This document shows positions 1 to 64,000 of a DNA stretch of 64,000 nt, in pieces (positions within the stretch are counted from its first letter, which is position 1; the number at the start of each line of letters is the position of its first letter). The stretch is from an uncultured Gammaproteobacteria bacterium (GTDB taxonomy: Bacteria; Patescibacteriota; Patescibacteriia; Veblenbacterales; UBA10138): the NCBI GenBank assembly GCA_964348825.1, contig CAYGDX010000001.1, positions 239,463 to 303,462 of the forward strand. The letters run 5' to 3'. The notes beneath the pieces were generated by a model that was not told the origin of the DNA, ran no database searches, and worked only from the letters and a program-made list of their open reading frames with translations. The translations under genes were made by a program, and so were the position numbers.

Positions 1-1
1 G

Positions 2-985
2 CTTGATGGAACGAATGACAAGGTGCGCCTTGGTGGTAATGCGCTACTTGGAGTGTCGCTCGCGGCGGCGCGGGCTGGCGCTGAAGTGTACGGCCTGCCT
101 TTGTATCGTTATTTACGTCAGGCCTATAGTTTAACTAATGCGCCTTACAACTTACCACTGCCGATGATGAACGTTTTAAATGGTGGGCGTCACGCTGACA
201 ATAAATTAAATGTTCAAGAATTTTTAATTATTCCGCGTGTATTGGTTAATGGTCATCCTAAAGCTTCAGAATGTTTGCGTGTTGGAGCTGAAGTTTTTCA
301 TACTTTAGGTGAGTTGTTAAGTAAACAAGGTTTGGCAGTCGGAGTTGGAAGTGAAGGTGGTTACGCACCACATATTGATTCTACTGAAAAGGCTTTAGGG
401 TTATTAGTTAAAGGTATTGAAGCGGCCGGTTATACGCCTGGGCAAGAAGTGTCACTCGGGCTCGATGTAGCGGCCGATGAATTTTGTAGTGGGGATATTT
501 ATAAATTTGAAGGTGGCACACTGGCTGCGGCGCAAATGATTACTATGTATCGCGCTTGGGCTACGCGTTTCCCACTTGTTTCTTTAGAAGATGGTTTAGC
601 GCAAGATGATTTTCAAGGTTGGCGCTCATTAACTCAAAGTTTAGGTGATAAATTATTAATTATTGGTGATGATTTATTTGCCACCAATTCTAAGCGACTA
701 CAAACTGGCTTTACTGAGCAAGCGGCTAATTCTATTTTAATCAAACCCAATCAGGTTGGTACATTATCAGAAACAATGGCCACGGTAAAATTGGCACAAG
801 AACATAGCTATTCAGTGGTAGTTTCACATCGTTCTGGTGAAACACTCGATACTTTTATTGTGGATTTGGCGGTGGCAGTGGGTGCGCCTTACCTTAAGGC
901 TGGATCAGCTTGTCGGGGTGAACGAGTAGCTAAATATAATAGGTTGATGGAGATTGAGGAAGAGTTGGCAGTAGGGAATGATTAA
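2..985 (+). CDS. eno: Enolase (phosphopyruvate hydratase), 5'-truncated by the window edge
   Basis: The frame is open from position 2. The translation contains GANAILGVSLA and the C-terminal enolase signature VSHRSGETLDTFIVDLAVA...KYNRLMEIEEEL. The listed ORF start (GTG at 23) is internal. Confidence 0.9.
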   Translation, partial: LDGTNDKVRLGGNALLGVSLAAARAGAEVYGLPLYRYLRQAYSLTNAPYNLPLPMMNVLNGGRHADNKLNVQEFLIIPRVLVNGHPKASECLRVGAEVFHTLGELLSKQGLAVGVGSEGGYAPHIDSTEKALGLLVKGIEAAGYTPGQEVSLGLDVAADEFCSGDIYKFEGGTLAAAQMITMYRAWATRFPLVSLEDGLAQDDFQGWRSLTQSLGDKLLIIGDDLFATNSKRLQTGFTEQAANSILIKPNQVGTLSETMATVKLAQEHSYSVVVSHRSGETLDTFIVDLAVAVGAPYLKAGSACRGERVAKYNRLMEIEEELAVGND

Positions 986-997
986 TAATAACAAATT

Positions 998-1244
998 GTC
1001 ATTGCGAGCGAAGCCCAAAATGGCGAAGCGAAGCAATCATTCACAAAATGACTAATTTCTAATTTCTAAAAAATCCCAAATCCCCAATTTCTAAATTTAG
1101 TTATTAGACATTAGTCATTTTTAGAAATTAGTGATTAGTGATTAGAAATTTAAATAATTTGGATTTATTTAGGATTTCGCCTGCCTGCCGGTAGGCAGGG
1201 ATTTAGTGCTTAGGATTTAAACAAATTACTTATTCTATTAAATT
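998..1244. repeat. Composite intergenic repeat: GTCATTGCGAGCGAAGC..GCGAAGCGAAGCAATC hairpin, AATGACTAATTTCTAATTTCTAAAAAATCC module, CGCCTGCCTGCCGGTAGGCAGGG palindrome, and GATTTATTTAGGATTT..TTAGGATTTAAACAAAT module ending at the gpmI start codon
   Basis: Sub-modules recur at 41887..42127 (near-identical order) and partly at 5091..5178, 10578..10778, 34080..34110, 51968..52147. Confidence 0.7.
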
Positions 1245-2813
1245 ATGTTACCGAAAAAAAATCAGTTACCCCACACCCCCCTCATTCTCGCCATTCTCGA
1301 CGGTTGGGGTATTGCGCCAACTCCGCGCCGTGATGACCCTACGCAAACAGCTCGCTTACCATTTTTCAAATCGCTACTTAAAAATTATCCGAGCGCTACT
1401 TTAAAAGCGAGTGGTGCTGAAGTTGGGTTACCTAAAGGTCAAGACGGTAATTCTGAAGCTGGTCACCTTAATTTAGGCGCCGGAAGAATTGTAGAACAAG
1501 ATGCGGTATATATTTCACGTAGCATTAAAGATGGAACTTTTTTAAAAAATTCTGCTTTAATGCAAGCCATAAATCATGTGAAAAAAAATAAAAGCGATTT
1601 ACATTTGATGGGGCTACTTTCAAACTATAATAGTGGTCATAGTGCACCTGATCATTTGCAAGCACTTTTAAAATTAGCCGCCCAAAATAAAGTTAGTAAG
1701 GTTTTTCTTCATTTGTTTACTGATGGACGTGATTCACCAAAATACGACGCTGTAAAACTAATTGGCGAAGTTAAAAAGAGATTTAAAAATGGTGAAAAAA
1801 TTGCCAGCCTAGTTGGTAGGTTGTATGGTATGGATCGGAAAAAAGAATGGTCTCGTACGGAATTAACTTATAAATTACTTACACAGGGTGAAGGGATTGC
1901 CGAAACTGAGGCAGAATCCGCACTTCGCCACGCTTATAATAGAGGAGAAAGCGATGAATTTGTTAGTCCAATAGTTATCACCGATGAACATCATAAACCT
2001 TTAGGATTAATAAAAGATAATGATGCAGTGATATTTTTCAATTTACGGTCTGATCGAGCTCGGCAACTAGCTAAGCCATTTGTGCAAGATAAGTTTGAAA
2101 AATTAAATACTGGCGCGTTTACACGTCAGCCAAAATTAAAAAATTTATGTTTTGTGGCTTTAACTGATTTTGGTCCGGACCTTGGGAATATATATACCGC
2201 TTTTCCGAGTCGTGACGTTACCGATACTTTTACAGCTACGCTTAAAAATTCACGTCAACTTTATATTGCAGAAAGTGAAAAATTCGCGCACGTAACTTAT
2301 TTCTTTAATGGTGGGTATGATCAACCAATAGCGGGTGAGAAAAGAATTATGGTGCCATCGCATAACGTATCATCTTATGATCTTGTGCCGGGTATGCAAT
2401 CAATTAAAATTACGAATTTGGCAATTAAATCACTAAATAAATTTGATGTTGTTGTGATTAATTTAGCAAGTGCTGATATGGTTGGTCACACTGGAAATTT
2501 TAAGGCCTGCGTATTCGCGCTCGAAGTAATTGATGAATGTTTGTCTAAATTGGCTGGAGCAGTAAAGAAAAAAAATGGCACATTAGCAATAGTAGCTGAC
2601 CATGGTAATGTGGAAGAAACTGTAAATCTAAAAACCGGTGAAATAGATACCGAACATTCTACCAATCCAGTACCATTTATATTATTTAATAATAGTTTGC
2701 ATGGCAAAAAGTTTGTTAAAAAGTCGGGTGTACTAGGTGATGTAGCGCCAACTCTTTTGGATTGGTTAGGAGTTGATAAACCAAAATTAATGACGAGGAA
2801 GAGTTTGTTGTAA
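1245..2813 (+). CDS. gpmI: 2,3-bisphosphoglycerate-independent phosphoglycerate mutase, copy 1
   Basis: Contains ILDGWG, GNSEAGHLNLGAG (catalytic Ser), HVTYFFNGG, ADMVGHTG and ADHGN motifs. Length 522 aa. Confidence 0.9.
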   Translation: MLPKKNQLPHTPLILAILDGWGIAPTPRRDDPTQTARLPFFKSLLKNYPSATLKASGAEVGLPKGQDGNSEAGHLNLGAGRIVEQDAVYISRSIKDGTFLKNSALMQAINHVKKNKSDLHLMGLLSNYNSGHSAPDHLQALLKLAAQNKVSKVFLHLFTDGRDSPKYDAVKLIGEVKKRFKNGEKIASLVGRLYGMDRKKEWSRTELTYKLLTQGEGIAETEAESALRHAYNRGESDEFVSPIVITDEHHKPLGLIKDNDAVIFFNLRSDRARQLAKPFVQDKFEKLNTGAFTRQPKLKNLCFVALTDFGPDLGNIYTAFPSRDVTDTFTATLKNSRQLYIAESEKFAHVTYFFNGGYDQPIAGEKRIMVPSHNVSSYDLVPGMQSIKITNLAIKSLNKFDVVVINLASADMVGHTGNFKACVFALEVIDECLSKLAGAVKKKNGTLAIVADHGNVEETVNLKTGEIDTEHSTNPVPFILFNNSLHGKKFVKKSGVLGDVAPTLLDWLGVDKPKLMTRKSLL

Positions 2814-3004
2814 GTCAATAGCAAATGGCAAATAAAAATGTCATACCGGCTATTGAGCTTGAATCTAGAAAGTAATTGTTTAGAATCACGAATTAAGAAT
2901 CAAGAATCACGAATTTTAGTAGTACTTATCTTGATTCGTTATTCCTGATTCGTGATTCGGGACAATTTGAATTTATAAAAAACTTTTAGTATTACTAAAT
3001 AATT

Positions 3005-4585
3005 ATGTCTGCGAATCCTTTGATTAAACCAGTTGTTCTAATAATCTTAGATGGTTGGGGTGTGGCGCCTCCATCGCGTGGTAATGCGATTACGCAAAGT
3101 GCTACACCAGTATATAAAAAATTAATTACTACTTACCCAACTGTTACTGTACAAGCGGCTGGCGAATCAGTGGGATTACCGTGGGGTGAAATGGGTAATA
3201 GTGAAGTTGGCCACCTCGCGATTGGTTCGGGAAAAATTTTATATCAAGATTTGCCGCGAATTACACGGGCGATTTTGAATAAATCATTTTTTACTAACCA
3301 GGCCTTAGTAGATATTTGTACTAAAGTGAAAGCCGCAGGAAGCGCGCTTCATATTTTAGGTTTGGTTTCAAATGGTGGTGTGCATAGTTCAGTTGAACAT
3401 TTATATGCCACCTTAGAATTAGCTAAAGCACAGGGAGTGAATAACGTTTTTGTACACGCAATTTTAGATGGTCGTGATGTAGTTTTTAATTCGGGTCAGA
3501 ATTTTATTCATGAACTTGAAGCAAATTTACAAAAAATTGGTGTGGGCAAGATTGCAAGTGTATGCGGTCGTTTTTATGCGATGGATCGTGATAACCACTG
3601 GGATAGAATTCAGGCCGCTTATCAAGCCATGGCAAATGGAGTGGGTAAATCAGCTGAGTCCGCGAATGCAGCGATTACCGCTTCATACGAAGCTCGTGTT
3701 TACGATGAAGAATTAGTGCCAACTGTAATCACCTTGGGCGGCAGTCCAATTGGTAAAATACAAAATGGTGATGGTATAATATTTTTTAATTTTAGATCAG
3801 ATCGCGCTCGTCAGTTAACATATGCGTTTACTAAGTCAGAATTTGATAAATGGCCAAGGCCTAAATTAGAACTGGCTGGTTTTGTTACTATGACTGAATA
3901 TGAAAAAGGGTTGGAAGTAGCAGTGGCTTTTCCACCCGAAGTGGTTGATTGGCCACTCGCGCGAGTTTTATCAGAAGCTGGACTCAAACAATTACATTTA
4001 GCTGAGACCGAAAAATACGCGCATGTTACCTATTTCTTTAATGGTGGTCGCGAGCAAGTTTATCCAGGTGAGGATCATATTTTAGTTCCTTCACCAGTGG
4101 TGTCATCTTATGACCAAAAACCATTAATGTCAGCGCGCGGCATAACTGATAAATTATTACACGAGCTGTCACTTAATTCCTATGATTTTTATGTGTTAAA
4201 TTATGCTAATGCCGATATGGTGGGGCACACAGGTAATTTACCGGCTACTGTAAAAGCTGTGGAATTTTTGGATCAATGTTTGGGTGAAGTAGTAGCGGCG
4301 ACATTAGAGGTTGGTGGCGCAGTTTTTATTACCGCTGATCACGGCAATGCTGAAGGAATGATAAATAATCAAACCGGTGAAATTGATAAAGAGCATTCAA
4401 ATACGCCAGTACCGTTTATTATGATAGCGCGAGAGCTTGAAGGTAAAACTATAAGCAGTAGTCACACTTCTGAAGATTTAAGTCGGCTTACACCATCGGG
4501 TGTATTATCCGACGTTGCCCCCACGATTTTGAAAGTGATGGGATTGCCTAAACCTGCTGAAATGACAGGGCAGAGTCTTTTGTAA
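3005..4585 (+). CDS. gpmI: 2,3-bisphosphoglycerate-independent phosphoglycerate mutase, copy 2 (tandem paralogue)
   Basis: Contains ILDGWG, GNSEVGHLAIGSG, HVTYFFNGG, ADMVGHTG and ADHGN motifs. Length 526 aa. Clearly diverged from copy 1. Confidence 0.9.
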   Translation: MSANPLIKPVVLIILDGWGVAPPSRGNAITQSATPVYKKLITTYPTVTVQAAGESVGLPWGEMGNSEVGHLAIGSGKILYQDLPRITRAILNKSFFTNQALVDICTKVKAAGSALHILGLVSNGGVHSSVEHLYATLELAKAQGVNNVFVHAILDGRDVVFNSGQNFIHELEANLQKIGVGKIASVCGRFYAMDRDNHWDRIQAAYQAMANGVGKSAESANAAITASYEARVYDEELVPTVITLGGSPIGKIQNGDGIIFFNFRSDRARQLTYAFTKSEFDKWPRPKLELAGFVTMTEYEKGLEVAVAFPPEVVDWPLARVLSEAGLKQLHLAETEKYAHVTYFFNGGREQVYPGEDHILVPSPVVSSYDQKPLMSARGITDKLLHELSLNSYDFYVLNYANADMVGHTGNLPATVKAVEFLDQCLGEVVAATLEVGGAVFITADHGNAEGMINNQTGEIDKEHSNTPVPFIMIARELEGKTISSSHTSEDLSRLTPSGVLSDVAPTILKVMGLPKPAEMTGQSLL

Positions 4586-4613
4586 TTCAAAATGCAAAAA
4601 TCAAAATGAAAAA

Positions 4614-5036
4614 TTGAGGAATTATAAAATAAATTTTATTTTTTTAAATAATATGAAACTCCATCATGTCGCAATAACAGTTAAGGATTTACCAACCTCC
4701 GTTTCTTTTTATGATGGTATTTTTGGTTTTAAAGAAATAAATCGTTTTCGTCGTGATGACATGTGTGCAACTGCACTTTGGTTACAAGGTGAAAATATAA
4801 TTATTGAACTTTGGCAATTTGACTCGTTAAATGAAGGAACAAGAGAAGATTTGTCGTTTACGGGTTTAAAACATATAGCTTTTACCGATTCTGATCCTGA
4901 ATTGCTTCGTAAAATATTTATTGATAAGGGTGTAAGTTGTAGTCCACTTAACAAAGGATCAAGTGGCGGATTGTATTTCTTTTTGTCTGACCCCGACGGA
5001 AATCAAATAGAAATTTATAAACCACCTAAAATATAA
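4614..5036 (+). CDS. VOC/glyoxalase-fold protein (lactoylglutathione lyase-like); the true start may be the internal Met near 4653 (MKLHHVAI)
   Basis: HHVAITVKDL...FY N-terminal VOC beta-alpha-beta motif. About 125-140 aa. Confidence 0.6.
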   Translation: MRNYKINFIFLNNMKLHHVAITVKDLPTSVSFYDGIFGFKEINRFRRDDMCATALWLQGENIIIELWQFDSLNEGTREDLSFTGLKHIAFTDSDPELLRKIFIDKGVSCSPLNKGSSGGLYFFLSDPDGNQIEIYKPPKI

Positions 5037-5090
5037 TAATTTTAGATTATTATCATTCTCTAATTCGCGCGAATAGGCGAATAGTGAAAT

Positions 5091-5178
5091 AGATTTGGAA
5101 TTTAGATATTTTTGATTTATTTAGGATTTTGATATTCGCCTGCCTGCCGGTAGGCAGGGATTTAGGATTTAAGAATTT
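5091..5178. repeat. Upstream repeat module: GATTTATTTAGGATTT + CGCCTGCCTGCCGGTAGGCAGGG palindrome + TTAGGATTTAA, abutting the mutM start codon
   Basis: The same module is seen at 1150..1244 and 41991..42127. Confidence 0.7.
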
Positions 5179-6039
5179 ATGCCTGAATTGCCTGAAGTAG
5201 AAACAATCAAACGCGATTTATCTGAGCATTTAATCAATAAGAAAATTATTGATTTTGTTTGTACACAGAAAAGTTTATTACGTTCGCCTTTAACTTTGTT
5301 TAAGCGCGTTTTAGTTGGCGCAACAGTAAAATTAGTTAATCGTCGTGCCAAACTTTTGTATTTTGAATTGTCTGGTAGTTATTATTTGTTAATTCATTTA
5401 AAAATGACAGGACAATTAGTGTATAGTACGTCGCGCGGTAAACTAGAGGTTGGTGGTCATCCAATCGATAATATAAAAGATATTCCCAATCGCTTTACGT
5501 ACATAACTTTAGTTTTTAAAGATGGCGGCAAATTATTTTTTAATGATGTGCGGAAGTTTGGCTACTTCCAGATGGCAAGTAAAAATGAATTATTAAAAAT
5601 TTTAAGTAAGTATGGGCCAGAACCATTATCAAATAATTTTAATTTAAATATTTTTAAGCAAAATTTAAAACGTCGTGCGCGCACTACGATTAAGGCGGCT
5701 CTACTTGATCAGTCAATTGTGGCGGGCTTAGGAAATATTTATGTAGACGAGAGTTTGTTTGTGTCTGCGGTAAGACCTAATCGACGTACTAATAGTTTGA
5801 GTAATATTGAAAAAATTAAATTATATAAGGCGATTAAATTAGTTTTAAATAAGGCAGTAAAGAGGCGTGGCACATCTTTTAATTCTTATCGTGATGGCTT
5901 GGGGCGTAAGGGAACTTATTGGGAAGCTAGATTAGTTTACGGGCGCAATGGCGAGAAGTGTTTAAAATGTGATACAGTAATTAAGAAGATGGTGGTAGCA
6001 GGGAGGGGAACGCATTATTGTCCGAAATGTCAGAAGTAA
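5179..6039 (+). CDS. mutM: Formamidopyrimidine-DNA glycosylase
   Basis: N-terminal MPELPEVETI (catalytic Pro2/Glu3). C-terminal zinc finger CLKCDTVIKKMVVAGRGTHYCPKC. Confidence 0.92.
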   Translation: MPELPEVETIKRDLSEHLINKKIIDFVCTQKSLLRSPLTLFKRVLVGATVKLVNRRAKLLYFELSGSYYLLIHLKMTGQLVYSTSRGKLEVGGHPIDNIKDIPNRFTYITLVFKDGGKLFFNDVRKFGYFQMASKNELLKILSKYGPEPLSNNFNLNIFKQNLKRRARTTIKAALLDQSIVAGLGNIYVDESLFVSAVRPNRRTNSLSNIEKIKLYKAIKLVLNKAVKRRGTSFNSYRDGLGRKGTYWEARLVYGRNGEKCLKCDTVIKKMVVAGRGTHYCPKCQK

Positions 6040-6135
6040 ATTTAAAAATTAAAAATCAAAAATAAAAATGACAAATTAAAATTTAAAATTTTTACATTGT
6101 CATTTTGATATTTACATTTTACATTTTGATTTATT

Positions 6136-6657
6136 ATGTCCGATGCTTCGTTAGTACAAATTTTATATAATTTTTCTTCATCTAATGATTATATTAGGTG
6201 GCTAGTAGTGTTTTGCGCTACTTACTTAATCTGGTTCTTAGTCGCTTGGTTTGGTATATTTTTTATTTGGCATAAAAAGTCGGGCGTAAAAGAATTTTGT
6301 TTGTTGGTACTGGGAGGAACTTTTGGATACTTAATAAATAATTTAATCGCGCGAATTTGGTTTCGTCCGCGGCCATTTGTTACTTTGGAATTAACTCCAA
6401 TCGTAAATGCTTTGGCCAGTAAATCGTTTCCGTCGGATCACGCGATGCTAGCATTTTTTGTGGCTACGCTTTTATATAAACATAAATCAAATTGGTGGTG
6501 GGCTTACTTGCTTGCTATGACTATCGCAATTGGTAGGGTAGCGGCAGGTGTTCATTATCCGACCGATATATTGGCGGGTGCTTTTGTTGGGGTATTTTTT
6601 GGTATAATAATAACTAAGATTGAAAAGTTAATAAAGTTAAAATGGAATAATCAATAA
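6136..6657 (+). CDS. PAP2-family phosphatase (undecaprenyl-diphosphatase/BcrC-like membrane protein)
   Basis: PAP2 motifs FRPRPF, SFPSDHA and GVHYPTDILAG. Multiple TM helices. Confidence 0.8.
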   Translation: MSDASLVQILYNFSSSNDYIRWLVVFCATYLIWFLVAWFGIFFIWHKKSGVKEFCLLVLGGTFGYLINNLIARIWFRPRPFVTLELTPIVNALASKSFPSDHAMLAFFVATLLYKHKSNWWWAYLLAMTIAIGRVAAGVHYPTDILAGAFVGVFFGIIITKIEKLIKLKWNNQ

Positions 6658-6828
6658 GTTATTTTTTAAGTTTCATTGCTCTAATATTAGCCACTTTTTC
6701 CACAGGTGAGCTAATTTTTTATTTGTTGACTTATAATCTTATTTATAGTAAGGTTGGGTTGGTTTTAAACAAAAAAAGAACCTTAAAAATTAAAAAAATA
6801 CTTATCTAATAACGAATAGAGGTCTAAC

Positions 6829-9327
6829 ATGAAGATCAGAAAAATTATCTTGTTATTGTTTTTATTGTTGATTATAACCACATTTTCTTCGTACAGGTTT
6901 ATCTCAATTGAGCAAGGACAGGGTGAAGAATTCACAGAATCAAAATCATTTGTTCTTTTTCAACCTTTTGTTGATTCAAAATATTCCCCAATGGAGGTTA
7001 ATTTATTATTAGCTGTTTTGGGAATAGCCGTTTCAGCTCTACTTTATGCTTTTTTTCTATCTAGGAAGGTCAAAGCGTGTGATAAGGGAACAAAAAAAAT
7101 GCAAGACATAGCTCTGGCAATTCGTGAAGGATCTAATTCTTATTTACGAGTACAATTTAAACGGATTTGGCCACTCATAATAATTATCACTTTGGTTTTG
7201 TTCTTTACTTACACAGGAGATACAAATGCTTTTCGGTGGGGTCGATCTCTTGCGTTTCTTGTTGGAGCATCCTTTAGTTTTTTGGTTGGCTTTGTTGGCA
7301 TGCGTTTGGCTACTGAAGGTAATTTACGTGTAGCAGCCGCGGCCATGAAAGGTTACGGAAAAGCTATGACAATTGGCTATCGTACCGGCACAGTTACTGG
7401 AATGTTAACCGATGGGCTTGGTCTACTTGGTGGAACTTTAATTTTTCTACTGTATGGTGAACAGGCCTACGAAGCTTTACTGGGTTTTGGTTTTGGAGGA
7501 ACTTTAATCGCACTCTTTATGAGAGTCGGTGGGGGAATTTATACTAAGGCCGCTGATGTTGGAGCTGATTTGGTTGGTAAGATAGAAAAAGATATACCAG
7601 AAGACGATCCAAGGAATGCTGCTACAATTGCTGATAATGTAGGAGATAATGTTGGCGATTGTGCTGGTATGTCGGCTGATATTTTTGAGAGCTATGAAGT
7701 TACTATGGTTGCAGCTATGATTTTAGGATTAGCAACTTTTGGTCACAAGGGGGTGATTTTTCCTTTGTTGGTTCGCGGTATCGGTGTGGTAGGATCAATG
7801 ATTAGTACTTATACAGTAAGAGCTGGTGTCAATGATTCTTCTGACAAAGCTTTAAGAAGCGTGCATCGTGGTTTTTGGATTGGGTCGTTTATAAGTATTG
7901 TTGGATTTTTTACCTTAGGATATTTCTATCTTCATTTTGATACTGCTTATTTATTAGCCAATCCAATGTCGGTCGCAGGTTTTCCAGCGGGTAACCCCGA
8001 TACCTTACCAATATTTTTTAATTTAGGTATTTCTGGACTTGATTTACGCCCAGCTTTTACTTGTCTTATTGGTGTATTTATGGCCATTGGTTTGAACAAA
8101 GTAACCAGTTACTACACTCATACTGGACATAAGCCAGTGAAATCGCTCGTTGAGTCGTGTAACACTGGACATGCTACCAATATTATTCAAGGATTTGCAG
8201 TTGGTTATGAAAGTACGGTAGCGTCTTTGGTAGTTATTGCTGTGGCAATTATTATTTCAGTTGTAATTTATGCTGGCACACCACCTTTATTTGTGGCTTA
8301 TGGAATTGCTATGACTGGTATTGGTATGTTGACCCTTACAGGTAATACGATTTCCATGGACGTGTTTGGGCCAGTGGCAGATAACGCTAATGGTATTGGA
8401 GAAATGGGATATAATCAGAAAGAAATGGATGAAACGAATCACGGTAGTTATAAGCGTGCCCGCCAAATCCTAGCTGATCTTGATGCGGTTGGTAATACAA
8501 CTAAAGCAGAAACAAAAGGTATTGCTATCGGCTCGGCTGTAATTGCGGCAGTATCTTTGTTTGCTAGTTTTATAGCTGTGATTGCCGTTGGAAGTGAAGA
8601 TAAAATTTCACTGATGACGGTAATACAATATACCGTTGAAGCTGGTAAGCTTACCTTTGCAGATCCAATTGTATTTGTTGGATTTCTTATTGGTGGGGCC
8701 GTGCCATTTTTATTTAGTAGTATGTTGATTAGGGCAGTTGGTAGAGCAGCGTCTTATATTGTTAAAGAATGTCGGATGCAGTTTCGTGATCCAGATATTT
8801 GGGAAGGAAAGAAAAAGCCTGATTATGGTCGTGTTGTAAATATTTGTACTAATGCGGCTCAGAAAGAATTAATTGGTCCGGGGTTGTTGGCAATTTCAGC
8901 GCCACTGCTAGTTGGTTTTTTGCTTGGACCGTATGCCCTCGGTGGATTTTTAGCCGGTATGATTTTAGTTGGTCAACTCTTGGCTGTATTTATGTGTAAT
9001 TCAGGAGGGGCTTGGGATAATGCGAAGAAAATGATTGAAGACGAGCCAATAACTGAAAACACTGGTAAAGGTAGTGATAAACACAAAGCGTCAGTAACCG
9101 GTGATACAGTTGGAGATCCATTGAAAGATACAGCTGGTCCAGCTATTAATCCATTAATCAAAGTAATGAATATGGTGGCATTGTTAAGTCTTATTGGGGT
9201 GTTGAATTATAATTTATTTACACCACGCATTCCAGGGTCATACTCTATTGCTTTATTTGTTATTATTGCAGCTATTTCAGCTATAGGTTGGGCTGTCTGG
9301 CGAAGTAAAAAAGAAAATGGTAATTAA
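6829..9327 (+). CDS. hppA: Membrane-bound proton/sodium-translocating pyrophosphatase
   Basis: Contains GDNVGDCAGMSADIFESYEVT, NSGGAWDNAKK and GDTVGDPLKDTAGPAINP signatures. The 832 aa include about 50 extra N-terminal residues before the MEVNLLLAV segment. Confidence 0.92.
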   Translation: MKIRKIILLLFLLLIITTFSSYRFISIEQGQGEEFTESKSFVLFQPFVDSKYSPMEVNLLLAVLGIAVSALLYAFFLSRKVKACDKGTKKMQDIALAIREGSNSYLRVQFKRIWPLIIIITLVLFFTYTGDTNAFRWGRSLAFLVGASFSFLVGFVGMRLATEGNLRVAAAAMKGYGKAMTIGYRTGTVTGMLTDGLGLLGGTLIFLLYGEQAYEALLGFGFGGTLIALFMRVGGGIYTKAADVGADLVGKIEKDIPEDDPRNAATIADNVGDNVGDCAGMSADIFESYEVTMVAAMILGLATFGHKGVIFPLLVRGIGVVGSMISTYTVRAGVNDSSDKALRSVHRGFWIGSFISIVGFFTLGYFYLHFDTAYLLANPMSVAGFPAGNPDTLPIFFNLGISGLDLRPAFTCLIGVFMAIGLNKVTSYYTHTGHKPVKSLVESCNTGHATNIIQGFAVGYESTVASLVVIAVAIIISVVIYAGTPPLFVAYGIAMTGIGMLTLTGNTISMDVFGPVADNANGIGEMGYNQKEMDETNHGSYKRARQILADLDAVGNTTKAETKGIAIGSAVIAAVSLFASFIAVIAVGSEDKISLMTVIQYTVEAGKLTFADPIVFVGFLIGGAVPFLFSSMLIRAVGRAASYIVKECRMQFRDPDIWEGKKKPDYGRVVNICTNAAQKELIGPGLLAISAPLLVGFLLGPYALGGFLAGMILVGQLLAVFMCNSGGAWDNAKKMIEDEPITENTGKGSDKHKASVTGDTVGDPLKDTAGPAINPLIKVMNMVALLSLIGVLNYNLFTPRIPGSYSIALFVIIAAISAIGWAVWRSKKENGN

Positions 9328-9350
9328 AAATAATTAATAAAAAAGTAATT

Positions 9351-9391
9351 CTACCGAATCGGTCTTTATGACGGTTCGGTATTTTTTTTAT
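9351..9391 (+). terminator. Rho-independent terminator after hppA
   Basis: TACCGAATCGG...CGGTTCGGTA stem followed by a T8 tract. Confidence 0.7.
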
Positions 9392-9495
9392 TAAAAATAA
9401 CCATAAAGCGGAATTATTTTAATTGTTAAGTTTGAATAACGTAATTGTTCAACTAGTTGATTGTTTGTCTAATGGCGTTACGGTAAAATTAATGT

Positions 9496-10572
9496 ATGAA
9501 AATTGTTATTTTAGCTGGTGGTGGTGGTACAAGGCTTTGGCCTTTGTCGCGAGTGGGCAGCCCCAAACAAGCCCAACCATTTTTAGACAGTCAAACATTA
9601 TTAGAACACACTTGGGCTAGGTTGCGTAATGGTTTTTCGGCATCTGATATTTTTGTCGCCACCACAGCCGCACAAGTTAAAATTATTAAGAAACAGTTGC
9701 CAGAGTTATTAAATGGCAATTTAATTATTGAGCCGATGGCGCGCAACACCGGACCAGCGGTAGCTCTGGCCACTTTGGTGATTAACCAATCGTATCCTGG
9801 TGAGGCAGTGGTAACGGTTAATAGTGATCATTATATTAAAAATGAAGACCAGTTTATAAAAGTTTTGAAAAATGGTGAAAAAGTAATAAGAAAAATATCT
9901 AATGAGTTGATTTTATTTGGCATCAAGCCATCTTACCCCGAAATTGGTTATGGTTATATTAAATTAAGTAAGTTAATTACGAAGTTGTCTAATCAATCAA
10001 TATATCAAGTAGGTGAGTTTGTCGAAAAGCCAAGAATAAACAAAGCCAAGCGATTGCTGGTAGGAGGTAGGCATTTATGGAATTCCGGTATGTTTTTGTT
10101 TTATCCCGAAATTTTATTTAAGCTACTTGAGGTTAATTGTCCTTTATTTTATAAAAATTTAAAGAAAATCAAATTGATTAAACAAAAAAATGGGGCATTT
10201 ACGGTATCGCCTAGTTCTTATTTAAAATTAGATAGTAAATCATTTGATTATTTACTAGTGGAGAAGTTAAAAAATTTAGCGGTAATGCCGATGAATATAG
10301 AATGGGCTGACGTTGGTCACTTCCGTACTATTTATGATATTTTGTCAGTCGGCAAGAATAGTAATGTAGTTAAGGGTAAAACTATTAGTTACAATTCGCG
10401 TGGTAACCTAATTTATTCTTTGTCTAATAAGTTAATCGCCACTGTGGGCGTTAATGATTTAGTAATTGTAGATACAGGTGATGCAATGTTGGTTTGTCAT
10501 AAAGATAAGACGCAGGAAGTTAAGCAGGTAGTGGAAGAGATAAAACGGCAAGGGCTTGGTAGGTATTTATAG
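9496..10572 (+). CDS. Sugar-1-phosphate nucleotidyltransferase (mannose-1-phosphate guanylyltransferase-like, lacking a cupin domain)
   Basis: N-terminal MKIVILAGGGGTRLWPLSR G-x-G-T-R-L nucleotidyltransferase motif. Length 358 aa. Confidence 0.8.
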   Translation: MKIVILAGGGGTRLWPLSRVGSPKQAQPFLDSQTLLEHTWARLRNGFSASDIFVATTAAQVKIIKKQLPELLNGNLIIEPMARNTGPAVALATLVINQSYPGEAVVTVNSDHYIKNEDQFIKVLKNGEKVIRKISNELILFGIKPSYPEIGYGYIKLSKLITKLSNQSIYQVGEFVEKPRINKAKRLLVGGRHLWNSGMFLFYPEILFKLLEVNCPLFYKNLKKIKLIKQKNGAFTVSPSSYLKLDSKSFDYLLVEKLKNLAVMPMNIEWADVGHFRTIYDILSVGKNSNVVKGKTISYNSRGNLIYSLSNKLIATVGVNDLVIVDTGDAMLVCHKDKTQEVKQVVEEIKRQGLGRYL

Positions 10573-10577
10573 TAGAT

Positions 10578-10778
10578 TGTCATTCCCGTGAATCCGCCAT
10601 CCGCCAACTGGTCGGAGGCGGAGGGAATCTAGAAACAAATCGTTTAAATCCTAAATCCGAATATTTAAATCCTAAATAAATCCCAATGACCAAAATCCAA
10701 AAAAGTTTAAAACATTTGAATTTAGAATTTTTGATTTATTTTGGATTTCGGATTTAGTGCTTAGGATTTAAAACAATT
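10578..10778. repeat. Composite intergenic repeat: TGTCATTCCCG-(inserted CCGCCATCCGCC..GGCGGAGG hairpin)-GGAATCTAGAA, then an AT-rich TTTGATTTATTTTGGATTTCGGATTTAGTGCTTAGGATTTAAAACAAT module ending at the mltG start
   Basis: Same family as 1003..1244, 43422..43483 and 51968..52147. Confidence 0.7.
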
Positions 10779-11798
10779 ATGTCTCATAAAATTATTTACA
10801 TATTAAAACGCCTAGTAATTATTTTAATACCTTTAGTTGCTATATTTACTCTTTGGCAATTTTTTTCGCCGGTAAGTAATTCAAATCAAGTAATAAATAT
10901 TCCAAATGGTGCTAGCGCTAAGCAAGTGGGGCAGATGCTCAAAGATAAAAATTTAATTCGTAGTGAATTTTGGTTTGAAGTGTGGGTGCGATTATCTGGC
11001 AACCAAAAGAATTTTGTAATGGGTGAGTATCTGATAGAACCAAAACAAAGTTTAGTAAATTTAATTTCTTATTTAACTGGTAGTGCTCAAGCGAACAACG
11101 AAGTAGTGGTAAAAATAATTGAAGGGTGGAGTTTGCGTGAGGTGGGGGAATACTTAAAAGCTAATAAAATTTTATCAGATGACTTCACTAAATTTATAAA
11201 GAATGAAAAATTATTTAATAATTTAGCGCCCCAAGAATTAAAAGAGTTGTTGGGTAATAAATTGCCAGCAACTTTAGAAGGATATTTATTTCCTGATACT
11301 TACCGTCTTTATAAAAATTCAAGCAGTGCTGAATTAATAAAAAAAATGTTGAATAATTTTGTTACCAAGTTTGATAAAAATTGGAAGGTTGAATTACAAA
11401 AAAATAATCACACCGTAAACGAGGCGGTAATTTTAGCCAGCATAGTGGAAAGGGAAGTGCGAGGTGATTCAGATAGAAGTATGGTAGCCGATATTTTTTG
11501 GCGGCGTTTAAAAATTGGCATGGCTTTGCAAGCTGACTCAACGGTTAATTATGTCACTGGTAAAAATACGCCACGCGCCTTACTCTCAGATTTAGAAATT
11601 AATTCACCTTACAACACTTACAAATGGCGCGGCCTGCCACCTGCTCCAATTAGCAACCCAAGTTCAAGTTCTATCAAGGCAACTGTGTATCCAAGTGCAA
11701 ATGATTTTTGGTATTTTTTAACCACCCCTGAGGGTAGGGTAATTTACTCTAAAACTTTTACTGAGCACGTTAAAGCTAAGAGGAAATATTACCTATAG
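10779..11798 (+). CDS. mltG: Endolytic murein transglycosylase MltG/YceG
   Basis: N-terminal TM helix and the YceG signature LEGYLFPDTY. Length 339 aa. Confidence 0.85.
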   Translation: MSHKIIYILKRLVIILIPLVAIFTLWQFFSPVSNSNQVINIPNGASAKQVGQMLKDKNLIRSEFWFEVWVRLSGNQKNFVMGEYLIEPKQSLVNLISYLTGSAQANNEVVVKIIEGWSLREVGEYLKANKILSDDFTKFIKNEKLFNNLAPQELKELLGNKLPATLEGYLFPDTYRLYKNSSSAELIKKMLNNFVTKFDKNWKVELQKNNHTVNEAVILASIVEREVRGDSDRSMVADIFWRRLKIGMALQADSTVNYVTGKNTPRALLSDLEINSPYNTYKWRGLPPAPISNPSSSSIKATVYPSANDFWYFLTTPEGRVIYSKTFTEHVKAKRKYYL

Positions 11799-11926
11799 TT
11801 TAGTTTGTAACATGCCAGATGACGGAGCAATTAGTTAATATTATTTATCAATCCGATAGTTATCCGATGTGGAGCCCATAGATTTTCCAATGATATTTCT
11901 CTGACACATTATGGGGGTGAACATCC

Positions 11927-11979
11927 CGCACCAGAGCACCAATTAGTGCAATCATAAATCAAATGGTGCTCTTGGTGCG
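11927..11979. other. Inverted repeat (15-bp arms CGCACCAGAGCACC / GGTGCTCTTGGTGCG, 24-nt spacer) downstream of mltG, with no T-tract
   Basis: Read directly. Lacks the U-run of an intrinsic terminator. Confidence 0.5.
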
Positions 11980-12055
11980 TGGATGGTATTGTATAGATTG
12001 AAATTTTAATAGTAGTTTTTTGTAAACTAGTGTCTATCCGATACTAGTTTTTTAG

Positions 12056-12084
12056 TTGACAGAATCGAAAATCTGTGCTAATAT
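12056..12084 (+). promoter_or_regulatory. Near-consensus sigma70-type promoter of the giant ORF (TTGACA-17 bp-TAATAT)
   Basis: TTGACA at 12056..12061, a 17-nt spacer, then TAATAT at 12079..12084. This lies about 75 nt upstream of the ATG at 12158. Confidence 0.7.
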
Positions 12085-12157
12085 ATAGATAACGATACAG
12101 TATCGGATAATATATCGGATACAAAATCGCCTAAAATAAACAAAAAAACAAAAATAT

Positions 12158-15100
12158 ATGAATCCAGTTGAACCTGGGAGTGTTGTAAAATCAACTTCCC
12201 AAGACAACTTAATAAGTACGCCTTCTGACCAAGAATTAATTTCTTTGGCTGAGGCCGCAAAGCTTACCCCATATAGTCAGGAGTATATTTCACTCTTGGC
12301 TAGACGGGGTAAGCTTTTAGCTTGGAAAAAAGGACGCAACTGGTGTACGACTCGCGAGGCGGTACAAAGTTATCTTGATAAACAAACTAAAGATGCTGCC
12401 GAAAAATTAGAACGTCATCAAGTTGTATTAGAATCATCTAAACCAGAAATCAAAGAAGTTAAACCCGGGATTATTTTGTCTCCAGAACAATTACTCCCAG
12501 TTGCAGAAATAAAAGTAGCAACTCCAATTGTTTCAGAAATTAAAGTTAGTCCCGAAATAAAACCAGAAGTGCCTGTGGTTATCCCAGTTGAAAAAGTTGC
12601 TACAGCAGAAAGTTCAGCGGTGCTTGCGGCGCGAGAAATTGCGAATGTGCTCGGAGAAACTTTGGGTGCTAGGTTTGATAGTATCAAACAAGAATTAAAA
12701 CAAGTGAACGAACAAGTAAGTAGATCAGTGCCGGCTTATGCTACACCAGTTCCGTCAGCGGTAGTTGTTAAACAAAATAAAATAAAATCGCACTGGTTTT
12801 ATTTGGCATTATTTTTAATTGCGGTGCCAGTAATTATTTTTAGTTTAACGCAAGGGTTGGCCGAAGATGCGCCAGGCAAACTTTTGGCGTCACTAAAAAA
12901 TGCTTGGACACTTGATGGCCACCGTGCTGGCACCGAAGCCAATGAAGTTTTAATTTTAAATGAAGCTGGAAATATTTCTATCAAAGGTCATATTGAAACT
13001 CAAGGTCAACTTCGCTCGTACGCGCGCGACGGCATCGCGCCAATCGTAGTTGACTCAACAACTAAAATTGAAAAATTAAATGCCGATGCAATTGATGGCT
13101 ATTCTAGTGAGCAATTTAATTTAGCCTTCATCACTAAGCAAGGTAATGTAACGAGTGATGATGTTTACTTAAAAGGTAAGGTAGAAGTTGGACAAATTTT
13201 AGAAGTGAAAGGAGCTACCAAACTTTTGGATGAGTTATTAGTTGGCGGAGGTTTAGGTGTGTGGGGTAAATCTTTTTTTCATAACGATGTGGCAGTGGAT
13301 GGTAAAGTTGATGTTAGTAAATCGCTGGCTGTAAAAAAAGATATTACCGCGGGTGGCAATGTAGTCGCTCAAAATAAAGTAGTGGCAGAAAAAGGTTTGG
13401 AAACTGGTGGTGATATAGTGACCAACAACAATGATATATTTTTGGGTAGCGGTACAATTATTAAAGAAGGTAAAGAATTAATTAAAAATTTAAATGCGGA
13501 GTATTGGAATGGGCAAGCCGCTTCAGATTTTAATTTGGATATGATTACCGACAACGGTGCGGTAACTGATAACCAAATTACTGTGGGTGGAATTAATTCT
13601 ACTGGTACATCTCGCTTCACTGGTCGCACTGAATTACTTGGTGAGACAGTAATTGGTAATTTAGAATCATTAACAGTAAACGGTAAAACTAATTTAAGAA
13701 ATACAGATGTTTCAGGAACTTTGGCGGTGGCTGGTCATGGTTTGTTTTCCAGTTTAGGTGTAGCGGGTAGTGCCGGCGTAATAAATTTATCTTCTAAAGA
13801 ATTTTCTACCACCAACGCTTCAATTGGTGGTAGCTCTAGTAATACTTTGGCGGTAGCGGCTTCATCAACTTTTTCTGGACCAATTAGTGCATCAAATAGT
13901 GTGAGTTTAACTTCAGCTACACCAGCTATTTCAACTAGCGCTGGTGATTTGGTTTTACAATCAAAAGGCGCAACGACTACCGCGAATGTACAAATTGGTG
14001 TGGGTGGCGATGGTTCAACTACGCCTGATCTTTTAGTGCTTGATGTAAAATCTGACGCTACTGATCCAACCGGTACCGATGGCGCAATGTACTACAATAC
14101 TTCAACTGATAAATTCCGTTGTTATGAAAATGCCGCTTGGACTGATTGTGTAGGTGCGGGTGGTGGCGGAGGCTCGACTTTGCAAGCCGCTTACGTTTCC
14201 GGTAATACAATAAGCACCACCACCGATGATGGTGATTTAGCTGTTACTTTGGCCGACACTACTACTGATCGAAATTTTACTGTGACAATTGCCGATGGTG
14301 CGACTGGCACGGTTTCTATTTCTCGAGCCGATGGTGCGGGCACAAGTGACCCATCTCAACTTTTGTTACTTGATAATTTAGATACTAATCGTTCTATAGC
14401 TGATGGTCTTAAAATTCAATCGGCCGCTGGTTTAATAGTTGACGGTATTGATGTATCAGATGCGGAACTTACCAATGCTCTTAATGTTGGTGATAATATT
14501 ATCGCCGGCACCACGGCTGAAATTAATTTTAGTAATTTTGATTTGGCAACTTCCGGTAATATTCAAGTGGCGGCGGGAGTGGGGCTTGATACTAATGGCG
14601 CCGGCAGTTTAACGCTCGGTGTTTCAAACGCCACCACGATTGATATCGCTGGTGGATCTTCTTCCACTGGCTGTACTATTACGAATGCGACTGGTAGTTT
14701 AGTATGTTCCGGAATAAATAGCACTCCAGTTGGGGCAACGTCACCAAGCACTGGTGCTTTTACAACTTTATCGTCAACTGGCGCTACTACTTTAGGAAAT
14801 AATTCTTCAACTGTTGCGGTTGATACTACATCTTGGGATATTTCTTCAGCCGGTGCAATTTCTGGTTTAACAGGATTAACTGTTGCTTCAGGTACGGTTT
14901 CATTGCCTAATGGACAAATCGATAATTCTGAATTAGCTAATTCAACTATTACTTTTGCTGGCGACACTGGTTCTTCAACTACCGCCTTAGGCGCAACTCG
15001 TACGATTGCTGGTGGTGGTGGTTTGACTTCAGCTGATAATAGTTCAGGAACTTTAACTTTAGCAGTTGGAGCTGGCACCGGTATTACTGTTAATGCTGAT

Positions 15101-18100
15101 GATTTAGCTGTTAATCAATCAACTGCTTTTGCTTGGACTGGTCAACAATCTTGGACTGCTACAGTTACAGCCACTGGCGCTTTAGGAGATTTTAATCCGA
15201 CTTTGGGCAATGATACAGATGTTGATACAGTAGCCGGCATTCAAATTGATGCTACTTCAGCTGCCACTGGCGACGCTGATAATTTTTATGGTTTAAATAT
15301 TACTTTGGCTTCAGCCGATGCGACAGTCAATGAGCGAGCAATTGAAATTGGTTCAGGTTGGGATTCAGCTTTATCTGTTGGCGGCTCTTCAATTATTAAT
15401 GGTTCAGGTGTTTTACAATCCGCTGGACTTTCTGGTACTTATTCAAATGCCTTAACTTTATCATCAGCTACTAATTCTATTACCGCTGGCACTTTAATTG
15501 TGGGAGCGGATACTGTAACTGATTTAACTGGTACAGGACTTCAAGTAGTGGCCAATGCTTTGCAAGCTACTTTGGGTACAGATATTACTTCATCTGAAAT
15601 TGCTGATGATAGTATTATGAATGTAGATATTAATTCAGCGGCCGCAATTGCTTTTTCCAAATTAGCCGCGCTGACCTCCGGCAACATTTTAGTGGGCAAC
15701 GGTTCTAATGTAGCAACTAGTGTAGCGATGAGCGGTGATGTGTTAATTTCCAATGCGGGTTTAACAACTATCCAACCTGATGCAGTGGTTTTGGCGACTG
15801 ATACTTCAGGCAGTTATATTGCTACCATTGCCGGAAGCACTCAAGTTGGCGTATCTGGTTCAGGTTTAGAAAATGCGGCAGTATCACTCTCTATTAATAA
15901 TGATTCAATTGGCGATACTCAATTAGCTTTTGATACAGGTCAAACTTTAACTACTACCGCTACGCCACAGTTTGCGCGACTTGGTGTGGGGGTAGCGGCC
16001 GACGCAACTAATATTTTAACTGCCACTTCTACTTCAACTACTGATTTAAGTAAGGTCTTAAATATTTCTCACACTGGCGCCATTACTGGCACTGGTTATG
16101 CTAGTTATTTTTCTAAAACTGGGGCATCCACCACTAATGTTGGTTTATATTCAACTGCTTCGGGTGCTAGTAATAATTACGCCGCGGTTTTTGAGGCGGG
16201 CAATGTTGGTATTGGTGATACAACTCCCAGTTCAAAATTAGAAATTGGCGATGGCACAGATTCATTACAAATTTCAACAGTTGGTGATTTAACTTTTGTG
16301 GATGCTGACGGCGCGGCTTCAATTACTGGTCCAGCCGGCGGCGCTTTAACTATCGCTAGTGGCGCTTCGCAGGCTTTAACTTTAACTGGTAACGCCGCTT
16401 CTATTTGGGATATTGGTGCTAATGTTTTATCTTTGCAAACTACTAACAATGGTGCGATTACTACTGGCACTGGACTTTTAACTTCGGGTGGTAATATAAC
16501 TTTTTCTGGAACTTCTGCGCGCACAATCACTGGACCAAATACTGGCGCCGCCGCGGCCTTAACTTTAACTACCACTGGCAATGGTTCAGGATTAAAATTA
16601 ACTAGCGCGGCTGGGGCCTCTGGCAATTCAGGCGCCATTACTTTGCAAAGTGGTGATACTGCTACTTCCGGAACTTCAGGTGCTATCACAATTGATTCTG
16701 GTGCTGGTGTAACTGCGAATGGTGTGATTACTATTGGTACGACCAACGCACCAACTACTACAATTGGTGGTTGTACTTTTGATCGTGTGGCTGGCAGTAT
16801 GAGTTGTTCGGGAGCAGTTGGTGGTGGTACTGGTACACAAGGTTATTGGAATCGTAGTGGTACAACTTTAAGTCCAGCTACTGCTGGTGATTCTGTTTCA
16901 ACTTCCGGTGCAATTTCTACCACTGGTACTGGCGCTGTTACTTCAGCTGGTACTTTAACTGCTTCAGCCGATTTCACTGCCAATGGTAATGTTCAATTGG
17001 GTGACAACACGGCTGATACTTTAACGATTTATCCAACCGCTTGGACTGCCACGCCAACTATTTCCGGACTTATCACAGCTACTTCTGGAATAACGTCTAA
17101 TGGTACGGCGACTTTTAATACTAACACTAATTTTACTCTAGCTGGTGCTGAAAATGTTTCTCTCACTAACACTACCGCTTCGGCTGATCAATTATCACTC
17201 GCTGTTTCCGGTGTGACCACTGATGCAGTGGATGGTTTAGCTATTGCCTTTACCCAAGCTGACGATGCTGATGCCGCTGATACTAATGCCGCACTTAATA
17301 TTAGTTTAACTTCTTCTTCCACTGACGCTGATACTTTGTATGGTATCAACTTGTCTAACATCACAGCTGGTACAGCAAATGAATACGCCATCAATATTGG
17401 TACAGGTTATGATCGAGGTATTAACTTAGGCGCTAACTCAATTGTTGGTTCAACTGGTATTATTGATTACACTAATTTTGATGTTGATGCTTCTGGCAAT
17501 GTTACTGTTGCCGGCGACTTGGCTGTTAATGGTGGCAATGTTAACTTTGGTGCTACCACTACAATTGGTGATGGTGGCGATGCTTTAACTATTGATTCTA
17601 ATGGAACTTTAACTATTAGTGACGCTACTGTTACTGGTTCCGGCGCTTTAACAGTTACACCAGCTGCGGCGTCCGCTTTGACTTTAGGTACCACTGGTGT
17701 GGGCAACACTACTTCTATTACTTTAGCCACTGACTCAACTGGTGATGCTGAAGTGGTTTTGCCAACTGGTTCGGTTTCTGGTACAGAAATTTTAGATGAC
17801 ACAGTTGTCCTCACTACTGACACAGCTGGTGATTATGTGGCTTCAATTACCGCTGGCGGTGGTTTAACCGGTACAACTTCAGGTGAAGGTTCAACTCCAA
17901 CTCTGGCGGTTGGTGCTGGCACTGGTATTACAGTTAATGCTGATGACGTGGCAATCAATCAAGACACTTCTTTTACTTGGACTAATTCTCACGCCTTTAC
18001 TCTAGCTGGTGCTGAAAATGTTTCTCTCACTAACACTACCGCTTCGGCTGATCAATTATCACTCGCTGTTTCCGGTGTGACCACTGATGCAGTGGATGGT

Positions 18101-21100
18101 TTAGCTATTGCCTTTACCCAAGCTGACGATGCTGATGCCGCTGATACTAATGCCGCACTTAATATTAGTTTAACTTCTTCTTCCACTGACGCTGATACTT
18201 TGTATGGTATCAACTTGTCTAACATCACAGCTGGTACAGCAAATGAATACGCCATCAATATTGGTACAGGTTATGATCGAGGTATTAACTTAGGCGCTAA
18301 CTCAATTGTTGGTTCAACTGGTATTATTGATTACACTAATTTTGATGTTGATGCTTCTGGCAATGTTGATGCCTTAGGTACTCTTACCGCAGGTTCCGCA
18401 AATGAAGTACTTACTTTATCAACTGGCAAAATTGATGCTGACGCTATTACTTTAGCTGCCTCTGGTACTACTGGTTCTACTTCAAGTCGTTCTGGACTTC
18501 AAACTAGTTCTGACGGTTTAACGCTTTTAATGGGTTGTGCTGATGGCCAACTTTTGGAGTGGACTGATGCTAGTGGTTGGGCTTGTGCGGCAGACGATAC
18601 TGGTAGTAGTGGAGCTAGCGTGGAAGAAGGTGACAGTGCGGCTGTGGCGGCTTTATCTGTTCTTGATTTCTTAGCCGCAGATTTTGTAGTATCAGAAAGT
18701 CCAGCCAATGAAGCTAATGTGAGTATTGATTATCCAAATTCTGGCATTACCCGCAAAGCTCAAGCTGAAACAATTTCTGGTGGTTGGACATTTAATACTG
18801 CCGCCACTACTTTCACCACCGCCATAAATGCTAATGGTGGTATTACCACTACCACCGCTGATCAAAATTTAGCTTTTTCAGCTAATGGCGGCGGCGATTT
18901 TGTTTTCAATGTTGATAGCGGTACTTTTGTTTCTATTACTGGAACAGCTGACGGTGAAAGCGCCTTAACCATTGCGGCTGGCAACCTTACTCTAACCGAT
19001 GGCGACCTAGCTGTTTCCGCTGGCGATTTCAACGTCAATCTCGACGACGGCGACACAGTTAATATCGATGGCGATGCCACACCAACCGCTGATTTATTAA
19101 AACTTGGCAATGGTGATACCTCCGCGACTGATGATGTTGATGCTTTGCAAATTACTTTTGCTACGAGTGGTGCCTCAGGTAATTTAATTGATCTTAGTCC
19201 AACTTTTGCGGATTCTGATGCTGGAAACTCAGCCGAAACTTGGAATGCTGTTAATGTTAATGCTTTTACCGTCACCCAAAATGATTCAGGTGGTGCCATC
19301 ACTGGTGTAGTCAATGGTTTTAATTTAGGCAACCTCACAGAATCTCCAACTGGTGATGATGCTATTACTTCTACGGCAATTAAACTTGGAACAGGTTGGG
19401 ATTATATTTTTGATACAGCTGGGTTTGATGTGTTAGGCGCTACTGGTGCTACCACTATTACTGGTAGTGGTGATGGTACTGACGCTTTAACTTTAACTGC
19501 TGGTGATATTTTAGTTACTAATGGTGACCTTGATTTATCAGGTGGCGATTTTAATGTTATTTTGGATGCGGGTGATGGCGTGAACATTACTAAAGGTGCC
19601 GCGCCAACTGTTGATGTATTTTCAATCAATGGCTCAACTTCAACTACTGATGGTGTGGACGGTTTGCAATTAACATTTGGTGTTTCCGCCGCTTCCGGCA
19701 ATGTGATTGATATTACGCCAAGTTATACTGATGCCACAGCTGGTGCTACTTCAGAGACATACAACATTATTGACGTCGATGCTTTTACCGCCACCCAAAA
19801 TGCCACTGGTGACACTGGTTTAATAAATGGTTTAGCGATTGGTGCCTTAACTCAAACTGAAACCGCTGGCGCTTTAACGGCTTATGCTTTAAATATTGGT
19901 TCTGGTTGGGATAGTGTTTTGCGGGTGAATGGTACGGAAGTTGTTGACGCTTCTGGTAACGTGCCGGTAGCTAGAATTAATGGCACCCTCTTTACAGTTC
20001 AAGGTGACAATGCCGCTGGTCGCGCTATAACTCAAGGCAATACTTTAACTATTGCTGGTGGTACTAATTTAACTAGTGTAGATGCCGATACAGATACTGT
20101 TACTATCAACCTTGATGATTCAATTACTCTAGCTGGTGACCTAACAGTGCAAGGTCAGAATGTTAATTTTGATAATGCCACTGATATTGATATTGATGAT
20201 AACACTGCTTCGTCATTTACCATTTCTGAGGGCGCTAATAATTATTTCTTAATTACCACTACTAATGATAGTGAAGTAGTAACTTTAAATTTACCAGCTG
20301 GCGGCGCTACTTCTTTAACTGGCAATCTTTTTACTTCTGACATTGTAAAAACTATTAATATTGGTACTGGCACGGCGGCTGACACTATTAATTTAGGTAC
20401 TGGTACTACTAATCCTGATGCTATAAATATTGGCACTACTGATACTGTTGCTCATGTGATAAGAATTGGTGATAATACTGGTGCCTCTTCTTCTGACATA
20501 GCTATTGCTGACGCACAATGGAGTATAACTACCGCCGGTCTCATCACCACGGCCGATAATTTAGCGGTGAATGGTGGAGATATAACAACAACTGCCACTG
20601 ATCCAAATATTTTTAATACTGGTACAATATCTACTATAGATATTGGCGCTACCGTAACTGGCAACATTACTTTTTCTAATGGCTCTGGTTCTAGTGGTTG
20701 TACTATTGATGGTTCTGGTAACTTAGCTTGTGCAGGTACTATCACTGGTTCAACTTCTGGCGCGCAAGGTTATTGGACTCGTACTAGCACAACATTATCT
20801 CCTACCAACGCCGGCGATAGTATTGATATGCCTTCCGGTACTGGTGTATTTACCCAAACTTACGCTCCAGCCGGCACTACCGTGGCCGCTACTGGTGCGA
20901 CTTTTATTCCAACGTTTGGTGTGCACGCGGATAATCAGACTTTGGTTGGTGTAGCAATTAATCCAGTTACGAATTCCAATGATGACACTGGTGATATTTT
21001 AAATGCTTTAAGTATTGGCACTATCAATGCCACCTTGGCAAGTGAGCGCGCCATTTATATTGGCACGAGTTATGATACTGATTTAGTGTTTGGCGATACT

Positions 21101-24100
21101 ACACCAGTCGTAACTTTTGGTGATGGCGGCAACTTAACTTTCACCGATGGCACTAATACTTTACTCACTTTAACTGACGGTGGAACAGTTGGGAATTTAA
21201 GTGTCAGTGGCGACGTTACTACTACTGGCGATGTGGCGATAAATGGTGGCAATCTAAATTTTGGTGCGGCGACTACGATTGGTGATGGCGGCGATACAAT
21301 TGCTTTTAGTTTGAAAGATAATTCAGCTGATGCTTTAGATGTTCAACAAAGTACTAACAATTACATAAACATCAACACTTCTGATGGTAATGAAAATATT
21401 GCTCTTTCTACTTTACGTCAAACTGGTGGTGATGCTATTTCATTACTTGGTGATTCAATTACGACCGGTACAGCAGTTGGTGTTTCAGCTGATGTTATAA
21501 CCACTGGTGTGGCTTTAGATATTTCTTCAATTTCAACTGTGGCTAGTTCAGCCGATTTAATTCAAGTTGATCACACTGCGACTTATGTTACAACAGTTGC
21601 TAATTCCGGTAATTTACTTGATTTATCACGCGCTTTAACTACTAACACTGGTGGCGCTTTAACTAATAGTGGCGCAGTTGCTACTATCACTTCCAATTGT
21701 ACTCAAACCGCCGGTACTTGTACTGATACCGCAAACATTTTATCACTTACTCAAAGTTATGCTTCAGCTTCGGGAGCAGTTATTAAAACTTCCAATGCTG
21801 GTACGGGTGTTGATATTGAATTAGATAATGCCGAAACAATTGATAACTCTGTCAACGGTACAATCAATCTTGGCACCACAACTTTTAAACTTACTGGCGG
21901 TACCACCATTGTGTCTGATCAAGCTACAGTGGCTTTACTTGATTCTACCACCACCACTATTAATTTTGGTTCAGCCGCCACGGCTGTTAACTTAGCTGAT
22001 GCTGCTATCACTGGCACAATTGATATTGGCGGTGTGACAGCTGATGGCGCTTCAACTATTAATATTGCGACCAACTCTACTTCATCTGATACTTTAGTCA
22101 TTGGCAACTCTAACGCTTCTACTTTAGTTACTTTAACAGGTGGTGATGATTGGTCCATTTCTAATACTGGTGTACTTACATTAGATGGTACAACTTTAGA
22201 CATCAACTCACTTGATTTTGTTGGCGCTGGTACTTTTACTTCAGGTGCGGCAACTAATTTAACTTTAACTCCCGGTACCACTGGTGACTTAGTATTTTCG
22301 ACTGACGCTGATACCACTGCTACATTTTCTGGTTCAGCTGATGGCACAGCTAATGTTATTTTAACAGCTGGTGATTTAACTCTCACTGATGGCGATCTGG
22401 CTGTATCAGCTGGTGATTTCAATGTGACTTTAGATGCTGGTGATGGTGTGACGATTACTAAGAATGCAGTGCCAACGGTTGATATATTTACCATTTCCAA
22501 TACTGGGCAAGGTATCACTACCACTGATGGTGTAGATTCACTGGCTTTAACTTACGTACAAGCTACTAATGCCGCGGCAGTAGCTGGCTCTGCTTTAGAT
22601 ATTTCTGTTACTCAATCCGGTGATGCTTCGGATACGATTCGTGGTATTAATATCAATAATATTACTGGCGGTTCTTCTACCGAAACTGCTTTATCAATTG
22701 GTTCAGGTTGGGACACTGACTTAGCTTTTGTTGATACTTCACCAACTGTAACTATTGGTGGTGGTGGCACTATCACTTTCACTGATGGTACCAACACATT
22801 GTTTAGTATTGCTGATGCCGGTACAACTGGAAATGCTACAACGACTGGCAACTTAGCAGTTAGTGGTGGCGATATTACCACTGGCGCCGCAACGTTTAAT
22901 TTCGTGGCTGGAACAACCACTCTTAATTTAGCCGGCGGTTCTGGTTCCACTGGTTGTACGGTTGATGGTTCAGGCAACCTTACTTGTACTGGTGCAATTA
23001 CGGGTTCAGCTTCTGGTGCGCAAGGTTATTGGACTAGAACTGACAATATTTTAACTGCCACCAATGCCAATGATATTTTATCATTACCTTCTAATGACGC
23101 TGATTCACCAGTACTTAATTTGGCTTCTTCCGCTATCACTGCCAATGGCACAGCTTCTTTAAATCAAGCGGTGACAGTTAGTTCATCCGCCGCCGGTGTA
23201 ACAGCTTATGGTTATAAATTAGCTCTAACTAATAATCCATCTACCAATGCCAATACTTTATATGGTGAATATATTTCTTTTACTGATGCTGGATCGCTAG
23301 CTAATACTGTAACTGGACTTTATGTTGATGCCACCACTGCTAATGCTTCGGATACTACTTATTCAGGGGTTTTTACCGGTGGTAATTTTGGTATTGGTGA
23401 TACAAGTCCAGCTGCTTTATTAACAGTTGGTAGTGGTGATTTATTTCAAGTAGATTCTTCTGGTAATGTTACGGCTGTTGATTTAGCCGTGAATGGTGGA
23501 GATATTACTGGTGCTACCACTATGAACGTCTTTAACACTTCAACCACTATTAATTTAGCCGATGCCGCTATTACTGGCACGATTGATATTGGTGGTGTAT
23601 CAACTAATGGTACAACTACAGTTAATATTGCAACTGAAGGCACCTCAGCTGATGTTATTACAATTGGCAATTCTAATGCTTCCTCAACTGTTGCGATTAC
23701 TGGCGGCAATGACTGGTCAATTGCTGCTAATGGTAATTTTGTTACCTTAGGAACTTTAACTGCTGGCTCAGGTGCGGAAGTTATTACTTTGTCAACCGGT
23801 AAAATTGATGCCGATGCTATTAGTTTAATGACTGCTACGAATGGTGTTGGCACTACTTCAACTGCCTCGGGTTTGGAAGTAGTGAGTGACAAATTATCAT
23901 TATTGCAAGGTTGTACTGATGCTTATATTTTAAAGTGGGAAGAAGATACAGATACTTGGGATTGTGCGGCAGATGCCACTGGCGGTGGAGCAGGTAGTTT
24001 GCAAGGCGCTTATGATGGTACAAATACTATTACGACTTCAGATAATCGTGACATTGCTTTTACTTTGGCCGATACCAACTTAACCAACACCACGCCAGAT

Positions 24101-27100
24101 GCTAATGATTCTGATTTTACTGTGACTACTGCTTCAGGTAGTACCAGTGAAACAAAAATTATTTTAGCTGATGGTGTTGGTACAGTATCGCCAACAGAAT
24201 TGTTATTAATTAATAACGCGGATACTTCAGGCAATACTTTGGCTAATGGTATTACCGTTAGTTCCGCTGGTTCAGCCATCACCACAGGTATTAATTTAAC
24301 TGATGCGGATTTAGTAAATGCAATTAGTGTAGATGCCAATACTATTTTAGGCACCACTGGTGATATAAATTTTACAAATTTTGATGTTACAGGTTCAAGT
24401 GGTGATGTTGTAACCGGAGGTGATGTGGCAGTGAATGGTGGAGACATTACTGGCGCCACCACTATGAATGTTTTTAATACTTCAACCCTCATTAATTTAG
24501 CCGATTCCGCAATTACTGGCACGATTGATATTGGTGGGGTAACGGCCGATGGTGCAACTACCATTAATGTGGCCACTCATTCAACTTCAGCCGATGTAAT
24601 AACAATAGGTAATTCCAATGCTTCAACTACAGTGGCGATTACTGGTGGTGATGATTGGGCAATGGCCGCCACTGGTGTACTCACTATGTCAGCTTCCGCC
24701 GCCGCTACCACTGCGATAGTTATTACTGATACTGATTATACTAACGCTTTATCTATTGGTGATAATATTATTACCGGTACAACCTATAGTTTAGTTGGCA
24801 CATCGGCAACTATTGATTTTTCCGAATTTGATGTAGCCGCCGCTACCGGCGCTATTACTATCAACGATGATGGGGATGCTGGAAATATTTCTATTGAAGG
24901 CACGGTGCTGGATATTAACTCACTTGATTTTGTCGGCGCGGGCACTTTAACTTCCGCAGCGACTACGAATTTAACTTTTACTCCTGGTACCACTGGTGAT
25001 TTAGTATTTTCCACCGATGCTGACACCACCGCCACCTTTAGTGGTTCAGCTGAAGGTACAGCTAATGTTATTTTAACGGCTGGTGATTTAACTTTGACCG
25101 ATGGTGATTTAACATTATCAGGTGGTGAAATAGCTGCGACTTCAGATGATGCCACTGGTACAAATTTTAATTTTACTACTGGCGCATTAACTTCTGGTAC
25201 AGGTTTGGCAGTGGCCACCACTGGTGCTGTGGCTACGGCTTACACTGGCGATGTGATTAATGGTAGTTTTACACAGACCGTAACATCGGGTACGCCATTT
25301 AACAATACTGGCAATGTACTTGACATTTCTCGTGCTTTAACTATTAATCAAGCAGCCGGTGATACAGTCACACAAAGTGGTGCCCTAGTTAGTTTTACTT
25401 CAACTCTAGCGGCCGGTGGTGCGGGAGGTACTTTAGCTGATTCGTCAAATATTTTAGCTTTAGCTCAAAGTTGTGGCGGCGGTTTCTCTTGTACCGGCGC
25501 AGTATTAGGTATTACCAATGCTGGTACAGGTAGCGCTATTGCAATAGGTGCTATGTCAGCAAGTAGCGCCACTACCTCAGTCGCTAGTATTGATATTGGT
25601 GCTATTACTACAACCAACATAACTACTTCTACTGGTTTGAAAATTGGAGCTTTATCTGGTACGGGTACTACTGGTTATGGAATTGATATAGCTGGTATTA
25701 CAAAAACTGGTACTACAGCTACTGCTATTAACATTGGCGCTATGTCAGGCGCTGCCACTACTAACACTGGTATAGCAATTGGCAATCTATCAGCCGGTAC
25801 CACTTCTAATGGTATTACTATCGGAACTAATTCTTCAGCAACTTCAAAAGGTATCACTATCGGAGCAATGACTGGCGCCACTACTAACACTGGTATTGAT
25901 ATTGGCAACATTAGTACTGGTACCACTTCCAAAGGTATTAACATTGGGACTTTAGCTGGCATCAATGGCGGTACTGTCACTGGCATAGCTATCAGCACTA
26001 TGTCTGGTGCCGCTACCACCACTTCGGCTACTAGTATTGATATTGGTGCTATTACTACAACCAACATAACTACTTCTACTGGTTTGAAAATTGGAGCTTT
26101 ATCTGGTACGGGTACTACTGGTTATGGAATTGATATAGCTGGTATTACAAAAACTGGTACTACAGCTACTGCTATTAACATTGGCGCTATGTCAGGCGCT
26201 GCGACAACAAATACTGGGATCGCTATTGGAAATTTATCAGCTGGTACAACTTCCAAAGGTATTACTATTGGTACTAATTCTTCAGTTACCGCCACCGGTC
26301 TAGATATTGGTGCTTTATCTGGCACCACAGCTAATATTGGGGTGAAGGTGGGAGCTATTTCAGGAGCTAGTGGCACAGGAACAGGTCTTGATATTGGAGC
26401 TTTTACTAATACTGGCGCTACTCAATATGGAGTCAATATTGGAGCTTTTTCAGGAACACATGCGGCAGGAGGAGGAACCACTGCTGGAATTAATATTGGG
26501 AATATTTCTTCAGCAGGAACTACTTCATCAAATTATGGAATTCAATTAGGAACAATGACTGGTGGTACCACTGCAAATTATCAAATTAGTACTGGTATCT
26601 TAACTTCAGCTACCACCACAACTAATGCTCAAATTAATTTAGGTGGGGTGGTCACAACCGGTGGTACTACTAATTATGGTATCAATGTGGGGGCACTCTC
26701 TGGCACTGGTACCACTAACTATGGAATAAATGTTGCTGCATTGACATCTGTTGGAACTACAAATTATGGGTTAAATGTTGGTGGCGCGACTGGAGCGGCT
26801 ACTACTAATTATGGCGTGTTTGTTGGTGCAGTAACTGGAGCTTCCACCAATATTAGTTTGGCCTTTGCCAAAGAAAATGCACATACTATTAAAGTTTTAG
26901 ATAGTACAACTGCTGATACTGTAGGCGGTGCCTTAAGTATTACTGCTGGCGCCGCGGCAAATAGTACATCTACCGCTCGAGCTGGTGGGGCTATTACCCT
27001 AACAGCTGGAGCTGGTGCGGCAAATAGTAGCGCTACTACTGGTCAAACAGCCGGTGCGGGTGGAGCACTTAATATTAATACTGGAAATGGTGGTAATGAA

Positions 27101-29863
27101 ACTGGTAATGCAGCCGTTGTTTTAAATGGTGGTGCAGGTGGCGCAATAACAATTGATTTAGGTGACGGAGGATCACCATCTGGTTTAAGTACAGCTGGCT
27201 CAACTGGTAATGGTGGTGTTGGTGGGGCATGGTCATTAACTTCTGGTGCTGGTGGGGCTGTAACTAATGTTAGCAATCTTGTTCCAACTAGAAATGGCGG
27301 TGATAGCGGATCTATAAGTTTAATTACTGCTACTGGTGGTGAAACTAGTTGTTCTGCCTGTTCACCTAACTCAGCACAAACATTTATTGGTGGAGCCGCT
27401 GGGAATATTAATCTTACTGGTGGTACGGGTGGTGCGGCATTTATGTCTTCTGACGCCGGTGGAACACAATCATATACTGGTGGAGATGGCGCTACTATTA
27501 ATATAACAGCAGGAACTGGTGGAGCCGCATCTACTACTTCTGCAGATACAAATGTTGGTGGTGCAGGTGGAGCTCTTTCTTTTTCTGCTGGTGCTGGCGG
27601 AGCCGCTACAAATGGTACTGATACTGGTGGGGCGGGTGGCGACGTCACAATAAATGCCGGTGATGCAGGCAATGGTGATGGGAATGTTGACGGCGGAGAT
27701 GTCACTATTTATGGTGGCAATGCAGATGGCAGTGGTGTTGATGGAGATGTTATCCTTGCCTATACTGGTGCGGCTGTACAAGGAAATGTTGGTATTGGTA
27801 CTAGTACAACAACAATTCAAGCTACTGCAGGTTATGCAGGTCTCCATGTTAATGGATTAGTGAGAATTATAAATCCACAAGGTACAACTACCGCACCTAC
27901 TCTCGCTAACGAAGGTGAACACGCTTTTGCCACTGTTAGTGCTGTTGAACGTATGTATGTTTGGATTAATGGAGCTCGTAGATATTTTAACCGTACCGGT
28001 TCAGCTGACTTTTCAGAATTTGTTATAAAACAAGATGTTGTATCGTCTATTGTACCAGGTGATGTGGTTACTTATTTAGATTCTTCTACACCACGAGCTG
28101 GTATAATATTAGCAACTAACAATAATGGTGGGCGTGTGATGGGTGTGGTTTCAGCTGGTGGTACCCGTTATAATGATGATGAAGGTGAGGGTTTGCGTGG
28201 TGATGATCCAAATTACGCCAACGTTGGTATGCTTGGTCACGTGCCAGTGAAAGTCAATTTAGGAAATGGCCCGATTGTGCCAGGTGATTATTTGGTGCCA
28301 TCATCAACTGCTGGTGTGGCAATGAAATCGCCTAACGAAGCTGGGGTAATGATTGGTTTTGCTATGGAGAGTTACGATGGTAGCGATGCTGATGGTCAAA
28401 TTATGATGTTTGTAAGCCCTGGTTTCTATGATCCAAATGCTAATACATATTTCTCTAAATCTGGTGGTGAAGTATTAGGTAGTATGAAAGTTGTATCTTC
28501 TGGTACGCCGATGGAAATTAATTTAACTGGCTCCACCGATATAAATGCAGTGCGGAATATTTTTGAGGCGAAGTTAAATGGTGAAATGAAATTTCAGATT
28601 TTGGAGACGGGTGATGCAACATTATCTGGTAAGTTGAATGCGGGTTCACTCAAAACAATTGCGCAAGCCGAAATTGGTGGTGATTTGGAATTGTCTGGCG
28701 ATTTCAAAGTTGGTGGTTTAGTACGCTTGGATAGAAATGGTAATTTGAAAAATATTACATCTGTTCAGGTTGTCTCAAGCGTGAATGCGGATGGTAGTAT
28801 CACGCTTGGAACTATTCCATCGACATCAGTTGGTTCGTCTGTATCTATCGCGCAAACTTCCGCTGATCCTATTTCCGCTACACGCGCGGCGTTGGCTTTA
28901 TCTTCGGCTGGTACATCGGCATCTGATTATCTTATTTATTCAGAGCCATTCCAAGTTACTTATGATGGCCGGGTGAAGAGTAAGAGTTTGGAGGTTAAAG
29001 AAAGTGTGTTAGTTGGTGGTGATAATGTTACTTCAGGTAATTTGATTTCGGGTAAAGTAGGGGATAGTTTTAGTGGATTGCTCGTGAAGTTTACAAACAG
29101 TTCAGGTAAATCATTATTCTCAATTGATGGCAGTGGGTTACTGGTGGTGGATGCAGTTAAAACTCGCGCGATTGTGATTGATAATACTGACCAGCCGCGC
29201 GCCACAATTGGTAGTGCGGTGGTACCAGCACAAAGTTTGGTGATCACAGTGACTGCGCCTGAAGTGCGACCTGGTATGAAAATTTTCATCACACCTAAAA
29301 TTGCTATTTCACAATCACTGGCTGTAACAAATATTGAGCAGGGGAGTTTCACAGTTTCCTTGGCTCATCGTTCGGCTTCGGATGTGCCATTTGATTGGTG
29401 GTTGGTTGACGTGACTAATCCATCATTTACAGCTTCATCACAAGTAGTTGATTCTGGTAATGGTGGAAATAGTAATGAGCAGGGGAATGGAGGCAATAGT
29501 GTGTTGCCAACAGATAACACCCAACCGACAACCAACAACACTGTTGAGCCAGTAGCAAGTAATGAGCCAGTAGTTGATTCAACTCAACCAGTGGCGAGTG
29601 GTACGCCAGTTGCGCCAACTACAGTTCAGCCAACTGCTAGTGTTGAGCCAACCTCAACTGAATCACAGCCCGTTGCTTCTACTACCACCGAACCAGCGCC
29701 AACCACTGCTCCCATCACCGTTACCGATTCAACCCCAGTCGCTTCGGTCAGCACACCAAGCGCACCAGAACCAACCCCAAATTCAACTTCAACCACTACT
29801 ACCACCACCGAACCAATTGTAAACAACACTCCCACTGTCCAAGCCAGCATAGTAGCGGAATAA
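12158..29863 (+). CDS. Giant (5,901 aa) repetitive surface protein, built from an N-terminal cytoplasmic excisionase-type HTH (about aa 20-75), a K/E/P/V-rich linker, one TM helix (about aa 212-232), about 5,500 aa of Thr/Gly/Ala/Ser/Asn-rich tail-fibre-like repeats, and a C-terminal Pro/Thr/Ser-rich low-complexity tail
   Basis: A single 17,706-nt open frame. The HTH segment LISLAEAAKLTPYSQEYISLLARRGKLLAWKKGRNWCTTREAVQSYL matches the HTH_17 pattern. The TM segment is HWFYLALFLIAVPVIIFSLT. Recurring unit-ending motifs are AI-x-IGSGWD/AINIGTGYD, LTLTDGDLAVSAGDFNV and LNADAIDG..SEQF. About 16-aa IG/SG solenoid-like repeats occur at aa 4450-4800, Gly-rich GGAGG repeats at aa 4960-5200, and GNVGIGTSTT..LHVNG near the C-terminus. 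Confidence 0.85.
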   Translation: MNPVEPGSVVKSTSQDNLISTPSDQELISLAEAAKLTPYSQEYISLLARRGKLLAWKKGRNWCTTREAVQSYLDKQTKDAAEKLERHQVVLESSKPEIKEVKPGIILSPEQLLPVAEIKVATPIVSEIKVSPEIKPEVPVVIPVEKVATAESSAVLAAREIANVLGETLGARFDSIKQELKQVNEQVSRSVPAYATPVPSAVVVKQNKIKSHWFYLALFLIAVPVIIFSLTQGLAEDAPGKLLASLKNAWTLDGHRAGTEANEVLILNEAGNISIKGHIETQGQLRSYARDGIAPIVVDSTTKIEKLNADAIDGYSSEQFNLAFITKQGNVTSDDVYLKGKVEVGQILEVKGATKLLDELLVGGGLGVWGKSFFHNDVAVDGKVDVSKSLAVKKDITAGGNVVAQNKVVAEKGLETGGDIVTNNNDIFLGSGTIIKEGKELIKNLNAEYWNGQAASDFNLDMITDNGAVTDNQITVGGINSTGTSRFTGRTELLGETVIGNLESLTVNGKTNLRNTDVSGTLAVAGHGLFSSLGVAGSAGVINLSSKEFSTTNASIGGSSSNTLAVAASSTFSGPISASNSVSLTSATPAISTSAGDLVLQSKGATTTANVQIGVGGDGSTTPDLLVLDVKSDATDPTGTDGAMYYNTSTDKFRCYENAAWTDCVGAGGGGGSTLQAAYVSGNTISTTTDDGDLAVTLADTTTDRNFTVTIADGATGTVSISRADGAGTSDPSQLLLLDNLDTNRSIADGLKIQSAAGLIVDGIDVSDAELTNALNVGDNIIAGTTAEINFSNFDLATSGNIQVAAGVGLDTNGAGSLTLGVSNATTIDIAGGSSSTGCTITNATGSLVCSGINSTPVGATSPSTGAFTTLSSTGATTLGNNSSTVAVDTTSWDISSAGAISGLTGLTVASGTVSLPNGQIDNSELANSTITFAGDTGSSTTALGATRTIAGGGGLTSADNSSGTLTLAVGAGTGITVNADDLAVNQSTAFAWTGQQSWTATVTATGALGDFNPTLGNDTDVDTVAGIQIDATSAATGDADNFYGLNITLASADATVNERAIEIGSGWDSALSVGGSSIINGSGVLQSAGLSGTYSNALTLSSATNSITAGTLIVGADTVTDLTGTGLQVVANALQATLGTDITSSEIADDSIMNVDINSAAAIAFSKLAALTSGNILVGNGSNVATSVAMSGDVLISNAGLTTIQPDAVVLATDTSGSYIATIAGSTQVGVSGSGLENAAVSLSINNDSIGDTQLAFDTGQTLTTTATPQFARLGVGVAADATNILTATSTSTTDLSKVLNISHTGAITGTGYASYFSKTGASTTNVGLYSTASGASNNYAAVFEAGNVGIGDTTPSSKLEIGDGTDSLQISTVGDLTFVDADGAASITGPAGGALTIASGASQALTLTGNAASIWDIGANVLSLQTTNNGAITTGTGLLTSGGNITFSGTSARTITGPNTGAAAALTLTTTGNGSGLKLTSAAGASGNSGAITLQSGDTATSGTSGAITIDSGAGVTANGVITIGTTNAPTTTIGGCTFDRVAGSMSCSGAVGGGTGTQGYWNRSGTTLSPATAGDSVSTSGAISTTGTGAVTSAGTLTASADFTANGNVQLGDNTADTLTIYPTAWTATPTISGLITATSGITSNGTATFNTNTNFTLAGAENVSLTNTTASADQLSLAVSGVTTDAVDGLAIAFTQADDADAADTNAALNISLTSSSTDADTLYGINLSNITAGTANEYAINIGTGYDRGINLGANSIVGSTGIIDYTNFDVDASGNVTVAGDLAVNGGNVNFGATTTIGDGGDALTIDSNGTLTISDATVTGSGALTVTPAAASALTLGTTGVGNTTSITLATDSTGDAEVVLPTGSVSGTEILDDTVVLTTDTAGDYVASITAGGGLTGTTSGEGSTPTLAVGAGTGITVNADDVAINQDTSFTWTNSHAFTLAGAENVSLTNTTASADQLSLAVSGVTTDAVDGLAIAFTQADDADAADTNAALNISLTSSSTDADTLYGINLSNITAGTANEYAINIGTGYDRGINLGANSIVGSTGIIDYTNFDVDASGNVDALGTLTAGSANEVLTLSTGKIDADAITLAASGTTGSTSSRSGLQTSSDGLTLLMGCADGQLLEWTDASGWACAADDTGSSGASVEEGDSAAVAALSVLDFLAADFVVSESPANEANVSIDYPNSGITRKAQAETISGGWTFNTAATTFTTAINANGGITTTTADQNLAFSANGGGDFVFNVDSGTFVSITGTADGESALTIAAGNLTLTDGDLAVSAGDFNVNLDDGDTVNIDGDATPTADLLKLGNGDTSATDDVDALQITFATSGASGNLIDLSPTFADSDAGNSAETWNAVNVNAFTVTQNDSGGAITGVVNGFNLGNLTESPTGDDAITSTAIKLGTGWDYIFDTAGFDVLGATGATTITGSGDGTDALTLTAGDILVTNGDLDLSGGDFNVILDAGDGVNITKGAAPTVDVFSINGSTSTTDGVDGLQLTFGVSAASGNVIDITPSYTDATAGATSETYNIIDVDAFTATQNATGDTGLINGLAIGALTQTETAGALTAYALNIGSGWDSVLRVNGTEVVDASGNVPVARINGTLFTVQGDNAAGRAITQGNTLTIAGGTNLTSVDADTDTVTINLDDSITLAGDLTVQGQNVNFDNATDIDIDDNTASSFTISEGANNYFLITTTNDSEVVTLNLPAGGATSLTGNLFTSDIVKTINIGTGTAADTINLGTGTTNPDAINIGTTDTVAHVIRIGDNTGASSSDIAIADAQWSITTAGLITTADNLAVNGGDITTTATDPNIFNTGTISTIDIGATVTGNITFSNGSGSSGCTIDGSGNLACAGTITGSTSGAQGYWTRTSTTLSPTNAGDSIDMPSGTGVFTQTYAPAGTTVAATGATFIPTFGVHADNQTLVGVAINPVTNSNDDTGDILNALSIGTINATLASERAIYIGTSYDTDLVFGDTTPVVTFGDGGNLTFTDGTNTLLTLTDGGTVGNLSVSGDVTTTGDVAINGGNLNFGAATTIGDGGDTIAFSLKDNSADALDVQQSTNNYININTSDGNENIALSTLRQTGGDAISLLGDSITTGTAVGVSADVITTGVALDISSISTVASSADLIQVDHTATYVTTVANSGNLLDLSRALTTNTGGALTNSGAVATITSNCTQTAGTCTDTANILSLTQSYASASGAVIKTSNAGTGVDIELDNAETIDNSVNGTINLGTTTFKLTGGTTIVSDQATVALLDSTTTTINFGSAATAVNLADAAITGTIDIGGVTADGASTINIATNSTSSDTLVIGNSNASTLVTLTGGDDWSISNTGVLTLDGTTLDINSLDFVGAGTFTSGAATNLTLTPGTTGDLVFSTDADTTATFSGSADGTANVILTAGDLTLTDGDLAVSAGDFNVTLDAGDGVTITKNAVPTVDIFTISNTGQGITTTDGVDSLALTYVQATNAAAVAGSALDISVTQSGDASDTIRGININNITGGSSTETALSIGSGWDTDLAFVDTSPTVTIGGGGTITFTDGTNTLFSIADAGTTGNATTTGNLAVSGGDITTGAATFNFVAGTTTLNLAGGSGSTGCTVDGSGNLTCTGAITGSASGAQGYWTRTDNILTATNANDILSLPSNDADSPVLNLASSAITANGTASLNQAVTVSSSAAGVTAYGYKLALTNNPSTNANTLYGEYISFTDAGSLANTVTGLYVDATTANASDTTYSGVFTGGNFGIGDTSPAALLTVGSGDLFQVDSSGNVTAVDLAVNGGDITGATTMNVFNTSTTINLADAAITGTIDIGGVSTNGTTTVNIATEGTSADVITIGNSNASSTVAITGGNDWSIAANGNFVTLGTLTAGSGAEVITLSTGKIDADAISLMTATNGVGTTSTASGLEVVSDKLSLLQGCTDAYILKWEEDTDTWDCAADATGGGAGSLQGAYDGTNTITTSDNRDIAFTLADTNLTNTTPDANDSDFTVTTASGSTSETKIILADGVGTVSPTELLLINNADTSGNTLANGITVSSAGSAITTGINLTDADLVNAISVDANTILGTTGDINFTNFDVTGSSGDVVTGGDVAVNGGDITGATTMNVFNTSTLINLADSAITGTIDIGGVTADGATTINVATHSTSADVITIGNSNASTTVAITGGDDWAMAATGVLTMSASAAATTAIVITDTDYTNALSIGDNIITGTTYSLVGTSATIDFSEFDVAAATGAITINDDGDAGNISIEGTVLDINSLDFVGAGTLTSAATTNLTFTPGTTGDLVFSTDADTTATFSGSAEGTANVILTAGDLTLTDGDLTLSGGEIAATSDDATGTNFNFTTGALTSGTGLAVATTGAVATAYTGDVINGSFTQTVTSGTPFNNTGNVLDISRALTINQAAGDTVTQSGALVSFTSTLAAGGAGGTLADSSNILALAQSCGGGFSCTGAVLGITNAGTGSAIAIGAMSASSATTSVASIDIGAITTTNITTSTGLKIGALSGTGTTGYGIDIAGITKTGTTATAINIGAMSGAATTNTGIAIGNLSAGTTSNGITIGTNSSATSKGITIGAMTGATTNTGIDIGNISTGTTSKGINIGTLAGINGGTVTGIAISTMSGAATTTSATSIDIGAITTTNITTSTGLKIGALSGTGTTGYGIDIAGITKTGTTATAINIGAMSGAATTNTGIAIGNLSAGTTSKGITIGTNSSVTATGLDIGALSGTTANIGVKVGAISGASGTGTGLDIGAFTNTGATQYGVNIGAFSGTHAAGGGTTAGINIGNISSAGTTSSNYGIQLGTMTGGTTANYQISTGILTSATTTTNAQINLGGVVTTGGTTNYGINVGALSGTGTTNYGINVAALTSVGTTNYGLNVGGATGAATTNYGVFVGAVTGASTNISLAFAKENAHTIKVLDSTTADTVGGALSITAGAAANSTSTARAGGAITLTAGAGAANSSATTGQTAGAGGALNINTGNGGNETGNAAVVLNGGAGGAITIDLGDGGSPSGLSTAGSTGNGGVGGAWSLTSGAGGAVTNVSNLVPTRNGGDSGSISLITATGGETSCSACSPNSAQTFIGGAAGNINLTGGTGGAAFMSSDAGGTQSYTGGDGATINITAGTGGAASTTSADTNVGGAGGALSFSAGAGGAATNGTDTGGAGGDVTINAGDAGNGDGNVDGGDVTIYGGNADGSGVDGDVILAYTGAAVQGNVGIGTSTTTIQATAGYAGLHVNGLVRIINPQGTTTAPTLANEGEHAFATVSAVERMYVWINGARRYFNRTGSADFSEFVIKQDVVSSIVPGDVVTYLDSSTPRAGIILATNNNGGRVMGVVSAGGTRYNDDEGEGLRGDDPNYANVGMLGHVPVKVNLGNGPIVPGDYLVPSSTAGVAMKSPNEAGVMIGFAMESYDGSDADGQIMMFVSPGFYDPNANTYFSKSGGEVLGSMKVVSSGTPMEINLTGSTDINAVRNIFEAKLNGEMKFQILETGDATLSGKLNAGSLKTIAQAEIGGDLELSGDFKVGGLVRLDRNGNLKNITSVQVVSSVNADGSITLGTIPSTSVGSSVSIAQTSADPISATRAALALSSAGTSASDYLIYSEPFQVTYDGRVKSKSLEVKESVLVGGDNVTSGNLISGKVGDSFSGLLVKFTNSSGKSLFSIDGSGLLVVDAVKTRAIVIDNTDQPRATIGSAVVPAQSLVITVTAPEVRPGMKIFITPKIAISQSLAVTNIEQGSFTVSLAHRSASDVPFDWWLVDVTNPSFTASSQVVDSGNGGNSNEQGNGGNSVLPTDNTQPTTNNTVEPVASNEPVVDSTQPVASGTPVAPTTVQPTASVEPTSTESQPVASTTTEPAPTTAPITVTDSTPVASVSTPSAPEPTPNSTSTTTTTTEPIVNNTPTVQASIVAE
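17132..17503 (+). repeat. Intragenic direct repeat copy A (372 bp, apparently nucleotide-identical to 17996..18367; 864-bp period)
   Basis: The protein segment FTLAGAENVSLTNT...FDVDASGNV is duplicated exactly. The antisense ORFs 17188..17394 and 18052..18258 translate identically. Confidence 0.85.
17996..18367 (+). repeat. Intragenic direct repeat copy B
   Basis: See copy A. Confidence 0.85.
25586..25757 (+). repeat. Intragenic direct repeat (about 172 bp identical, then diverging; 447-bp period), copy A
   Basis: AGTATTGATATTGGTGCTATTACTACAACCAACATAACTACT...GCTATGTCAGGCGCTGC recurs at 26033. Confidence 0.8.
26033..26204 (+). repeat. Intragenic direct repeat, copy B
   Basis: See copy A. Confidence 0.8.
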
Positions 29864-29902
29864 ATTTTTGTTACAATTTTTATATTTATATACAATTTTA
29901 AT

Positions 29903-29944
29903 TCCGTCGTCACAAATGTCCGGCCGGACATTTGTGACGACGGA
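29903..29944. promoter_or_regulatory. Perfect 42-bp palindrome TCCGTCGTCACAAATGTCCGG|CCGGACATTTGTGACGACGGA between the giant ORF stop and the PaaX-like gene start
   Basis: Read directly. There is no loop and no T-tract. It may be an operator or a bidirectional terminator. Confidence 0.6.
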
Positions 29945-29966
29945 GTAATTAGATTATAATATAACT

Positions 29967-30509
29967 ATGATTAAAAAGAATGAATCAGTAACTCACTTCG
30001 TGTTAAAGTCGTTGGCTGTGGTTGGCAGTATCACAGTAGATTTTTATACTTGGACGAATGATTTACGACGTTGGCAGTACCATTATGAAAGTAATCGTGA
30101 GTGGAAAAATTATTTAAAATATATTAAGGATAAAAATAGATCACGTAAATTATTACATAATTTAAAAAGAAGAAATTATATTAAGATTAATAAAATAGGT
30201 AACAGGGTTATAATTAGTTTAACTGATAAAGGTAAAATGGCAGCACTTAAAAATAGTTTATTACAAACTAAAAAGATGTCAGATAAATATACTGTAGTAA
30301 TTTTTGATATTCCCGAAACAGCACGCTTAGCCAGAGTATTATTTAGAAAATTATTAAAAGAAGCTAGCTTTAAAAAATTACAACAAAGCGTGTGGATATC
30401 AAATTGTGATGCCCATGATATCATGATTAAATTTATTAAAGAGCAAAAAATAGATAAATGGGTTAACGTATTTTATGCTACCGATTTGTTCAAGAAGTTG
30501 AATTTGTAA
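29967..30509 (+). CDS. PaaX-family-like small regulator (N-terminal wHTH-like region plus a C-terminal Cas2-fold/PaaX_C-like segment)
   Basis: The C-terminal YTVVIFDIPETARLARVLFRKLLKEASFKKLQQSVWIS fits the Cas2/PaaX_C pattern (YDIPE...R..L.K.L...GF..LQ.SVW). Length 180 aa, Lys-rich. Confidence 0.5.
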   Translation: MIKKNESVTHFVLKSLAVVGSITVDFYTWTNDLRRWQYHYESNREWKNYLKYIKDKNRSRKLLHNLKRRNYIKINKIGNRVIISLTDKGKMAALKNSLLQTKKMSDKYTVVIFDIPETARLARVLFRKLLKEASFKKLQQSVWISNCDAHDIMIKFIKEQKIDKWVNVFYATDLFKKLNL

Positions 30510-30520
30510 TCGTTATCTAA

Positions 30521-30547
30521 TTATATCCGGCCGGACATTTATAGAGA
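30521..30547. repeat. Partial copy of the right half of the 29903..29944 palindrome (ATCCGGCCGGACATTTATAGAGACGGA) just after the PaaX-like stop
   Basis: About 22 of 27 positions match. With the full palindrome it flanks the 543-bp gene. Confidence 0.55.
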
Positions 30548-30596
30548 CGGAGATGATAATTGTTTTTTTAATTAAAATGTTGTGGATAGGTGGGTG

Positions 30597-30624
30597 TTGA
30601 CAGGTTTTTATAGTTTGGTATACT
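30597..30624 (+). promoter_or_regulatory. Sigma70-type promoter of the rplJ-rplL operon (TTGACA-16-TATACT)
   Basis: TTGACA at 30597..30602 and TATACT at 30619..30624. Confidence 0.65.
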
Positions 30625-30833
30625 AGTTTTACAACTTAAATCGCCACAGACAGTAGGTGTCCCATGTTCATCGGACTTAAGCTCAAAAAGGCCTGCCGAG
30701 GTAAGTAGTCAAGAGTCATAATTTTTGACTGATAGCTTATTATCTGTGGGTTAACCACAGTTTTTTTATTTAGAATTCGGTTGCTTTAGCAACCACCCAC
30801 CAAATCGGCGGGTAAAAGCGGGACTTTTATTTT
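30625..30833 (+). promoter_or_regulatory. rplJ 5' leader (candidate L10(L12)4 autoregulatory leader) with an internal hairpin plus U-run
   Basis: About 200-nt structured UTR. CTGTGGGTTAACCACAG is followed by TTTTTTTATTT. A GGTTGCTTTAGCAACC hairpin lies just before the RBS region. Confidence 0.45.
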
Positions 30834-31358
30834 ATGGCTAAATCAAAACAAGCAAAAGGTGAATTATTGAATAGTTTAACTAGTTTACTTAAAAAAGCTA
30901 AATCGTTGGTATTTGCTGATTATACAGGTTTGACAATGAAAGATATGCAGGAGTTGCGTCGAGCAATGAGAGCTCGGGGCGTAGAATATGAAGTAACTAA
31001 AAAAACTTTACTTCGCAAATCACTTGAATCAGCTAATATAACTTCGGTCGATGTGGATAGTTTACAAGGCATGGTCAGTGTGGCCGTAAGCGATAGTGAT
31101 GAAATAGAGCCAGCCAAGCAAGTGGTAGAATTTGCTAAAACTCATGACAAATTTAAATTACTTGGCGGTTTCATTGCCGGAGATTTTTATGGGGCTAGTC
31201 AAGTATCAGAATTAGCTAAATTACCAAGTAAAGATGTATTGCTGGCTAGAGCAGTTGGCGCAATTAAATCACCATTATCTGGATTTGTATCGGTGCTTAA
31301 AGGTAATTTGCGTGGGTTGGTACAGGTACTTTCAGCAATTAGTTCTGAAAAAAAATAA
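30834..31358 (+). CDS. rplJ: 50S ribosomal protein L10
   Basis: 174 aa with typical L10 N-terminal region, followed by rplL. Confidence 0.9.
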   Translation: MAKSKQAKGELLNSLTSLLKKAKSLVFADYTGLTMKDMQELRRAMRARGVEYEVTKKTLLRKSLESANITSVDVDSLQGMVSVAVSDSDEIEPAKQVVEFAKTHDKFKLLGGFIAGDFYGASQVSELAKLPSKDVLLARAVGAIKSPLSGFVSVLKGNLRGLVQVLSAISSEKK

Positions 31359-31401
31359 TTTATTTTATATCTAAATTTTATTAATAATTATCTATAATTA
31401 T

Positions 31402-31809
31402 ATGTCTGACGAAAAGAAAGATGTAGTAGTGCCAGAGAAGTTCAAATCGCTAGTTAGCGAAATTGAAAAACTCTCGGTGCTTGACCTCGCTGAGCTCGTA
31501 AAAGTGCTCGAAGAAAAATTTGGTGTTTCAGCCGCTGCGCCTATGATGATGGCTGCCGGCCCAGCCGCCGCTGCTCCAGCCGCCGCTGCGGAAGAGAAAA
31601 CCAGTTTCAATGTGGAATTAACCGAAGCTGGTGCCAACAAAATTGGTGTAATTAAGGCCTTACGCGAAGTTACTGCTTTGGGTCTTAAAGAAGCCAAAGA
31701 TTTAGTTGACGGTGCGCCAAAAATGGTAAAAGAGGGTGCCACCAAAGAAGAAGCCGAGACTATGAAAAAGAAAATTGAAGAAGCTGGCGGCAAAGTTACC
31801 TTAAAGTAA
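31402..31809 (+). CDS. rplL: 50S ribosomal protein L7/L12
   Basis: Ala-rich hinge [13 protein letters not shown] and the C-terminal domain [38 protein letters not shown]. Confidence 0.95.
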
Positions 31810-31828
31810 ATTCGAATATAAAAATAAA

Positions 31829-31868
31829 AATCACCTCCGATATTACTCGGAGGTGATTTTTTGTTTTT
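31829..31868. terminator. Bidirectional intrinsic terminator between rplL (+) and the convergent gene 31876..34002 (-)
   Basis: Stem ATCACCTCCG/CGGAGGTGAT with an 8-nt loop. It is flanked by an A-run upstream and TTTTTTGTTTTT downstream. Confidence 0.8.
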
Positions 31869-31875
31869 AATTTAT

Positions 31876-34002
31876 TTAACGTGTAAATTCGGGTAAGTAT
31901 AATTGATAAATATTTAGACCGTCTAAAAGATAAAGATTTTTTTCAGTGTCGATACTTATGTCGTAAATTATTGGTAAATATGGAAAAGTTATTTGAGCCA
32001 CTAATCGTGCATTTTTGTCTAGTATCACCAAACGTTTAGTTTTTTGATTAATTAAATAAAGATAATCTGATTCAGAGAATGTTTTAATAAAGTCAATTTT
32101 GGATAGCGGTGGGTTAATAGTTGGTAAATTAAAATTTTTTTTATTACCCAAAACGTATTTTTGTATGGCACTACTAGTTGCGGTATAAATTGTGCCGTCG
32201 ATTGTTAGGCTCGTAGCTTCGTTTAAAGTAGGATCATTATTTTTTAACCAGCGGGTGGGGGTAGTTACCCCAGTTATTTTATCAGTGCTAACACGGAAAA
32301 TAAAGCGTGGATTTTCGGCTAAGAAATAAAATTTATTATCGAAGGATCCGCCGCCTACAATCTTAGGTAAATTTTTTAACACTTGATAGGTTTGAGTGAG
32401 TGGGTCAAACAAATAGTTAGTGGAATCAGTTTTAATAATAATTTTATCGTTTAAGTTGTAAATAGATTTAAGTGGCTCGTGAAGTTCTAATTTTTTTTGT
32501 TTAATAACTGCTCGATTTAAATTTAATTCAGCAGTTTCTCCAGCACGACTGAATATTAAATTATTATTTTTGTTGAATACAAAATTTGTCCATATGTCAC
32601 CATTATTAAGTTGGGGCAGGGTAAGCCATGTGATGGGTTGATTAATTTCAAATAAACGATCAATTCTTTGGGCGAGAATTTTAAAACTATTTTGCCAAGC
32701 TTTGATTGATTCAATTTTATAGTGCGTGGCAGAAATTTCGGCTAGTAAATTATTACTTTGATTGAGTAGATCGCGCGCTTTTTGATCATTGTGATAAATT
32801 AAAGCAGCCTCGATTTCCGTTTGTGTAGAAGTTAATTTAGTTATAATATTATTTAATTTTTCATTTTCTTTGATTGTAGTTTGACGTTTGCCGATGCTAA
32901 CTATACTTTGCGAAAAAACTATTATTAAAATGGCTGCTAAAATTAGCAACACCTTTTTACCAGTGGGAAGTTTTTGAAAGTGACCCAATTTATTTTCTAA
33001 ATAAAAACTAGCAAAAGTTTTAGCCGATTCAGGGCTTTTAAGCCAAGCTAATTGATTTTTTTTATTACGCCAAAAGCGGCCAGTTTTTGTCCAAATTGTA
33101 ACCGGAGTTTTAATTTTAATGCTGGTTTTTTCTGGCGCAGAAGTGGCTGGGGGTGGAGTTTTGGTTAATACACCTTCTACTTTTGTGAAATTTTTAGTTG
33201 GCGTTATAACGTCGGTTTTGCCTTGTTTAGAGTTTGATTGGTTAAAAATATTTTGAAATTTTGGCCAAAATTTCGGCTTGAGTAAAAGTGAAGTTTTGTT
33301 TTGGGTTGATAACAATTTTTCGACTGAAGCGGCGGTGCCAATAATATTTTGCTCAGCGGTAGATTGTACTGCAATTATGCCAAGTGGCGGATGGTGTATA
33401 ATTTGTGAGGTAGTGCGTTCAATTTCACGAAGTGATAATCCTGGTACTTGATTATTAAAGATTTTCTTTAGTTTGTCGGGAGGATAAAAATCAAATAAAT
33501 TACTACTCAGGAGTAGAAAATTATCACCTTCTTCAAGTTGTCCTGAGCTTAATTCTTGGAAAGATATTTTAGTTGTAGTTTTGGGGCGAGTTTGATTTAA
33601 AAAATTTATATTACTGCCGCTTACTACCAAAGCACTGAGTCGGCCAACAATAGAAAGAACTAGGGAATGATTTTTAACTAGCGCTAAACCTAGTGAACAA
33701 CGTGGTGCCAGTGGATTACCGAGTAGTAGGCCAGCTTGCTCGAGAACTTCATTCATTTCTAAAAGAATAGATTCAAGTTTGGTTTCTAATGTTTGATTTG
33801 GTTTTATTTCATTTCGACTCGCCTCTATTATTTTATTAATATCAGCTAAAAATTTTACTCTGGTTTGTGGACTAAGATTAAGTTCAGCTAAAAATAATAA
33901 TGTATCTCCAGCTCCAGGTATCACTTGAGTAATCACTTGAGTATCACGAGTGGGTAGAGCGAGGGAAGCGATTTTGGTTGATTTTGGTGTAGTGTCTGAC
34001 AT
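31876..34002 (-). CDS. Hypothetical single-pass membrane protein. It has an N-terminal cytoplasmic domain (about 210 aa), a Pro/Thr-rich linker, a TM helix near aa 355-375, and a C-terminal extracellular domain (about 330 aa, possibly beta-propeller-like).
   Basis: 708-aa ORF. The TM segment is VLLILAAILIIVFSQSIVSI. No confident family assignment could be made. Confidence 0.5.
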   Translation of the reverse strand: MSDTTPKSTKIASLALPTRDTQVITQVIPGAGDTLLFLAELNLSPQTRVKFLADINKIIEASRNEIKPNQTLETKLESILLEMNEVLEQAGLLLGNPLAPRCSLGLALVKNHSLVLSIVGRLSALVVSGSNINFLNQTRPKTTTKISFQELSSGQLEEGDNFLLLSSNLFDFYPPDKLKKIFNNQVPGLSLREIERTTSQIIHHPPLGIIAVQSTAEQNIIGTAASVEKLLSTQNKTSLLLKPKFWPKFQNIFNQSNSKQGKTDVITPTKNFTKVEGVLTKTPPPATSAPEKTSIKIKTPVTIWTKTGRFWRNKKNQLAWLKSPESAKTFASFYLENKLGHFQKLPTGKKVLLILAAILIIVFSQSIVSIGKRQTTIKENEKLNNIITKLTSTQTEIEAALIYHNDQKARDLLNQSNNLLAEISATHYKIESIKAWQNSFKILAQRIDRLFEINQPITWLTLPQLNNGDIWTNFVFNKNNNLIFSRAGETAELNLNRAVIKQKKLELHEPLKSIYNLNDKIIIKTDSTNYLFDPLTQTYQVLKNLPKIVGGGSFDNKFYFLAENPRFIFRVSTDKITGVTTPTRWLKNNDPTLNEATSLTIDGTIYTATSSAIQKYVLGNKKNFNLPTINPPLSKIDFIKTFSESDYLYLINQKTKRLVILDKNARLVAQITFPYLPIIYDISIDTEKNLYLLDGLNIYQLYLPEFTR

Positions 34003-34268
34003 TTGATACGGAGTGTAAAATTTAGATAATTTAAAATTAAAAAATTAAAATGCAAAATGATAAATTGAAATTTAAAATTTTGGATTTATTTAGGATTTAG
34101 AAATTAGTATTTCTGATTTAATAATTATAGTTTATTGCTTAACGAATGTGTTAATAATTTACACTTACCCTAAGTTATTTGGTTGAGCTCGTTATTTTCC
34201 ACATTTGCTTATTCAGCACTATTCTATTATACTATAAAGCGTCACTTAAAGTAATATCATATTGATTT

Positions 34269-34832
34269 ATGCTTGAGCAATTATTTGGTTCACGAACGCG
34301 AGTTAAATTACTGCGTTTATTTTTAACTAATCCAACCACTTCTTACTTTGTACGTGAGTTAACTCGTAAGATTGATGAACAGCTTAATTCTGTGCGTCGA
34401 GAGTTAGCTAATTTAGCAGGGCTTGGAGTGCTAACAACCAACGATCAGTCAGATAAAAAGTATTATCAACTGAACAACAAATTTGTACTAGCTGAAGAAC
34501 TGAAAAATTTATTAGTTAAATCTCAGTTACTAGTGGAAGAAGATCTAATTAAACGCCTTAAGGCCGCGGGTAAAATAAAATTACTAGTGCTTACTGGATT
34601 ATTTACTGGTGCTAAGCAATCGGCCACCGATATTTTAGTGGCTGGCAAAGTAGATCATGGTTTGGTGGTGCGGGCTGTGGAACGTTATCAACGTGAAGTA
34701 GGGCGGGAATTAAATTTTACAATTCTTTCGGTGCGCGAATATAAAGAGCGTCATAATTTAGGAGATAAATTTTTGTTAACAATTATGAATGGTCCTAAAT
34801 TGGTAGTGCTAGATGAAACGGCAAACGATTAA
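34269..34832 (+). CDS. Winged-helix transcriptional regulator-like protein
   Basis: N-terminal RTRVKLLRLFLTNP...VRELTRKIDEQLNSVRRELANLAGLGVL wHTH pattern. Length 187 aa. Confidence 0.5.
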   Translation: MLEQLFGSRTRVKLLRLFLTNPTTSYFVRELTRKIDEQLNSVRRELANLAGLGVLTTNDQSDKKYYQLNNKFVLAEELKNLLVKSQLLVEEDLIKRLKAAGKIKLLVLTGLFTGAKQSATDILVAGKVDHGLVVRAVERYQREVGRELNFTILSVREYKERHNLGDKFLLTIMNGPKLVVLDETAND

Positions 34833-34835
34833 TGT

Positions 34836-35726
34836 ATGGAAAATTTTAATTCTTTGTTTATAGCGCTGGCGGCTTTACTTTGGAGCAGTGATTCACTGTT
34901 CCGTTTTTCTTTACTTAAAGATTTGTCGCCGTGGGCGATAGTGTTAGGCGAGCATGTCCTCGCCTTAGTTTTTGTGGGGCCGATTTTATGGCGCGAGCGA
35001 ATGGCACTTTTAATATTAAATAAAAAACAGTGGGGATCTTTAATATTTATTGGTGTGGGTGCCTCGGCGCTCGCCACACTTGCTTTTACCACTTCGTTTT
35101 CCTATATTGGCCCCTCAGTTGCTATTTTACTTCAAAAAACACAACCATTTTTCACTTTTATTTTAGCTTGGTGGTGGTTGAAGGAAACGTTGCCTAAAAA
35201 ATTTGGTTGGTGGGCAGGGCTGGCCATCGTCGGTGCTTATTTAGTTTCGTTTCCAGAAATTATTCCGCAGTTTAGCTTATATCAAAATGGTGGATGGGGG
35301 ATTATTTTGGCTTTAGTAGCTGCGGCATTGTGGGGTAGCGCTACAGTATTTGGTCGTACCTTGGTTAATACTTTGCCTTATCCACTAGTAACCGCTTTAA
35401 GATTTATAATTGCCTTACCAGTGCTTGTGGTTTTGCTTTTTGTGTATGGTGGGGGAATTTCAGCTTATTCAGGTTTATCAATTCAAGATTTATTGTATTT
35501 GATAATAATAATGCTCGGGCCCGGTTGGGGTGCAATGTATTTGTATTACAAAGGATTAAAATTTACACGCGCTTCCGTTTCGGCAATTTTAGAGCTTACT
35601 TGGCCAGTAGCGGCGGTAATTTTGAACTGGATTTTCTTAGATGAAAAATTAATGTGGCTGCAAATTGTGGGCGGACTTGCCCTAATTTTGGCGGCTAGTA
35701 AATTAACCGTATGGAAAAAAGATTAG
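34836..35726 (+). CDS. DMT-superfamily (EamA-like) transporter
   Basis: About 10 predicted TM helices arranged as two EamA-like halves. Length 296 aa. Confidence 0.7.
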   Translation: MENFNSLFIALAALLWSSDSLFRFSLLKDLSPWAIVLGEHVLALVFVGPILWRERMALLILNKKQWGSLIFIGVGASALATLAFTTSFSYIGPSVAILLQKTQPFFTFILAWWWLKETLPKKFGWWAGLAIVGAYLVSFPEIIPQFSLYQNGGWGIILALVAAALWGSATVFGRTLVNTLPYPLVTALRFIIALPVLVVLLFVYGGGISAYSGLSIQDLLYLIIIMLGPGWGAMYLYYKGLKFTRASVSAILELTWPVAAVILNWIFLDEKLMWLQIVGGLALILAASKLTVWKKD

Positions 35727-36199
35727 ATACATATAAGACGTCATCCTCGCGAAAGCGGGGATCCAGTAAAAATAATCAAGTTATATCGGTTCTGGATTCC
35801 CGCCTCCGCGGGAATGACAGTTGGTTTTTATTTTTGTCAGTGGATCGTGAACGGACTTTATTTTTGGCCGCAGTTGATAGCCAAGGTAATTTCGTCAAAA
35901 CTAAAATAATTAAGCATGGCGGTAATACAGAAAAACTTTTACCACAAATTATTAAATTTATTAATCAGGTATGGGGGAATGGTCTTCCAACCGGTTTGAT
36001 AGTGTCATTACCCAAAGATTTAAGTTTTACCCAAGCGCGGCTTATTTGCGCGGTTGGCAATGTTCTTTCTTATGGTTGGCAAATAAAAGTTTGCCGCCTG
36101 TCAATATTTGATTGGGGTGTTAAAACCATTTCTCTAAAGCGTTTAAAGTGGCAAAGTATGATTAAGGTAGAGTATTATGGTCCGGGAGTGGGTGGTTGA
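35711..36199 (+). CDS. TsaB/YeaZ-like (inactive Kae1 paralogue) N-terminal-domain protein. The real start is probably downstream of the repeat element, around 35835-35870.
   Basis: LFLAAVDSQGNFVKT...SLPKDLSFTQARLICAVGNVLSYGW resembles the TsaB pattern (laiDTS..., GPGSFTGlRig). The first 40 codons of the listed ORF lie inside a repeat. Confidence 0.4.
   Translation: MEKRLDTYKTSSSRKRGSSKNNQVISVLDSRLRGNDSWFLFLSVDRERTLFLAAVDSQGNFVKTKIIKHGGNTEKLLPQIIKFINQVWGNGLPTGLIVSLPKDLSFTQARLICAVGNVLSYGWQIKVCRLSIFDWGVKTISLKRLKWQSMIKVEYYGPGVGG
35740..35818. repeat. Inverted pair of GTCATCCTCGCGAAAGCGGGGATCCAG / CTGGATTCCCGCCTCCGCGGGAATGAC hairpin elements (MITE-like)
   Basis: Two hairpin-repeat copies in opposite orientation about 25 bp apart. 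They overlap the annotated 5' end of the next ORF. Confidence 0.7.
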
Positions 36200-36246
36200 C
36201 AATTTTAGTAGTTTTACAGTAAGATGTAGAAAATAAAATAATAAGT
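36196..36246 (+). promoter_or_regulatory. Candidate promoter (TTGACA-18-TAAGAT) containing the shared motif TAAGATGTAGAAAATAAAATAA
   Basis: The motif recurs at 37129..37151 upstream of the next gene. Confidence 0.45.
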
Positions 36247-36285
36247 TAAATAATGATTTTCTTTAACAATGTAGGAATATAAACA

Positions 36286-37110
36286 ATGAATTGTCCAAAA
36301 TGTAATGAGGGAATTATTATGGTGACAGCTGGGGTCTGTACTTGCGGGCATCATATGTTAGTTTGCAACAAATGCTTTTCGATTTTTGGTGTTGAATGTG
36401 GACCGCCATTTGGCCCTGAAAAACTTCCACCAGACTTTCCTATAGTATTTAATGAACAAATGACTAGGATAGCAAAAGAAGATGTAGAAGAATCGGGGGT
36501 AATTTTACCAGATGCATTTGGTATTTTGTTTACGGTAGAAGATTTTAAAGCTAAGGGTTGTCAATGGCCAAAAACAGAAACCAAAAAGAAAATCAAGTTG
36601 GCAGTTTTTATTGCCACTTGGTTTTATTCAGGATTAATTCCGCCATTCAGTTTAAAAGGGATGGCCGGTACTTATGGTAGTTTTTTTAGCATTCCGTTAG
36701 TGTTTGGCGCTTTATGGATGGCAAATAATATTTGGTCAGGAATATACCTTGCTATATTTATGACTATTTATTTTTTGGGGCTTAAATTTGTTCCTAAGGC
36801 AGAGATCGAGTTGGGTCCCAGAGCTGATTGGCATGGTAAAATTAAGAGTCGTGATCAAAATCAAATAGTTATTGATGAAACTTGGGGGATGTTAACAACT
36901 TTTTACCCTTTTGTACCTCATCACCAACCAATTTGGTTAGTATTATTGGTAGGATTTATTCTATTCCGCATTTTTGATATTATTAAAATACCGCCGACTG
37001 GATATTTTGATAGGAAAAAATCTGCCGCAGGAGTAATGATGGATGATTTTGTCGCTGGTATTTACGCCTTGATTTGTATGCAAATACTGATAATATTCTT
37101 CAATCTTTAA
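36286..37110 (+). CDS. Zinc-ribbon domain fused to a phosphatidylglycerophosphatase A (PgpA)-like membrane domain
   Basis: The N-terminal Cys cluster is CPKCNEGIIMVTAGVCTCGHHMLVCNKC. The C-terminal segment IVIDETWGM...AAGVMMDDFVAGIYA matches the PgpA pattern. Confidence 0.6.
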   Translation: MNCPKCNEGIIMVTAGVCTCGHHMLVCNKCFSIFGVECGPPFGPEKLPPDFPIVFNEQMTRIAKEDVEESGVILPDAFGILFTVEDFKAKGCQWPKTETKKKIKLAVFIATWFYSGLIPPFSLKGMAGTYGSFFSIPLVFGALWMANNIWSGIYLAIFMTIYFLGLKFVPKAEIELGPRADWHGKIKSRDQNQIVIDETWGMLTTFYPFVPHHQPIWLVLLVGFILFRIFDIIKIPPTGYFDRKKSAAGVMMDDFVAGIYALICMQILIIFFNL

Positions 37111-37128
37111 ACACCTGTCCGTTTAATA

Positions 37129-37151
37129 TAAGATGTAGGAAATAAAATAAC
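37129..37151 (+). promoter_or_regulatory. Second copy of the TAAGATGTAGGAAATAAAATAA motif, about 60 nt upstream of the 37199 gene
   Basis: 21 of 22 positions identical to 36220..36241. Confidence 0.45.
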
Positions 37152-37198
37152 AAATAAATCACAATTTATAAAAATAATTCTTTAATAAAGAGGTTAAA

Positions 37199-37714
37199 AT
37201 GTCAGATAACAAATTTGATGTCAGAGTGTTTATGCGTTCAATCACTTTGAATGTAGTGATTCCTGAGCTACATGTTTGGGAGTTTATGGGTCAATTTGGT
37301 GAAAATTTTGCCACAACAAATTTTGAAGGTGGTGGCAAGCAGGTTAAAGCAGTTGATAATTATTACAATCATCCTAATGGTTGGCACGTAATCGTGACTG
37401 TATCTGAGCATGAGGAATTTAAGTTTTATCAATTTTTAAGTGCTTTTTGTCATAGTAAAAAAATTATTTTCCGTGGGGCTGAACAACCGGAGTTCGACGT
37501 AAACTATTTAGCTTATAATAATCTTCGTTCAGATCAAAATTGGCTTAGTGAACATCAAGGTATGTGGGTGGTTTTTGCTGATGGAGAATTAATTACTAGG
37601 GCAAACGAACACGAAGAGGCATTAAAACAATCGCATGCACTCCATCCGGAAGGCGGTAGGTTCTGTACAAAAGTTCAGACCATTGAAGAGGATGAAGTAA
37701 TCCCAATGCCGTAG
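37199..37714 (+). CDS. Hypothetical protein (C-terminal segment weakly DUF5678-like)
   Basis: 171-aa ORF. GMWVVFADGELITRANEHEEALKQ resembles the DUF5678 core. Confidence 0.4.
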   Translation: MSDNKFDVRVFMRSITLNVVIPELHVWEFMGQFGENFATTNFEGGGKQVKAVDNYYNHPNGWHVIVTVSEHEEFKFYQFLSAFCHSKKIIFRGAEQPEFDVNYLAYNNLRSDQNWLSEHQGMWVVFADGELITRANEHEEALKQSHALHPEGGRFCTKVQTIEEDEVIPMP

Positions 37715-37829
37715 TTAAAAGATTAGTGTAAAAAGAAAAAATATTAGTTTCTCAAACCAAATCCTAAGTTTCACACGGGTTTGGTTTTTTATTTCTTTAA
37801 AATTTGTCATTTTGGAGGAAATATATTGT

Positions 37830-37945
37830 AATAAGTGGATAACTAGGGTTTGACAGTGGTAATTGGGTGGTGTAAAATGGTATTACAGTGGTATAAAGTG
37901 GATAAAAGTGGGGATAAGTTAGAATTAGGTGGATAAGTGAGTGAT
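37830..37945 (+). promoter_or_regulatory. Helically phased array of seven or more (A)AGTGG(A/G)TAA repeats upstream of mraZ. Either a candidate MraZ operator or DnaA-box-like sites. It overlaps a TTGACA-17-TAAAAT promoter (37850..37878).
   Basis: GTGG starts at 37835, 37856, 37867, 37888, 37898, 37908 and 37929. The spacings are 21, 11, 21, 10, 10 and 21 bp, all in one orientation. Confidence 0.55.
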
Positions 37946-38136
37946 AAATAATAATTGATTGTCATGAGTTTGGTGGGAAAGGACTGATAATCTGTGTAAA
38001 ATCACTAATAACTAATGTCTAATTCCTAAAAAATCCTCTCGCTACGCGAGATCTGGCGTAGCCACGACAAATTCCCAAATTTAGTTATTTTTAGAAATTA
38101 GTCCGCCAGCTGGCGGATTAGAGATTAGAAATTTAC

Positions 38137-38574
38137 GTGCCTATGTTCATTGGTGAATATCATCATGCTTTAGATGACAAGGGGCGATTAGCTTTTCCCG
38201 CTCGTTTTCGGGCTGATTTTAAAGGTGGGGCAGTGGTTACCCGTGGGCTTGATAATTGTTTATTTGTTTATACGAAAAAAGCTTGGGAAGAACTGGCGAC
38301 CAAATTATCCAAATTACCACTCGCTCGCGCCAATACTCGCGCCTTTGCTCGTTTGATGCTGGCAGGTGCAATGGAAATTGAAATAGATAATCAAGGTCGG
38401 GTACTGGTACCAGATTATTTACGAGAGTTTGCTAAAATTAAACGTCAAGTAGTAGTGGCGGGCGTGTATGACCGTTTAGAAATTTGGGATGAAAAGGCCT
38501 GGGATGGTTATCGCAAAAATTCTGAAAAATCAAGCACTGATATTGCGGAGGCATTAGGAGAGCTGGGAGTTTAG
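38137..38574 (+). CDS. mraZ: Transcriptional regulator MraZ
   Basis: MFIGEYHHALDDKGRLAFPARFR, with a second DxxxR-type repeat. Length 145 aa. The start may be the second Met. Confidence 0.9.
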   Translation: MPMFIGEYHHALDDKGRLAFPARFRADFKGGAVVTRGLDNCLFVYTKKAWEELATKLSKLPLARANTRAFARLMLAGAMEIEIDNQGRVLVPDYLREFAKIKRQVVVAGVYDRLEIWDEKAWDGYRKNSEKSSTDIAEALGELGV

Positions 38575-38600
38575 TTTTTAGTTCTTTTCCAAATAGGTTT

Positions 38601-39518
38601 ATGGAACATATTTCAGTATTACTCGCTGAAGCAATAAATTTTTTATCGCCCCGCGCTAATCAGAATTTTATAGATGCCACTTTAGGAGGTGGCGGCCACG
38701 CTTACGAAATATTAAAACGTACCGGGCCGCACGGACATTTACTTGGTTTTGATAAAGATGAATCGGCTATATTGCGTGCTAAGGAAAAATTAAAAGAATT
38801 TGGTGCGCGTTTTCAGGTTGTAAATAGTTCATATTCAGAGTTAGCTAAGGTGGCTGATAAAATAAAGCCGGTTGCTGGCATAATTTTTGATTTAGGATTT
38901 AATTCTTGGCAATTGCAAGATGGCGAACGTGGATTTTCTTGGCAGCAACCAGGAGCGCTTGATTTAAGATATGATACAAAAATTGGCCAACCAGCTTATG
39001 AATTGTTAAATACATTGTCGGTTGATGAACTCACTCAAATTTTTAAAGATTATGGTGAAGAGCCACAAGCTAAAAAAATTGCGAAAGCAATTGTGGAGCA
39101 GAGAATTTTACAAAAATTTTACACCACCGCTGATTTATTAACAATTATTAGTCGAGTGAAAAGTAGTGGTAAGCGTTCACTACCACCGGCTACACTGGTT
39201 TGGCAAGCTCTGCGTATAGTAGTGAATCATGAGTTAGAAGAGTTAACAGAAACCTTGCCAAAGGCACTTTCGTTACTTGCGACGGGCGGCCGTATGGTTG
39301 TTATAAGTTTTCATTCGGGTGAAGATAGAATTGTTAAAGATTTTTTTAAAACTGAATCACGTGATTGTTTGTGCCCACCCCAGTTTCCCAAATGTATTTG
39401 TGGGCATAAGGCCAGTTTAAAAATTATTACCCCTAAACCTATTACACCTGAATCAGATGAATTAATAAATAACCCAAGGTCAAGAAGTGCGAAGATGCGT
39501 GTTGCAGAAAAGATATAG
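38601..39518 (+). CDS. rsmH: 16S rRNA (cytosine1402-N4)-methyltransferase RsmH
   Basis: HISVLLAEA...DATLGGGGHA and the C-terminal NPRSRSAKMRVAEK motif. Confidence 0.92.
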   Translation: MEHISVLLAEAINFLSPRANQNFIDATLGGGGHAYEILKRTGPHGHLLGFDKDESAILRAKEKLKEFGARFQVVNSSYSELAKVADKIKPVAGIIFDLGFNSWQLQDGERGFSWQQPGALDLRYDTKIGQPAYELLNTLSVDELTQIFKDYGEEPQAKKIAKAIVEQRILQKFYTTADLLTIISRVKSSGKRSLPPATLVWQALRIVVNHELEELTETLPKALSLLATGGRMVVISFHSGEDRIVKDFFKTESRDCLCPPQFPKCICGHKASLKIITPKPITPESDELINNPRSRSAKMRVAEKI

Positions 39519-39666
39519 TGTGTCTAGAAATTTAATAATTAAAACTAATTTTATTAATTTTAACATTATGTTTCGAATCTAGAATCTCGAATTTAGAATT
39601 TAGATAAGTATAACTAAAATTCTAGATTCTATATTCTAGCTTCTAACTTCTAAAACAAACATACAT

Positions 39667-40005
39667 ATGGTTTTCTCACCTGCCAAATGGGCTGCGCCCA
39701 CTAATAATAATTATTCACCACGTAGTCGCTTTCGTGGCCTGTTAACATTTGGTGCTTTGGGTTTAAGTGTTGTTATATATTTAGTGTTAGTTGGGTCAAT
39801 TAGCACAACTGGTTATGAAATTAGAAGTTTAGAAAAAACAGCGGCGAGTCTCCGTACCGAAGCTGAACGTTTGCAAGTAGAATCAGTAAAATTGCAAGCA
39901 CTTAATCAATATGAAAATAAAGCCCAAGTGGTTGGTTTTGTAGCAGTTGATAAAATTGAATATTTGAGTTCTACCGCCACTGTTTCTGATGTAGCAGTGA
40001 GGTAG
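39667..40005 (+). CDS. ftsL: FtsL-like cell-division protein (small bitopic coiled-coil protein)
   Basis: 112 aa with a single TM helix and a coiled-coil, located between rsmH and ftsI. Confidence 0.6.
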   Translation: MVFSPAKWAAPTNNNYSPRSRFRGLLTFGALGLSVVIYLVLVGSISTTGYEIRSLEKTAASLRTEAERLQVESVKLQALNQYENKAQVVGFVAVDKIEYLSSTATVSDVAVR

Positions 40006-40114
40006 TTTGGCCACTAGTTTTTAGTCAATAGTTCCTAGATTTATCTAGTGGCTAGGAACTAGGAATGAGTGGCTGAAACTTGGTTTTTCATCAATACTTA
40101 ATAAACTGCCAGTT

Positions 40115-41857
40115 ATGCCGCAAATACCAGAGAAAATTTTTCAATCCAGACTAGCTTTAGTGCGTCTGGCTTTTTTTATTGGTTTTGCTGTTATAATTTT
40201 ACGTTTATTTGAAGTGCAGGTGATTGATCAATCACTTTACGCGGCACTTGCTTCTAATCAACACGATATTCTGGCGGAACTTTTTCCGGAGCGGGGTAAT
40301 ATTTTAACTCGTGATACTTTAAGTGATAGTGGTGTTTACCCAGTGGCGGTGAATCGAAAATTATGGCAAGTTTATGCTGTACCACGTGATGTTACTGATG
40401 CTTTGGACGCGGCTACTAAATTATCACCGATTTTGGGATTACCCAGTGAAGAAATTCTAGTTCGTTTAACTTTTGACCCAACTGATCCTTATGAACCGCT
40501 AGCCCGCGAACTAAGTGATGAAGCGGCCGAGCAAATTAAAAATCTAGCTTTGTCTGGTATAAAAACCGCGCCGGAAACTGTGCGGTTTTATCCTGAAGCT
40601 GAACTTTATTCACAAATTTTAGGGTTTATTGGATTTGCCGATGATAAGAAAGTTGGGCGTTATGGTGTAGAACAATATTTAGAAGAAATTTTGGCTGGGG
40701 CGCCTGGCAAATTAATTTCGGAAAAAGATCCGGGTGGACGATTAATTATGTCGGCCTCACGTTCAATTGTGCCAGCTGTTGCGGGGGCTGACGTTGTTTT
40801 AACAATTGATAAAAATATTCAATTTCAAAGTTGCAGGGCGCTAGCTATGGCGGTAAAAAAGCATGAAGCACTTGGCGGCAGTGTGCTAATTATAAATCCC
40901 AAAGATGGCGCCATACTAGCACTTTGCTCAATACCTTCGTTTGATCCCAATAATTATCGGGGGGTTTCAGACATTGGTCGTTTTTTAAATCCGATAAGTT
41001 CAACTGCTTATGAAATTGGTTCGGTATTTAAACCAATTACTATGGCGCTCGCACTTGATGCGAGTAAAGTAACCGCTGACACAATTTATGAAGATACTGG
41101 CAGTGTGGTATTTGGTCCTGATGTTATAAAAAATTCTGATAGCAAGGCAAATGGCACGCAGACAATGACTCAGGTGTTGGAAAAATCACTTAATACTGGC
41201 GCAATTTTTGCAATGAGATCTGTGGGTAAAAAAGTATTTAGCGAGGGCGTAAAAAATTTTGGATTTGGTGATGTTACAGGCATTGAATTACCACACGAAT
41301 CAGCGGGTAATATAAAATCTTTAAATGAAAAGCAAGAAATTTATTTCGCTACTGCTTCATTTGGTCAAGGTATTACTGCTACGCCACTGCAAATGGTACA
41401 GGCCTTTGGCGCGATTGCAAACAAGGGTAAATTAATTCGACCACATTTAATTTCAGAGATTCGTTATGAAGGTGGTAAGACGGTTATAACAGAACCAACT
41501 TTGGTACGCCAAGTTATTAAACCAGAAACAGCTACTACGCTAGGCGCCATGCTAGTTTCAGTGGTCGAAAATGGTCATGGTAAACGTGCGGGTGTGCCGG
41601 GGTATTATGTAGCTGGCAAAACTGGTACGGCTGAAATTTCTTTATCTGGTGGTGGTGGTTATGAAAAGCATAAAAATATTGGCACTTTTATTGGTTTTGC
41701 GCCTTTAAATGATCCTAAATTTGTGATGATTACAAAAATTGTTGAACCACAGGGGTTAGTTTTCGCCGAAAGTTCAGCCGCACCGCTATTTGGCGAATTA
41801 GCGAAATATCTGCTACAGTATTACCAAGTTCCGCCAGAACGGAAAGTAGGGAAGTAG
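40115..41857 (+). CDS. ftsI: Class B penicillin-binding protein (FtsI/PBP2-type transpeptidase)
   Basis: Contains an SxxK motif (GSVFKP), SxN (KSLNTG) and KTG (AGKTGTAE). It has an N-terminal TM helix. Confidence 0.88.
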   Translation: MPQIPEKIFQSRLALVRLAFFIGFAVIILRLFEVQVIDQSLYAALASNQHDILAELFPERGNILTRDTLSDSGVYPVAVNRKLWQVYAVPRDVTDALDAATKLSPILGLPSEEILVRLTFDPTDPYEPLARELSDEAAEQIKNLALSGIKTAPETVRFYPEAELYSQILGFIGFADDKKVGRYGVEQYLEEILAGAPGKLISEKDPGGRLIMSASRSIVPAVAGADVVLTIDKNIQFQSCRALAMAVKKHEALGGSVLIINPKDGAILALCSIPSFDPNNYRGVSDIGRFLNPISSTAYEIGSVFKPITMALALDASKVTADTIYEDTGSVVFGPDVIKNSDSKANGTQTMTQVLEKSLNTGAIFAMRSVGKKVFSEGVKNFGFGDVTGIELPHESAGNIKSLNEKQEIYFATASFGQGITATPLQMVQAFGAIANKGKLIRPHLISEIRYEGGKTVITEPTLVRQVIKPETATTLGAMLVSVVENGHGKRAGVPGYYVAGKTGTAEISLSGGGGYEKHKNIGTFIGFAPLNDPKFVMITKIVEPQGLVFAESSAAPLFGELAKYLLQYYQVPPERKVGK

Positions 41858-41886
41858 TAAATAGCAGGAAAGCTTGGTAGCACGTA

Positions 41887-42127
41887 GTCATTGCGAGCGA
41901 AGCCCCAAAAGGCGAAGCGAAGCAATCTCTCAAAAAAAACTAATGACTAATTTCTAATTTCTAAAAAATCCTAAATCCTAATATCTAATTCCCTGCCTAC
42001 CGGTAGGCAGGCCAAATAAATCTTAAAATCCTAATACTTAAAAAATAAACTTTTTTGATTTATGATTTGGGATTTATTTAGGATTTCGGATTTAGAAATT
42101 AGGATTTAAACAAATATTAGATATTTT
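41887..42127. repeat. Composite intergenic repeat, near-duplicate in architecture of 998..1244 (GTCATTGCGAGCGAAGC hairpin, AATGACTAATTTCTAATTTCTAAAAAATCC, CCCTGCCTACCGGTAGGCAGG, GATTTATTTAGGATTTCGGATTTAGAAATTAGGATTTAAACAAAT)
   Basis: Read directly. Ends at the murF start. Confidence 0.75.
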
Positions 42128-43414
42128 ATGCTTCGTTTTATTATCAAACACGTCTTACGTTTACTGGCGCGGTGGACTATAAAAAAGTACCATCCCCGTA
42201 TCGTTGGTATTACTGGTTCAGTGGGAAAAACTGGTACCAAAGAAGCAGTGGCGCAAGTTCTCTCCACCAAATTTAAAGTTGGGCAAACTCCAAAAAATTT
42301 AAATAATGAAATTGGTTTACCGCTTGCAATTTTGCGCGAACACGATTCGGGTTACAGTAATTTATTTTTATGGTTGGGAATTATTAGTCGCGCTATTAAA
42401 AATTTAATTATTACGCGTGAAAGTTTCCCTGAGGTATTGGTGCTCGAATACGGCGTAGATCACAAAGGAGATATTGATTATTTAGTTAAAATAGCGCGGC
42501 CGGAAATTGCGATAGTTACTGCGGTTTCTCCGACTCATTTGGAATTTTTAGGTACAGTGGAAGATGTAGCGCGAGAAAAAGGTAAATTGGTTAAAGCACT
42601 GCCTCCAAGCGGTGTGGCTATTTTATCAGCCGATGACGCGCGGGTTTTAAATATGGAAAATTTAACTCGTGCTCGTGTGATTACTTATGGTTTAAGTGAT
42701 AAGGCAGATATAAATGGTGCAAATATAACTTTAAATTGGGCCAACGATACTTGGCCACGTGGTATTATCTTCAAGCTTAATATTCAAGGCAAAAGTTTGC
42801 CGATTTTTATTCCCAGTGTGGTTGGCAATCCACCAGTGACAGTTACTTTGGCGGCGGTGGCTTGTGCTATCGCTATGGATATTTCAATTTTAAATATTAA
42901 TGATGTATTGCAAAAAATGCCATTACCGCCCGGGCGACTGCGGCTTATTTCCGGCATTAAAAATAGTTTATTGATTGATGATACTTATAATTCATCCCCG
43001 CGCTCCGCTGGCGAAGCGCTCCAAGCTTTATCGTTAATAGAGCCAAAAAATTTTGGTAAGCGTTTTGCGGTTTTAGGTGATATGCTTGAGCTTGGCAAAC
43101 AAAGTGAAAAATTACATCGCGAAATTGGAAGTCAGGTAGCTAATTTGCCAATTGATTATTTGGTAGCGGTGGGTGCTCAGGCGAGGCATTTTATTCACGG
43201 CGCGGTGGAGGGCGGTTTCAGTCAAGACCATACTTTTCATTTTGATAAAAGTGAGCAAGCAGGAAAATTTATACAAGATAAAATGGGGGAGGGTGATGTG
43301 ATTTTAATTAAGGGTTCGCAAGGCGTAAGATGCGAAAAAATTACTAAAGAATTAATGGCCGAGCCAGCACGGGCGAAGGAATTGCTCGTTCGACAATATA
43401 GTCCTTGGATTTAA
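42128..43414 (+). CDS. murF: UDP-N-acetylmuramoyl-tripeptide--D-alanyl-D-alanine ligase (short form)
   Basis: Mur-ligase P-loop GITGSVGKTGTKE and the MurF C-terminal signature IDDTYNSSPRSAGEAL. Confidence 0.8.
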   Translation: MLRFIIKHVLRLLARWTIKKYHPRIVGITGSVGKTGTKEAVAQVLSTKFKVGQTPKNLNNEIGLPLAILREHDSGYSNLFLWLGIISRAIKNLIITRESFPEVLVLEYGVDHKGDIDYLVKIARPEIAIVTAVSPTHLEFLGTVEDVAREKGKLVKALPPSGVAILSADDARVLNMENLTRARVITYGLSDKADINGANITLNWANDTWPRGIIFKLNIQGKSLPIFIPSVVGNPPVTVTLAAVACAIAMDISILNINDVLQKMPLPPGRLRLISGIKNSLLIDDTYNSSPRSAGEALQALSLIEPKNFGKRFAVLGDMLELGKQSEKLHREIGSQVANLPIDYLVAVGAQARHFIHGAVEGGFSQDHTFHFDKSEQAGKFIQDKMGEGDVILIKGSQGVRCEKITKELMAEPARAKELLVRQYSPWI

Positions 43415-43421
43415 CCTTTAT

Positions 43422-43483
43422 TGTCATTCCCGTGGCGTGTCCTGCCGTAGCTTTACGCGAAGGAGGAAGGCGGGAATCCAGAA
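43422..43483. repeat. GTCATTCCCG...CGGGAATCCAGAA hairpin repeat with an expanded loop
   Basis: Family member. See 51968..51997 for the minimal copy. Confidence 0.7.
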
Positions 43484-43504
43484 ATTAAAATTAAGTATTT
43501 TTTA

Positions 43505-43680
43505 TTTTGTTACTTTTTATAAAGTAACACAAAATCGCCGCCTCGGTCTTCGGGTTTGAACAGTGCTCGTCAAACGAGCTAGTTCGGCCTATGCACAGCG
43601 ACCACAACACGGCCTCACCGGACGCTCGTTTGCCTTGCGCTCTGTACAAACCCTACGACAGGGCGGCACAACGCCAAAAT
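43505..43680 (+). ncRNA. Candidate structured ncRNA (GC-rich island in AT-rich DNA), identity unknown, possibly 6S-like. Strand uncertain.
   Basis: About 140 nt at about 60% GC. There is long-range 5'/3' complementarity (GGTTTGAACAG with CTGTACAAACC; CGCCGCC with GGCGGC) and an internal GCTCGTCAAACGAGC hairpin. A perfect GTTACTTTTTATAAAGTAAC hairpin lies at 43505. Confidence 0.35.
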
Positions 43681-43857
43681 TTAATTTATAATTATTTGAA
43701 CTTTATTGGGATTTGGGGCTTGGAACTTGGGGATTTAAAACCCATTGACTTTTATTGATTTTTAACTTATTTTTACAAAGCCATTTGCTAATAGCTATAG
43801 GCTATCTCGTAAAGAGACACGTGGGTCTCCACGAGACCTTTACGGGTTTACCAACAT

Positions 43858-43932
43858 GCCGCCTTCGTCTAGTGGCTAGGACACGTGGTTCTCATCCACG
43901 CAACAGGAGTTCGATTCTCCTAGGCGGTACCA
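43858..43932 (+). tRNA. tRNA-Glu (anticodon CUC) with encoded CCA
   Basis: Manual cloverleaf: acceptor GCCGCCT/AGGCGGT, D stem GTCT/GGAC, anticodon stem CGTGG/CCACG with loop TTCTCAT, T arm AGGAG-TTCGATT-CTCCT, discriminator A, CCA. Confidence 0.8.
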
Positions 43933-43975
43933 CAAATGGGTAATTCAAATGTGGATTGCCCATTTGTGGTATTAT
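43931..43975 (+). terminator. Hairpin (10-bp stem CACAAATGGG/CCCATTTGTG) overlapping the tRNA-Glu 3' end. Either a terminator or an attachment-site-like structure.
   Basis: Read directly. Followed by AT-rich sequence. Confidence 0.4.
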
Positions 43976-44048
43976 AAATAGAGAATCGAAGGGCACAATA
44001 AAAATGTAAACTGCTTTCATTTTTATTAACACCAGTTCGTATTATTAA

Positions 44049-44645
44049 ATGGATTATATGTCTTTGGAGTCAAAAATAAGATTAATTACTAATAGTGACG
44101 ACCATAAATTTTATACCTACTATTTTAAGAATAATAGTGCTAAATGGAACCAATTTTGTGCTGCTTTGGATGTAATAGGAGATTCAGAGCTTGCTATTAA
44201 TGAATTTATTTTAAATGGTACGGGATCTGGAAGACTAGGAAAGAAATATCTTAATTTATACGGAATTTTTCAGGCTACGTATATTCAACAAGATGCTATT
44301 GAGACTTTGTATAAAATAGTGAAGCATTCATTCAAAAATAATAAACTGAAAGTTTTTGAAAAGTATAAAGGAAAAAATTGGGATGAATTAAGGAATTATA
44401 GAAATCTGACCGTGGGACATCCTACAAAATGTGAGACTTTTGAAAAAGGAAAAACAAAAAATACTTTTATTGTTCGATCAACTTTGGGTTCCGGAGGTAG
44501 TTTTCAAATTTTAATTTGCGATGATAAGCAAAAAGTTTTTAAATATGTGGATATAAAAAATTTAATTGCTTGCTATCTTTTGGATGTTGAGTATATTATT
44601 GCTGATATTGAGATATCTCTCAATTTTATCAAAGAAAGTTTATAA
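44049..44645 (+). CDS. Hypothetical HEPN-like protein (candidate MAE_28990-type HEPN nuclease)
   Basis: 198 aa. Carries an Rx4-6H-type motif, ELRNYRNLTVGHP. AT-rich relative to neighbouring genes. Confidence 0.4.
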   Translation: MDYMSLESKIRLITNSDDHKFYTYYFKNNSAKWNQFCAALDVIGDSELAINEFILNGTGSGRLGKKYLNLYGIFQATYIQQDAIETLYKIVKHSFKNNKLKVFEKYKGKNWDELRNYRNLTVGHPTKCETFEKGKTKNTFIVRSTLGSGGSFQILICDDKQKVFKYVDIKNLIACYLLDVEYIIADIEISLNFIKESL

Positions 44646-44650
44646 GTTAT

Positions 44651-46609
44651 ATGAAAAAAATATTTTTAGTTATAATTTTTGGCATTTTAACATTTTCGGG
44701 ATTTATATTTTTACCGAAATTTGTTTATGCTGCAGATTCAACCCCGATCATAAGTTCTATAACACCTGTGACGCTTCATTATTATGATGAGGCAGAAATC
44801 ATAGGAACTGGATTCGGTAATGATAGAACAAGAGGTGGTGTTGATTGGGCGGGTACAGGTGCTGGAAGTTACAGTTTGGCGGTTGACTCATGGACTGACA
44901 CAAAAATTAGTATAAGGATTAATCAGGAATTTCCAGGTAATCCGTATGGATCACATGGCATTATAGTTCGCACAGATAATGCTAATGGTGGGAATAATTA
45001 CAGCAATTCGTTTATCGTTAATGTAGAGAAGTCTTTGTGTGATCCGAAAAACTGGTCTTGTGGCACTTGGAGTGCTTGCACTGCCGCTGGTCAACAAACA
45101 CGCTCCTGTAATAAGGCACTTATTTGTGAAGGATCTATTACATCACCGCTGACGATTCAAAATTGCACCTATACACCACCCGCATGTACTTTTAGTGATT
45201 GGCAATGTGATGCTTGGAATGAGTGTTCTGTTAATGGTTTGCAAACTAGAAAATGTGATTTAAAGTATGGTGATAAAAATTCATCATCACCTGTATGTCA
45301 AGGTGGTGTAGCATCACCACCAACCACTCAATCATGTACATATATTCCCCCTGCTCCAACTTGCAATGCCGATACATGGACTTGTGGTGGTTGGAACGCT
45401 TGTTCGATTTATGGTTTGCAAACTAGAAATTGTAGTAAGGTTTTTGATTGTTCAACAGTTAACACGCAGTCCCCACTAACATCACAAAGTTGTACACCAC
45501 CATCTGTTTATCAACTACCACCACCAAGTTGTAATTCAGATACATGGACTTGTGGCGATTGGAATACTTGCTCACTTTCAGGAATACAAAATAGAAGTTG
45601 TAGAAAAACTTTTGATTGCTCAAGCGTAGAAACAGCGCCACCAACAACTGATCAGTATTGTGAGGTGCCTAATAGACCAACACAACAAGTACCTCAAAAT
45701 AGTGTTGATGAAATTTCAAATCAAGATATAATAATTAAATCTACTGTTAAACTTTTATGTCCTGTTGATACACAAAGAGCTAGCCAAGGATCAGGTACTG
45801 TTATTGATTCTAATGGAACTATTTTGACCAACAAGCATGTTATTGCCGGGACGTTGGGTTGTTTAGTTGGATTTATTAATGACTTTAATGATGAGCCATA
45901 TTTTGGAGAAAGACATATAGCAGATATTGTAAAAATATCGCCTAACCAAGATATCGCTATTTTAAAGATTAGAAATCCCCAAAATCGAAAACTCACTTAT
46001 GTTGATATAAATAGGGGTTATGGAAATTTGCGATTAGGAACCCAAATTATGACTTATGGTTATCCAGCAAGATTTGGTGATAATTTAACCTACACTAGTG
46101 GTGATTTTAGTGGTAAAGAGGGTGTTTATTTAAAAACAACGGCCATACTTGAATATGGAAATTCTGGTGGTGGCGCTTATCTTAAAGATGGAACATATAT
46201 AGGCATACCTTCCGCTGTAAAAGATGGAAAATTAAATTCACTAGGTTTAATACTTTCCTTGAATACAATTAAGGCGTGGATGGGTAATTATAGTGTTGCC
46301 ACCGGACCAACGAATAATAATTATTCAAGGGTTGCTGCTTTGGAAGATATAGATTTAAAAAAGCTTGGCTCATTAAAATTATTTATTCCTAATGCAAACA
46401 CTAAGAGTGTAGTTATTCCGCCTACAACAAATAAAAATACACAAAAAATTAAAGAACAACCAAAAATTAAACCAACGCAAAAAGAATCAACTATTATAGA
46501 ACCTATTAATACAGATCAAAAAATAAATCCCGAACTAAATAATTCAAAACCATTAGAGCCAGTAAAAAAAGTAAAATGGTATAAAAAGGTGTTTAATTGG
46601 TTTAAATAA
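44651..46609 (+). CDS. Secreted multidomain trypsin-like serine protease. It has a signal peptide, an N-terminal beta domain, four or five Cys/Trp-rich TSP1-like repeats, an S1 protease domain and a Lys-rich C-terminal tail.
   Basis: Signal peptide MKKIFLVIIFGILTFSGFIFLPKFVYA. Repeat pattern C..xW.C.xW..C...G.QTR.C. Catalytic triad context: His in TNKHVIAG, Asp in DIAILKI, Ser in GNSGGGAY. Confidence 0.75.
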   Translation: MKKIFLVIIFGILTFSGFIFLPKFVYAADSTPIISSITPVTLHYYDEAEIIGTGFGNDRTRGGVDWAGTGAGSYSLAVDSWTDTKISIRINQEFPGNPYGSHGIIVRTDNANGGNNYSNSFIVNVEKSLCDPKNWSCGTWSACTAAGQQTRSCNKALICEGSITSPLTIQNCTYTPPACTFSDWQCDAWNECSVNGLQTRKCDLKYGDKNSSSPVCQGGVASPPTTQSCTYIPPAPTCNADTWTCGGWNACSIYGLQTRNCSKVFDCSTVNTQSPLTSQSCTPPSVYQLPPPSCNSDTWTCGDWNTCSLSGIQNRSCRKTFDCSSVETAPPTTDQYCEVPNRPTQQVPQNSVDEISNQDIIIKSTVKLLCPVDTQRASQGSGTVIDSNGTILTNKHVIAGTLGCLVGFINDFNDEPYFGERHIADIVKISPNQDIAILKIRNPQNRKLTYVDINRGYGNLRLGTQIMTYGYPARFGDNLTYTSGDFSGKEGVYLKTTAILEYGNSGGGAYLKDGTYIGIPSAVKDGKLNSLGLILSLNTIKAWMGNYSVATGPTNNNYSRVAALEDIDLKKLGSLKLFIPNANTKSVVIPPTTNKNTQKIKEQPKIKPTQKESTIIEPINTDQKINPELNNSKPLEPVKKVKWYKKVFNWFK

Positions 46610-46611
46610 TT

Positions 46612-47229
46612 ATGTCTTCATTTTTAAATAATTTAAATTGGCGGTTTGCGACCAAGAGATTTTTGGCTGATAAAAAAATTAGCCAAGATGGTTTTAATAA
46701 AATTTTAGAAGCGGTTCGTTTGGCGCCGACTTCTTTAGGTTTACAACCATTTCATGTTTTGGTGGTTAATAGCCAAGCGGTTAAGGCCAAATTATATCCA
46801 GTATCAAATGAACAACCACAAGTATTAGAGGCCGAATACTTGTTGGTTTTTTGTGCTCGGCTGGATATACTAGAGCAAATAGAAAAATATGTGGCCGAAG
46901 GTAAGAAAGTAAACCCAGCTGATACGGAACGTTTAGAAAAATTTAAAATTGCACGACAGGAATTTTTTAAAAATAAAACAGTAGATGAAATTTTAAATTG
47001 GAGTGCACGGCAGGCCTATTTAGCGCTCGGGTTTGCCTTGGCGGCTTGTGCGGAGCTTAAAATAGATTCCTGCCCAATGGAAGGATTTGAAAAGGAAAAA
47101 GTAGATGAGGTTTTGGAATTACCATCGTATTTGAAATCGCTGGCATATTTAGCGATTGGTTATCGGGCTGAGGAGCCAGCCCGCGATAAAGTTCGTTTAC
47201 CTGAAAATAATTTATTTACCCAATTATAA
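46612..47229 (+). CDS. Nitroreductase-family protein
   Basis: WRFATKRFL...AVRLAPTSLGLQPFHVLVV nitroreductase N-terminal pattern. Length 205 aa. Confidence 0.7.
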   Translation: MSSFLNNLNWRFATKRFLADKKISQDGFNKILEAVRLAPTSLGLQPFHVLVVNSQAVKAKLYPVSNEQPQVLEAEYLLVFCARLDILEQIEKYVAEGKKVNPADTERLEKFKIARQEFFKNKTVDEILNWSARQAYLALGFALAACAELKIDSCPMEGFEKEKVDEVLELPSYLKSLAYLAIGYRAEEPARDKVRLPENNLFTQL

Positions 47230-47324
47230 CAACATTCTCACATTCTCAAGAATGTTGGAATGTTATCCAAACGGCTAAGAGTGTCGTTTTTTTGTTTTTA
47301 GTTTAATATGATAGAATAAACATT

Positions 47325-48509
47325 ATGAATACTTATTCAGCTCTTAAAAATAATATCTGGAAATTATATATAGTTATTGGTTTGCGGTGGTTTATGATAA
47401 TAATGCCGATTATTGTTTTGTTTTACAATAGTATCGGGCTTGCTTTGCGTGAAGTATTTTTAATTCAAGCGGTTTTTTCAGCTACGATTGTAATACTTGA
47501 AATTCCCTCTGGTTATTGGGCAGATGTTTTTGGTCGACGTAAATCAATTATTATTGGTATGTGTTTGGCGGTTTTAGGAATGGCGATTTATTCAGTGTCA
47601 TATGATTTTTATAGCGTACTAATTGCCGAAATTATTTTAGGTGTGGGTGCGAGCTTTGTTTCTGGTGCGGATTCGGCCATGCTTTATGATAGTTTAGTAG
47701 AAATTAATAAAATAGAAAATTATAAAAAAGTGCAAGGTCGGCTTCATGCGGTAGAAAATTTTTCGGAAGGTTTGGCGGCGGTACTAGCTGGTTTTTTGGC
47801 AGTAATTGGTTTACGACTGCCACTTTATATAGAAACAATTGCTTTTATAGTAGCTCTACCATTTGCCTTTAGTTTAGTAGAGCCAGCGCGTCAAGCAATA
47901 AATAAAACATCATCATACGCCCGCGAGATGATGAAGATAATAAAATTTGCCTTGCACGAACACAAAGAATTAAAATGGCTGATTATTTATTCAGCTGTAA
48001 CCGGCGCTACTACTTTTACTTTTGTTTGGTTTGTTCAGCCCTACTGGTCGCAAATAGGATTGCCTTTACCGTGGTTTGGAATTTTGTGGGCGGTACTTCA
48101 ATTTAGCGTGGGGTTATTTTCTTGGGTAGCTGGTTGGTATGAAAATAAAATGGGTCGAAAATTTGTATTAGTTAGTTTTATTTTTATAGCGGCGGCGGCG
48201 TATTTGGGTATGGGGCTTATCCAAAGTTTGTGGGGGATGATTTTTATGTTACTACCGTATTTTGTACGCGGGATAAATAAACCTTTAATTAGTGATTATG
48301 TGAATAAAATAATTTCTTCGGAGTCGCGCGCGACAGTTTTATCAATTAAAAATTTAGGTAGTCGGATTATTTTTGTAATTGTTGGTCCACTGGCGGGCTG
48401 GGTGAGTGATGTGTATTCTTTATCAACCGCCTTGCTTTTATGTGGCACTTTATTTTTGATTTTAGGATTGGGCTCGCTTTTCTTTTTACATAAACATAAT
48501 GGGTTGTAG
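47325..48509 (+). CDS. MFS-type transporter
   Basis: 394 aa with about 12 TM helices, arranged as two six-helix halves. Confidence 0.65.
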   Translation: MNTYSALKNNIWKLYIVIGLRWFMIIMPIIVLFYNSIGLALREVFLIQAVFSATIVILEIPSGYWADVFGRRKSIIIGMCLAVLGMAIYSVSYDFYSVLIAEIILGVGASFVSGADSAMLYDSLVEINKIENYKKVQGRLHAVENFSEGLAAVLAGFLAVIGLRLPLYIETIAFIVALPFAFSLVEPARQAINKTSSYAREMMKIIKFALHEHKELKWLIIYSAVTGATTFTFVWFVQPYWSQIGLPLPWFGILWAVLQFSVGLFSWVAGWYENKMGRKFVLVSFIFIAAAAYLGMGLIQSLWGMIFMLLPYFVRGINKPLISDYVNKIISSESRATVLSIKNLGSRIIFVIVGPLAGWVSDVYSLSTALLLCGTLFLILGLGSLFFLHKHNGL

Positions 48510-48525
48510 CTTTGAGAATAAAAAA

Positions 48526-48597
48526 TATCATTCCCTTGAAAAAGGGAATCCAGAAGAGTTTAATGAGTTGTGGATTCCCGCCTTCGCGGGAATGACA
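48526..48597. repeat. Inverted pair of hairpin repeats (TCATTCCCTTGAAAAAGGGAATCCAG and TGGATTCCCGCCTTCGCGGGAATGACA)
   Basis: Same family as 35740..35818. Confidence 0.7.
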
Positions 48598-48602
48598 AGG
48601 TA

Positions 48603-50015
48603 TTATATAATTTTTTTCACTGCTTCAATTAAGCTCGGTGAGTTATAATATTGCAGTAATTGCTCCGCCCAGTTTTTATCATCTAACTTGATATCTGGCT
48701 CTATACCGCGGCCTTCAATTGGTTGGCCATCGTCGCGTAAGGTTACCGCGCGTACAATCAAAGCCGAGAAAGTTTCATCTTCTGAAATTTTGGTGCGGAG
48801 TGGAAAAAAGTTTTCCACTGTACCTTGCCCACGTGTACTAGTACCAAGTACTACACCTAAATTAAAGCGTTTTAAAGCGGTGGCAAAAATTTCAGCCGAC
48901 GAGGCAGTATTTTTATCAACTAAGGCCACAATTTTCGTAAATTTATCAAGCCCAATTAATTTGTCGGTTTTAGTGCGATAGCTTTCTGGTTCGCCTTGTT
49001 TAAAATAATCATAAGCATATTGATTCTGTCCTAACCAAAAACCTAAAAGGTAAGGTAAGGTTTCTACTGCGCCACCAATATTACCGCGTAAATCAATTAT
49101 CATTGAGCTATTATTGGGCATAGTGGCGGTACCAGAAATATTTTCTTTAAATTCATCAAGGAAAGTAGGGGAGATTTGTTTGAATTTAAAATAGATAATA
49201 TCACTGGCTAATTCTTTTTTATCAATACTTGGCTCAGCGCCAGTTTTATCATAACGAGCTTTTTTGTCGACTTCGCTAAGTGTAGCGAAAGCGCGACTTA
49301 AATCTTTTTTAGTCGCCTCAGCCTCAGGACCAGTTTTATTTAGTAATTCCTGATTTTTAGCTTCGTAAGCTTTTTTAATCTCAGTTTCTGATGCTTGGCT
49401 TGATACACCCAGCACTTTATATAAATCAGCTGATTTATCAATGCCCGCCACTTTGTTACGCAAATCTTTCTCGGCTTTTTGGCTATATAAACGACTGCGT
49501 CCAGCAGGTGTTAAATTGGCTAGCACTAAATCACTGATAGTAACCACGAAATCCCTTTTTTTGTCAGCATCAATTTTATCAATTTCGCGCGTTAAGAGTT
49601 CTGTTAAAGTAGCGCGTGATGGTTTATTTAATGTTTGCGGTTGACCCGAGGCCTTTTCTAAAGCCAGTTTGTAAAGATTAATTAATTTATCGTCATCCAC
49701 CTTTTCCCAATAATTAGCTTGAATTTGCTCATACAGTTCCATTAGGAAAGCGGTGTGCGGTGCTGTAATTTTATTAGCCGACTGGGTGGCTGATTTTTTA
49801 GGTGCTAGAGCAAAACCAAGGCCTGTACCAGCAACAAACATTGCTAGTAAAATAAGAAGGGCCGCATAAATTTTTCGGCGATTAAAATCTTTGTCGTAAT
49901 TTTCCCGCGCACCAGACCCGATATTTTTCGGGACGGTACGGGGCTCCGTGTTGGGTTGTATCATAAAATAATTATAGCATAGTAATTTGGGATTTGCTTG
50001 TGGATAGGTTGACAA
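48603..50015 (-). CDS. S41-family C-terminal processing peptidase-like protein with an N-terminal TM helix and a J-domain-like segment lacking HPD
   Basis: Peptidase motif IIDLRGNIGGAVE and a TASSAEIFA Ser region. The central region DLYKVLGVSSQASETEIKKAYEAKNQELLNKTG is J-like but has no His-Pro-Asp. Confidence 0.65.
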   Translation of the reverse strand: MSTYPQANPKLLCYNYFMIQPNTEPRTVPKNIGSGARENYDKDFNRRKIYAALLILLAMFVAGTGLGFALAPKKSATQSANKITAPHTAFLMELYEQIQANYWEKVDDDKLINLYKLALEKASGQPQTLNKPSRATLTELLTREIDKIDADKKRDFVVTISDLVLANLTPAGRSRLYSQKAEKDLRNKVAGIDKSADLYKVLGVSSQASETEIKKAYEAKNQELLNKTGPEAEATKKDLSRAFATLSEVDKKARYDKTGAEPSIDKKELASDIIYFKFKQISPTFLDEFKENISGTATMPNNSSMIIDLRGNIGGAVETLPYLLGFWLGQNQYAYDYFKQGEPESYRTKTDKLIGLDKFTKIVALVDKNTASSAEIFATALKRFNLGVVLGTSTRGQGTVENFFPLRTKISEDETFSALIVRAVTLRDDGQPIEGRGIEPDIKLDDKNWAEQLLQYYNSPSLIEAVKKII

Positions 50016-50037
50016 AGTATATAAGTAGTGCTATACT
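50009..50037 (+). promoter_or_regulatory. Consensus-like promoter (TTGACA-17-TATACT) not followed by an ORF
   Basis: TTGACA at 50009..50014 and TATACT at 50032..50037. Confidence 0.55.
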
Positions 50038-50043
50038 TTAATT

Positions 50044-50198
50044 GTTAAAAGCTGACTGTGAATGGGGGTCTACAGAGAATGTTCAGGGTACTGTAAGGCT
50101 CGTGCTAATTGGCGCGGTTCATACACTCTCTTTGCTTGAATACCACTATTTTGGTCCCTTCAAGCCTTCTCGCCTCCATCCAGAGTCGGCTTTTTTGT
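50044..50198 (+). ncRNA. Candidate small RNA (about 155 nt) running from the promoter to a weak hairpin plus T6 terminator. 5' and 3' ends are complementary.
   Basis: The 5' GACTGTGAATGGGGG pairs with the 3' CCTCCATCCAGAGTC at about 12 of 15 positions. The transcript ends in AAGCC..GGCTTTTTTG. No coding potential. Confidence 0.35.
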
Positions 50199-50365
50199 TT
50201 AGATAAATAATGTTATAATGTAAGGAGTAAAAGTTAATATATAAATAAAAAATTTATTAAATTGCATAATTCCCAAATCCCAAGATCCAATCCCCAAGTA
50301 GTGCAAAATATAGTTTACTAAATTTTGGGAATTGGGATTTGGGTCTTGGGGATTTATAGTTTCTT

Positions 50366-51955
50366 ATGTCTACTCAAGATGATACAAAATCCATAATTGC
50401 CGGTGCGATTACTAAGAGCACCATAGTAGTTGGTGTTTTTTCAGTGTTGTCGCGCCTGTTAGGTTTGGTGCGTGATCGCTTGCTCGCCTCAAATTTTGGC
50501 GCAGGGCAAGTGCTCGATGCTTATTACGCGGCTTTTAAAATTCCCGATTTCTTTTTTAATTTATTAGTACTTGGAGCGATATCGGCCGCTTTTATTCCAG
50601 TTTATATTAAAATTAAACAAAAAGATGTTACGCAGGCACTTAATTTAAGTTCGGCCTTGATAAATGCCTTGAGTTTGTTGCTACTGATTATTGGAGTAGT
50701 GTGTTTTATTGCCGCGCCACAATTAGTAAGTATACTCACACCAGGGTTTAACAATGAAACAATGGCGCTAACAATTACTTTCACCAGAATAATGTTACTC
50801 GCGATGGTGATTTTTGGTGTTTCCAATGTTCTCGGTAGTTTATTGCAAGCCGAACGTAAATTTGTTAGTTTTGCGGCCGCGGCTCTTGGCTATAATTTAG
50901 GTATAATTTTAGGAATAATTTTGATTGTACCGCTCTATGGTCCAATTGGATTGCCAATTGGGGTGGTGTTTGGAAGTTTACTTCATTTGTTAATTCAAAT
51001 ACCTGAAGTGCGTAAAATTGGCTTTAAATTTAAAATAATACTTTGGCAATCTTGGCTAGATTTAAAAAATGTTAGTCGTTTGATTATGGGGCGTACGGTG
51101 GGGTTGGCCGCTTCTTCTTTAGAACAAGTGATTACGGCTGGTTTTATTTCCACCATGAGTGTGGGAAGTTTGGCGGCTTATAATTTAGCACTTAACTTAC
51201 AAAGTTTTCCGATTAATGTATTTGGTGTGTCGCTCGCCGTCGCCATTTTTCCAGTAATTTCCGAAGCGGCCGCTTTAAATAATCATGAGGAATGCGCCAC
51301 GCATTTTAAACAAGGTATTCGCCGCATTTTATTTTTTGTACTACCACTTGCGATTTTATTTTTAGTTTTGCGCGCCCAAATCGTGCGGGTGGTTTTGGGG
51401 GCTGGTATGTTTGATTGGGATGATACCATTCGCACCGCCAACATTTTAGGATTTTTAGCGTTAGCTATGATATCAGATAGTTTGCTACCACTTACCGCTC
51501 GCACTTTTTACGCCTTTCACGATACTAAAACTCCAGCCGCAACTGCAGTTATTTCAGTAATAGTTAATGTCATACTTTTAATTTCTTTACGCTCGTTTGG
51601 TTTAACTGGTGTGGGTATAGCTTATTTAATTTCACGTTTGGTTAATATTGGGTTACTTTTTTCTTATTTAGGTAAAAGATTGAATTCGCTTGGGCTTGAT
51701 TATATAATGGCAGGAGTAAAAGTTTTTGTGCCGATTGCTTTGGTTTCAGGGGCCGCTACTTATGGTATGCTTCACGTACTCGCGCCGCTGGTGGATATGA
51801 AAACATTTTGGGGTATTTTTGTGCAAGGCGGAGTTGCTGGTTTAGTCGGCGTGGCAAGTTATTTAATTTTAACTACTTGGGCCAAGCTACCAGAGGTGGA
51901 TTTTATGAAGAAGTGGGTGGGGGTGGTGGTTAAGAAGAGTAAGAGTGTGGAGTGA
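50366..51955 (+). CDS. murJ: Lipid II flippase MurJ
   Basis: SRLLGLVRDRLLASNFGAG...DAYYAAFKIPDFFFNLL MurJ N-terminal signature. About 14 TM helices. Length 529 aa. Confidence 0.88.
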   Translation: MSTQDDTKSIIAGAITKSTIVVGVFSVLSRLLGLVRDRLLASNFGAGQVLDAYYAAFKIPDFFFNLLVLGAISAAFIPVYIKIKQKDVTQALNLSSALINALSLLLLIIGVVCFIAAPQLVSILTPGFNNETMALTITFTRIMLLAMVIFGVSNVLGSLLQAERKFVSFAAAALGYNLGIILGIILIVPLYGPIGLPIGVVFGSLLHLLIQIPEVRKIGFKFKIILWQSWLDLKNVSRLIMGRTVGLAASSLEQVITAGFISTMSVGSLAAYNLALNLQSFPINVFGVSLAVAIFPVISEAAALNNHEECATHFKQGIRRILFFVLPLAILFLVLRAQIVRVVLGAGMFDWDDTIRTANILGFLALAMISDSLLPLTARTFYAFHDTKTPAATAVISVIVNVILLISLRSFGLTGVGIAYLISRLVNIGLLFSYLGKRLNSLGLDYIMAGVKVFVPIALVSGAATYGMLHVLAPLVDMKTFWGIFVQGGVAGLVGVASYLILTTWAKLPEVDFMKKWVGVVVKKSKSVE

Positions 51956-51967
51956 GAGTTTTAATAG

Positions 51968-52147
51968 TTGTCATTCCCGCGGAGGCGGGAATCCAGAATG
52001 TCTAATGACTAATTTCTAATATCTAAAAATCACCAAGATTCAAATCCCAATTCCTAAAATTTTTAATTCTAGCTTCTAACTTCTAGATTCAAAACATTTT
52101 TTATTTGAAATTAAAAAAGTTATCTAAATTAAGTTATTAATTATTTC
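51968..52147. repeat. Composite intergenic repeat (minimal hairpin TGTCATTCCCGCGGAGGCGGGAATCCAGAA + AATGTCTAATGACTAATTTCTAATATCTAAAAATC + TCTAGCTTCTAACTTCTAGATTC-type module)
   Basis: Read directly. Family members at 1003, 10578, 43422 and 41887. Confidence 0.7.
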
Positions 52148-53947
52148 ATGTCTGATTTAAACATCCGTAACTTCTGCATTATCGCTCACATTGATCACGG
52201 GAAATCAACTCTCGCGGATCGGTTTTTGGAAATTACTGGCACAGTAGCAAAGCGCGAAATGCGCGAGCAACTGCTTGACCAAATGGATTTAGAACGAGAG
52301 CGGGGCATTACCATTAAACTTCAACCAGTAGAAATGCATTGGCGAGGGCATCAATTAAATTTAATTGATACGCCAGGCCACGTGGATTTTACTTATGAAG
52401 TATCGCGTAGCTTAGCTTGTGTGGAAGGCGCTATTTTATTGGTTGATGCCACCCAAGGTATTCAAGCTCAAACACTAGCTAATCTAGAACTCGCTCGTGC
52501 GCAAAATTTAGTTATTATTCCAGTGATAAATAAACTTGATTTACCGGCCGCGCGGCCCGATGAAGTAGCCGAAGAAGTTGGTGATTTGTTAGGTATAGAT
52601 CCACAAGAGGTTTGGCGCGTATCGGCTAAATCGGGTGCGGGTGTAGCTGAAGTGCTTGATGCAATAATAAAATTAGTACCGCCACCGTCTTTGGTTAATA
52701 ATAAAATTGCGGCGCGAGCTTTGATTTTTGATTCGCGTTATGATGATTACCGCGGTGTAGTAGCGGCGATTAGGGTATTTGAAGGAGCGCTTGCGACCGG
52801 ACAAAAATATCGTCTCTTAGGTAGTGGTGCGACTGGTGAAATATTAGAAGTGGGAAAATTTGTACCACAAGCTAAAATTGTGCCCTCACTTTCGGCTGGC
52901 GAAATTGGTTATGTGGTTACGGGTCTCAAAGATATTCGATTGGCGCGGGTGGGTGATACTTTAGCGATCGGTGAAGGGCAGGAATTACTTGCTAGTTATA
53001 AAGAAGTAGTGCCAATGGTTTACGCTGGGCTATATCCATCAAGTGGTGATGACGCCGAAGAACTACGCGAGGCCTTGCAGAAATTAAAATTAAATGATGC
53101 TAGTTTGCAATTTGAAGGCGAGCATTCACCAGCGCTTGGTTTTGGTTTTCGTTCTGGATTTTTAGGATTACTTCATTTGGATATTACGCGTGAGCGATTA
53201 CTGCGTGAATATAAGTTGGAGGTTATTGTAACTACACCCTCAGTCGCTTATGAAGTTGATTTAACTAGTGGTGAGTCAATTGTAGTTCATAGTGCTTTAG
53301 AACTTCCTTCGCCTGATCGCGTTAAGGAAATTCGCGAACCAGTTGTAAAAGTGGATATTGTAACACCGTCTGAATATTTGGGCAGTATTATGAAAGTTGC
53401 TCAGGATTTCAGAGGTATTTATTTAAATACTTCTTACTTGGGCGCAGAAAACAAAAATCGGCGGGCGATTTTACATTATCATTTGCCACTTAATTCTATT
53501 TTGGTTAATTTTTATGATCAAATAAAAAGTAATAGTTCGGGCTATGCTTCGCTCGGGTATGAATTTTTGGAATATCAGCCGTGCGCGGTGCGAGTGCTTG
53601 ATATTTTAGTGGCTGATGAAATTGTTTCACCACTGGCCACAATTGTTTATATTGATGAGGCGTACCGACGCGCGCGAGTGATTGTTTCTAAACTAAAAGA
53701 TTTGTTGCCACGGCAAATGTTTGAAGTAAAAATTCAAGCGGCTTTGGGTGGAAAAATTGTGGCCTCAGAAAAAATATCAGCTATGCGAAAAGATGTATTA
53801 AAACGGGCTTCATCGGGTGGTGATGTTACTCGTAAGCGAAAATTATTAGAAAAACAAAAAGCCGGCAAAAAACGAATGCGGCTTCAAGGTAAGGTAGATA
53901 TTCCACCCGAGGCATATTTGGCTTTGGTGAGTCGCGAAGACGATTAA
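52148..53947 (+). CDS. lepA: Elongation factor 4 (LepA)
   Basis: NIRNFCIIAHIDHGKSTLADR G1 motif, DTPGHVDF, and the LepA-specific C-terminal domain. Length 599 aa. Confidence 0.93.
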   Translation: MSDLNIRNFCIIAHIDHGKSTLADRFLEITGTVAKREMREQLLDQMDLERERGITIKLQPVEMHWRGHQLNLIDTPGHVDFTYEVSRSLACVEGAILLVDATQGIQAQTLANLELARAQNLVIIPVINKLDLPAARPDEVAEEVGDLLGIDPQEVWRVSAKSGAGVAEVLDAIIKLVPPPSLVNNKIAARALIFDSRYDDYRGVVAAIRVFEGALATGQKYRLLGSGATGEILEVGKFVPQAKIVPSLSAGEIGYVVTGLKDIRLARVGDTLAIGEGQELLASYKEVVPMVYAGLYPSSGDDAEELREALQKLKLNDASLQFEGEHSPALGFGFRSGFLGLLHLDITRERLLREYKLEVIVTTPSVAYEVDLTSGESIVVHSALELPSPDRVKEIREPVVKVDIVTPSEYLGSIMKVAQDFRGIYLNTSYLGAENKNRRAILHYHLPLNSILVNFYDQIKSNSSGYASLGYEFLEYQPCAVRVLDILVADEIVSPLATIVYIDEAYRRARVIVSKLKDLLPRQMFEVKIQAALGGKIVASEKISAMRKDVLKRASSGGDVTRKRKLLEKQKAGKKRMRLQGKVDIPPEAYLALVSREDD

Positions 53948-54267
53948 GTTAAAAATTCAATGATGGGGCGATGGTTAAAATTACCATAGCGAGGGCTACG
54001 ATAATGCTGATTATAACCCAGGTTTTTTCCTGCCAAGAACGTTTGGACATAGTGATGTGATATAATAATGGTAGAGTTTTAACTAATTTATAGTATAACC
54101 TTTTTGATAAAGTTTTGATAGTGTGCAATAAGAATATAGAATTTAGAAGTTAGAATCTCGGATATTTTTGTAATTTCTAGATTCTATATTCTAGCTTCTA
54201 GATTCGCAACAATAATAGTCGCATTAACACTAAGTAATTATTTTAGTAGATTATTTATTCAGAAAAA

Positions 54268-54651
54268 ATGCCTAATAACGAATCCAATTTCTGGTCAATT
54301 GTTACTTCACGGATTTTTTTTACGGTTGCTTTAATCGCAACCGTGGCTTTGGTTTTTGGTATTGTCAAAAGCGCCATTCGTAAGGCCGAAGTATCTAAGC
54401 AAATTCAAGGCCTGCGCTCTGATATTCGAAGTTTGGAAAGTCGGAATGAGCAGTTGGCGCGCTTGATTGATTATTTTAAAACCGACGAATTTAAAGAACG
54501 AGAAGCGCGCTTGCGTTTAGGTTTACAAAAGCCAGGGGAGCAGGTAACAATTATTCCTGGGGTAGAAGATAATAAAAACGAACCCGCGCCGGTTAATACT
54601 CAGGAGAATAGACCCAACTGGCGGAAGTGGTTTGATTATTTTTTTAATTAA
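54268..54651 (+). CDS. ftsB: Septum-formation initiator FtsB/DivIC-like protein
   Basis: 127 aa with an N-terminal TM helix, a coiled-coil, and the motif EAR.RLGLQKPGEQV. Confidence 0.6.
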   Translation: MPNNESNFWSIVTSRIFFTVALIATVALVFGIVKSAIRKAEVSKQIQGLRSDIRSLESRNEQLARLIDYFKTDEFKEREARLRLGLQKPGEQVTIIPGVEDNKNEPAPVNTQENRPNWRKWFDYFFN

Positions 54652-54676
54652 TGTAAAATGCGGGCATGGTAGTTGT

Positions 54677-54750
54677 GCGGGTATCGTATAGTGGTAGTAC
54701 GCGACCTTCCCAAGGTTGTGGCACGGGTTCGATTCCCGTTACCCGCTCCA
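54677..54750 (+). tRNA. tRNA-Gly (anticodon CCC)
   Basis: Acceptor GCGGGTA/TACCCGC, anticodon loop TTCCCAA, T arm ACGGG-TTCGATT-CCCGT, CCA encoded. Confidence 0.8.
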
Positions 54751-54753
54751 TAG

Positions 54754-54829
54754 GCCGAAGTAGCTCAGTTGGTAGAGCAGCGCATTCGTAACGCGCAGGT
54801 CGCGAGTTCGATCCTCGCCTTCGGCTCCA
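54754..54829 (+). tRNA. tRNA-Thr (anticodon CGU)
   Basis: Acceptor GCCGAAG/CTTCGGC, D arm GCTC-AGTTGGTA-GAGC, anticodon loop TTCGTAA, T arm GCGAG-TTCGATC-CTCGC, CCA encoded. Confidence 0.8.
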
Positions 54830-54832
54830 TGT

Positions 54833-54872
54833 AAAAATCACTTTCATAGTAATGAAGGTGATTTTTACTTTT
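54833..54872 (+). terminator. Intrinsic terminator after the tRNA-Gly/tRNA-Thr pair
   Basis: AAAATCACTTTCAT...ATGAAGGTGATTTT stem followed by TTTTACTTTTT. Confidence 0.65.
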
Positions 54873-54906
54873 TCCACAATCATTTTTATGGTATAATAAT
54901 TTAGCT

Positions 54907-55593
54907 ATGTCTTTAATTGAATTTCGCAATGTGGCTAAGTACTATCCGGGTAGTGTAGTGGCGCTTAAGGATATTAATTTAAATATTGATGCTGGAGAAT
55001 TTGTTTCTATTGTCGGCCAAAGTGGTACTGGTAAAACCACTTTGGTTAAATTGTTAATTGCTGAAGAATTATCATCGGAAGGGCGAATTATAGTGGGTGG
55101 TTGGGATGTTACTCGTTTAAAATCACGCGAAGTACCAATTTTGCGCAAGCAAGTGGGCGTGGTCTTCCAAGATTTCAAACTATTACCGCGTAAAACTGTG
55201 TATGAAAATGTAGCTTTTGCGGTGGAAGTTTCAGGTGAATCAGATGAGCAAGTACAAAGCGTAGTACCTCATGTTTTAAAAATAGTGGGCTTAGAGCACA
55301 AGGCCGATCGCTTTCCACACGAACTTTCGGGTGGTGAGCAACAACGAGTGGTAATCGCACGTGCGCTGGTGCATCGACCTAAAATTTTAGTGGCCGATGA
55401 GCCAACTGGTAATTTGGATTCTATTAATACCGCGGAAGTAATAGATATTTTAAAAAAAATTAATGAGCTTGATACCACGGTTATTTTGGTTACGCATAAT
55501 AAAGAAGTAGTGAATGCTTTAAAGCGTCGGGTGGTGGTGATGGAAAAAGGCAGTATAGTTTCCGATCAAAAGAAGGGAAGATATCTTTTGTAA
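54907..55593 (+). CDS. ftsE: Cell-division ATP-binding protein FtsE
   Basis: Walker A GQSGTGKTTL, ABC signature LSGGEQQRV, Walker B ILVADEPTGNLD. Adjacent to ftsX. Confidence 0.88.
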   Translation: MSLIEFRNVAKYYPGSVVALKDINLNIDAGEFVSIVGQSGTGKTTLVKLLIAEELSSEGRIIVGGWDVTRLKSREVPILRKQVGVVFQDFKLLPRKTVYENVAFAVEVSGESDEQVQSVVPHVLKIVGLEHKADRFPHELSGGEQQRVVIARALVHRPKILVADEPTGNLDSINTAEVIDILKKINELDTTVILVTHNKEVVNALKRRVVVMEKGSIVSDQKKGRYLL

Positions 55594-55657
55594 AATTCGA
55601 ATATCGAAATTCGAAATCTGAAATTTTTTTGTTCTAGTGTTCTAATGATCTAATGTT

Positions 55658-56575
55658 ATGATTCTAGTTTCCATCAAACGTATATTCATTTTTGCCCTCC
55701 AAAATTTTTGGCGGAATATTTGGTTATCGGTTGTTACCGTTACCATTATGATTTTGTGTTTGTGGTCAATAGTTTTGCTTGGAGTTTTAAATGCAGTTTC
55801 GCAAGAAGCCCTTGCCAAACTCGCTGAAAAAATTGATATTGCGGTATATTTAAAACCAGATTTAAAATCTGAGCAAGTGGAAAATATGAGAGTGGATTTA
55901 GCTAAACTACCCACTGTTAAAAAATTAGAAGTTATAACTGCCGATGAAGCGATTAAACGTTTTCAAGACAAACACGAAGGCAATGCCGCTATTAAACAAT
56001 CGCTACTAGATTTAAAAAATAATCCGTTTGGTGCCACCATCATTATTAAAGCTGGCAATGAAGAAGGTTATAATAAAATTTTAACAGCGCTGGAGGGTAG
56101 TCGCTTTAAACCATTTATCCAATCAGCTAAGTTTGATGATTATCGGCGGGTGATAAAAGAAGTCGGCACGTGGGTGACAAAATTAAAAAATATCGCTGGT
56201 GGATTCAGCTTGTTTTTCTTATTGATTACACTGCTCGTGGTATTTAATACTATTCGTATGAATATTTATACGCACCGTGAAGAAATTGCTATTATGCGGC
56301 TGGTAGGAGCAAGTAGTTGGTTTATTCGCGCACCGTTTTTAGTGGAGGGTGTTATTTATGCCGCGCTTGCCACGTTACTTACGGCGGCTATATTTTTTCC
56401 ATTACTTTCTGCGGCTCAGCCGTATGTAGATGCTTTTTTGGGTGGACTAACAGTTGATTTGGTAAGTTATTTTAAAGCGCAATCAGTATTCTTTTTTGGT
56501 TGGCAGTTCGTTGGTGCTTCAGTTTTGAGTATTTTAGCAAGTACAGTGGCGATGAGAAGGTATCTTAAGGTTTAA
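55658..56575 (+). CDS. ftsX: Cell-division permease FtsX
   Basis: 305 aa with four TM helices and a large periplasmic loop. Located directly downstream of ftsE. Confidence 0.85.
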   Translation: MILVSIKRIFIFALQNFWRNIWLSVVTVTIMILCLWSIVLLGVLNAVSQEALAKLAEKIDIAVYLKPDLKSEQVENMRVDLAKLPTVKKLEVITADEAIKRFQDKHEGNAAIKQSLLDLKNNPFGATIIIKAGNEEGYNKILTALEGSRFKPFIQSAKFDDYRRVIKEVGTWVTKLKNIAGGFSLFFLLITLLVVFNTIRMNIYTHREEIAIMRLVGASSWFIRAPFLVEGVIYAALATLLTAAIFFPLLSAAQPYVDAFLGGLTVDLVSYFKAQSVFFFGWQFVGASVLSILASTVAMRRYLKV

Positions 56576-56658
56576 TTTGTATCACTAGAACATCAGATCA
56601 TTAGAACATAAAAACAAAAAATTAAAATGCCCTAGTGTTTTAATGTTAAAGTGTTATT

Positions 56659-57021
56659 ATGATTAATTTTACTACCAAACATTGTGTTCCTTGCGAAGGT
56701 GGAGTTGAGCCACTTGCGCCCGCTAAAGTGCAGGAATATTTATCCGCTGTTACAGGTTGGGAAGTTTTAGCGGACAATAAAAAAATCTGGCGGGAAATTA
56801 TTTTTAAAGATTTTGTGACGGCGATTAGCTTTATTAATAAGGTAGCGACTTTAGCGGAAAGTGAAGGCCATCATCCCGATTTACATTTAACTAGTTGGAA
56901 TCATCTTAAAGTAGAATTATGGACACACGCGATTGGTGGGCTCTCAGATAACGACTTTATTCTCGCAGCGAAAATAAACTCCCTAAACCAAACCCTTGAC
57001 GATGGAGGTAAGAAAGTATAA
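56659..57021 (+). CDS. Pterin-4a-carbinolamine dehydratase
   Basis: EGHHPDL motif. Length 120 aa. Confidence 0.8.
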   Translation: MINFTTKHCVPCEGGVEPLAPAKVQEYLSAVTGWEVLADNKKIWREIIFKDFVTAISFINKVATLAESEGHHPDLHLTSWNHLKVELWTHAIGGLSDNDFILAAKINSLNQTLDDGGKKV

Positions 57022-57105
57022 AATCTAGTAGTTAAAAATGTGACTCAAATCCAATTTTATATTACTTAATGTTCTAATGATTTAGTGTTTAAGTGATAAT
57101 TTTAT

Positions 57106-57179
57106 TGGGGGATCGTCTAACGGTAGGACATCGCCCTTTGAAGGCGAGTATCATGGTTCGAATCCATGTCCCCCAGCCA
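57106..57179 (+). tRNA. tRNA-Gln (anticodon UUG)
   Basis: Acceptor TGGGGGA/TCCCCCA (U1:A72), D arm GTCT-AACGGTA-GGAC, anticodon stem TCGCC/GGCGA with loop CTTTGAA, T arm CATGG-TTCGAAT-CCATG, CCA encoded. Confidence 0.8.
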
Positions 57180-57210
57180 GCTCGTGTTATTACGAGATGC
57201 ATAAAAAATT

Positions 57211-58008
57211 ATGGAAATAAGATTTGATAAATTTGAAGAACAAGTTTTTCTAAATACTGTATTAATTGAAAATTTGACTGATGGTGAATTTGGCACGGGT
57301 TTTTTAGTTCTTAAACCGTCTGTAGAAGGAAAGCAAAAAATTCTATTATTTTCTAATAAACATGTTTTTTGGGGTAAAAAAGATAAAGATAATCCTGAAG
57401 CCAAAAAGTCACTTAGAATTACTTTACATAAAAGAAATGAAGATGATACGTACACACTAGGTAATATTCAAACTTTTCCTGGTGAGCTTGGGCGCAAAAT
57501 GCCTGGTTATTACGAACACCCAAATACAGCAGTAGATATTGCTTGTATTAATATTTCTGATCTTGCAAATAAGGGAGTCAAACTTAATATAAATGGTTTA
57601 GATATAGAACAATTTACTGCTTTTAAAAGAGAAAAGCTGTATGCTGGTATGAATGTAGTTTTTGTAGGATATCCTTCTGGTTTTTATGATAAGAAAAATT
57701 TTTTGCCAGTAATGCGTTCTGGAACAATAGCAAGTATTCCTATGGTAGATTTTAATGGAGAACCAAAAGTTTTACTAGACGCACAAATTTTTCCAGGATC
57801 AAGCGGAAGTCCGGTCTTTGCTTCAATAGAAGGTAAATATAATCTTTTGGGAATAGTCAGTGATGGTATTCATAAAAATCTTGATTTTGTTGAGATAGAA
57901 AAAGCGACTGAGCCTATTAAAGAGAAAGTTAATATTCCTCGTGAATGGATAGGGTTAGGTATGTTGTTTACAAGTGAGATGATTAAAGAAGTATACGACA
58001 TGGCATAA
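57211..58008 (+). CDS. Trypsin-like (S1/Trypsin_2-type) serine protease with no signal peptide
   Basis: His in LLFSNKHVFWG, Asp in AVDIACINI, Ser in FPGSSGSPVFA. Length 265 aa. Confidence 0.7.
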   Translation: MEIRFDKFEEQVFLNTVLIENLTDGEFGTGFLVLKPSVEGKQKILLFSNKHVFWGKKDKDNPEAKKSLRITLHKRNEDDTYTLGNIQTFPGELGRKMPGYYEHPNTAVDIACINISDLANKGVKLNINGLDIEQFTAFKREKLYAGMNVVFVGYPSGFYDKKNFLPVMRSGTIASIPMVDFNGEPKVLLDAQIFPGSSGSPVFASIEGKYNLLGIVSDGIHKNLDFVEIEKATEPIKEKVNIPREWIGLGMLFTSEMIKEVYDMA

Positions 58009-58048
58009 GCTATTATTATAAGACTAAAATCCTACAAAAAAAACAACC

Positions 58049-58519
58049 ATGAAAACAAAAGATACTAAAGAATTTTTTGAAACACTTGGAGAAATTTGGC
58101 GCGATATAACCTTAATTGAGTTTTTAATGCGTGGCGCTTTAACCCAAAAAGAAGGTGATGTAAATAAATGGCCCAAACCTCCGTATAATAAAGGGAAAAT
58201 TTATAATGAGTACCCAAAATCATTTTCATATACTTATTTTAGTGACGTTGCCCAAGAGTTCAATAAAAAATTTCCAAAACTTACCATTCCTCAGGAATTA
58301 ATTGATCTAAGAAATGCTATGGCACATGGATTCATTTCAGAAATTAACTACAGTGGAATAGATGAAGTTGTTAAATTTAGAAAACAAAAAGATGGTACAC
58401 TTTTAGTAGAGTTTTCTATGACACTTGAACAAAAAAGAATAAGACAAATTCGACAATCTCTCAAAGAATTGCGACAACATATAATGTTAGTAGCAGCAGA
58501 TAAGCTCAAAGTTAAATAA
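58049..58519 (+). CDS. HEPN-domain protein (Abi_2/AbiD-like Rx4H motif)
   Basis: ELIDLRNAMAHGF has R-x4-H in an RNxxAH context. Predicted all-alpha. Length 156 aa. Confidence 0.5.
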   Translation: MKTKDTKEFFETLGEIWRDITLIEFLMRGALTQKEGDVNKWPKPPYNKGKIYNEYPKSFSYTYFSDVAQEFNKKFPKLTIPQELIDLRNAMAHGFISEINYSGIDEVVKFRKQKDGTLLVEFSMTLEQKRIRQIRQSLKELRQHIMLVAADKLKVK

Positions 58520-58600
58520 TTAAGTGCTCGAGACGCGCCCTTTTGATATAATAAAAGTCTTAAAAATGACCTTATTAAACATCATTTTAGTATTTAAATT

Positions 58601-59272
58601 ATGCAACCTAAACACATCATTATATTCTCTCACGGGTTTGGGGTGCGGTATGATGATAGGGGACTTTTAGATGATTTAGCTTCGGCGTTTCCTGAGGCAG
58701 AATCAATTTTGTTTGATTATTTTATTGTAGATGAAGTGAATCACACTCTAACCATTACACCACTTAGTGAGCAAGTAAAAATGTTGAATAATGTGATAAA
58801 TAAAGCACGGGAGAATAATCCAGAAGCGGTAATAGATTTAATTGGCCATTCACAAGGTACAGTAATTGCGGCGCTCGCTAAACCAACCGGAATTAGAAAA
58901 TCAATTATGACAGCTCCGGTATTTGATATGAGAATAGAACGAACGATTGAGCGTCATACCAAAAATCCGGGTTCAGAAATAAATTTAAATGGCCTTTCAA
59001 AGCTTAGACCACTGGATGGTTATACTAGAATTGTGCCAGCCGAATATTGGAATGAGCGTAAAAATTTGCCACCTACTTTTAGTTTATATAATGAATTTGC
59101 TAAGCACACTGAATTGATAATGATAAACGCTAAACAAGATGATGTTATAGGTAGTGCAGATTTGACAGGATTAAGTTCAGATATTAAAGTTATAGCTCTA
59201 GATGGCGACCACGGTTTTCACGATGTCGCTCGCGCCGGCCTTAAACTAAAAGTTATAGAGTTACTTAAATAA
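58601..59272 (+). CDS. Alpha/beta-hydrolase-fold protein
   Basis: IIIFSHGFG oxyanion region and GHSQGT nucleophile elbow. Length 223 aa. Confidence 0.65.
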   Translation: MQPKHIIIFSHGFGVRYDDRGLLDDLASAFPEAESILFDYFIVDEVNHTLTITPLSEQVKMLNNVINKARENNPEAVIDLIGHSQGTVIAALAKPTGIRKSIMTAPVFDMRIERTIERHTKNPGSEINLNGLSKLRPLDGYTRIVPAEYWNERKNLPPTFSLYNEFAKHTELIMINAKQDDVIGSADLTGLSSDIKVIALDGDHGFHDVARAGLKLKVIELLK

Positions 59273-59332
59273 TATTTAAATAAATCAAAAAAATAAACAA
59301 TTAATCAAAAATCAAAACAATAGGAGTCAACA

Positions 59333-59632
59333 ATGTACTTTGAAACAATTGCCCCGATATTTTTTATTATTGAAATTTTTTTAGTGATGATGATTTTTGC
59401 TTCCGCAATGAAAAATACAGTAGTTGCTAAGCACAAAACACGAAAAAATTTCTTTATTTTGAGCTGTGTAATAGCAATTAATCTTTTGGTAGCACTAATA
59501 CTGGGGAAGCCGGCACAATTATCTCCCGCTTTGTTTTGGGGATTTTTTGTTTTCGCCGCGGCGATATGCGCAGTATGTTTTTTACTAAGTAAATCGTATA
59601 AGGCAGAAATTCGCATACCGGAATTGAGTTAA
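59333..59632 (+). CDS. Small hypothetical membrane protein (overlaps the antisense ORF 59305..59616; strand choice uncertain)
   Basis: 99 aa with three hydrophobic helices. Confidence 0.3.
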   Translation: MYFETIAPIFFIIEIFLVMMIFASAMKNTVVAKHKTRKNFFILSCVIAINLLVALILGKPAQLSPALFWGFFVFAAAICAVCFLLSKSYKAEIRIPELS

Positions 59633-59710
59633 TAATTAAAAAATTATAACACAAAAAACACTTACTTTTGTATTTAGTAAGTGTTTTATTTTTAAGAGTC
59701 ACTTTTTAGT

Positions 59711-60244
59711 TTATTTGGCGTTGGCACGTTCAAATAGTAATCCTGAACTCGCAAATAGTACCGCAAAAATGGAATTGACAACAAACACGCCGATAACTCC
59801 TGCATTGCCCCAGCTAATTTCTGATGAGATAATTAGCGCAACCACGGGAACAAGGAATTGGATAAGTGCCACCGCAAACAATGTAAGTGCCATTCCGCGT
59901 GGCTTGAAACGCGAGAGTAACGAACCAATGACCCCAATAGCCGGTACTACCCAATACATCAAATTTACAGGGTTGTTTTCACTTCCAATAATACCAACCG
60001 CGCCACTGACCCAACCTAAAAATAGCATTCCTACAAGCCCGAGCACAAAAGCGAAACGGTACGCACTGTCATGCTTTTTTAGCCATTGCCACAATTCATA
60101 GGTGCCACCAATGGCTAGTAGTATTATGCTGTAAGCAACAGCTTCGTTCCATTGTACTTCATTTGTGAATTGCAGCGCCACCGGTAGCATTAATATAAGT
60201 GCTAAAGTGATAATCCATACAATTCGTCTCATAGTGTTTTGCAT
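59711..60244 (-). CDS. Hypothetical polytopic membrane protein
   Basis: 177 aa with five or six TM helices. Preferred over the overlapping plus-strand ORF 59715..60101. Confidence 0.45.
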   Translation of the reverse strand: MQNTMRRIVWIITLALILMLPVALQFTNEVQWNEAVAYSIILLAIGGTYELWQWLKKHDSAYRFAFVLGLVGMLFLGWVSGAVGIIGSENNPVNLMYWVVPAIGVIGSLLSRFKPRGMALTLFAVALIQFLVPVVALIISSEISWGNAGVIGVFVVNSIFAVLFASSGLLFERANAK

Positions 60245-60297
60245 AGTGATAATTTTATATAATATATCCGAATATGATGAGTTTTGCCAATGTATGC

Positions 60298-60726
60298 TTA
60301 TTCTTCTATTGCCTCAATACCTTGTTCTTTAAGTTTGGCTAAATTATCTTTCATTTCTTTGACTTGTTCTGGTGAGTGTCCTTGCCAAATAGTAATTTCG
60401 CCAACAACCTTAAATGGATATTTTGAACGATATGACTTTGTTGGATTACCGGGAAATTTTTTGTCGGTTAAATTGGGGTCATTTTCAATTGGGCCTGTTG
60501 GTTCTACTAAATATATTCTTTCACGCCCTTCACCCAAAGCTAGTTCAGCTCCCCAAATCGCGGCATCTAAAGTGGCAGTGAGATAGATATATTTTGCTTT
60601 TTTATTTTGTCCATAGTTCGAGTTAAGACCAACTTCAATAAAGTGGCCGATCTTTAAGTTAACCTTTGTGCCGTGGAAGTATGTTTGAGCAAATGGACTT
60701 TGAGCAGGTTCATTTGATTTATTCAT
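60298..60726 (-). CDS. arr: Rifampin ADP-ribosyltransferase (Arr)-family protein
   Basis: YFHGTKVNLKIG, YIYLTATLDAAIWGAELA, LVEPTGPIENDPNLTDKKFPGNPTKSYRS and IWQGHS segments match the Arr pattern. Length 142 aa. Confidence 0.7.
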   Translation of the reverse strand: MNKSNEPAQSPFAQTYFHGTKVNLKIGHFIEVGLNSNYGQNKKAKYIYLTATLDAAIWGAELALGEGRERIYLVEPTGPIENDPNLTDKKFPGNPTKSYRSKYPFKVVGEITIWQGHSPEQVKEMKDNLAKLKEQGIEAIEE

Positions 60727-60907
60727 ATTGTTGAATTATAAAATCTCTTAGGATAAAAATTTATTTTGCATAGCTTTTTGGTATTATCTGGAGTTGGGAT
60801 TGAAATTTGAGTGAAACTGAATATGTTGTGTCAGGTGATGTTTATCCTAACGTGCTATAGATATTTTCTCTTTGTAAAAATTCGTAACTGGCGGCTGTTT
60901 TTGATTT

Positions 60908-61267
60908 TTAATTAGTCGTCATTGACTTAGGATTAGGACCATATTTATTATCTAATGGATCACTGTTGGTAAGTGTCAAAACTAAAAGCCAAATGGAACC
61001 GATTAGGGGAATTAAAGATATTAATAACATCCAGCCACTTTTTCCAACATCATGCAATCTTCTTACTGAAACTGCTAAGCTGGGAATAAATATTCCCAAA
61101 CTGTAAAGAACAATAATAATATTTTTATCATCACCAATTACGGCGCTGATAATACCAAGCACAATACTCACAATAAGATTAAACAAAACAAAATACCAAT
61201 ATTCTGCTCTGCGAGCGCGCCCCTCAAATACTGCATAGTTTTTTAAAACTGCTAGATAGTAGTTCAT
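60908..61267 (-). CDS. DUF805-family inner-membrane protein
   Basis: FEGRARRAEYW...VSVRRLHDVGKSGW signature. Confidence 0.75.
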   Translation of the reverse strand: MNYYLAVLKNYAVFEGRARRAEYWYFVLFNLIVSIVLGIISAVIGDDKNIIIVLYSLGIFIPSLAVSVRRLHDVGKSGWMLLISLIPLIGSIWLLVLTLTNSDPLDNKYGPNPKSMTTN

Positions 61268-61367
61268 ATTTATTTGAGTTATATAATTAAAATTAAAAGT
61301 CAGTTTAAGGGTATCATAAATAGCGTCAATTCACTAGTGTTTAGGGTTTTTGTGCTATAATTAAATC

Positions 61368-62774
61368 ATGAAGCTTACATTTTATGGCGCGGCGGGGGAG
61401 GTGACTGGATCTAAGCATTTGCTAGAGGTTGGGGATAGTAAAATACTACTTGATTGTGGTATGTTCCAAGGTCGTCGCGCGTTGACACGGGAAAAAAATA
61501 AAGAGTTGCCATTTGCCGCTACTAATATATCCGCTGTAGTTTTGTCGCACGGACATTTTGATCATTGTGGATTACTTCCACTCTTAGTTAAAGAAGGATT
61601 CAAGGGGCGGATTTTTGCCTCGCCTGCCACAATCGATGTGGCTTATTGGATTATGCGCGATGCGGCATATTTACAAATGCAAGATGCGTTCTATATGAAT
61701 CGCCATAAAATTGAGGGAGCAGAATTAGCTGAACCACTCTATACTATTGATGATGTAGAAAAAACTATGAAATTATTTACGCCAGTTAATTACGCGCGCG
61801 TTTCTCCAGTTTGGACAAAAATTGCGCCAAATGTGAATATTAAATTTTACGATGCCGGACATATTTTAGGATCGGCTATTACAGTTTTAAATTTAAAAGA
61901 AGGTGAACGTACCATAAATTTAGTGTTTAGTGGCGATGTGGGGCAAACCAATACACCACTTTTACCTGATCCAGAAATACCAACTGAAGCGGCTGAGGTT
62001 TTAATTTTAGAAAGTACTTATGGTGGTCGTAATCACGGTACCATTACTGAAGCAAAGAATGTTTTAATTGCTATTATAAAACAAGCAATTAATAAACGTA
62101 GCAAAATAATTGTGCCGGCTTTTGCACTTGGTCGCACGCAGGAATTAATTTACATACTACATGAAATTTTTAGAGATAACAGAGAGTTATGTTTGCCGGT
62201 TTATTTAGATTCACCGCTAGCGGCTGAGCTAACTGAAGTTTTTATAAAACACGATGATTGTTTTGATGCTACCGCGCGTCAAGAATTTTTAAACAAAGGT
62301 GTCAATCCATTATTATTTAATAATTTACGTACCGTAGCATCGGTTGAGGAATCAAAATTATTAAATACAATGGCTGGGCCATTGATAGTAATATCATCTT
62401 CTGGTATGTGTGAAGGTGGTCGAATTTTACATCATTTGAAAAACGGTTTAAGTAATCCCAATAATTTTGTTTTGATTACTGGCTTCCAAGCTGAACATAC
62501 TTTAGGTCGACGACTGGTGGAAGGAGTAAAAGAAGTAAAAATTTTTAATGAAATTTTTGAGGTACGGGCGAAAATTGAGGTGTTAAATGAACTCTCAGCT
62601 CACGCTGATCAAAATCAATTATTAAATTTTGCTGGGAGTATTAAAGATCTACAAAAAATTTATTTAGTGCACGGTGAATCCAAGCAAGCTGAAGAATTAA
62701 AAATAATTTTAAAAAATAGTTTAAATAATACGGAAGTTGTGGTGGCGCAGAGTGGCCAATGTGTGGTATTATAA
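61368..62774 (+). CDS. MBL-fold beta-CASP ribonuclease (CPSF/RNase J-like)
   Basis: HGHFDHCG (HxHxDH) motif, Asp/His motifs, and the C-terminal HADQNQLLNF beta-CASP His motif. Length 468 aa. Confidence 0.75.
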   Translation: MKLTFYGAAGEVTGSKHLLEVGDSKILLDCGMFQGRRALTREKNKELPFAATNISAVVLSHGHFDHCGLLPLLVKEGFKGRIFASPATIDVAYWIMRDAAYLQMQDAFYMNRHKIEGAELAEPLYTIDDVEKTMKLFTPVNYARVSPVWTKIAPNVNIKFYDAGHILGSAITVLNLKEGERTINLVFSGDVGQTNTPLLPDPEIPTEAAEVLILESTYGGRNHGTITEAKNVLIAIIKQAINKRSKIIVPAFALGRTQELIYILHEIFRDNRELCLPVYLDSPLAAELTEVFIKHDDCFDATARQEFLNKGVNPLLFNNLRTVASVEESKLLNTMAGPLIVISSSGMCEGGRILHHLKNGLSNPNNFVLITGFQAEHTLGRRLVEGVKEVKIFNEIFEVRAKIEVLNELSAHADQNQLLNFAGSIKDLQKIYLVHGESKQAEELKIILKNSLNNTEVVVAQSGQCVVL

Positions 62775-62783
62775 ATATATAAA

Positions 62784-64000
62784 TATGAACACAAAAATCA
62801 TCTTTGTTAGTGTGTGTTTTTTAATGTTGAGCCAAACTGTGGCTGCGCAAACTGTTGATAATTCCACACCAATTACATCACCCAATCCTGTTTTAAACGA
62901 TACTCCGGTGTTAGCGCCTAAGCCATCGCTTCTTTTAGCTTTTAAAAAAGGGCGCGATTTGTTGTACGAGCAAATGGAAGCGGAATCAGCTAAAAAGTTT
63001 GTGCCGAAAATTGTTACAAATAAAGATGTTTCACTTGAGGCCACTCTAGCTATTTGGGATGAACTGACAGATAACATTACCTTAGTTCGAGTTTTGAAAA
63101 ATAAAAAAACAGTTGATGTGTTATCAGCCACTGATTATAAAATAAAATTAAAACGTAATAATGGCGTGAATAGTGAATTTGATATAATCTCCGCGCCTAC
63201 GGCCCACGTGGTGGCTATAAGGCATCCAATTTTTGTTAGTGTTGGTACAACCAAACGTCCGCGGTACAAGCTGGAAGATGTAGTATATGTGCCTTATAGC
63301 GATGATTTAGCTACACCCGAAGTCGTGGCAGAGGGGATGAAATATTTAGATAAAAATATTAAAGCGGTTTATGGTGAATTAAATAATAATAAAATAAAAT
63401 CACGCGCTTTCCCGAATAAATTGTTAGCCGAAGTAATTGATCCGACAGTAGTTAAATCAATTATTGCTATTGAGCATGTTAGTGCTGATACACTAATCAG
63501 AGGCGAGGCTGATGTTTATTTACGAGAACTATTTGTAATTTTAGCGGCCAATCAAAATCAGGCCTATGCTTTTTCTAGGTCTTCGGCGCGGGCTTTTGGT
63601 TTAGTGCAATTTATTCCCAACACATATCAACAGTTGCGTAGGATTCGTCCAGATTTATTACTGCCAGCTGATTTTGAACAAGGTATGAGTGACCCGTATA
63701 TGGCTATAAAAGCCGAAGTAGCACTTTTGGATCATAATTTAGAATTACTACCAAAAAGTATTCGGCTTACTTACGTTTCCGATCCTAAAAGTTTAGGCAG
63801 TTATTTGGCGGCGATTTATAATGGTGGGCCATCACGAGTGCGTAAAGCGATTTCAGTGTGGGGTGAAGATTGGGCCGATGATCATGTGGCGGCCGTAAAC
63901 AGGCTTAAGCAAGAAGAAAAAGAAATAAAAGCTGAAATTATTAAAATTAATAAAAAATTAAAGCAAAAAAATTTAGATGCTAAAACTATACGCGGTTTAA
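62784..64000 (+). CDS. Secreted protein truncated at the 3' window edge (missing from the ORF track, which has no stop). It has a signal peptide and a possible transglycosylase-like segment.
   Basis: ATG at 62784. The frame is open to position 64000 by manual codon reading. MNTKIIFVSVCFLMLSQTVAAQ is a signal peptide. ARAFGLVQFIPNTYQ loosely resembles the SLT GLMQ.P.T motif. Confidence 0.45.

Follow-up and report, generated by a model that had tools for sequence, protein, structure and literature searches.

Mosaics of small hairpin repeats in the intergenic gaps of a Patescibacteria genome

Introduction

In the 64-kb stretch of DNA analyzed here (referred to throughout as the window), which comes from a groundwater Patescibacteria bacterium with a small genome, short gaps between genes are occupied from the stop codon of one gene to the start codon of the next by repeated, hairpin-forming sequences. 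A first-pass annotation described them as a single composite family of eight copies built from four motifs, namely a hairpin after stop codons (module i), two AT-rich strings (modules ii and iv) and a palindrome (module iii), and proposed that they are MITE-type elements domesticated as terminator, promoter or leader cassettes for housekeeping genes. This raises the question of whether the repeats are one element or several, and whether they serve the neighboring genes or themselves.

Mosaic repeats of this kind are familiar from Neisseria, where intergenic mosaic elements consist of dRS3/NTS hairpins and RS repeats. The dRS3/NTS hairpin belongs to the “Ssn-related motif” (SRM) class, described in 2025 as the sequence that small GIY-YIG (Ssn) nucleases of Neisseria and Wolbachia recognize in single-stranded DNA; Patescibacteria are not mentioned in that work (PMC11893778).

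A mosaic of repeat families

The eight loci and the four motifs were all recovered where they had been placed, and Pfam agrees with the gene identities assigned to the flanking reading frames. The single composite family did not survive. Hairpins of type (i) occur without an AT-rich module (43423, 35740/35818 and 48527/48597), AT-rich arms stand alone (5108, 34077 and 1156), and the taxonomic ranges of the modules are very different; the modules therefore do not constitute a single composite element. The copy number of eight proved too low, with further copies at 34077–34127, 37990–38136 and 43706–43741, and modules (ii) and (iv), taken for separate parts, are roughly reverse complements that form the two arms of long palindromes. 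Occurring well above chance, the intergenic repeats of the window fall into at least three unrelated families that together form a mosaic: a GC hairpin (family A, module i), AT-rich palindromes and their arms (family B, modules ii and iv) and a nested 20-nt GC palindrome (family C, module iii).

These families lie in a generally structured intergenic background. Fold z-scores below −3 relative to shuffles were found for 17 of 33 intergenic regions and for 2 of 33 coding controls, the best autocorrelation falls at a lag of 7–8 nt in 18 of the 33 intergenic regions, and most of the other gaps carry analogous hairpins of 7–8-nt periodicity belonging to different sequence families. Of the Rfam families, scanned over the whole window at gathering thresholds, only tRNAs and the L10 leader matched; three element regions scanned by E-value produced no match above chance level.

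The GC hairpin

Family A takes the form GTCATTCCCGCGGAGGCGGGAATCCAG or the variant GTCATTGCGAGCGAAGC...GCAATC. Its ATTCCC-N8-GGGAAT core, which is that of dRS3, is present in four exact copies in the window versus 0.00 expected in shuffles, and GTCATTSC in nine copies versus 2.7. As the first-pass annotation had it, the hairpins follow stop codons, starting 5–29 nt downstream, and eight of nine are on the same strand as the gene whose stop codon they follow. The variant (GTCATTGCGAGCGAAGC-N8-GCGAAGCGAAGCAATC) is found on the plus strand at 998..1038, 12 nt past the eno stop codon, with a second variant-form copy at 41887..41927 (plus), 29 nt past that of ftsI. Hairpins of NTS/SRM type with an expanded loop lie at 10579..10634 (plus, 6 nt past the stop of a nucleotidyl-transferase gene) and, with no AT-rich module attached, at 43423..43483 (plus, 8 nt past the murF stop). 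Two loci hold inverted pairs: SRM/NTS hairpins at 35740..35818 (35740–35766 plus, 35790–35818 minus) and hairpins between convergent genes at 48527..48597 (48527–48555 plus, 48568–48597 minus). The hairpin at 51970..51998 (plus), 14 nt past the murJ stop, is identical to the Neisseria NTS consensus at 26 of 28 positions.

In sequence, module (i) nearly coincides with the Ssn-related motif of Neisseria, dRS3/NTS, with which it shares the core, an oriented GTCAT 5' flank and an ATCCAG 3' flank, as well as intergenic location, inverted pairs and participation in mosaics with other repeat modules. Against the 28-nt NTS consensus CGTCATTCCCGCGMAVGCGGGAATCYRG, the best copies in the window (51969, 35818 minus and 48597 minus) carry two mismatches each, exceeding the single mismatch allowed by the NTS criterion of PMC11893778. 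The degenerate SRM pattern HGTCWYN(0-2)YYVSBRHN(0-5)WNVSBRGN(0-2)RNCYNB is matched strictly at 35739 (plus) and 48597 (minus), versus 0.1 matches expected from 100 simulations; the copies at 51969 and 35818 miss it by one loop base, and neither the GTCATTGCGAG...GCAATC variant nor the loop-expanded copies match it. The present hairpins also differ from those of Neisseria in their Patescibacteria host, in having AT-rich heptamer arrays as partners instead of RS elements, and in the absence of ssnA from the sequence examined. Small GIY-YIG reading frames, sought by regular expression, were absent from the 64-kb window, from 45 genome loci including those of H52 and from 240 viral loci, and Pfam scans of 28 window proteins contained no GIY-YIG domain. 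Each of the two hairpin types was found in at least 120 IMG/VR contigs, where inverted pairs spaced approximately 25 nt apart are frequent. The likeness to the Neisseria motif suggests that family A may depend on an Ssn nuclease in its host organism.

AT-rich palindromes and a nested GC palindrome

Family B consists of AT-rich palindromes of ~125–165 bp with fold z-scores of −4 to −6, whose arms are built of 7–8-bp units, (AAATCCT)n...(AGGATTT)n. The arms, 40–70 nt long and 75–84% complementary, match at the level of the repeat unit rather than as strict base pairs. The 5' arm of the AT-rich elements is free of G and contains C, and may be considered for a rut-like role in loading Rho. All family B copies in the window are intergenic, among them six exact or one-mismatch copies of GATTTATTTAGGATTT; the copies that lie in frame within genes are all from other Patescibacteria.

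Two AAATCCT/AGGATTT palindromes are complete. One, at 10643..10772 (arms 10643–10689 and 10725–10772; z −5.1), stops 6 nt short of the mltG ATG. The other forms part of an element at 41942..42108 (z −5.8), in which module (ii) at 41942–41967 is followed by arms at ~41966–42027 and 42065–42108, with a 20-nt palindrome in the left arm (41992–42011), and which ends 12–19 nt before the murF ATG. Solo right arms, corresponding to module (iv), lie on the plus strand at 1156..1219 (AAATCCT/AGGATTT type, nested palindrome 1180–1199, ending ~19 nt before the gpmI ATG), at 5108..5177 (nested palindrome 5139–5158, abutting the mutM ATG) and at 34077..34127, the last overlooked in the first pass; an orthologous copy of the 1156..1219 arm, nested palindrome included, is present at locus L021. 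A solo G-rich arm of GGGATTT type at 43706..43741 (plus) follows a GC-rich repeat.

Further copies involve module (ii) or related arms. The (CTAATTT)n palindrome at 1047..1143 (plus) has module (ii) as its left arm (1047–1072) and a complementary arm at 1118–1143. Upstream of mraZ, the element at 37990..38136 (plus) combines a module (ii)-like arm (38003–38036) with a complementary arm and is interrupted by GC mini-palindromes such as CCGCCAGCTGGCGG at 38103–38116, while module (ii) and additional periodic A/C-rich units occupy 52004..52090 (plus) upstream of lepA. A CCCAAAT/ATTTGGG palindrome upstream of murJ (50268..50354) has the same architecture and belongs to a different sequence family. 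Periodic palindromes of other types lie at 2874..2967 (GAATCAC type, 39-nt arms, z −5.8), at 6044..6127 (AAAAATC type) and, between rsmH and the next gene of the dcw cluster, at 39572..39646 (GAATCTA type). Module (iv) had been assigned to the gaps before gpmI, mutM, mltG, murF, murJ and lepA. The first four assignments hold; the arm upstream of murJ is of the G-rich GGGATTT type (50325–50354), and lepA is preceded by modules (i) and (ii) but lacks module (iv). ftsX is among the genes bracketed by inverted arms. GC hairpins abut the arm ends in 39 of 123 cases versus 163 of 600 controls, a difference that is not significant; the association is clear only in PVC/MFD copies.

The family C palindrome occurs at three sites in the window versus none expected in shuffles. 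Comparison of 1162–1219 with 10733–10775 reveals module (iii) to be an insertion into GGATTTCG^GATTTAG; the insertion site within family B arms is G^GA(T/A)TT, and the target is not duplicated.

Distribution of family B across genomes

A 25-nt exact core, allowing gaps of 0, 7 or 20 nt, was found at 45 loci in 21 assemblies labelled as approximately ten phyla. These loci share the same architecture, with whole-element identities of 63–78%. The flanking DNA at PVC-like and Nitrospirota loci is 54–58% GC, and element boundaries in GC-rich genomes are sharp. Genome-specific subfamilies with such boundaries are flanked by TA..TA in most PVC/MFD copies, while the flanks of Patescibacteria copies are too AT-rich for target sites to be judged; PVC-type copies measure ~230 bp and carry end hairpins. 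Across phyla, the orientation classes are SB (16), BS (11), SS (8) and BB (3), whereas Patescibacteria copies in gaps between tandem genes have the same orientation in 12 of 13 cases. In 82 kb of H52 loci, 29 arm matches were counted.

Family B also enters genes. LepA of another Patescibacteria carries the element in frame as a 36-aa insert, and in other Patescibacteria LigA contains three in-frame inserts and a prepilin-peptidase-like protein one. The idea that the CTAAAT/ATTTAG units act as a “six-frame stop” was rejected, since one frame per strand is open, and it is this frame that encodes the inserts of LepA and the prepilin-peptidase-like protein.

A full composite has no BLAST match among PLSDB plasmids or GenBank phages, module (iv) has none in IMG/VR, a literature search with the DNA and peptide strings of the element returned nothing, and the peptide of the LepA insert yielded no candidates in a protein database. 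The AT-rich element is apparently undescribed, and its presence in genomes labelled as different phyla points to horizontal transfer as the probable cause of its spread.

Turnover between sister genomes

Four gaps of the window were compared with their orthologs in the sister genome H52-bin160_1, where the flanking genes are 85–89% identical. In two of them the element is retained together with its nested palindrome, and the other two hold a different one. In place of the palindrome at 2874..2967 the sister genome has another periodic hairpin, and the gap orthologous to 6044..6127 contains hairpin (i) and a full AAATCCT element with the palindrome. The entire gap being replaced, these comparisons provide no clean filled-versus-empty pair. 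In three other samples with an identical murF gene, the contigs end inside the flanking repeats. A metagenome scan for murF relatives found only one, at 43% identity, which has a module (ii)-like string after its murF. The indels that distinguish L022 from L024 and L035 from L040 are unrelated to the element and gave no empty site. Neither a transposase nor an autonomous copy was found at the loci examined, and the only inverted copy pair 3 kb apart (L027) encloses ordinary housekeeping genes.

The MITE-type reading of the first-pass annotation fares well in these data: the repeats are modular and palindromic with nested insertions, they are dispersed at non-homologous loci of several phyla and lie in frame within genes of other genomes, and the same intergenic gap in a sister genome can hold a different element. 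Sequence identity, architecture, distribution, nesting, in-frame insertion and sister-genome turnover, all directly observed, are consistent with elements that may move as DNA.

A model for the intergenic mosaics

We propose a model, which we hold to be probable, whereby three or more unrelated families of small, non-coding selfish hairpin repeats have accumulated in the gaps and nested in one another, giving the mosaic “cassettes” between stop and start codons. Such repeats would pile up in the short intergenic gaps, the only DNA that a streamlined Patescibacteria genome could spare. Family A would spread as hairpin repeats, frequently in inverted pairs. Family B would behave like MITEs or Rickettsia palindromic elements, amplifying within genomes, landing either way round, tolerated at gene ends and, by virtue of its one open frame, inside genes, and may have moved between phyla common to groundwater and sediment habitats. 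The family C palindrome would insert into family B arms without target duplication. Effects on transcripts, arising from hairpins in mRNA, are probably by-products and not the reason for the existence of the repeats. The orientation bias (12 of 13 copies and 8 of 9 hairpins) could reflect functional selection or replication-strand bias instead of neutral accumulation.

Family B has several features of MITEs: it is shorter than 300 bp, non-coding and bounded by terminal inverted repeats, with dispersed copies and genome-specific subfamilies. Like the Correia, ERIC, RUP and Nezha elements it is AT-rich, numerous near gene ends and expected to yield hairpin-forming transcripts, with possible TA flanks in PVC-type copies. 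In contrast to Correia and other MITEs, its arms are internally periodic, it has no recognizable promoter or IHF site, and no cognate transposase or autonomous insertion sequence was found at the loci examined. By architecture and location, it may be likened to the Rickettsia palindromic elements (RPEs), AT-rich palindromes of ~100–150 bp that occur in reduced genomes of host-dependent bacteria, both in intergenic positions and as in-frame inserts in conserved coding sequences; here, the arms are arrays of 7–8-bp units and the range covers ~10 labelled phyla rather than one genus. Family C, by analogy, resembles the REP/BIME mosaics of enterobacteria, in which short GC palindromes insert without target duplication into intergenic DNA and repeats, and the mobile GC clusters of yeast mitochondria, which are GC palindromes nested in AT-rich spacers. 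It differs from REP/BIME in that no GTAG-type head or RAYT gene was seen and in that its 20-nt palindrome is shorter than most REPs.

Alternative explanations

A role at the RNA level, in which the hairpins in mRNA are RNase III processing sites or 3'-end stabilizers that uncouple the stability of neighboring cistrons, has precedents in the Correia, ERIC and REP elements (PMC10969869). The strong fold z-scores and the location of the elements inside operon-like gene strings agree with such a role, as does the polarity of the arms: six of eight AT-rich palindromes have the A/C-rich arm 5' and the G/T-rich arm 3' on both strands, and transcripts from either direction would therefore fold alike. 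However, the two strands are equivalent in fold energy and G-U usage (15 of 31, p=0.48), the arms pair at the level of repeat units without clear compensatory changes, and no Rfam family matches. We regard this account as unlikely, although mobile repeats may have acquired such a role secondarily.

Exchange of cassettes after DNA uptake has been proposed for Neisseria NTS, NIMEs and minimal mobile elements. Applied here, the hairpins would be targets of Ssn-type single-stranded DNA nucleases that trim incoming DNA, and the repeats would supply homology for cassette exchange. The near-identity of the hairpin to NTS, the swapping of whole gaps between sister genomes with flanking genes of 85–89% identity and the bracketing of genes such as ftsX by inverted arms accord with this, and both competence machinery and gene exchange with Omnitrophota have been reported for Patescibacteria (PMC12455944). 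Against this stand the absence of an Ssn gene from the window, the 45 genome loci and the 240 viral loci, and the lack of any relation between the AT-rich element and an Ssn motif. We regard this proposal, too, as unlikely.

The cassette reading of the first-pass annotation, with hairpin (i) terminating the upstream gene and module (iv) acting as promoter, leader or ribosome-binding site of the downstream one, is prompted by elements that span the gap from stop to start, by the co-orientation of eight of nine hairpins with the gene ending 5–29 nt upstream and of 12 of 13 Patescibacteria copies with their flanking genes, by the splitting of usual operons such as dcw and ftsEX, and by the promoters that Correia MITEs carry (PMC10969869). 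Domestication of this kind found no support in the sequence features. Hairpins (i) are followed by A-rich sequence with no T-run, and none was called terminator-like, whereas canonical terminators with hairpin and T-run exist elsewhere in the window (~9350, 31820–31867, 37770 and 54831–54868). No σ70-like site (−35/−10 hexamers with at least 9 of 12 matches and 16–18-nt spacing) lies within module (iv) in 1150–1244, 5100–5178 or 10700–10778, and promoter-like sites overall number 46 versus 43 in shuffles. The distance from AGGA to ATG varies from 16 to 32 nt. In other phyla, copies of this element face either way and lie in gaps between convergent genes or within reading frames, and orthologous gaps hold unrelated elements. 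We consider these functions improbable.

A bolder version of mobility would make the heptamer-array palindrome and a lineage-specific GC hairpin cap, of Ssn type in Patescibacteria and formed by other hairpins in PVC-like bacteria, a transposase-less mobile element of a new class, moved through single-stranded DNA by small hairpin-specific nucleases of the GIY-YIG Ssn family and spread by transformation among co-occurring groundwater bacteria, ultra-small Patescibacteria and Omnitrophota included, remodeling intergenic regions and essential proteins as it goes. We give this version little credence.

An artefact, whether convergent low-complexity AT-rich sequence or contamination of MAGs that mimics a cross-phylum range, is very improbable and largely refuted: the sequence is indeed low-complexity and periodic, several matches lie on short and possibly mis-binned MAG contigs (L004, 2.8 kb; L044, 8 kb), and loci labelled Actinomycetes and Gammaproteobacteria have a Patescibacteria-like 38–42% GC, but a 25-nt exact match within a common 130-nt architecture is beyond chance, and contigs as long as 797 kb (Nitrospirota) and 552 kb (MFD02416) carry internal copies, with genes of 54–58% GC on both sides and at least nine copies in one such genome.

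Significance

The model of nested selfish repeats bears on several aspects of these bacteria and their genomes. For annotation, recognizing the repeats avoids spurious small reading frames and false calls of regulatory RNAs; in short-read assemblies they cause fragmentation, as contigs end at them. Patescibacteria are held to be extremely streamlined, yet repeats of an apparently selfish kind fill a large share of the intergenic DNA of the window. The hairpins described here would extend the host range of the Ssn/NTS class to a phylum whose lifestyle is believed to hinge on DNA uptake, and the AT-rich element may serve as a marker with which DNA passing horizontally between ultra-small bacteria and their neighbors in groundwater and sediment can be followed. 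Finally, the in-frame copies in lepA and ligA show that the element is able to alter essential proteins, in the manner of RPEs in Rickettsia.

Organisation of the intergenic repeats

The first-pass annotation had described a single composite repeat family of at least eight copies, apparently domesticated as terminator, promoter and leader cassettes. All of its loci and motifs were found in the window, and the repeats are real, but their organisation is more complex than that description allowed. ATTCCC-N8-GGGAAT has 4 exact matches (0.00 in shuffles), GTCATTSC occurs 9 times against 2.7 expected, the 20-nt GC palindrome (module (iii)) occupies 3 sites against 0 expected, and GATTTATTTAGGATTT is present in 6 exact or one-mismatch copies, every one intergenic. 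The window has a GC content of 38% and carries nearly all of its genes on the plus strand; Pfam confirmed the neighbouring genes as eno, mutM, mltG/YceG, ftsI, murF, murJ, lepA, mraZ and two gpmI paralogues. These paralogues, encoding cofactor-independent phosphoglycerate mutases, lie in tandem at 1245-2813 and 3005-4585 with a periodic palindrome between them. Module (iv) had also been placed before murJ and lepA; the sequence before murJ is a different, G-rich arm, and lepA is not preceded by the module. The GC hairpins of module (i) are accompanied by AT-rich arms at 998, 10579, 41887 and 51970 and lack them at 43423, 35740/35818 and 48527/48597, which shows that the modules are independent, co-occurring families and not one element.

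Module (i) and Ssn-related motifs

The core of module (i) is the consensus of the Neisseria repeat dRS3. A longer, oriented form of dRS3 was redefined in 2025 as NTS, CGTCATTCCCGCGMAVGCGGGAATCYRG, within a broader class of Ssn-related motifs (SRMs), the single-stranded DNA targets of small GIY-YIG Ssn nucleases (PMC11893778). The copy at 51970 is identical to NTS at 26 of 28 positions, and the published degenerate SRM pattern has strict matches at 35739(+) and 48597(-) where 0.1 would be expected. The NTS-like form is very widespread, and so is a GTCATTGCGAG...GCAATC variant: IMG/VR yielded at least 120 matches to each of them, often in inverted pairs spaced by about 25 nt, as in the window. 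In viral contigs, the variant hairpin is very often paired head to head (for example, at 4598-4672 of L199 and 3190-3264 of L200, two IMG/VR contigs), the same arrangement as at 35740/35818 and 48527/48597. No GIY-YIG ORF was found in the window or any fetched locus, so a link between module (i) and an Ssn nuclease in this organism is one that we infer.

The AT-rich palindromic element

Modules (ii) and (iv) are approximate reverse complements of one another; they are the paired parts of long AT-rich palindromes and not separate signals. These palindromes fold much better than shuffled sequences (z -4.1 to -5.8). Their arms are built from arrays of 7-8-nt units that resemble AAATCCT in the 5' arm and AGGATTT in the 3' arm. 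With a profile search, two complete elements were located, at 10643-10772 and about 41966-42108, as well as solo right arms at three places (1156-1219, 5108-5177 and 34077-34127); all are intergenic. Module (iii) sits inserted within the arms: its removal restores GGATTTCG|GATTTAG in the right arm and AATTC|CCAAAT in the left (compare the fetched locus L015), so no target duplication accompanies its insertion at G^GA(T/A)TT.

When a gap of 0-30 nt was permitted at this insertion site, the exact 25-nt core was found at 45 loci in 21 species-representative assemblies. By assembly label, these comprise seven lineages of Patescibacteria, four assemblies of Omnitrophota, two of Gammaproteobacteria, one of Nitrospirota (a 797-kb contig), one each of Nitrospinae, Planctomycetia, Syntrophaceae, Dehalococcoidales and Actinomycetes, and a PVC-group MAG with a related "uncultured bacterium" that holds nine copies. 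Some short contigs with the element may be mis-binned; long GC-rich contigs with it cannot be. All core-bearing copies have a left arm, a variable centre and a right arm, and the cross-phylum elements are 63-78% identical to the window copy over their full length. In the PVC-like genomes, the element lies in flanks of 54-56% GC and has sharp boundaries, extra GC hairpins at its ends and optional nested GC mini-hairpins, forming genome-specific subfamilies mostly flanked by TA..TA. Relative to the genes on either side, the element has no single orientation across phyla (SB 16, BS 11, convergent 8, divergent 3); in Patescibacteria, 12 of 13 copies are co-oriented with them. Both strands of the element fold equally well. 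The element had no match in IMG/VR, PLSDB, GenBank phages or Rfam and was not found in the searchable literature.

In-frame copies and turnover: probable selfish behaviour

In other Patescibacteria, the AAATCCT/AGGATTT element lies in frame within genes (L034 3923-5836(-), L013 about 1-460(-), L016 2419-4665(+) and L023 1204-2046(+), all fetched loci). A complete hairpin encodes a 36-aa insert in LepA of two Zambryskibacteria, three solo arms are inserted in LigA of a Moranbacterium, and a single insert is found in a prepilin-peptidase-like protein from a Saccharibacterium. Such placement is the hallmark of Rickettsia palindromic elements (RPEs; PMC10969869), which the element resembles in this respect.

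The closest genome found, the Patescibacteria MAG H52-bin160_1, shares synteny with the window along 5 kb, where 85-89% of nucleotides are identical. Among four orthologous gaps compared, two keep the same element, nested palindrome included, and in the other two a different periodic hairpin or composite occupies the whole stop-to-start gap. The H+-pyrophosphatase gene (6829-9327) is missing from the syntenic place in H52-bin160_1 (L021 5545-5797), where PAP2 is followed directly by a nucleotidyl-transferase gene. In three other samples encoding an identical murF protein, contigs stop inside the flanking repeats, as expected of multi-copy sequence. In L169, a locus from a relative with just 43% MurF identity, a module (ii)-like string, ACTAATTTCTAAATTATAATTTCTAATTTCTAA, begins at the murF stop codon (4030-4075), and the gap upstream of murF holds different GC hairpins, of the form ACCCTGAGG...GAAGGGT.

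Further repeats in the window

Periodic, hairpin-forming gaps are a general phenomenon in the window: 17 of 33 intergenic regions have a fold z below -3, as do 2 of 33 coding controls of matched length, and autocorrelation peaks at a lag of 7 or 8 in 18 of the 33 intergenic regions. Other gaps use unrelated units (GAATCAC, AAAAATC, GAATCTA, CCCAAAT and TGTTCTA). Inverted 33-nt TGTTCTA-type arms (55625-55657 and 56589-56621; 88% complementary, 931 nt apart) bracket ftsX (55658-56575), and a third such arm is found before tRNA-Gln (57066-57098). Between an SRM hairpin and a G-rich arm upstream of tRNA-Glu lies a roughly 160-nt GC-rich repeat (43535-43690), which has a strong predicted fold (z -4.45) and no match in Rfam; it recurs in the fetched loci L015 (6049-6249), L019 (6360-6547) and L028 (about 3350-3530) and is multi-copy in the sister genome. 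The gene at 29967-30509, whose product has a PaaX/Cas2-like domain, is flanked by palindromes centred on CCGGCCGG: one at 29903-29944, with a perfect 19-bp stem in a gap of z -10, and one at about 30520-30550. A giant ORF of 5901 aa (12158-29863) contains many direct repeats, the longest being a 300-nt pair (17132-17431 and 17996-18295) that is 100% identical. The 359-nt region upstream of it (11799-12157) has a good σ70-like site (12056-12084) and at least five TATCCGATA/TATCGGATA motifs, which may be operator sites.

Function and overall reading

The precedent of Correia, ERIC and REP elements makes RNA-level side effects such as RNase III cleavage and 3'-end protection plausible. By analogy with Neisseria, the hairpins could plausibly curb recombination of incoming DNA; competence genes and gene exchange with Omnitrophota have been reported for Patescibacteria (PMC12455944). 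Module (i) hairpins start 5-29 nt past stop codons, 8 of 9 on the strand of the ending gene, and are followed by A-rich, not T-rich, sequence. Consensus scans detected no terminator-like site at any of these hairpins and no σ70-like site within module (iv), and promoter-like sites in total are at shuffle level. Canonical hairpin and T-run terminators occur elsewhere in the window (for example, 31820-31867 and 54831-54868), so the organism does not depend on the repeats to terminate transcription. Given these results and the variable AGGA-to-ATG distance (16 to 32 nt), we regard the proposed terminator/promoter domestication as unsupported at the sequence level.

The intergenic gaps are a mosaic of Ssn-type hairpins, a heptamer-array palindromic element and nested GC mini-palindromes, alike in organisation to the NIME and BIME mosaics of Neisseria and enterobacteria. 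The Ssn-type hairpins are of a known kind, here in a new phylum. The heptamer-array element, for which no mobilising enzyme, empty site or target-site duplication was identified, is apparently an undescribed, cross-phylum element that behaves like miniature inverted-repeat transposable elements and RPEs.

Follow-up and report, generated by a model that had tools for sequence, protein, structure and literature searches.

The giant gene of this Patescibacteria genome, 17.7 kb long and encoding a surface protein of 5,901 residues, is preceded by a promoter-like sequence and an array of 9-bp units that recur at orthologous loci. We consider it probable, though well short of assured, that the segment at 12056-12129 is a promoter with an operator array that is read at the DNA level by the HTH domain of the giant protein itself, or by a paralogue, and that it serves negative autoregulation. 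The array lies in the 359-nt intergenic region upstream of the giant gene, within the window, by which we mean the whole 64-kb stretch of DNA that was analysed. The features to which we refer are the following, where L002 is a near-identical relative of the window and L109 a syntenic one.

11850..11869, plus strand: distal pair of motif copies, AATCCGATA-gt-TATCCGATG, with 11-bp spacing; each copy matches the consensus at 8/9, and only the second is present in L002.
11860..11990, plus strand: 131-nt block with 99% identity in L002, where the sequence on either side of it is replaced; about 11925-11982 would form a long imperfect hairpin.
12024..12055, plus strand: terminator-like hairpin AAACTAGTGTC/GATACTAGTTT with a T-run (11 pairs, 5-nt loop); the segment is swapped for other sequence in L002.
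12035..12043, plus strand: auxiliary motif copy TATCCGATA (central C), at the hairpin tip and 13 nt upstream of the -35; not kept in L002 or L109.
12056..12061, plus strand: -35 hexamer TTGACA.
12076..12084, plus strand: extended -10, TG-c-TAATAT, with a 17-nt spacer to the -35.
12093..12097, plus strand: half-site CGATA, which forms the palindrome CGATA-cag-TATCG with 12101-12105; invariant in every locus of the window clade and always 8-9 nt past the -10.
12101..12109, plus strand: putative operator unit O1, TATCGGATA; kept in all close orthologues.
12113..12121, plus strand: putative operator unit O2, TATCGGATA, 12 bp after O1; its first seven bases, TATCGGA, are kept in all close orthologues.
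12118..12129, plus strand: degenerate third 12-bp unit GATACAAAATCG, of direct-repeat family D1 (three copies, 12-nt period); weakly conserved, with a role that is conjectural.
12158..29863, plus strand: giant gene, 5,901 aa, rich in T, G, A and S.
12239..12385, plus strand: N-terminal winged HTH domain, the proposed motif binder (residues 28-76, ending ...GRNW).
12794..12850, plus strand: single transmembrane helix by hydropathy scan (residues ~213-231).

The initial annotation had read 12056..12084 as TTGACA-17-TAATAT, and this reading stands. The predicted sigma-70-type promoter matches the sigma-70 hexamers at 10/12, its hexamers are 17 nt apart (16-18 nt being expected), and the -10 hexamer TAATAT at 12079-12084 is extended by a TG at 12076-12077. 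The promoter had also been ranked among the best in the window, which is fair, because few of the 31 sites that score at least 10/12 on the two strands have the TG and a 17-nt spacer as well as a perfect -35. Transcription would start at about 12091, and the array would occupy roughly +3 to +31 of the predicted transcript. Upstream of the intergenic region lies mltG, a possible source of read-through into it, which the hairpin at 12024..12055 could end.

Comparison with orthologous loci separates what is kept in this region from what is not. A footprint consisting of TTGACA-17-(TG)nTAnnnT, a gap of 8-9 nt and then CGATAnnnTATCGGATAnnnTATCGG is found at 12 loci (L002-L005, L007, L010, L014, L017, L020, L022, L029 and L109), with giant-protein N-terminus identity of 50-88% in L002-L005. 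All 12 keep TTGAC(A/G/T) at the same position, the 17-nt spacer, TGnTAnnnT and the motif, while the 3-nt spacers between units and all flanks are randomised. Judged by this conservation, the predicted promoter is real in the comparative sense.

The motif itself required some redefinition. The initial annotation had described one 8-mer that occurs five times in a convergent layout, with 10-bp phasing of the distal copies. Exact copies of ATCCGATA are indeed present at 11851 and 12036 on the plus strand and at 12101 and 12113 on the minus strand (reading TATCGGAT on the plus strand), and one more, intragenic, at 40989. The copy at 11862 is ATCCGATG, a 7/8 match in which the 7-nt core ATCCGAT is intact, so that the 359 nt hold five cores and four exact 8-mers. 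Its spacing from the 11851 copy is 11 bp rather than 10, and that between 12101 and 12113 is 12 bp. At full length the unit has 9 bp, TATC[C/G]GATA (TATCSGATA), and is nearly palindromic. For that reason "opposite orientation" refers to the central base alone, which is C in the upstream copies and G in the downstream ones, and the array is not convergent in any further sense. CsrA-type GGA sites and DnaA, NrdR, Fur and LexA boxes were considered as identities for the motif, and their consensus sequences do not fit it.

The clustering of these copies is far from background within the 64-kb window; the initial annotation had proposed a genome-wide count of the motif. Five of the six ATC[CG]GAT cores in the window fall in this one intergenic region, against 0.025 expected per 359 nt under a first-order Markov model of the window (P(>=5) = 8e-11, an analytic Poisson estimate, as are the other P values). 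The three upstream copies alone give P = 1.4e-6, and the copies at 11851, 11862 and 12036 are thus statistically non-random. The window contains a single motif cluster and a single gene with the HTH.

The conserved part of the array is the pair downstream of the -10. Among close orthologues, variation in O2 is confined to its last two bases (TATCGGAGG in L005, L010 and L014; TATCGGATG in L109), and the 3-nt spacer varies freely. A motif profile built from 42 unique pairs likewise has invariant 7-nt cores, no covariation between them and free spacers, with a dyad-symmetric preference for Y-n-R in the spacer. The pair type differs between lineages: the window clade has direct G,G pairs, most relatives have inverted C,G pairs, L075 has a direct C,C pair in the opposite strand sense, and in distant orthologues the pair TATCCGATA-nnn-TATCGGATA is an inverted repeat with 9-10 perfectly matched bp. 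Such site-specific conservation with free spacers, seen both in the profile and in the orthologue alignments, supports the view that the pair TATCGGATA-nnn-TATCGGATA, which follows the -10 and precedes the start codon, has been kept as a putative binding site for a sequence-specific protein.

The same cannot be said of the five-site array bracketing the promoter that the initial annotation proposed as a repressor or looping operator. In L002, the segments 11799-11859 and 11991-12054, which carry the 11851 and 12036 copies, are replaced, and L109 keeps the promoter-operator without upstream copies. The operator idea retains comparative support; the five-site looping layout is not conserved. In other orthologues (L026, L027, L031, L041, L047, L049, L067 and L095), additional single copies turn up repeatedly at a distance of 45-90 bp from the main pair. 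Given these and the non-random upstream copies, auxiliary sites may conceivably take part in looping.

The link between the motif and the HTH comes from loci well beyond the window clade. A scan of genome contigs with a 27-nt pattern returned 18 matches, and all nine of the Patescibacteria type (9/9) precede a gene that starts with this HTH; the other nine are unrelated 12-nt tandem repeats in other phyla, a chance class arising from the periodic pattern, and were discarded. When loci were retrieved by the HTH domain alone, the core ATC[CG]GAT was found within 400 nt upstream of 43/45 genes with an N-terminal HTH, against about 5% expected, and also upstream of 24/34 unrelated Fic genes in which the HTH is C-terminal. 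Within the same loci, a core lies at most 200 nt upstream of 54/68 HTH genes and of only 8/158 other genes. The exact core is missing from 10/34 Fic-HTH genes and 2/45 N-terminal genes, some of which have wrongly called starts or variant motifs such as TACCGATA or TACGATA. HTH subfamilies with an altered wing or helix (...IGKNW..., ...YSAKYLNLLARQGK...) appear to have these same variants or no motif. Many members of the family, which counts 2,375 clusters, carry two or three tandem HTH copies (e.g. L075 and L094), which would match the paired sites; the window protein has a single HTH. The Fic/DOC proteins are about 310 aa long, and in their genes two motif copies 24 bp apart flank the -10 (e.g. 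TTGACTtaatatcgTATCGGATAtaTAATATtttaagaTATCCGATA), one of them inside the -35/-10 spacer. The site is accordingly promoter-proximal in both classes, at about +3 to +31 in the giant gene and flanking the -10 in the Fic-HTH genes.

Could the repeats instead act as RNA? Stability or translation of the giant mRNA might be controlled through a 5'-proximal hairpin of its leader (CGAUA-nnn-UAUCG or GUAUCGGAUA-nnn-UAUCGGAUAC) or through an RNA-binding protein that recognises the repeats there, and in the window a transcript reading through the promoter could have its upstream, C-type copies base-paired with the G-type ones further down. The array of the giant-gene class does lie wholly downstream of the predicted start and would be transcribed, and the inverted repeat of the distant orthologues would form a hairpin. 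Some changes at outer positions are G.U-compatible (TG 4, GT 3), one is a compensatory C-G change, and in the predicted fold of the complete intergenic region 11851-11869 pairs with 12101-12121 (z = -4.2; leader alone, z = -3.1). Against this, the Fic-HTH genes have one copy in a spacer that is not transcribed, which favours recognition at the level of DNA. Among the 42 pairs there is no covariation of the 7-nt cores while the spacers are free, the outer pairs are mismatched in 8/31 against the single compensatory change, and a Y-n-R symmetry would make no sense for a triloop. The G,G units of the window clade would place a G.G mismatch in the hairpin, and the direct C,C pair of L075 runs in the opposite strand sense. 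Rfam searches of the whole window (at gathering scores) and of the intergenic region (E<=10) returned tRNAs, an L10 leader and noise, with nothing on the motif; the block at 11860..11990 likewise had no Rfam match, nor was it found in more distant orthologues. We regard an RNA element as improbable, though conceivable in the giant-gene class.

That the motif is a DNA operator of a separately encoded protein seems to us unlikely, if a little less so than the RNA reading. Two candidates stand near giant genes. A small MerR/BldC-like gene (71-82 aa) is divergent upstream at 35 giant-gene loci (Pfam MerR, 40 bits; NF033787 HTH_BldC, E 1e-7), and a PaaX_M/Cas2-like winged-helix gene, which the initial annotation had named as a possible regulator, lies just 3' of the giant gene in the window (29967-30509) and in the distant L108 (25% identity, E 5e-13). 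Neither occurs near the motif-bearing Fic-HTH genes, however. No homologue of the small MerR-like protein is encoded within the 64 kb, and none of the window-clade loci, all of which keep the motif, has its gene as a neighbour; we rejected it as the binder. The PaaX_M-like protein fares no better: it had no match in a first set of 107 loci, most of which stop short of the giant-gene 3' end, so that only the syntenic L109 informs on the 3' neighbour, and there an SLT gene takes its place while the promoter-operator is kept. Only the YSQEY-type HTH is shared by every locus with the motif, although in the genomes where one of these two genes stands next to the giant gene, that gene could be the actual regulator. 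We judge it very improbable that the copies are ends or internal repeats of a small MITE-like element, mobile or duplicated, whose inverted ends would be 11850-11869 and 12101-12121, or that they gathered by chance in AT-rich intergenic sequence, in either case with no regulation. The two distal and two proximal copies do form an imperfect long inverted repeat around ~230 bp with internal hairpins, and 11799-11859 and 11991-12054 are replaced in L002 as if by indels. However, no part of the intergenic region has a second copy elsewhere in the window, and blastn against the window and more than 100 related loci found no dispersed copies beyond two near-identical relatives. The proximal pair and promoter are moreover kept at about 50% protein identity, where the whole "element" is absent, and the enrichment is far above chance, with the motif following one protein domain. 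Of the regulators proposed for this promoter, the giant protein's own HTH is thus the best-supported candidate binder, since the motif tracks it through two unrelated gene families.

What kind of domain is this HTH? It carries the Patescibacteria-specific signature YSQEY[IL]SLLARxGK...GRNW. Two profile matches fall just below their curated cut-offs: HTH_17 (24.9 bits against 27, E 2.5e-5) and TIGR01764 'excise' (27.5 bits against 28.8, E 3.1e-6). By sequence, then, it is a borderline, divergent relative of the BldC/Xis family. An AF2 model with pLDDT >90 over residues 30-80 has the strand-helix-helix-strand-strand-helix order of a winged helix, and its best Foldseek matches in the PDB are TraN, BldC-DNA complexes (TM 0.72-0.77, rmsd 1.5 A), Pukovnik Xis, RdfS and RacA. 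Superposition on BldC, Xis and RdfS gave TM(target) of 0.6-0.77 with rmsd of 1.5-1.9 A, as expected for a shared fold; with so small a domain, the E-values from Foldseek are weak (0.03-0.1). A PDB sequence search with the HTH profile had no match, so that no solved structure is reached by sequence. The domain thus models as a Xis/BldC/MerR-like winged helix.

The giant protein has one hydrophobic segment in the hydropathy scan (residues 213-231), with a K-rich N-terminal flank and an acidic (E/D) C-terminal flank. Under the positive-inside rule, a single transmembrane helix with a positive N-flank would put the N-terminus and its HTH on the cytoplasmic side and leave about 5,600 aa of fibrous surface protein outside the membrane. 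A membrane-anchored protein of 5,901 aa would be an unusual transcription factor, which counts against the autoregulatory reading.

We propose the following model of autoregulation. A sigma-70-type promoter, TTGACA-17-TGcTAATAT, would be followed by the array CGATA-nnn-TATCGGATA-nnn-TATCGGATA, whose 9-bp near-palindromic units lie in a 12-bp register. The array would be bound by the Patescibacteria-specific Xis/BldC/MerR-like winged HTH on the cytoplasmic N-terminus of the giant protein, ahead of the membrane helix, with the giant protein itself or a soluble paralogue (a Fic-HTH protein, for instance) as the bound form. Bound there, it would occupy the site of RNA polymerase binding and clearance and would so repress the near-consensus promoter. 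The copies at 12035 and 11850/11861 would be strain-specific auxiliary sites that may add cooperativity. Sequence comparison and modelling show the motif with its enrichment, the conservation of promoter and motif, the association of the motif with the HTH in two gene architectures and the fold of the domain; from these we infer the start site, that binding occurs, which protein binds, that the effect is repressive and any role of the upstream copies. A bolder form of this model, which we offer tentatively and hold to be possible rather than likely, is that the N-terminal HTH binds TATCSGATA at its own promoter having been made seconds after promoter clearance, during transcription of the 17.7-kb gene. 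It could then shut the promoter in cis, as co-translational one-shot feedback, and possibly tether the locus to the membrane; the HTH and its operator would form a portable self-regulation module that is also found on Fic enzymes, and such modules may cross-regulate.

Several known systems resemble parts of this arrangement. BldC of Streptomyces and the Xis/RdfS excisionases share a MerR-like winged HTH and form oligomers along short tandem repeats. In BldC, binding is cooperative, with one 9-bp repeat per protomer (PMC5859096). The model of the window domain superposes on BldC (6AMK/6AMA), with Xis (4J2N) and RdfS (8DGL) as further matches, and here too 9-bp units stand at short fixed spacing near a promoter. 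BldC and Xis are small, stand-alone proteins; the domain here forms part of a membrane protein of 5,901 aa (or, in other genomes, of a Fic enzyme), falls below the curated HTH_17 and TIGR01764 cut-offs and is a putative DNA binder by sequence comparison. BldC sites are also contiguous, head-to-tail AATTnnnnC, whereas TATCSGATA is a near-palindrome in a 12-bp register, mostly as an inverted pair. The top Foldseek match, TraN of Enterococcus pIP501 (4P0Z/4PM3), has two excisionase-like folds per chain, which parallels the tandem HTHs of the family; the window protein differs in having one, and TraN is a cytoplasmic type IV secretion accessory rather than a surface-protein autoregulator.

In its layout the giant protein recalls ToxR, CadC and TcpP, with a putative DNA-binding domain at a cytoplasmic N-terminus, one transmembrane helix and an external C-terminal part, and the operator would be at the protein's own promoter. 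Known examples of that type are mostly activators of other genes. The domain here differs in being Xis/MerR-like (HTH_17/excisionase-like) rather than OmpR/PhoB-type, and the external part is a fibrous surface protein of ~5,600 aa rather than a sensor domain. The putative operator, for its part, resembles those of autorepressed toxin/Fic-Doc modules, lambda Cro/cI, LexA boxes and Phd-Doc. Its palindromic units overlap or flank the -10 in the Fic class and occupy about +3 to +31 in the giant class, in each case at a near-consensus promoter, as would be expected for steric repression. Unlike in Phd-Doc-type modules, the putative DNA-binding domain of the Fic class is fused to the enzyme and not supplied by an antitoxin.

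To our knowledge, almost no pairs of transcription factor and operator are known experimentally in Patescibacteria (Candidate Phyla Radiation). Literature searches on the motif string, on Patescibacteria HTH giant proteins and on CPR Fic excisionases returned nothing relevant, and the motif and domain family appear undescribed. The giant surface proteins of Patescibacteria are thought to mediate host attachment. The present analysis offers a concrete candidate pair, a domain of about 50 residues and a 9-bp motif, that occurs across many lineages and is tied to the largest gene of the genome and to Fic enzymes. If borne out, it would represent a new membrane-tethered regulator architecture, with a Xis/MerR-like domain on a type II giant membrane protein, and would allow regulons to be predicted straight from metagenomes. 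It would also offer a way into the question of how such reduced cells hold down the expression of a protein that costs ~18 kb of transcription.

The promoter that the initial annotation had assigned to the giant gene (TTGACA, 17 nt, TAATAT) is present, and lies together with the motif cluster inside the 359-nt intergenic region that separates mltG/yceG from the giant ORF:

10779-11798, mltG/yceG gene (Pfam YceG, E 2e-79)
12056, -35 element TTGACA, followed by a 17-nt spacer
12079-12084, -10 element TAATAT, with TG two bases 5' of it (extended -10)
12158-29863, + strand, giant ORF, 5,901 codons

Its ranking among the best promoters of the window also stands: across the whole window 31 sites match at 10 of 12 positions or better, this promoter among them, and very few of the sites share its combination of perfect -35, 17-nt spacing and extended -10. 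The surrounding motifs had been read as five copies of one 8-mer, and four are exact: ATCCGATA is found on the + strand at 11851 and 12036 and on the - strand at 12101 and 12113 (and once more within a gene, at 40989). The copy at 11862 differs, reading ATCCGATG, and lies 11 nt from the 11851 copy rather than in the proposed 10-bp phasing. We found that the true unit is a 9-bp near-palindrome, TATC[C/G]GATA, so the two opposite orientations do exist but differ in the central base alone. Within the 64-kb window, five of the six occurrences of the 7-nt core, ATC[CG]GAT, fall in the 359-nt region. A chance cluster is rejected (P ~8e-11 for at least five cores, where a first-order Markov model predicts 0.025 per 359 nt; P = 1.4e-6 for the three upstream copies taken alone), as is a MITE, no part of this region having a second copy elsewhere in the window.

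The sequence 3' of the -10 is aaCGATAcagTATCGGATAataTATCGGATAcaaaATCG, a periodic array with a 12-nt period. Just 5' of the -35, a terminator-like hairpin (12024-12050, with a T-run) carries the copy at 12035 in its tip, and the distal pair (11850/11861) and the proximal pair (12101 and 12113) form an imperfect long-range inverted repeat, because of which the whole intergenic region folds better than its shuffles (z = -4.2). Rfam gave no match in this region. The block 11860-11990 (131 nt) contains a long imperfect hairpin (~11925-11982) and is 99% identical in the near-identical locus L002, where both its flanks are replaced; it has no Rfam match, was not found in more distant orthologues, and may represent a small RNA, the terminator region of mltG or what is left of a recombination event. 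Elsewhere in the window, the intergenic stretches 985-1245 and 41857-42128 share a ~230-nt element (gtcattgcgagcgaagccc...ggcgaagcgaagcaatc, taatttctaatttctaaaaaatcc, hairpin cctgcc..ccggtaggcagg, ggatttatttaggatttcg) that looks like a dispersed repeat of this genome unrelated to ATCCGATA. A perfect long palindrome at 29903-29946 (ccgtcgtcacaaatgtccgg / ccggacatttgtgacgacgg), just 3' of the giant-gene stop codon, is probably a terminator or protective 3' hairpin, and an ordinary L10_leader (Rfam, 51.9 bits) lies at 30626-30777, upstream of rplJ/rplL.

We read the upstream regions of orthologous loci, that is, contigs encoding N-terminal fragments of homologous giant proteins. Homologues of the giant protein come from Patescibacteria/Parcubacteria metagenome bins. 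In L002, whose coding DNA is nearly identical to the window's in the aligned stretch, the intergenic region retains only the 131-nt block, the copy at 11862 and the stretch from the promoter to the gene, and unrelated sequence replaces the segments bearing the 11851 and 12036 copies. Upstream of L003, L004 and L005 (~50% protein identity), the sole alignable part is TTGAC(A/G)-17-TGnTAnnnT, a gap of 8-9 nt, and CGATAnnnTATCGGATAnnnTATCGGA. The syntenic relative L109 (ManC-YceG-giant-SLT-L10-L12) carries TTGACA-17-TAATAT-9-CGATAcagTATCGGATGtgaTATCGGATG, and the upstream motif copies are absent from its intergenic region. When one genome per species was searched for exact matches to the 27-nt pattern of L003-L005, 18 loci came back, nine of them unrelated 12-nt tandem repeats from other phyla and nine of Patescibacteria type; promoter geometry matches in eight of the latter, and all nine precede, by 4-208 nt, a gene starting with the same helix-turn-helix (HTH). 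In the distant orthologues L024-L027 (~35% identity), the motif is an inverted pair, TATCCGATA-nnn-TATCGGATA. Because the orthologues keep the promoter and the proximal pair, both are under selection, whereas the upstream copies, replaced in L002 (except 11862) and missing from L109, are strain-specific; the full five-copy layout first proposed is not conserved. Two loci labelled uncultured Gammaproteobacteria, L010 (CAYVOI010000001.1, 876 kb) and L017, have a promoter-operator of Patescibacteria type together with a giant gene that encodes the HTH, and their genomes are probably mislabelled or mis-binned.

The motif goes with a protein domain rather than a gene family. With an HTH-domain alignment as sole query, we fetched 80 metagenome loci. 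Their 66.8 kb upstream of HTH matches hold 131 cores, versus 54 in the remaining 216 kb. Once ORFs were assigned, a core was present in the 400 nt upstream of 43 of 45 N-terminal-HTH genes. The same is true of 24 of 34 genes of a second, unrelated architecture, Fic/DOC proteins (~310 aa) that carry this HTH C-terminally (Pfam Fic 76-88 bits plus HTH_17-like). These Fic-HTH genes have two 9-mers 24 bp apart, one on each side of the -10, the clearest reading TTGACT-taatatcg-TATCGGATA-ta-TAATAT-tttaaga-TATCCGATA-...ATG, with the first copy inside the non-transcribed spacer. As a control in the same loci, 54/68 HTH ORFs have a core in the 200 nt before them, versus 8/158 other ORFs, and several of those eight are variant HTH genes or share an HTH gene's intergenic region. 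Some HTH genes without an exact core have CGATA/TATCG half-site variants (TACCGATA...TATCGGC, TACGATA-N8-TATCGTA). The window itself has one YSQEY-type HTH gene, the giant gene, and one motif cluster. In L042, which carries tandem Fic-HTH genes, the second (1724-2671) has the canonical HTH and a motif pair flanking the -10, and the first (677-1624), whose helix is a variant (YSAKYLNLLARQGK), lacks an upstream motif, a possible case of domain-operator co-variation.

Residues 28-76 of the giant protein match HTH_17 (24.9 bits; curated cut-off 27) and TIGR01764, excisionase family DNA-binding (27.5 bits; cut-off 28.8), both just below threshold. An AlphaFold2 model built from a 22-sequence alignment has pLDDT >90 across residues 30-80 (strand, helix, helix, strand, strand, long helix). 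Its top Foldseek hits in the PDB are TraN, BldC-DNA complexes, Pukovnik Xis, RdfS, RacA and MerR-family N-domains, with weak E-values (0.03-0.1), as expected for a domain of only ~50 residues; it superposes on BldC-DNA (6AMK/6AMA) with TM by target of 0.72-0.77 and rmsd 1.5 Å. BldC places one protomer per 9-bp repeat and oligomerises along DNA (PMC5859096); the unit here is likewise 9 bp. The recognition helix YSQEY[IL]SLLAR is invariant across clades sharing the ATC[CG]GAT core. A library-wide search found 2,375 clusters with this HTH at E<=1e-3; among the best 150, nearly all place it N-terminally or close to that end, often as 2-3 tandem copies, and the proteins reach 6,890 aa. A single strong hydrophobic segment lies at residues 213-231 of the giant protein, and because its N-flank is K-rich and its C-flank acidic, the HTH should be cytoplasmic and the other 5,600 residues (T, G, A, S, N-rich) external. 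A complete 2,077-aa member (L108, 1501-7734) has two tandem N-terminal HTHs, collagen-like repeats and, at its C-terminus, a Peptidase_S74 domain (intramolecular chaperone), which suggests trimeric fibre assembly in at least some family members.

We favour double-stranded DNA recognised by a protein as what the array represents. For the giant-gene class, where the array is transcribed, two points would suit an RNA hairpin: many orthologues have perfect 9-10 bp inverted repeats, and a few substitutions are G.U-compatible. We nevertheless give that reading a low probability, since Fic-HTH genes place one copy in untranscribed spacer, cores are invariant while spacers vary freely, covariation is absent, 8/31 outer pairs are mismatched, and the 3-nt spacer shows a dyad-symmetric Y-n-R preference.

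A separate protein might instead bind the operator. One candidate is a small MerR/BldC-like gene (71-82 aa, MPKKYLTVNEVAKIFGVTPLTVRNWDKKG...), which forms a conserved pair with the giant orthologue, divergent from it, in 35 loci:

L025 2274-2522, - strand, small MerR/BldC-like gene
L026 2307-2531, - strand, small MerR/BldC-like gene
L027 2252-2467, - strand, small MerR/BldC-like gene
32 further loci, small MerR/BldC-like gene

The 64-kb window has no homologue of it. The other, named in the initial annotation, is the PaaX_M/Cas2-like winged-helix gene directly 3' of the giant gene in the window (29967-30509) and in the distant relative L108 (7789-8352; 25% identity, E 5e-13); the syntenic L109 has an SLT gene there instead. 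Neither gene is linked to the Fic loci, or to every window-clade locus, and we consider a separate regulator unlikely. Near the small MerR-like gene, the regions upstream of the giant orthologues in L025, L026, L027, L039 and L041 also contain repeated DnaA-box-like TTATCCACA / TGTGGATAA.

Promoter-proximal palindromic operators with autoregulation are textbook, and short-repeat binding by BldC/Xis-like domains is already known; in the literature we found no description of this HTH-motif pair, of its breadth across Patescibacteria, or of its linkage to a giant type II membrane protein or to Fic enzymes. Extra single copies recur 45-90 bp from the main pair in other orthologues, and the window's upstream copies exceed chance, so a role for the latter as cooperative or looping auxiliary sites is plausible, but their positions are not conserved. 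The near-consensus giant promoter would be strong if unregulated. Its array would run from ~2 nt after the inferred TSS to ~+31, within the RNA polymerase footprint; in those promoters of other orthologues that are best defined (TTGACA-17-GATAAT-9-TATCCGATG...), the array begins at the same position, and in Fic-HTH genes it brackets the -10. Given these positions, an occupied operator should prevent either initiation or escape from the promoter. The simplest candidate for the binder would be the HTH that the regulated gene itself encodes, or else a soluble paralogue whose recognition helix is the same, in which case the regulation would be negative autoregulation. We lean towards this reading.

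What the first reader, a model, noticed from the sequence alone, without database searches (positions are those of the whole stretch)
12158..29863. 17.7-kb single ORF encoding a 5,901-aa membrane-anchored, tail-fibre-like repetitive surface protein
One uninterrupted frame occupies 28% of the window. The protein has an N-terminal excisionase-type HTH (aa about 20-75), a K/E/P/V-rich linker, and one TM helix (HWFYLALFLIAVPVIIFSLT). About 5,500 extracellular residues dominated by T/G/A/S/N/D/I follow. Modular units end in recurring motifs: AIxIGSGWD/AINIGTGYD, LTLTDGDLAVSAGDFNV(N/T)LD and GNVGIGDTTP/GNVGIGTSTT. Two LNADAIDG..SEQF-type motifs sit at nt about 13070 and about 13484. Cys-pair motifs CYENAAWTDC, LEWTDASGWACAAD and LKWEEDTDTWDCAAD recur. 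There is a 16-aa IG/SG solenoid repeat block, a GGAGG glycine-rich block and a Pro/Thr-rich C-terminal tail. These patterns resemble phage tail-fibre and adhesin beta-solenoids. In a reduced-genome organism that may be host-associated, this is a prime candidate host- or surface-attachment structure. Its domain combination (cytoplasmic DNA-binding-type HTH plus a giant fibre) is not a described family as far as I can tell.
Basis: partly seen in the sequence, partly recalled or inferred. Interest (0 to 1): 0.8.

Follow-up and report, generated by a model that had tools for sequence, protein, structure and literature searches.

The report
Giant membrane-anchored fibre with DNA-binding head
The 17.7-kb gene is real and belongs to a large, unnamed family of ultra-small (Patescibacteria) bacteria: a giant surface protein with a DNA-binding-type domain inside the cell, a phage-tailspike-like folding domain near its outer end, and a conserved palindrome in front of nearly every copy of the gene.

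Summary
There is one ATG-to-stop frame at 12158-29863 (5,901 aa) with one TM helix, and all the quoted motifs are present. The gene lies among housekeeping genes of a Patescibacteria genome.

It belongs to a large, unnamed family. 116 representative proteins match at E<=1e-30, and members range from about 1,500 aa to 7,920 aa. 89 stretches in species-representative genomes encode a relative.

The shared architecture is:
- an N-terminal HTH_17 domain, predicted cytoplasmic;
- one TM helix;
- a highly conserved ecto module;
- a variable mosaic region;
- a domain homologous to the self-cleaving intramolecular chaperone of the phage phi29 gp12 tailspike (family profile vs PDB 3gqh, E=1.6e-6);
- a conserved C-terminal extension and a P/T tail.

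The chaperone homology is what supports the "tail-fibre-like" reading, not the quoted motifs. A beta-solenoid is shown only weakly, for aa ~335-440.

New finding: a palindrome, TATCCGATA-NNN-TATCGGATA, lies upstream of the gene. A pair of its core heptamers is present in 61 of 80 related genome loci. Half of all exact metagenome occurrences (52 of 103) precede a family gene.

My best reading is a membrane-anchored, probably trimeric surface fibre whose own HTH binds this element. Host attachment, trimer formation, cleavage and DNA binding are all inferred, not shown.

The parts
11850..11869 (+). Two distal near-copies of the 9-mer (AATCCGATA, TATCCGATG), 11 nt apart
   Evidence: 5 of the 6 ATCCGAT/ATCGGAT heptamers in the 64-kb window lie in 11851-12120.
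12024..12050 (+). Terminator-like hairpin after the YceG gene. It contains one exact TATCCGATA (12035-12043) and lies just upstream of the -35.
12056..12084 (+). Promoter-like site TTGACA-17-TAATAT (10 of 12 matches, TG before the -10)
   Evidence: The same TTGACA...-10 arrangement precedes the element in L004 and L002. This is a consensus match only.
12089..12121 (+). Conserved leader element: three 9-mers at 12-nt phasing (ATAACGATA, TATCGGATA, TATCGGATA). It is the window's version of the family-wide palindrome TATCCGATA-NNN-TATCGGATA.
12158..29863 (+). The giant ORF: 5,901 codons plus stop
12239..12385 (+). HTH_17 / excisionase-type helix-turn-helix, aa 28-76, predicted cytoplasmic
   Evidence: Invariant motif: YSQEY.SLLAR.GK....K.GRNW.
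12386..12793 (+). V/E/K/A/S/P-rich linker, aa 77-212. It varies in length and sequence among relatives.
12794..12850 (+). Single TM helix (signal anchor, N-in), aa 213-231
12890..13150 (+). Family-defining conserved ecto module, aa 245-331 (TLDGH.AGT.ANEVL.LNEAGNISI.GHIETQGQLRS...G.APIVVDS.TK.E.LNAD)
   Evidence: It was poorly modelled as a monomer.
13160..13477 (+). Hexapeptide-period segment, aa ~335-440, modelled as a beta-helix
   Evidence: Hydrophobic period 6/12/18/24. AF2 places 3-residue strands every 6 residues, pLDDT 58-73. Only weak beta-solenoid fold hits and a weak left-handed beta-helix sequence hit, E 0.09.
13595..25474 (+). Mosaic of diverged repeat modules, aa ~480-4439. Examples: a ~108-aa unit ending in IGSGWD (7 copies) and LTLTDGDL units (4 copies). 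Most of the Cys pairs lie here.
17132..17503 (+). 372-nt exact direct repeat, copy 1. Copy 2 is at 17996-18367.
25475..26857 (+). Block of 15-residue repeats (xGIxIGxxxGxxTxx), aa 4440-4900
26858..27907 (+). Gly/Ala/Thr-rich block, aa 4901-5250 (G 24%)
   Evidence: Unmodelled: pLDDT ~30.
27977..28438 (+). Domain homologous to the phi29 gp12 C-terminal intramolecular chaperone (Peptidase_G2 type), aa 5274-5427. D5284 (nt 28007-28009) and E5287 align with gp12 D692 and E695.
28439..29407 (+). Conserved C-terminal extension, aa 5428-5750. It ends in a small beta-sandwich (aa ~5684-5750, pLDDT 65-85).
   Evidence: 53-62% identical in the four close relatives. Modelling. A 71-92 column fold match to tailspike C-terminal domains, which I assign to the beta-sandwich by inference; the output does not give query coordinates.
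29408..29860 (+). Thr/Pro/Ser/Val-rich C-terminal tail, aa 5751-5901

Best explanation
The gene encodes a giant, N-terminally membrane-anchored surface fibre of a Patescibacteria bacterium. It is one member of a large, unnamed protein family.

Shown:
- The first ~80 residues form an HTH_17-type domain.
- A variable linker and one signal-anchor helix follow.
- The remaining ~5,670 residues are predicted to lie outside the cell.
- These start with a highly conserved module and a short beta-helical segment, and continue as a fast-evolving mosaic of Thr/Gly/Ala/Ser-rich repeat modules.
- Near the distal end sits a domain homologous to the self-cleaving intramolecular chaperone of the phage phi29 tailspike gp12.
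- A near-perfect palindrome, TATCCGATA-NNN-TATCGGATA, accompanies the gene throughout the family. It usually lies just downstream of a -10-like box.

Inferred:
- The N terminus stays in the cytoplasm, by the positive-inside rule.
- As in phi29 gp12, the chaperone-like domain brings three chains into register, so the ectodomain folds into a trimeric fibre. It may then cut itself off at about A5283|D5284.
- The three membrane-tethered HTH domains of each fibre bind the palindrome in the gene's own leader. Finished, inserted protein would then feed back on the synthesis of a very costly product, or hold its gene at the membrane during co-translational export.
- The fibre mediates contact with host cells or surfaces.
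For: The gene is real:
- One frame, 5,901 aa.
- A Logan assembly is 100% identical over 10744-17161.

It belongs to a family:
- An exhaustive search with aa 1-480 gave 116 representatives at E<=1e-30. Lengths reach 7,920, 6,605, 6,480, 6,452, 5,746 and 5,120 aa.
- My HMM scan finds HTH, then TM, then the ecto module in nearly all of them.
- The IMC-like domain is found in 12 proteins of 1,516-6,605 aa, ending roughly 180-690 aa before the C terminus.
- One member lies on a 615-kb Paceibacterota contig.
- L002 carries the same N and C termini on one scaffold.
- 89 stretches in species-representative genomes encode a relative. The 80 loci kept are nearly all labelled as Patescibacteria lineages.

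Topology:
- One TM helix.
- Net charge is +2.9 before the TM and +0.16 after it, averaged over 102 family proteins.

HTH:
- 10 of 11 family segments hit PF12728, best E 1.1e-8.

IMC-like domain:
- A 36-sequence profile hits PDB 3gqh (the gp12 C-terminal fragment) at E 1.6e-6 and full-length gp12 residues 690-827 at E 6.3e-5. The alignment starts at the first residue of the crystallised fragment, DFAEYF.
- PF11962 matches 11 of 36 members, best E 5.5e-7.
- D and E of the A-D-x-[AS]-E motif are conserved in at least 90% of sequences.
- Foldseek on the weak AF2 model still ranks 3suc second and 3gqh_A third (TMt 0.55).
- The gp12 C-terminal domain is needed for trimer folding and is cleaved off afterwards (PMC3357383).

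Palindrome:
- The heptamers occur within 350 nt upstream of the start codon in 68 of 72 loci, mostly as pairs 12 nt apart.
- There are 64 dyads in 61 loci within 449 kb. My own estimate of the chance expectation is about 0.1.
- In the window, 5 of 6 heptamers lie in 11851-12120.
- 52 of 103 exact metagenome hits have the family HTH 25-370 nt downstream.
- Changes inside the 9-mers are one-sided in 52 cases and two-sided in 5, as expected for a protein-recognised sequence.
- Flanking genes differ in the three orthologous loci I compared, so the HTH is the only DNA-binding-type domain I saw travelling with the element.
Against: - No part of the ~4,800-aa repetitive region matches any family or solved structure.
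- Both AF2 models are poor, with mean pLDDT 44 and 51. The fibre fold and the trimer are therefore inferred only from the chaperone homology.
- The window sequence alone does not hit PF11962.
- The chaperone-like domain is not C-terminal here: about 475 residues follow it, and they are the best-conserved part among close relatives. That sits uneasily with simple release of a spent chaperone.
- From my own knowledge, phi29 gp12 cleavage is reported to need ATP, which is not available outside the cell.
- Binding of the HTH to the palindrome is not shown. All 78 informative genome loci carry the HTH, so there is no HTH-less control.
- The element would also fold as an RNA hairpin. The pair just outside the 9-mers covaries.
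- 7 exact metagenome copies lie near small soluble HTH_17 genes instead.
- The HTH profile has no relative among solved structures at E<=1.
- Nothing here tests host attachment.
Confidence: 0.6

Rival explanations
1. The protein is the same giant surface protein, but the conserved palindrome acts as RNA. It would form a stem-loop at or near the 5' end of the 17.7-kb mRNA that stabilises the message or controls its translation. The HTH would then do something else, for example bind a cytoplasmic partner as the RodZ HTH binds MreB, or bind DNA elsewhere.
For: - The element folds well. The window's 12086-12130 gives -11.6 kcal/mol (z -4.7), with the stem starting close to the predicted transcription start. 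L077 gives -14.8 and L023 -15.1.
- The position just outside the 9-mers is Watson-Crick paired in 53 of 111 unique elements against 26% expected, using all four pair types. No shuffle out of 20,000 reached this.
- 16 of 111 elements have at least 3 further consecutive pairs.
- By inference, a message this long would benefit from 5' protection.
Against: - The stem sequence itself is nearly invariant across distant lineages.
- Within the 9-mers only 2 of 57 changes are compensatory.
- There is no G.U over A.C bias at the outer pair (9 vs 15) and only a weak one inside (14 vs 6).
- The window's clade has a G.G mismatch in the middle of the stem but keeps the 9-mer sequence and the 12-nt phasing.
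- No Rfam family matches.
Confidence: 0.25
2. The palindrome is the operator of a separate, soluble regulator encoded elsewhere in the genome, for example a small HTH_17 protein. The N-terminal HTH of the giant protein would be a degenerate or protein-binding domain.
For: - 7 of 103 exact metagenome copies lie 300-400 nt from genes for 71-74-aa soluble HTH_17 proteins.
- A winged-helix/PaaX-like gene lies directly downstream of the giant gene in the window.
Against: - No neighbouring regulator is shared by the window, L002 and L004.
- The element occurs only at this gene in the 64-kb window.
- Half of all exact occurrences in metagenomes precede the family HTH.
- The family HTH motif is invariant, matching the invariance of the site.
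Confidence: 0.15
3. The long frame is an assembly artefact. Repeats would have been collapsed, expanded or mis-joined, or the gene would really be several genes.
For: - There is a 372-nt exact repeat.
- A short-read assembly breaks exactly there.
- Relatives are mostly fragments at contig ends, or gapped scaffolds such as L002 with two 100-N gaps.
Against: - The frame stays open for 17.7 kb, and no opposite-strand ORF within it exceeds 220 aa.
- The first 5 kb are confirmed base for base.
- Many independent assemblies give 3,500-7,920-aa relatives with the same N-terminal architecture. 12 of them also carry the same C-terminal domain.
- Only the copy number and order of repeat modules remain uncertain.
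Confidence: 0.07
4. It is a phage, prophage or tailocin tail fibre rather than a cellular surface protein.
For: - Homology to the phi29 gp12 auto-chaperone.
- Fold matches to phage tail proteins and tailspike C-terminal domains.
Against: - The neighbours are housekeeping genes: iPGM, Fpg, H+-PPase, ManC, YceG and ribosomal protein L10.
- tblastn of the C-terminal 490 aa finds no phage record.
- There is no tail-fibre PHROG hit.
- An N-terminal cytoplasmic HTH plus a signal anchor does not fit a virion protein.
- The gene sits in different chromosomal contexts in many species.
Confidence: 0.03

Closest known systems
Phage phi29 gp12 pre-neck appendage (tailspike) and its C-terminal auto-chaperone (Pfam PF11962 Peptidase_G2; PDB 3gqh, 3suc, 6qz9)
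   Same: - A homologous ~150-aa domain, supported by profile E 1.6e-6, by PF11962 hits in 11 of 36 members and by a fold match.
- The conserved D...E motif aligns with the start of the released gp12 fragment.
- The domain lies distal to a long beta-rich region.
   Different: - The protein is cellular, not part of a virion.
- It is about 7 times longer.
- Its N terminus is anchored in the membrane by a TM helix and carries an HTH.
- About 475 conserved residues follow the domain instead of it being the C terminus.
- The domain works outside the cell, without ATP.
- Cleavage and trimer formation are untested.
Giant membrane and surface proteins of CPR/Patescibacteria (the ten longest proteins of Vampirococcus lugosii, 1,392-4,163 aa; PMC8080830)
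   Same: - The same kind of organism.
- Very large, membrane-associated proteins proposed to form surface fibres and to attach to hosts.
   Different: - Those proteins carry recognisable adhesion domains (WD40, PKD, integrin, fibronectin, DUF11).
- This family has none of them.
- It has instead the HTH, the conserved ecto module, the chaperone-like domain and a dedicated leader palindrome.
Membrane-tethered one-component regulators (ToxR, CadC, TcpP) and RodZ (my own knowledge, not tested here)
   Same: An N-terminal cytoplasmic HTH-type domain, a single TM helix and an extracytoplasmic C-terminal part.
   Different: - The DNA-binding domain is of the HTH_17/excisionase type, not OmpR-type or XRE-type.
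- The outer part is a 5,670-aa structural fibre rather than a small sensor domain.
- DNA binding is unproven.
Eukaryotic MyRF (membrane transcription factor with a phage-type intramolecular chaperone autocleavage domain; PMC8326128)
   Same: One polypeptide combines a DNA-binding domain, a TM helix and a phage-tailspike-derived trimerising, self-cleaving chaperone domain.
   Different: - In MyRF the order is DNA-binding domain, chaperone domain, TM, so cleavage frees the DNA-binding domain.
- Here the order is HTH, TM, fibre, chaperone-like domain, so cleavage could not free the HTH.
- The MyRF domain is the endosialidase (S74, Ser-Lys) type, not the gp12 (G2) type.
Giant genes of Omnitrophota (Archaeovorins and Dockerin-type; bioRxiv 10.1101/2023.11.21.568195)
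   Same: Very long genes in ultra-small bacteria. They are mostly extracellular, break assemblies, and are proposed to act in attachment.
   Different: - Those proteins have many TM helices, SecA-DEAD domains and carbohydrate-active domains.
- This protein has one TM helix and none of those domains.
GhpA grappling-hook protein of Aureispira (5,898 aa; PDB 9flp)
   Same: - Similar size.
- An extracellular fibre used in cell-cell contact.
- A weak profile hit, E 0.008-0.03.
   Different: - The hit covers a ~40-residue motif repeated in GhpA's domains.
- There is no evidence of homology across the whole protein.

Membership tests
HTH_17 / excisionase-family DNA-binding domain (PF12728, TIGR01764) | Sequence match to the family profile at or above the curated cut-off | tested here: inconclusive
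   Window tile: 19.9 bits against 27. TIGR01764: 22.8 against 28.8. Isolated domain: 26.9 against 27, E 5.9e-6. 10 of 11 family members match, best E 1.1e-8. Four homologues carry PF12728 in the precomputed table. So the feature is met at family level and borderline for the window sequence.
HTH_17 / excisionase-family DNA-binding domain (PF12728, TIGR01764) | Binds DNA | not testable with these tools
   The only support is an indirect association with a conserved palindrome.
Peptidase_G2 / phi29 gp12 intramolecular chaperone domain (PF11962) | Sequence homology to the gp12 C-terminal domain | tested here: met
   The family profile hits 3gqh at E 1.6e-6 and 6qz9 at 6.3e-5. PF11962 matches 11 of 36 members. 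Three profile hits carry PF11962. The window sequence alone gives no Pfam hit.
Peptidase_G2 / phi29 gp12 intramolecular chaperone domain (PF11962) | Conserved acidic residues at the cleavage site (gp12 S691|D692...E695) | tested here: met
   The window has A5283-D5284-F-S-E5287. D and E are conserved in at least 90% of the 36 aligned domains. The alignment begins at residue 1 of the released fragment.
Peptidase_G2 / phi29 gp12 intramolecular chaperone domain (PF11962) | Domain forms the extreme C terminus of the precursor | tested here: not met
   About 475 residues follow it in the window. In the 12 long relatives the domain ends roughly 180-690 aa before the C terminus. In many short homologues it is C-terminal.
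Peptidase_G2 / phi29 gp12 intramolecular chaperone domain (PF11962) | Similar three-dimensional fold | tested here: inconclusive
   Foldseek ranks 3suc second (E 6.6e-4) and 3gqh_A third (TMt 0.55). However, the model is weak: mean pLDDT 44, and 60-85 in the sub-domain.
Peptidase_G2 / phi29 gp12 intramolecular chaperone domain (PF11962) | Drives trimer assembly and cleaves itself off | not testable with these tools
   No multimer prediction or experiment was available. The function in gp12 is taken from PMC3357383.
Phage tail fibre or tailspike as a virion component | Encoded among phage structural genes; matches tail-fibre families | tested here: not met
   The neighbours are housekeeping genes. 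There is no tail-fibre PHROG or Pfam hit and no tblastn hit in 50,697 phage records.
Beta-solenoid / beta-helix fibre | Regular short-period strands stacked into a solenoid | tested here: inconclusive
   aa ~335-440 shows period 6 and a beta-helix model with pLDDT 58-73, but fold hits are at E >= 0.04. aa 4440-4900 has period 15. The rest was not modelled.
ToxR/CadC-type membrane-bound transcription regulators | OmpR-type winged-helix DNA-binding domain, single TM, periplasmic sensor domain | tested here: not met
   The topology is analogous. The domain type is HTH_17, and the outer part is a 5,670-aa repetitive region.
MyRF-type membrane transcription factors | [quoted passage not shown] | tested here: not met
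   The order here is HTH, TM, fibre, G2-type domain. There is no Peptidase_S74 hit.
Omnitrophota giant proteins (Archaeovorin or Dockerin type) | Many TM helices, SecA-DEAD domain, dockerin and carbohydrate-active domains | tested here: not met
   There is one TM helix and no such Pfam domain.
The HTH-TM-ecto-module giant protein family of Patescibacteria (unnamed; defined here) | N-terminal HTH motif YSQEY.SLLAR.GK, a TM helix ~35 aa before the ecto module GT.ANEVL...GHIETQGQLRS...PIVVDS...LNAD, and the upstream TATCCGATA-type element | tested here: met
   All three features are present in the window. 76 of 80 genome loci have the HTH and the ecto module in one ORF. 61 of 80 have the strict dyad.

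The most novel reading that the evidence does not exclude
A structural surface fibre acts as its own transcription factor. Each finished, membrane-inserted giant protein presents HTH domains to the cytoplasm (three if the protein is a trimer). These bind a dedicated palindrome in the leader of its own gene. The cell would thereby count its fibres, or tether the gene to the membrane during the many minutes needed to make and export a 5,900-aa chain. The fibre itself would be assembled outside the cell by a domesticated phage-tailspike auto-chaperone. A further possibility is that load or host contact on the fibre is relayed to the HTH.
Probability: 0.35. Interest if true: 0.85.

Novelty: new variant of a known kind. 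Interest (0 to 1): 0.72.

Why it matters
Patescibacteria make up a large share of bacterial diversity. Cultivated members live attached to other cells, yet apart from type IV pili the molecules that make contact are largely unknown.

What this family offers:
- It is widespread in the Parcubacteria/Paceibacteria branch.
- It takes up a large stretch of DNA in a genome thought to be under 1 Mb. The source contig is 0.2-1 Mb.
- It has clear handles for experiments: an invariant HTH, an invariant ecto module, a phage-derived chaperone-like domain with a predicted cleavage site, and an 18-base specified DNA element.

What it would mean if the self-binding reading holds:
- It would be a simple way for a cell to meter a giant structural protein.
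- It would be a bacterial counterpart to eukaryotic MyRF, which also joins a DNA-binding domain, a TM helix and a phage chaperone domain.

A practical use that holds either way: the palindrome together with the N-terminal motif is a cheap marker for finding these genes, which usually break short-read assemblies.

Tried and rejected
- Family scans of six overlapping tiles (Pfam, NCBIfam, PHROGs) found only the sub-threshold HTH.
- PDB sequence searches found nothing useful with the N-terminal 800 aa, the C-terminal 701 aa, the repeat-module profile A7 or the HTH profile A9.
- AF2 of aa 5130-5760 with a 10-sequence alignment gave mean pLDDT 44. AF2 of aa 230-640 with 23 sequences gave 51. The conserved ecto module and the Gly-rich block stayed unmodelled.
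- The fold search of the N-terminal ecto model gave only generic beta-solenoid hits at E >= 0.04. The BFVD hits to tail proteins have very large rmsd, so I count them only as weak support.
- tblastn of the C-terminal 490 aa against phage records found no match.
- Rfam found nothing at the leader.
- Literature searches for the family, for the 9-mer and for giant CPR proteins found only general statements. The original gp12 paper could not be retrieved.
- Tandem Repeats Finder found almost nothing, because the modules are too diverged.
- A diversity-generating retroelement target: considered but not pursued.
- S-layer protein: considered but left open. No SLH or other S-layer domain appears in the Pfam scan, and there is no positive evidence either way.
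- Horizontal transfer as the reason for the higher GC of the ORF (0.41-0.45 against 0.34-0.38 in the flanks): I attribute this instead to the Gly/Ala/Thr-rich composition. That is an inference.
- An HTH-less control for the palindrome does not exist among the loci. The two loci without an HTH hit are truncated at the locus start.

Full report
**1. The observation**

The window contains one uninterrupted frame from ATG 12158 to the stop at 29861-29863. It encodes 5,901 aa. No opposite-strand ORF within it exceeds 220 aa.

The protein is 15.8% Thr, 13.4% Gly, 12.2% Ala and 9.8% Ser. It has 531 Asp+Glu against 156 Lys+Arg.

It has one strong hydrophobic segment, aa 213-231 (Kyte-Doolittle 2.31). 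It has 21 cysteines: one in the HTH and ten close pairs.

There are two corrections:
- The repeat block at aa 4440-4900 has a dominant period of 15, not 16.
- The gene holds a 372-nt exact in-frame direct repeat, 17132-17503 = 17996-18367.

The ORF is richer in G+C (0.41-0.45) than its flanks (0.34-0.38). I attribute this to its Gly/Ala/Thr codon content, which is an inference.

**2. Is the gene real?**

A Logan assembly of run ERR3094292 is 100% identical to window 10744-17161. It ends 30 nt into the first copy of the exact repeat. That is what a k-mer assembler does at a true repeat. The run may come from the same sample as the window.

The same look-up shows that the source contig is 0.2-1 Mb long.

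The neighbouring genes are housekeeping genes: iPGM, Fpg, PAP2, H+-pyrophosphatase, ManC and YceG upstream, and a PaaX/Cas2-like winged-helix protein and ribosomal protein L10 downstream.

The strongest argument against an artefact is the family described next. Many independent assemblies give proteins of the same build and similar size.

**3. The family**

First searches:
- A search with aa 1-350 found 23 relatives. Nearly all were fragments at contig ends and labelled Patescibacteria.
- The alignment shows an invariant HTH motif (YSQEY.SLLAR.GK....K.GRNW), a linker of variable length and sequence, a TM helix, and a very conserved ecto module.

Exhaustive search with aa 1-480:
- 116 representatives at E<=1e-30 and 308 at E<=1e-10.
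- Lengths include 7,920, 6,605, 6,480, 6,452, 5,746, 5,120 and 4,789 aa.

HMM scan of these proteins with models of the three conserved parts:
- HTH, then TM, then the ecto module, occur in nearly all of them.
- The C-terminal domain discussed below occurs in 12 proteins of 1,516-6,605 aa, ending roughly 180-690 aa before the C terminus.
- I assume that most of the others are truncated at contig ends.

Sources name the members only as 'hypothetical' or 'helix-turn-helix domain-containing'. The organisms named are Paceibacterota, Zambryskibacteria and the Patescibacteria group.

A scan of species-representative genomes found 89 stretches encoding a relative, and 80 loci were kept. They carry labels such as Yanofsky-, Kerfeld-, Veblen-, Nealson-, Ryan-, Taylor- and Tagabacteria, Paceibacterota and Parcubacteria. 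A few records carry other labels, including Gammaproteobacteria, Omnitrophota and Bacteroidota.

In 76 of the 80 loci the HTH and the ecto module lie in one ORF.

In L002 (a Veblenbacteria MAG) the same N terminus and C terminus lie on one scaffold, separated by two 100-N gaps.

Flanking genes differ between the window, L002 and L004.

**4. Topology**

There is no N-terminal signal peptide. The 15 residues before the TM helix carry three Lys, and those after it carry Glu and Asp.

Across 102 family proteins the mean net charge is +2.9 before the TM and +0.16 after it. The charge is higher before than after in 87% of them.

By the positive-inside rule the HTH is cytoplasmic and about 5,670 residues are outside the cell.

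**5. The HTH**

In the 1,000-aa tile the match is below threshold in Pfam, NCBIfam and PHROGs. As an isolated domain it scores 26.9 bits against a cut-off of 27. 10 of 11 family segments hit HTH_17, with a best E of 1.1e-8.

The assignment therefore holds at family level. The HTH profile finds no solved relative at E<=1.

**6. The ectodomain**

Self-comparison shows that aa ~480-5250 is a mosaic of diverged modules that recur in different orders. Examples are a ~108-aa unit ending in IGSGWD (7 copies) and an LTLTDGDL unit (4 copies).

No tile and no module profile matches a known family or a solved structure.

aa ~335-440 shows:
- a hydrophobic period of 6;
- an AF2 model as a regular beta-helix at pLDDT 58-73;
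- only weak, generic beta-solenoid fold hits;
- a weak left-handed beta-helix sequence hit, E 0.09.

The conserved ecto module and the Gly-rich block stayed at pLDDT 30-45 as monomers. This would fit an obligate oligomer, but equally just shallow alignments.

**7. The phage link**

The region after aa 5250 is not repetitive.

Its close relatives are four Patescibacteria fragments, 53-62% identical. One of them (P0033) comes from the same MAG as an N-terminal fragment (P0003).

Five distant proteins share only a ~150-aa sub-domain, window aa 5274-5427.

Evidence for homology with phi29 gp12:
- An 8-sequence profile of the sub-domain gave PDB 3gqh, the C-terminal fragment of phage phi29 gp12, as top hit at E 0.023.
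- After collecting 59 more homologues, a 36-sequence profile gave 3gqh at E 1.6e-6, full-length gp12 (6qz9, residues 690-827) at 6.3e-5, and 3suc at 2.4e-4.
- Pfam PF11962 (Peptidase_G2, 'IMC autoproteolytic cleavage domain') matches 11 of the 36 members, best E 5.5e-7.
- The alignment begins at residue 1 of the crystallised fragment, DFAEYF, which is residue 692 of gp12.
- The corresponding window residues are A5283-D5284-F-S-E5287. This D and E are conserved in at least 90% of the aligned domains.
- Foldseek with the weak AF2 model still ranks 3suc second and 3gqh_A third (TMt 0.55). Phage cement proteins are also among the hits.

Further 71-92-column matches go to C-terminal domains of tailspikes (Pam1, Sf6) and phage depolymerases. 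I assign these to the small beta-sandwich at aa ~5684-5750. That is an inference, because the output gives no query coordinates.

In gp12 this domain is needed for trimer folding and is cut off afterwards (PMC3357383).

Differences from gp12:
- The window sequence alone does not hit PF11962.
- About 475 residues follow the domain, and they are well conserved in close relatives.
- The domain would act outside the cell.
- No phage record matches by tblastn.

**8. A conserved palindrome in front of the gene**

In the window:
- The intergenic region holds a promoter-like site, TTGACA-17-TAATAT, at 12056-12084.
- Three 9-mers follow at 12-nt phasing: ATAACGATA, TATCGGATA and TATCGGATA, at 12089-12121.
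- The 64-kb window has six ATCCGAT/ATCGGAT heptamers, about the number expected by chance (~8). Five of them lie in 11851-12120.
- The exact 9-mer occurs only at 12035, 12101 and 12113.

In orthologous loci:
- The same arrangement follows the promoter in L004 and L002.

Across the genome loci:
- The heptamers occur within 350 nt upstream of the start codon in 68 of 72 loci, nearly always as a pair 12 nt apart.
- There are 64 dyads in 61 loci within 449 kb. My estimate of the chance expectation is about 0.1.
- The consensus is TATCCGATA-NNN-TATCGGATA.
- A TATAAT-like hexamer (at least 5 of 6 matches) lies within 80 nt upstream of the dyad in 55 of 61 loci, against 21 of 61 control windows.

In metagenomes:
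- A scan for the exact palindrome gave 103 hits.
- 52 of them have the family HTH 25-370 nt downstream.
- 7 lie 300-400 nt from small soluble HTH_17 genes.
- The rest are unrelated sequences or lack a recognisable family gene on the contig.

No Rfam family matches the element, and I found no paper on it.

**9. DNA site or RNA hairpin?**

For an RNA hairpin:
- The element folds well: window -11.6 kcal/mol (z -4.7), L077 -14.8, L023 -15.1.
- The pair just outside the 9-mers is Watson-Crick in 53 of 111 unique elements, against 26% expected, with all four pair types. No shuffle out of 20,000 reached this.
- 16 of 111 elements have at least 3 further consecutive pairs.

For a protein-recognised sequence:
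- The 9-mers are nearly invariant across distant lineages.
- Within them, changes are one-sided in 52 cases and two-sided in 5, of which 2 are compensatory.
- There is no G.U bias at the outer pair (9 against 15 A.C).
- The window's clade keeps the 9-mer sequence and the phasing although the central pair becomes G.G.

I favour a DNA site, but the question is open.

The natural candidate binder is the family's own HTH. Its motif is invariant, and it is the only DNA-binding-type domain I saw travelling with the element. All 78 informative genome loci carry the HTH, so there is no natural control.

**10. Best explanation and its limits**

Shown:
- The gene and its family.
- The order of the domains.
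- The predicted topology.
- The homology of one domain with the gp12 auto-chaperone.
- The association of the palindrome with the gene.

Inferred:
- Trimeric fibre assembly driven by the chaperone-like domain.
- Possible self-cleavage at A5283|D5284.
- Binding of the HTH to the palindrome, as feedback or as tethering of the gene to the membrane.
- A role in contact with hosts or surfaces.

The last point rests only on analogy with giant membrane proteins of the CPR bacterium Vampirococcus (PMC8080830) and on the lifestyle of cultivated Patescibacteria.

**11. Comparison with what is known**

| Known system | What is shared | What differs |
|---|---|---|
| phi29 gp12 | One homologous domain and, probably, the assembly logic | The protein is not a virion protein |
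| ToxR/CadC and RodZ (my own knowledge) | The topology | A different HTH class and a huge structural outer part |
| MyRF (PMC8326128) | A DNA-binding domain, a TM helix and a phage chaperone domain in one chain | A different domain order and a different chaperone family, so cleavage could not free the HTH |
| Omnitrophota giant proteins | Very long genes in ultra-small bacteria | They have many TM helices and SecA-DEAD domains |

**12. Verdict**

- The protein is a new variant of known kinds: giant surface fibres and membrane-tethered HTH proteins.
- It belongs to a large family for which I found no description.
- The conserved, dedicated palindrome is the most surprising result and can be tested directly.

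Noticed in passing
window 17132-17503 and 17996-18367: A 372-nt exact, in-frame direct repeat (124 aa) with 864-nt spacing. It is either a very recent duplication or gene conversion, or a spot where the module count could be mis-assembled. A short-read Logan contig ends 30 nt into copy 1.
   Followed up: partly
window 12024-12050: A terminator-like hairpin after the YceG gene (11-bp stem followed by a T-run). Its loop and stem contain one exact TATCCGATA 9-mer, directly upstream of the giant gene's -35 box.
   Followed up: partly
window 11933-11972: An inverted repeat with 12-nt arms (AGAGCACCAATT / AAATGGTGCTCT, 16 nt apart) in the YceG-giant intergenic region. Its function is unknown.
   Followed up: no
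L102, L128, L141, L157, L167, L177, L181 (metagenome loci): The same exact palindrome lies 300-400 nt from genes for small (71-74 aa) soluble HTH_17 proteins (MPKKFLTV..VARL.GVSPLT.RNWD.KG.L.AYRNP.NNYR.YK). The element may serve more than one HTH_17 family.
   Followed up: partly
window 29967-30509: The gene directly downstream encodes a 180-aa protein with a winged-helix region (DUF6293_C) and a PaaX_M/Cas2-like domain. It is a possible regulator, but it is not conserved next to orthologues.
   Followed up: partly
window 31876-34002 (- strand): A 708-aa ORF with no Pfam hit, on the opposite strand to most genes of the window.
   Followed up: no
PDB 9flp, hit by profiles A4 and A6: A weak hit (E 0.008-0.03) of the chaperone-like domain profile to a ~40-residue motif repeated in GhpA, the 5,898-aa grappling-hook protein of the predatory bacterium Aureispira. 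This is probably a shared short motif (NGPI..GD.L..SS) rather than homology.
   Followed up: no
L003 (ERZ1286166 contig_4645, 105 kb): An error-prone assembly in which rpoC and the family gene are split into many short ORFs. It shows that gene callers can hide these giant genes as strings of small 'hypothetical' proteins.
   Followed up: no
P0037, P0038 and window aa 640-664: The motif GT[DN]GAMYYN...[KT]FRCY[EQ]N.AW..C, with its Cys pair, recurs in otherwise different Patescibacteria/Microgenomates proteins that also carry the chaperone-like domain. It may mark a separate small module.
   Followed up: no
window 43858-57179: Four tRNA genes (Glu-CTC, Gly-CCC, Thr-CGT, Gln-TTG). Almost all genes lie on the + strand and GC skew is steadily positive, as expected for one replichore.
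   Followed up: no
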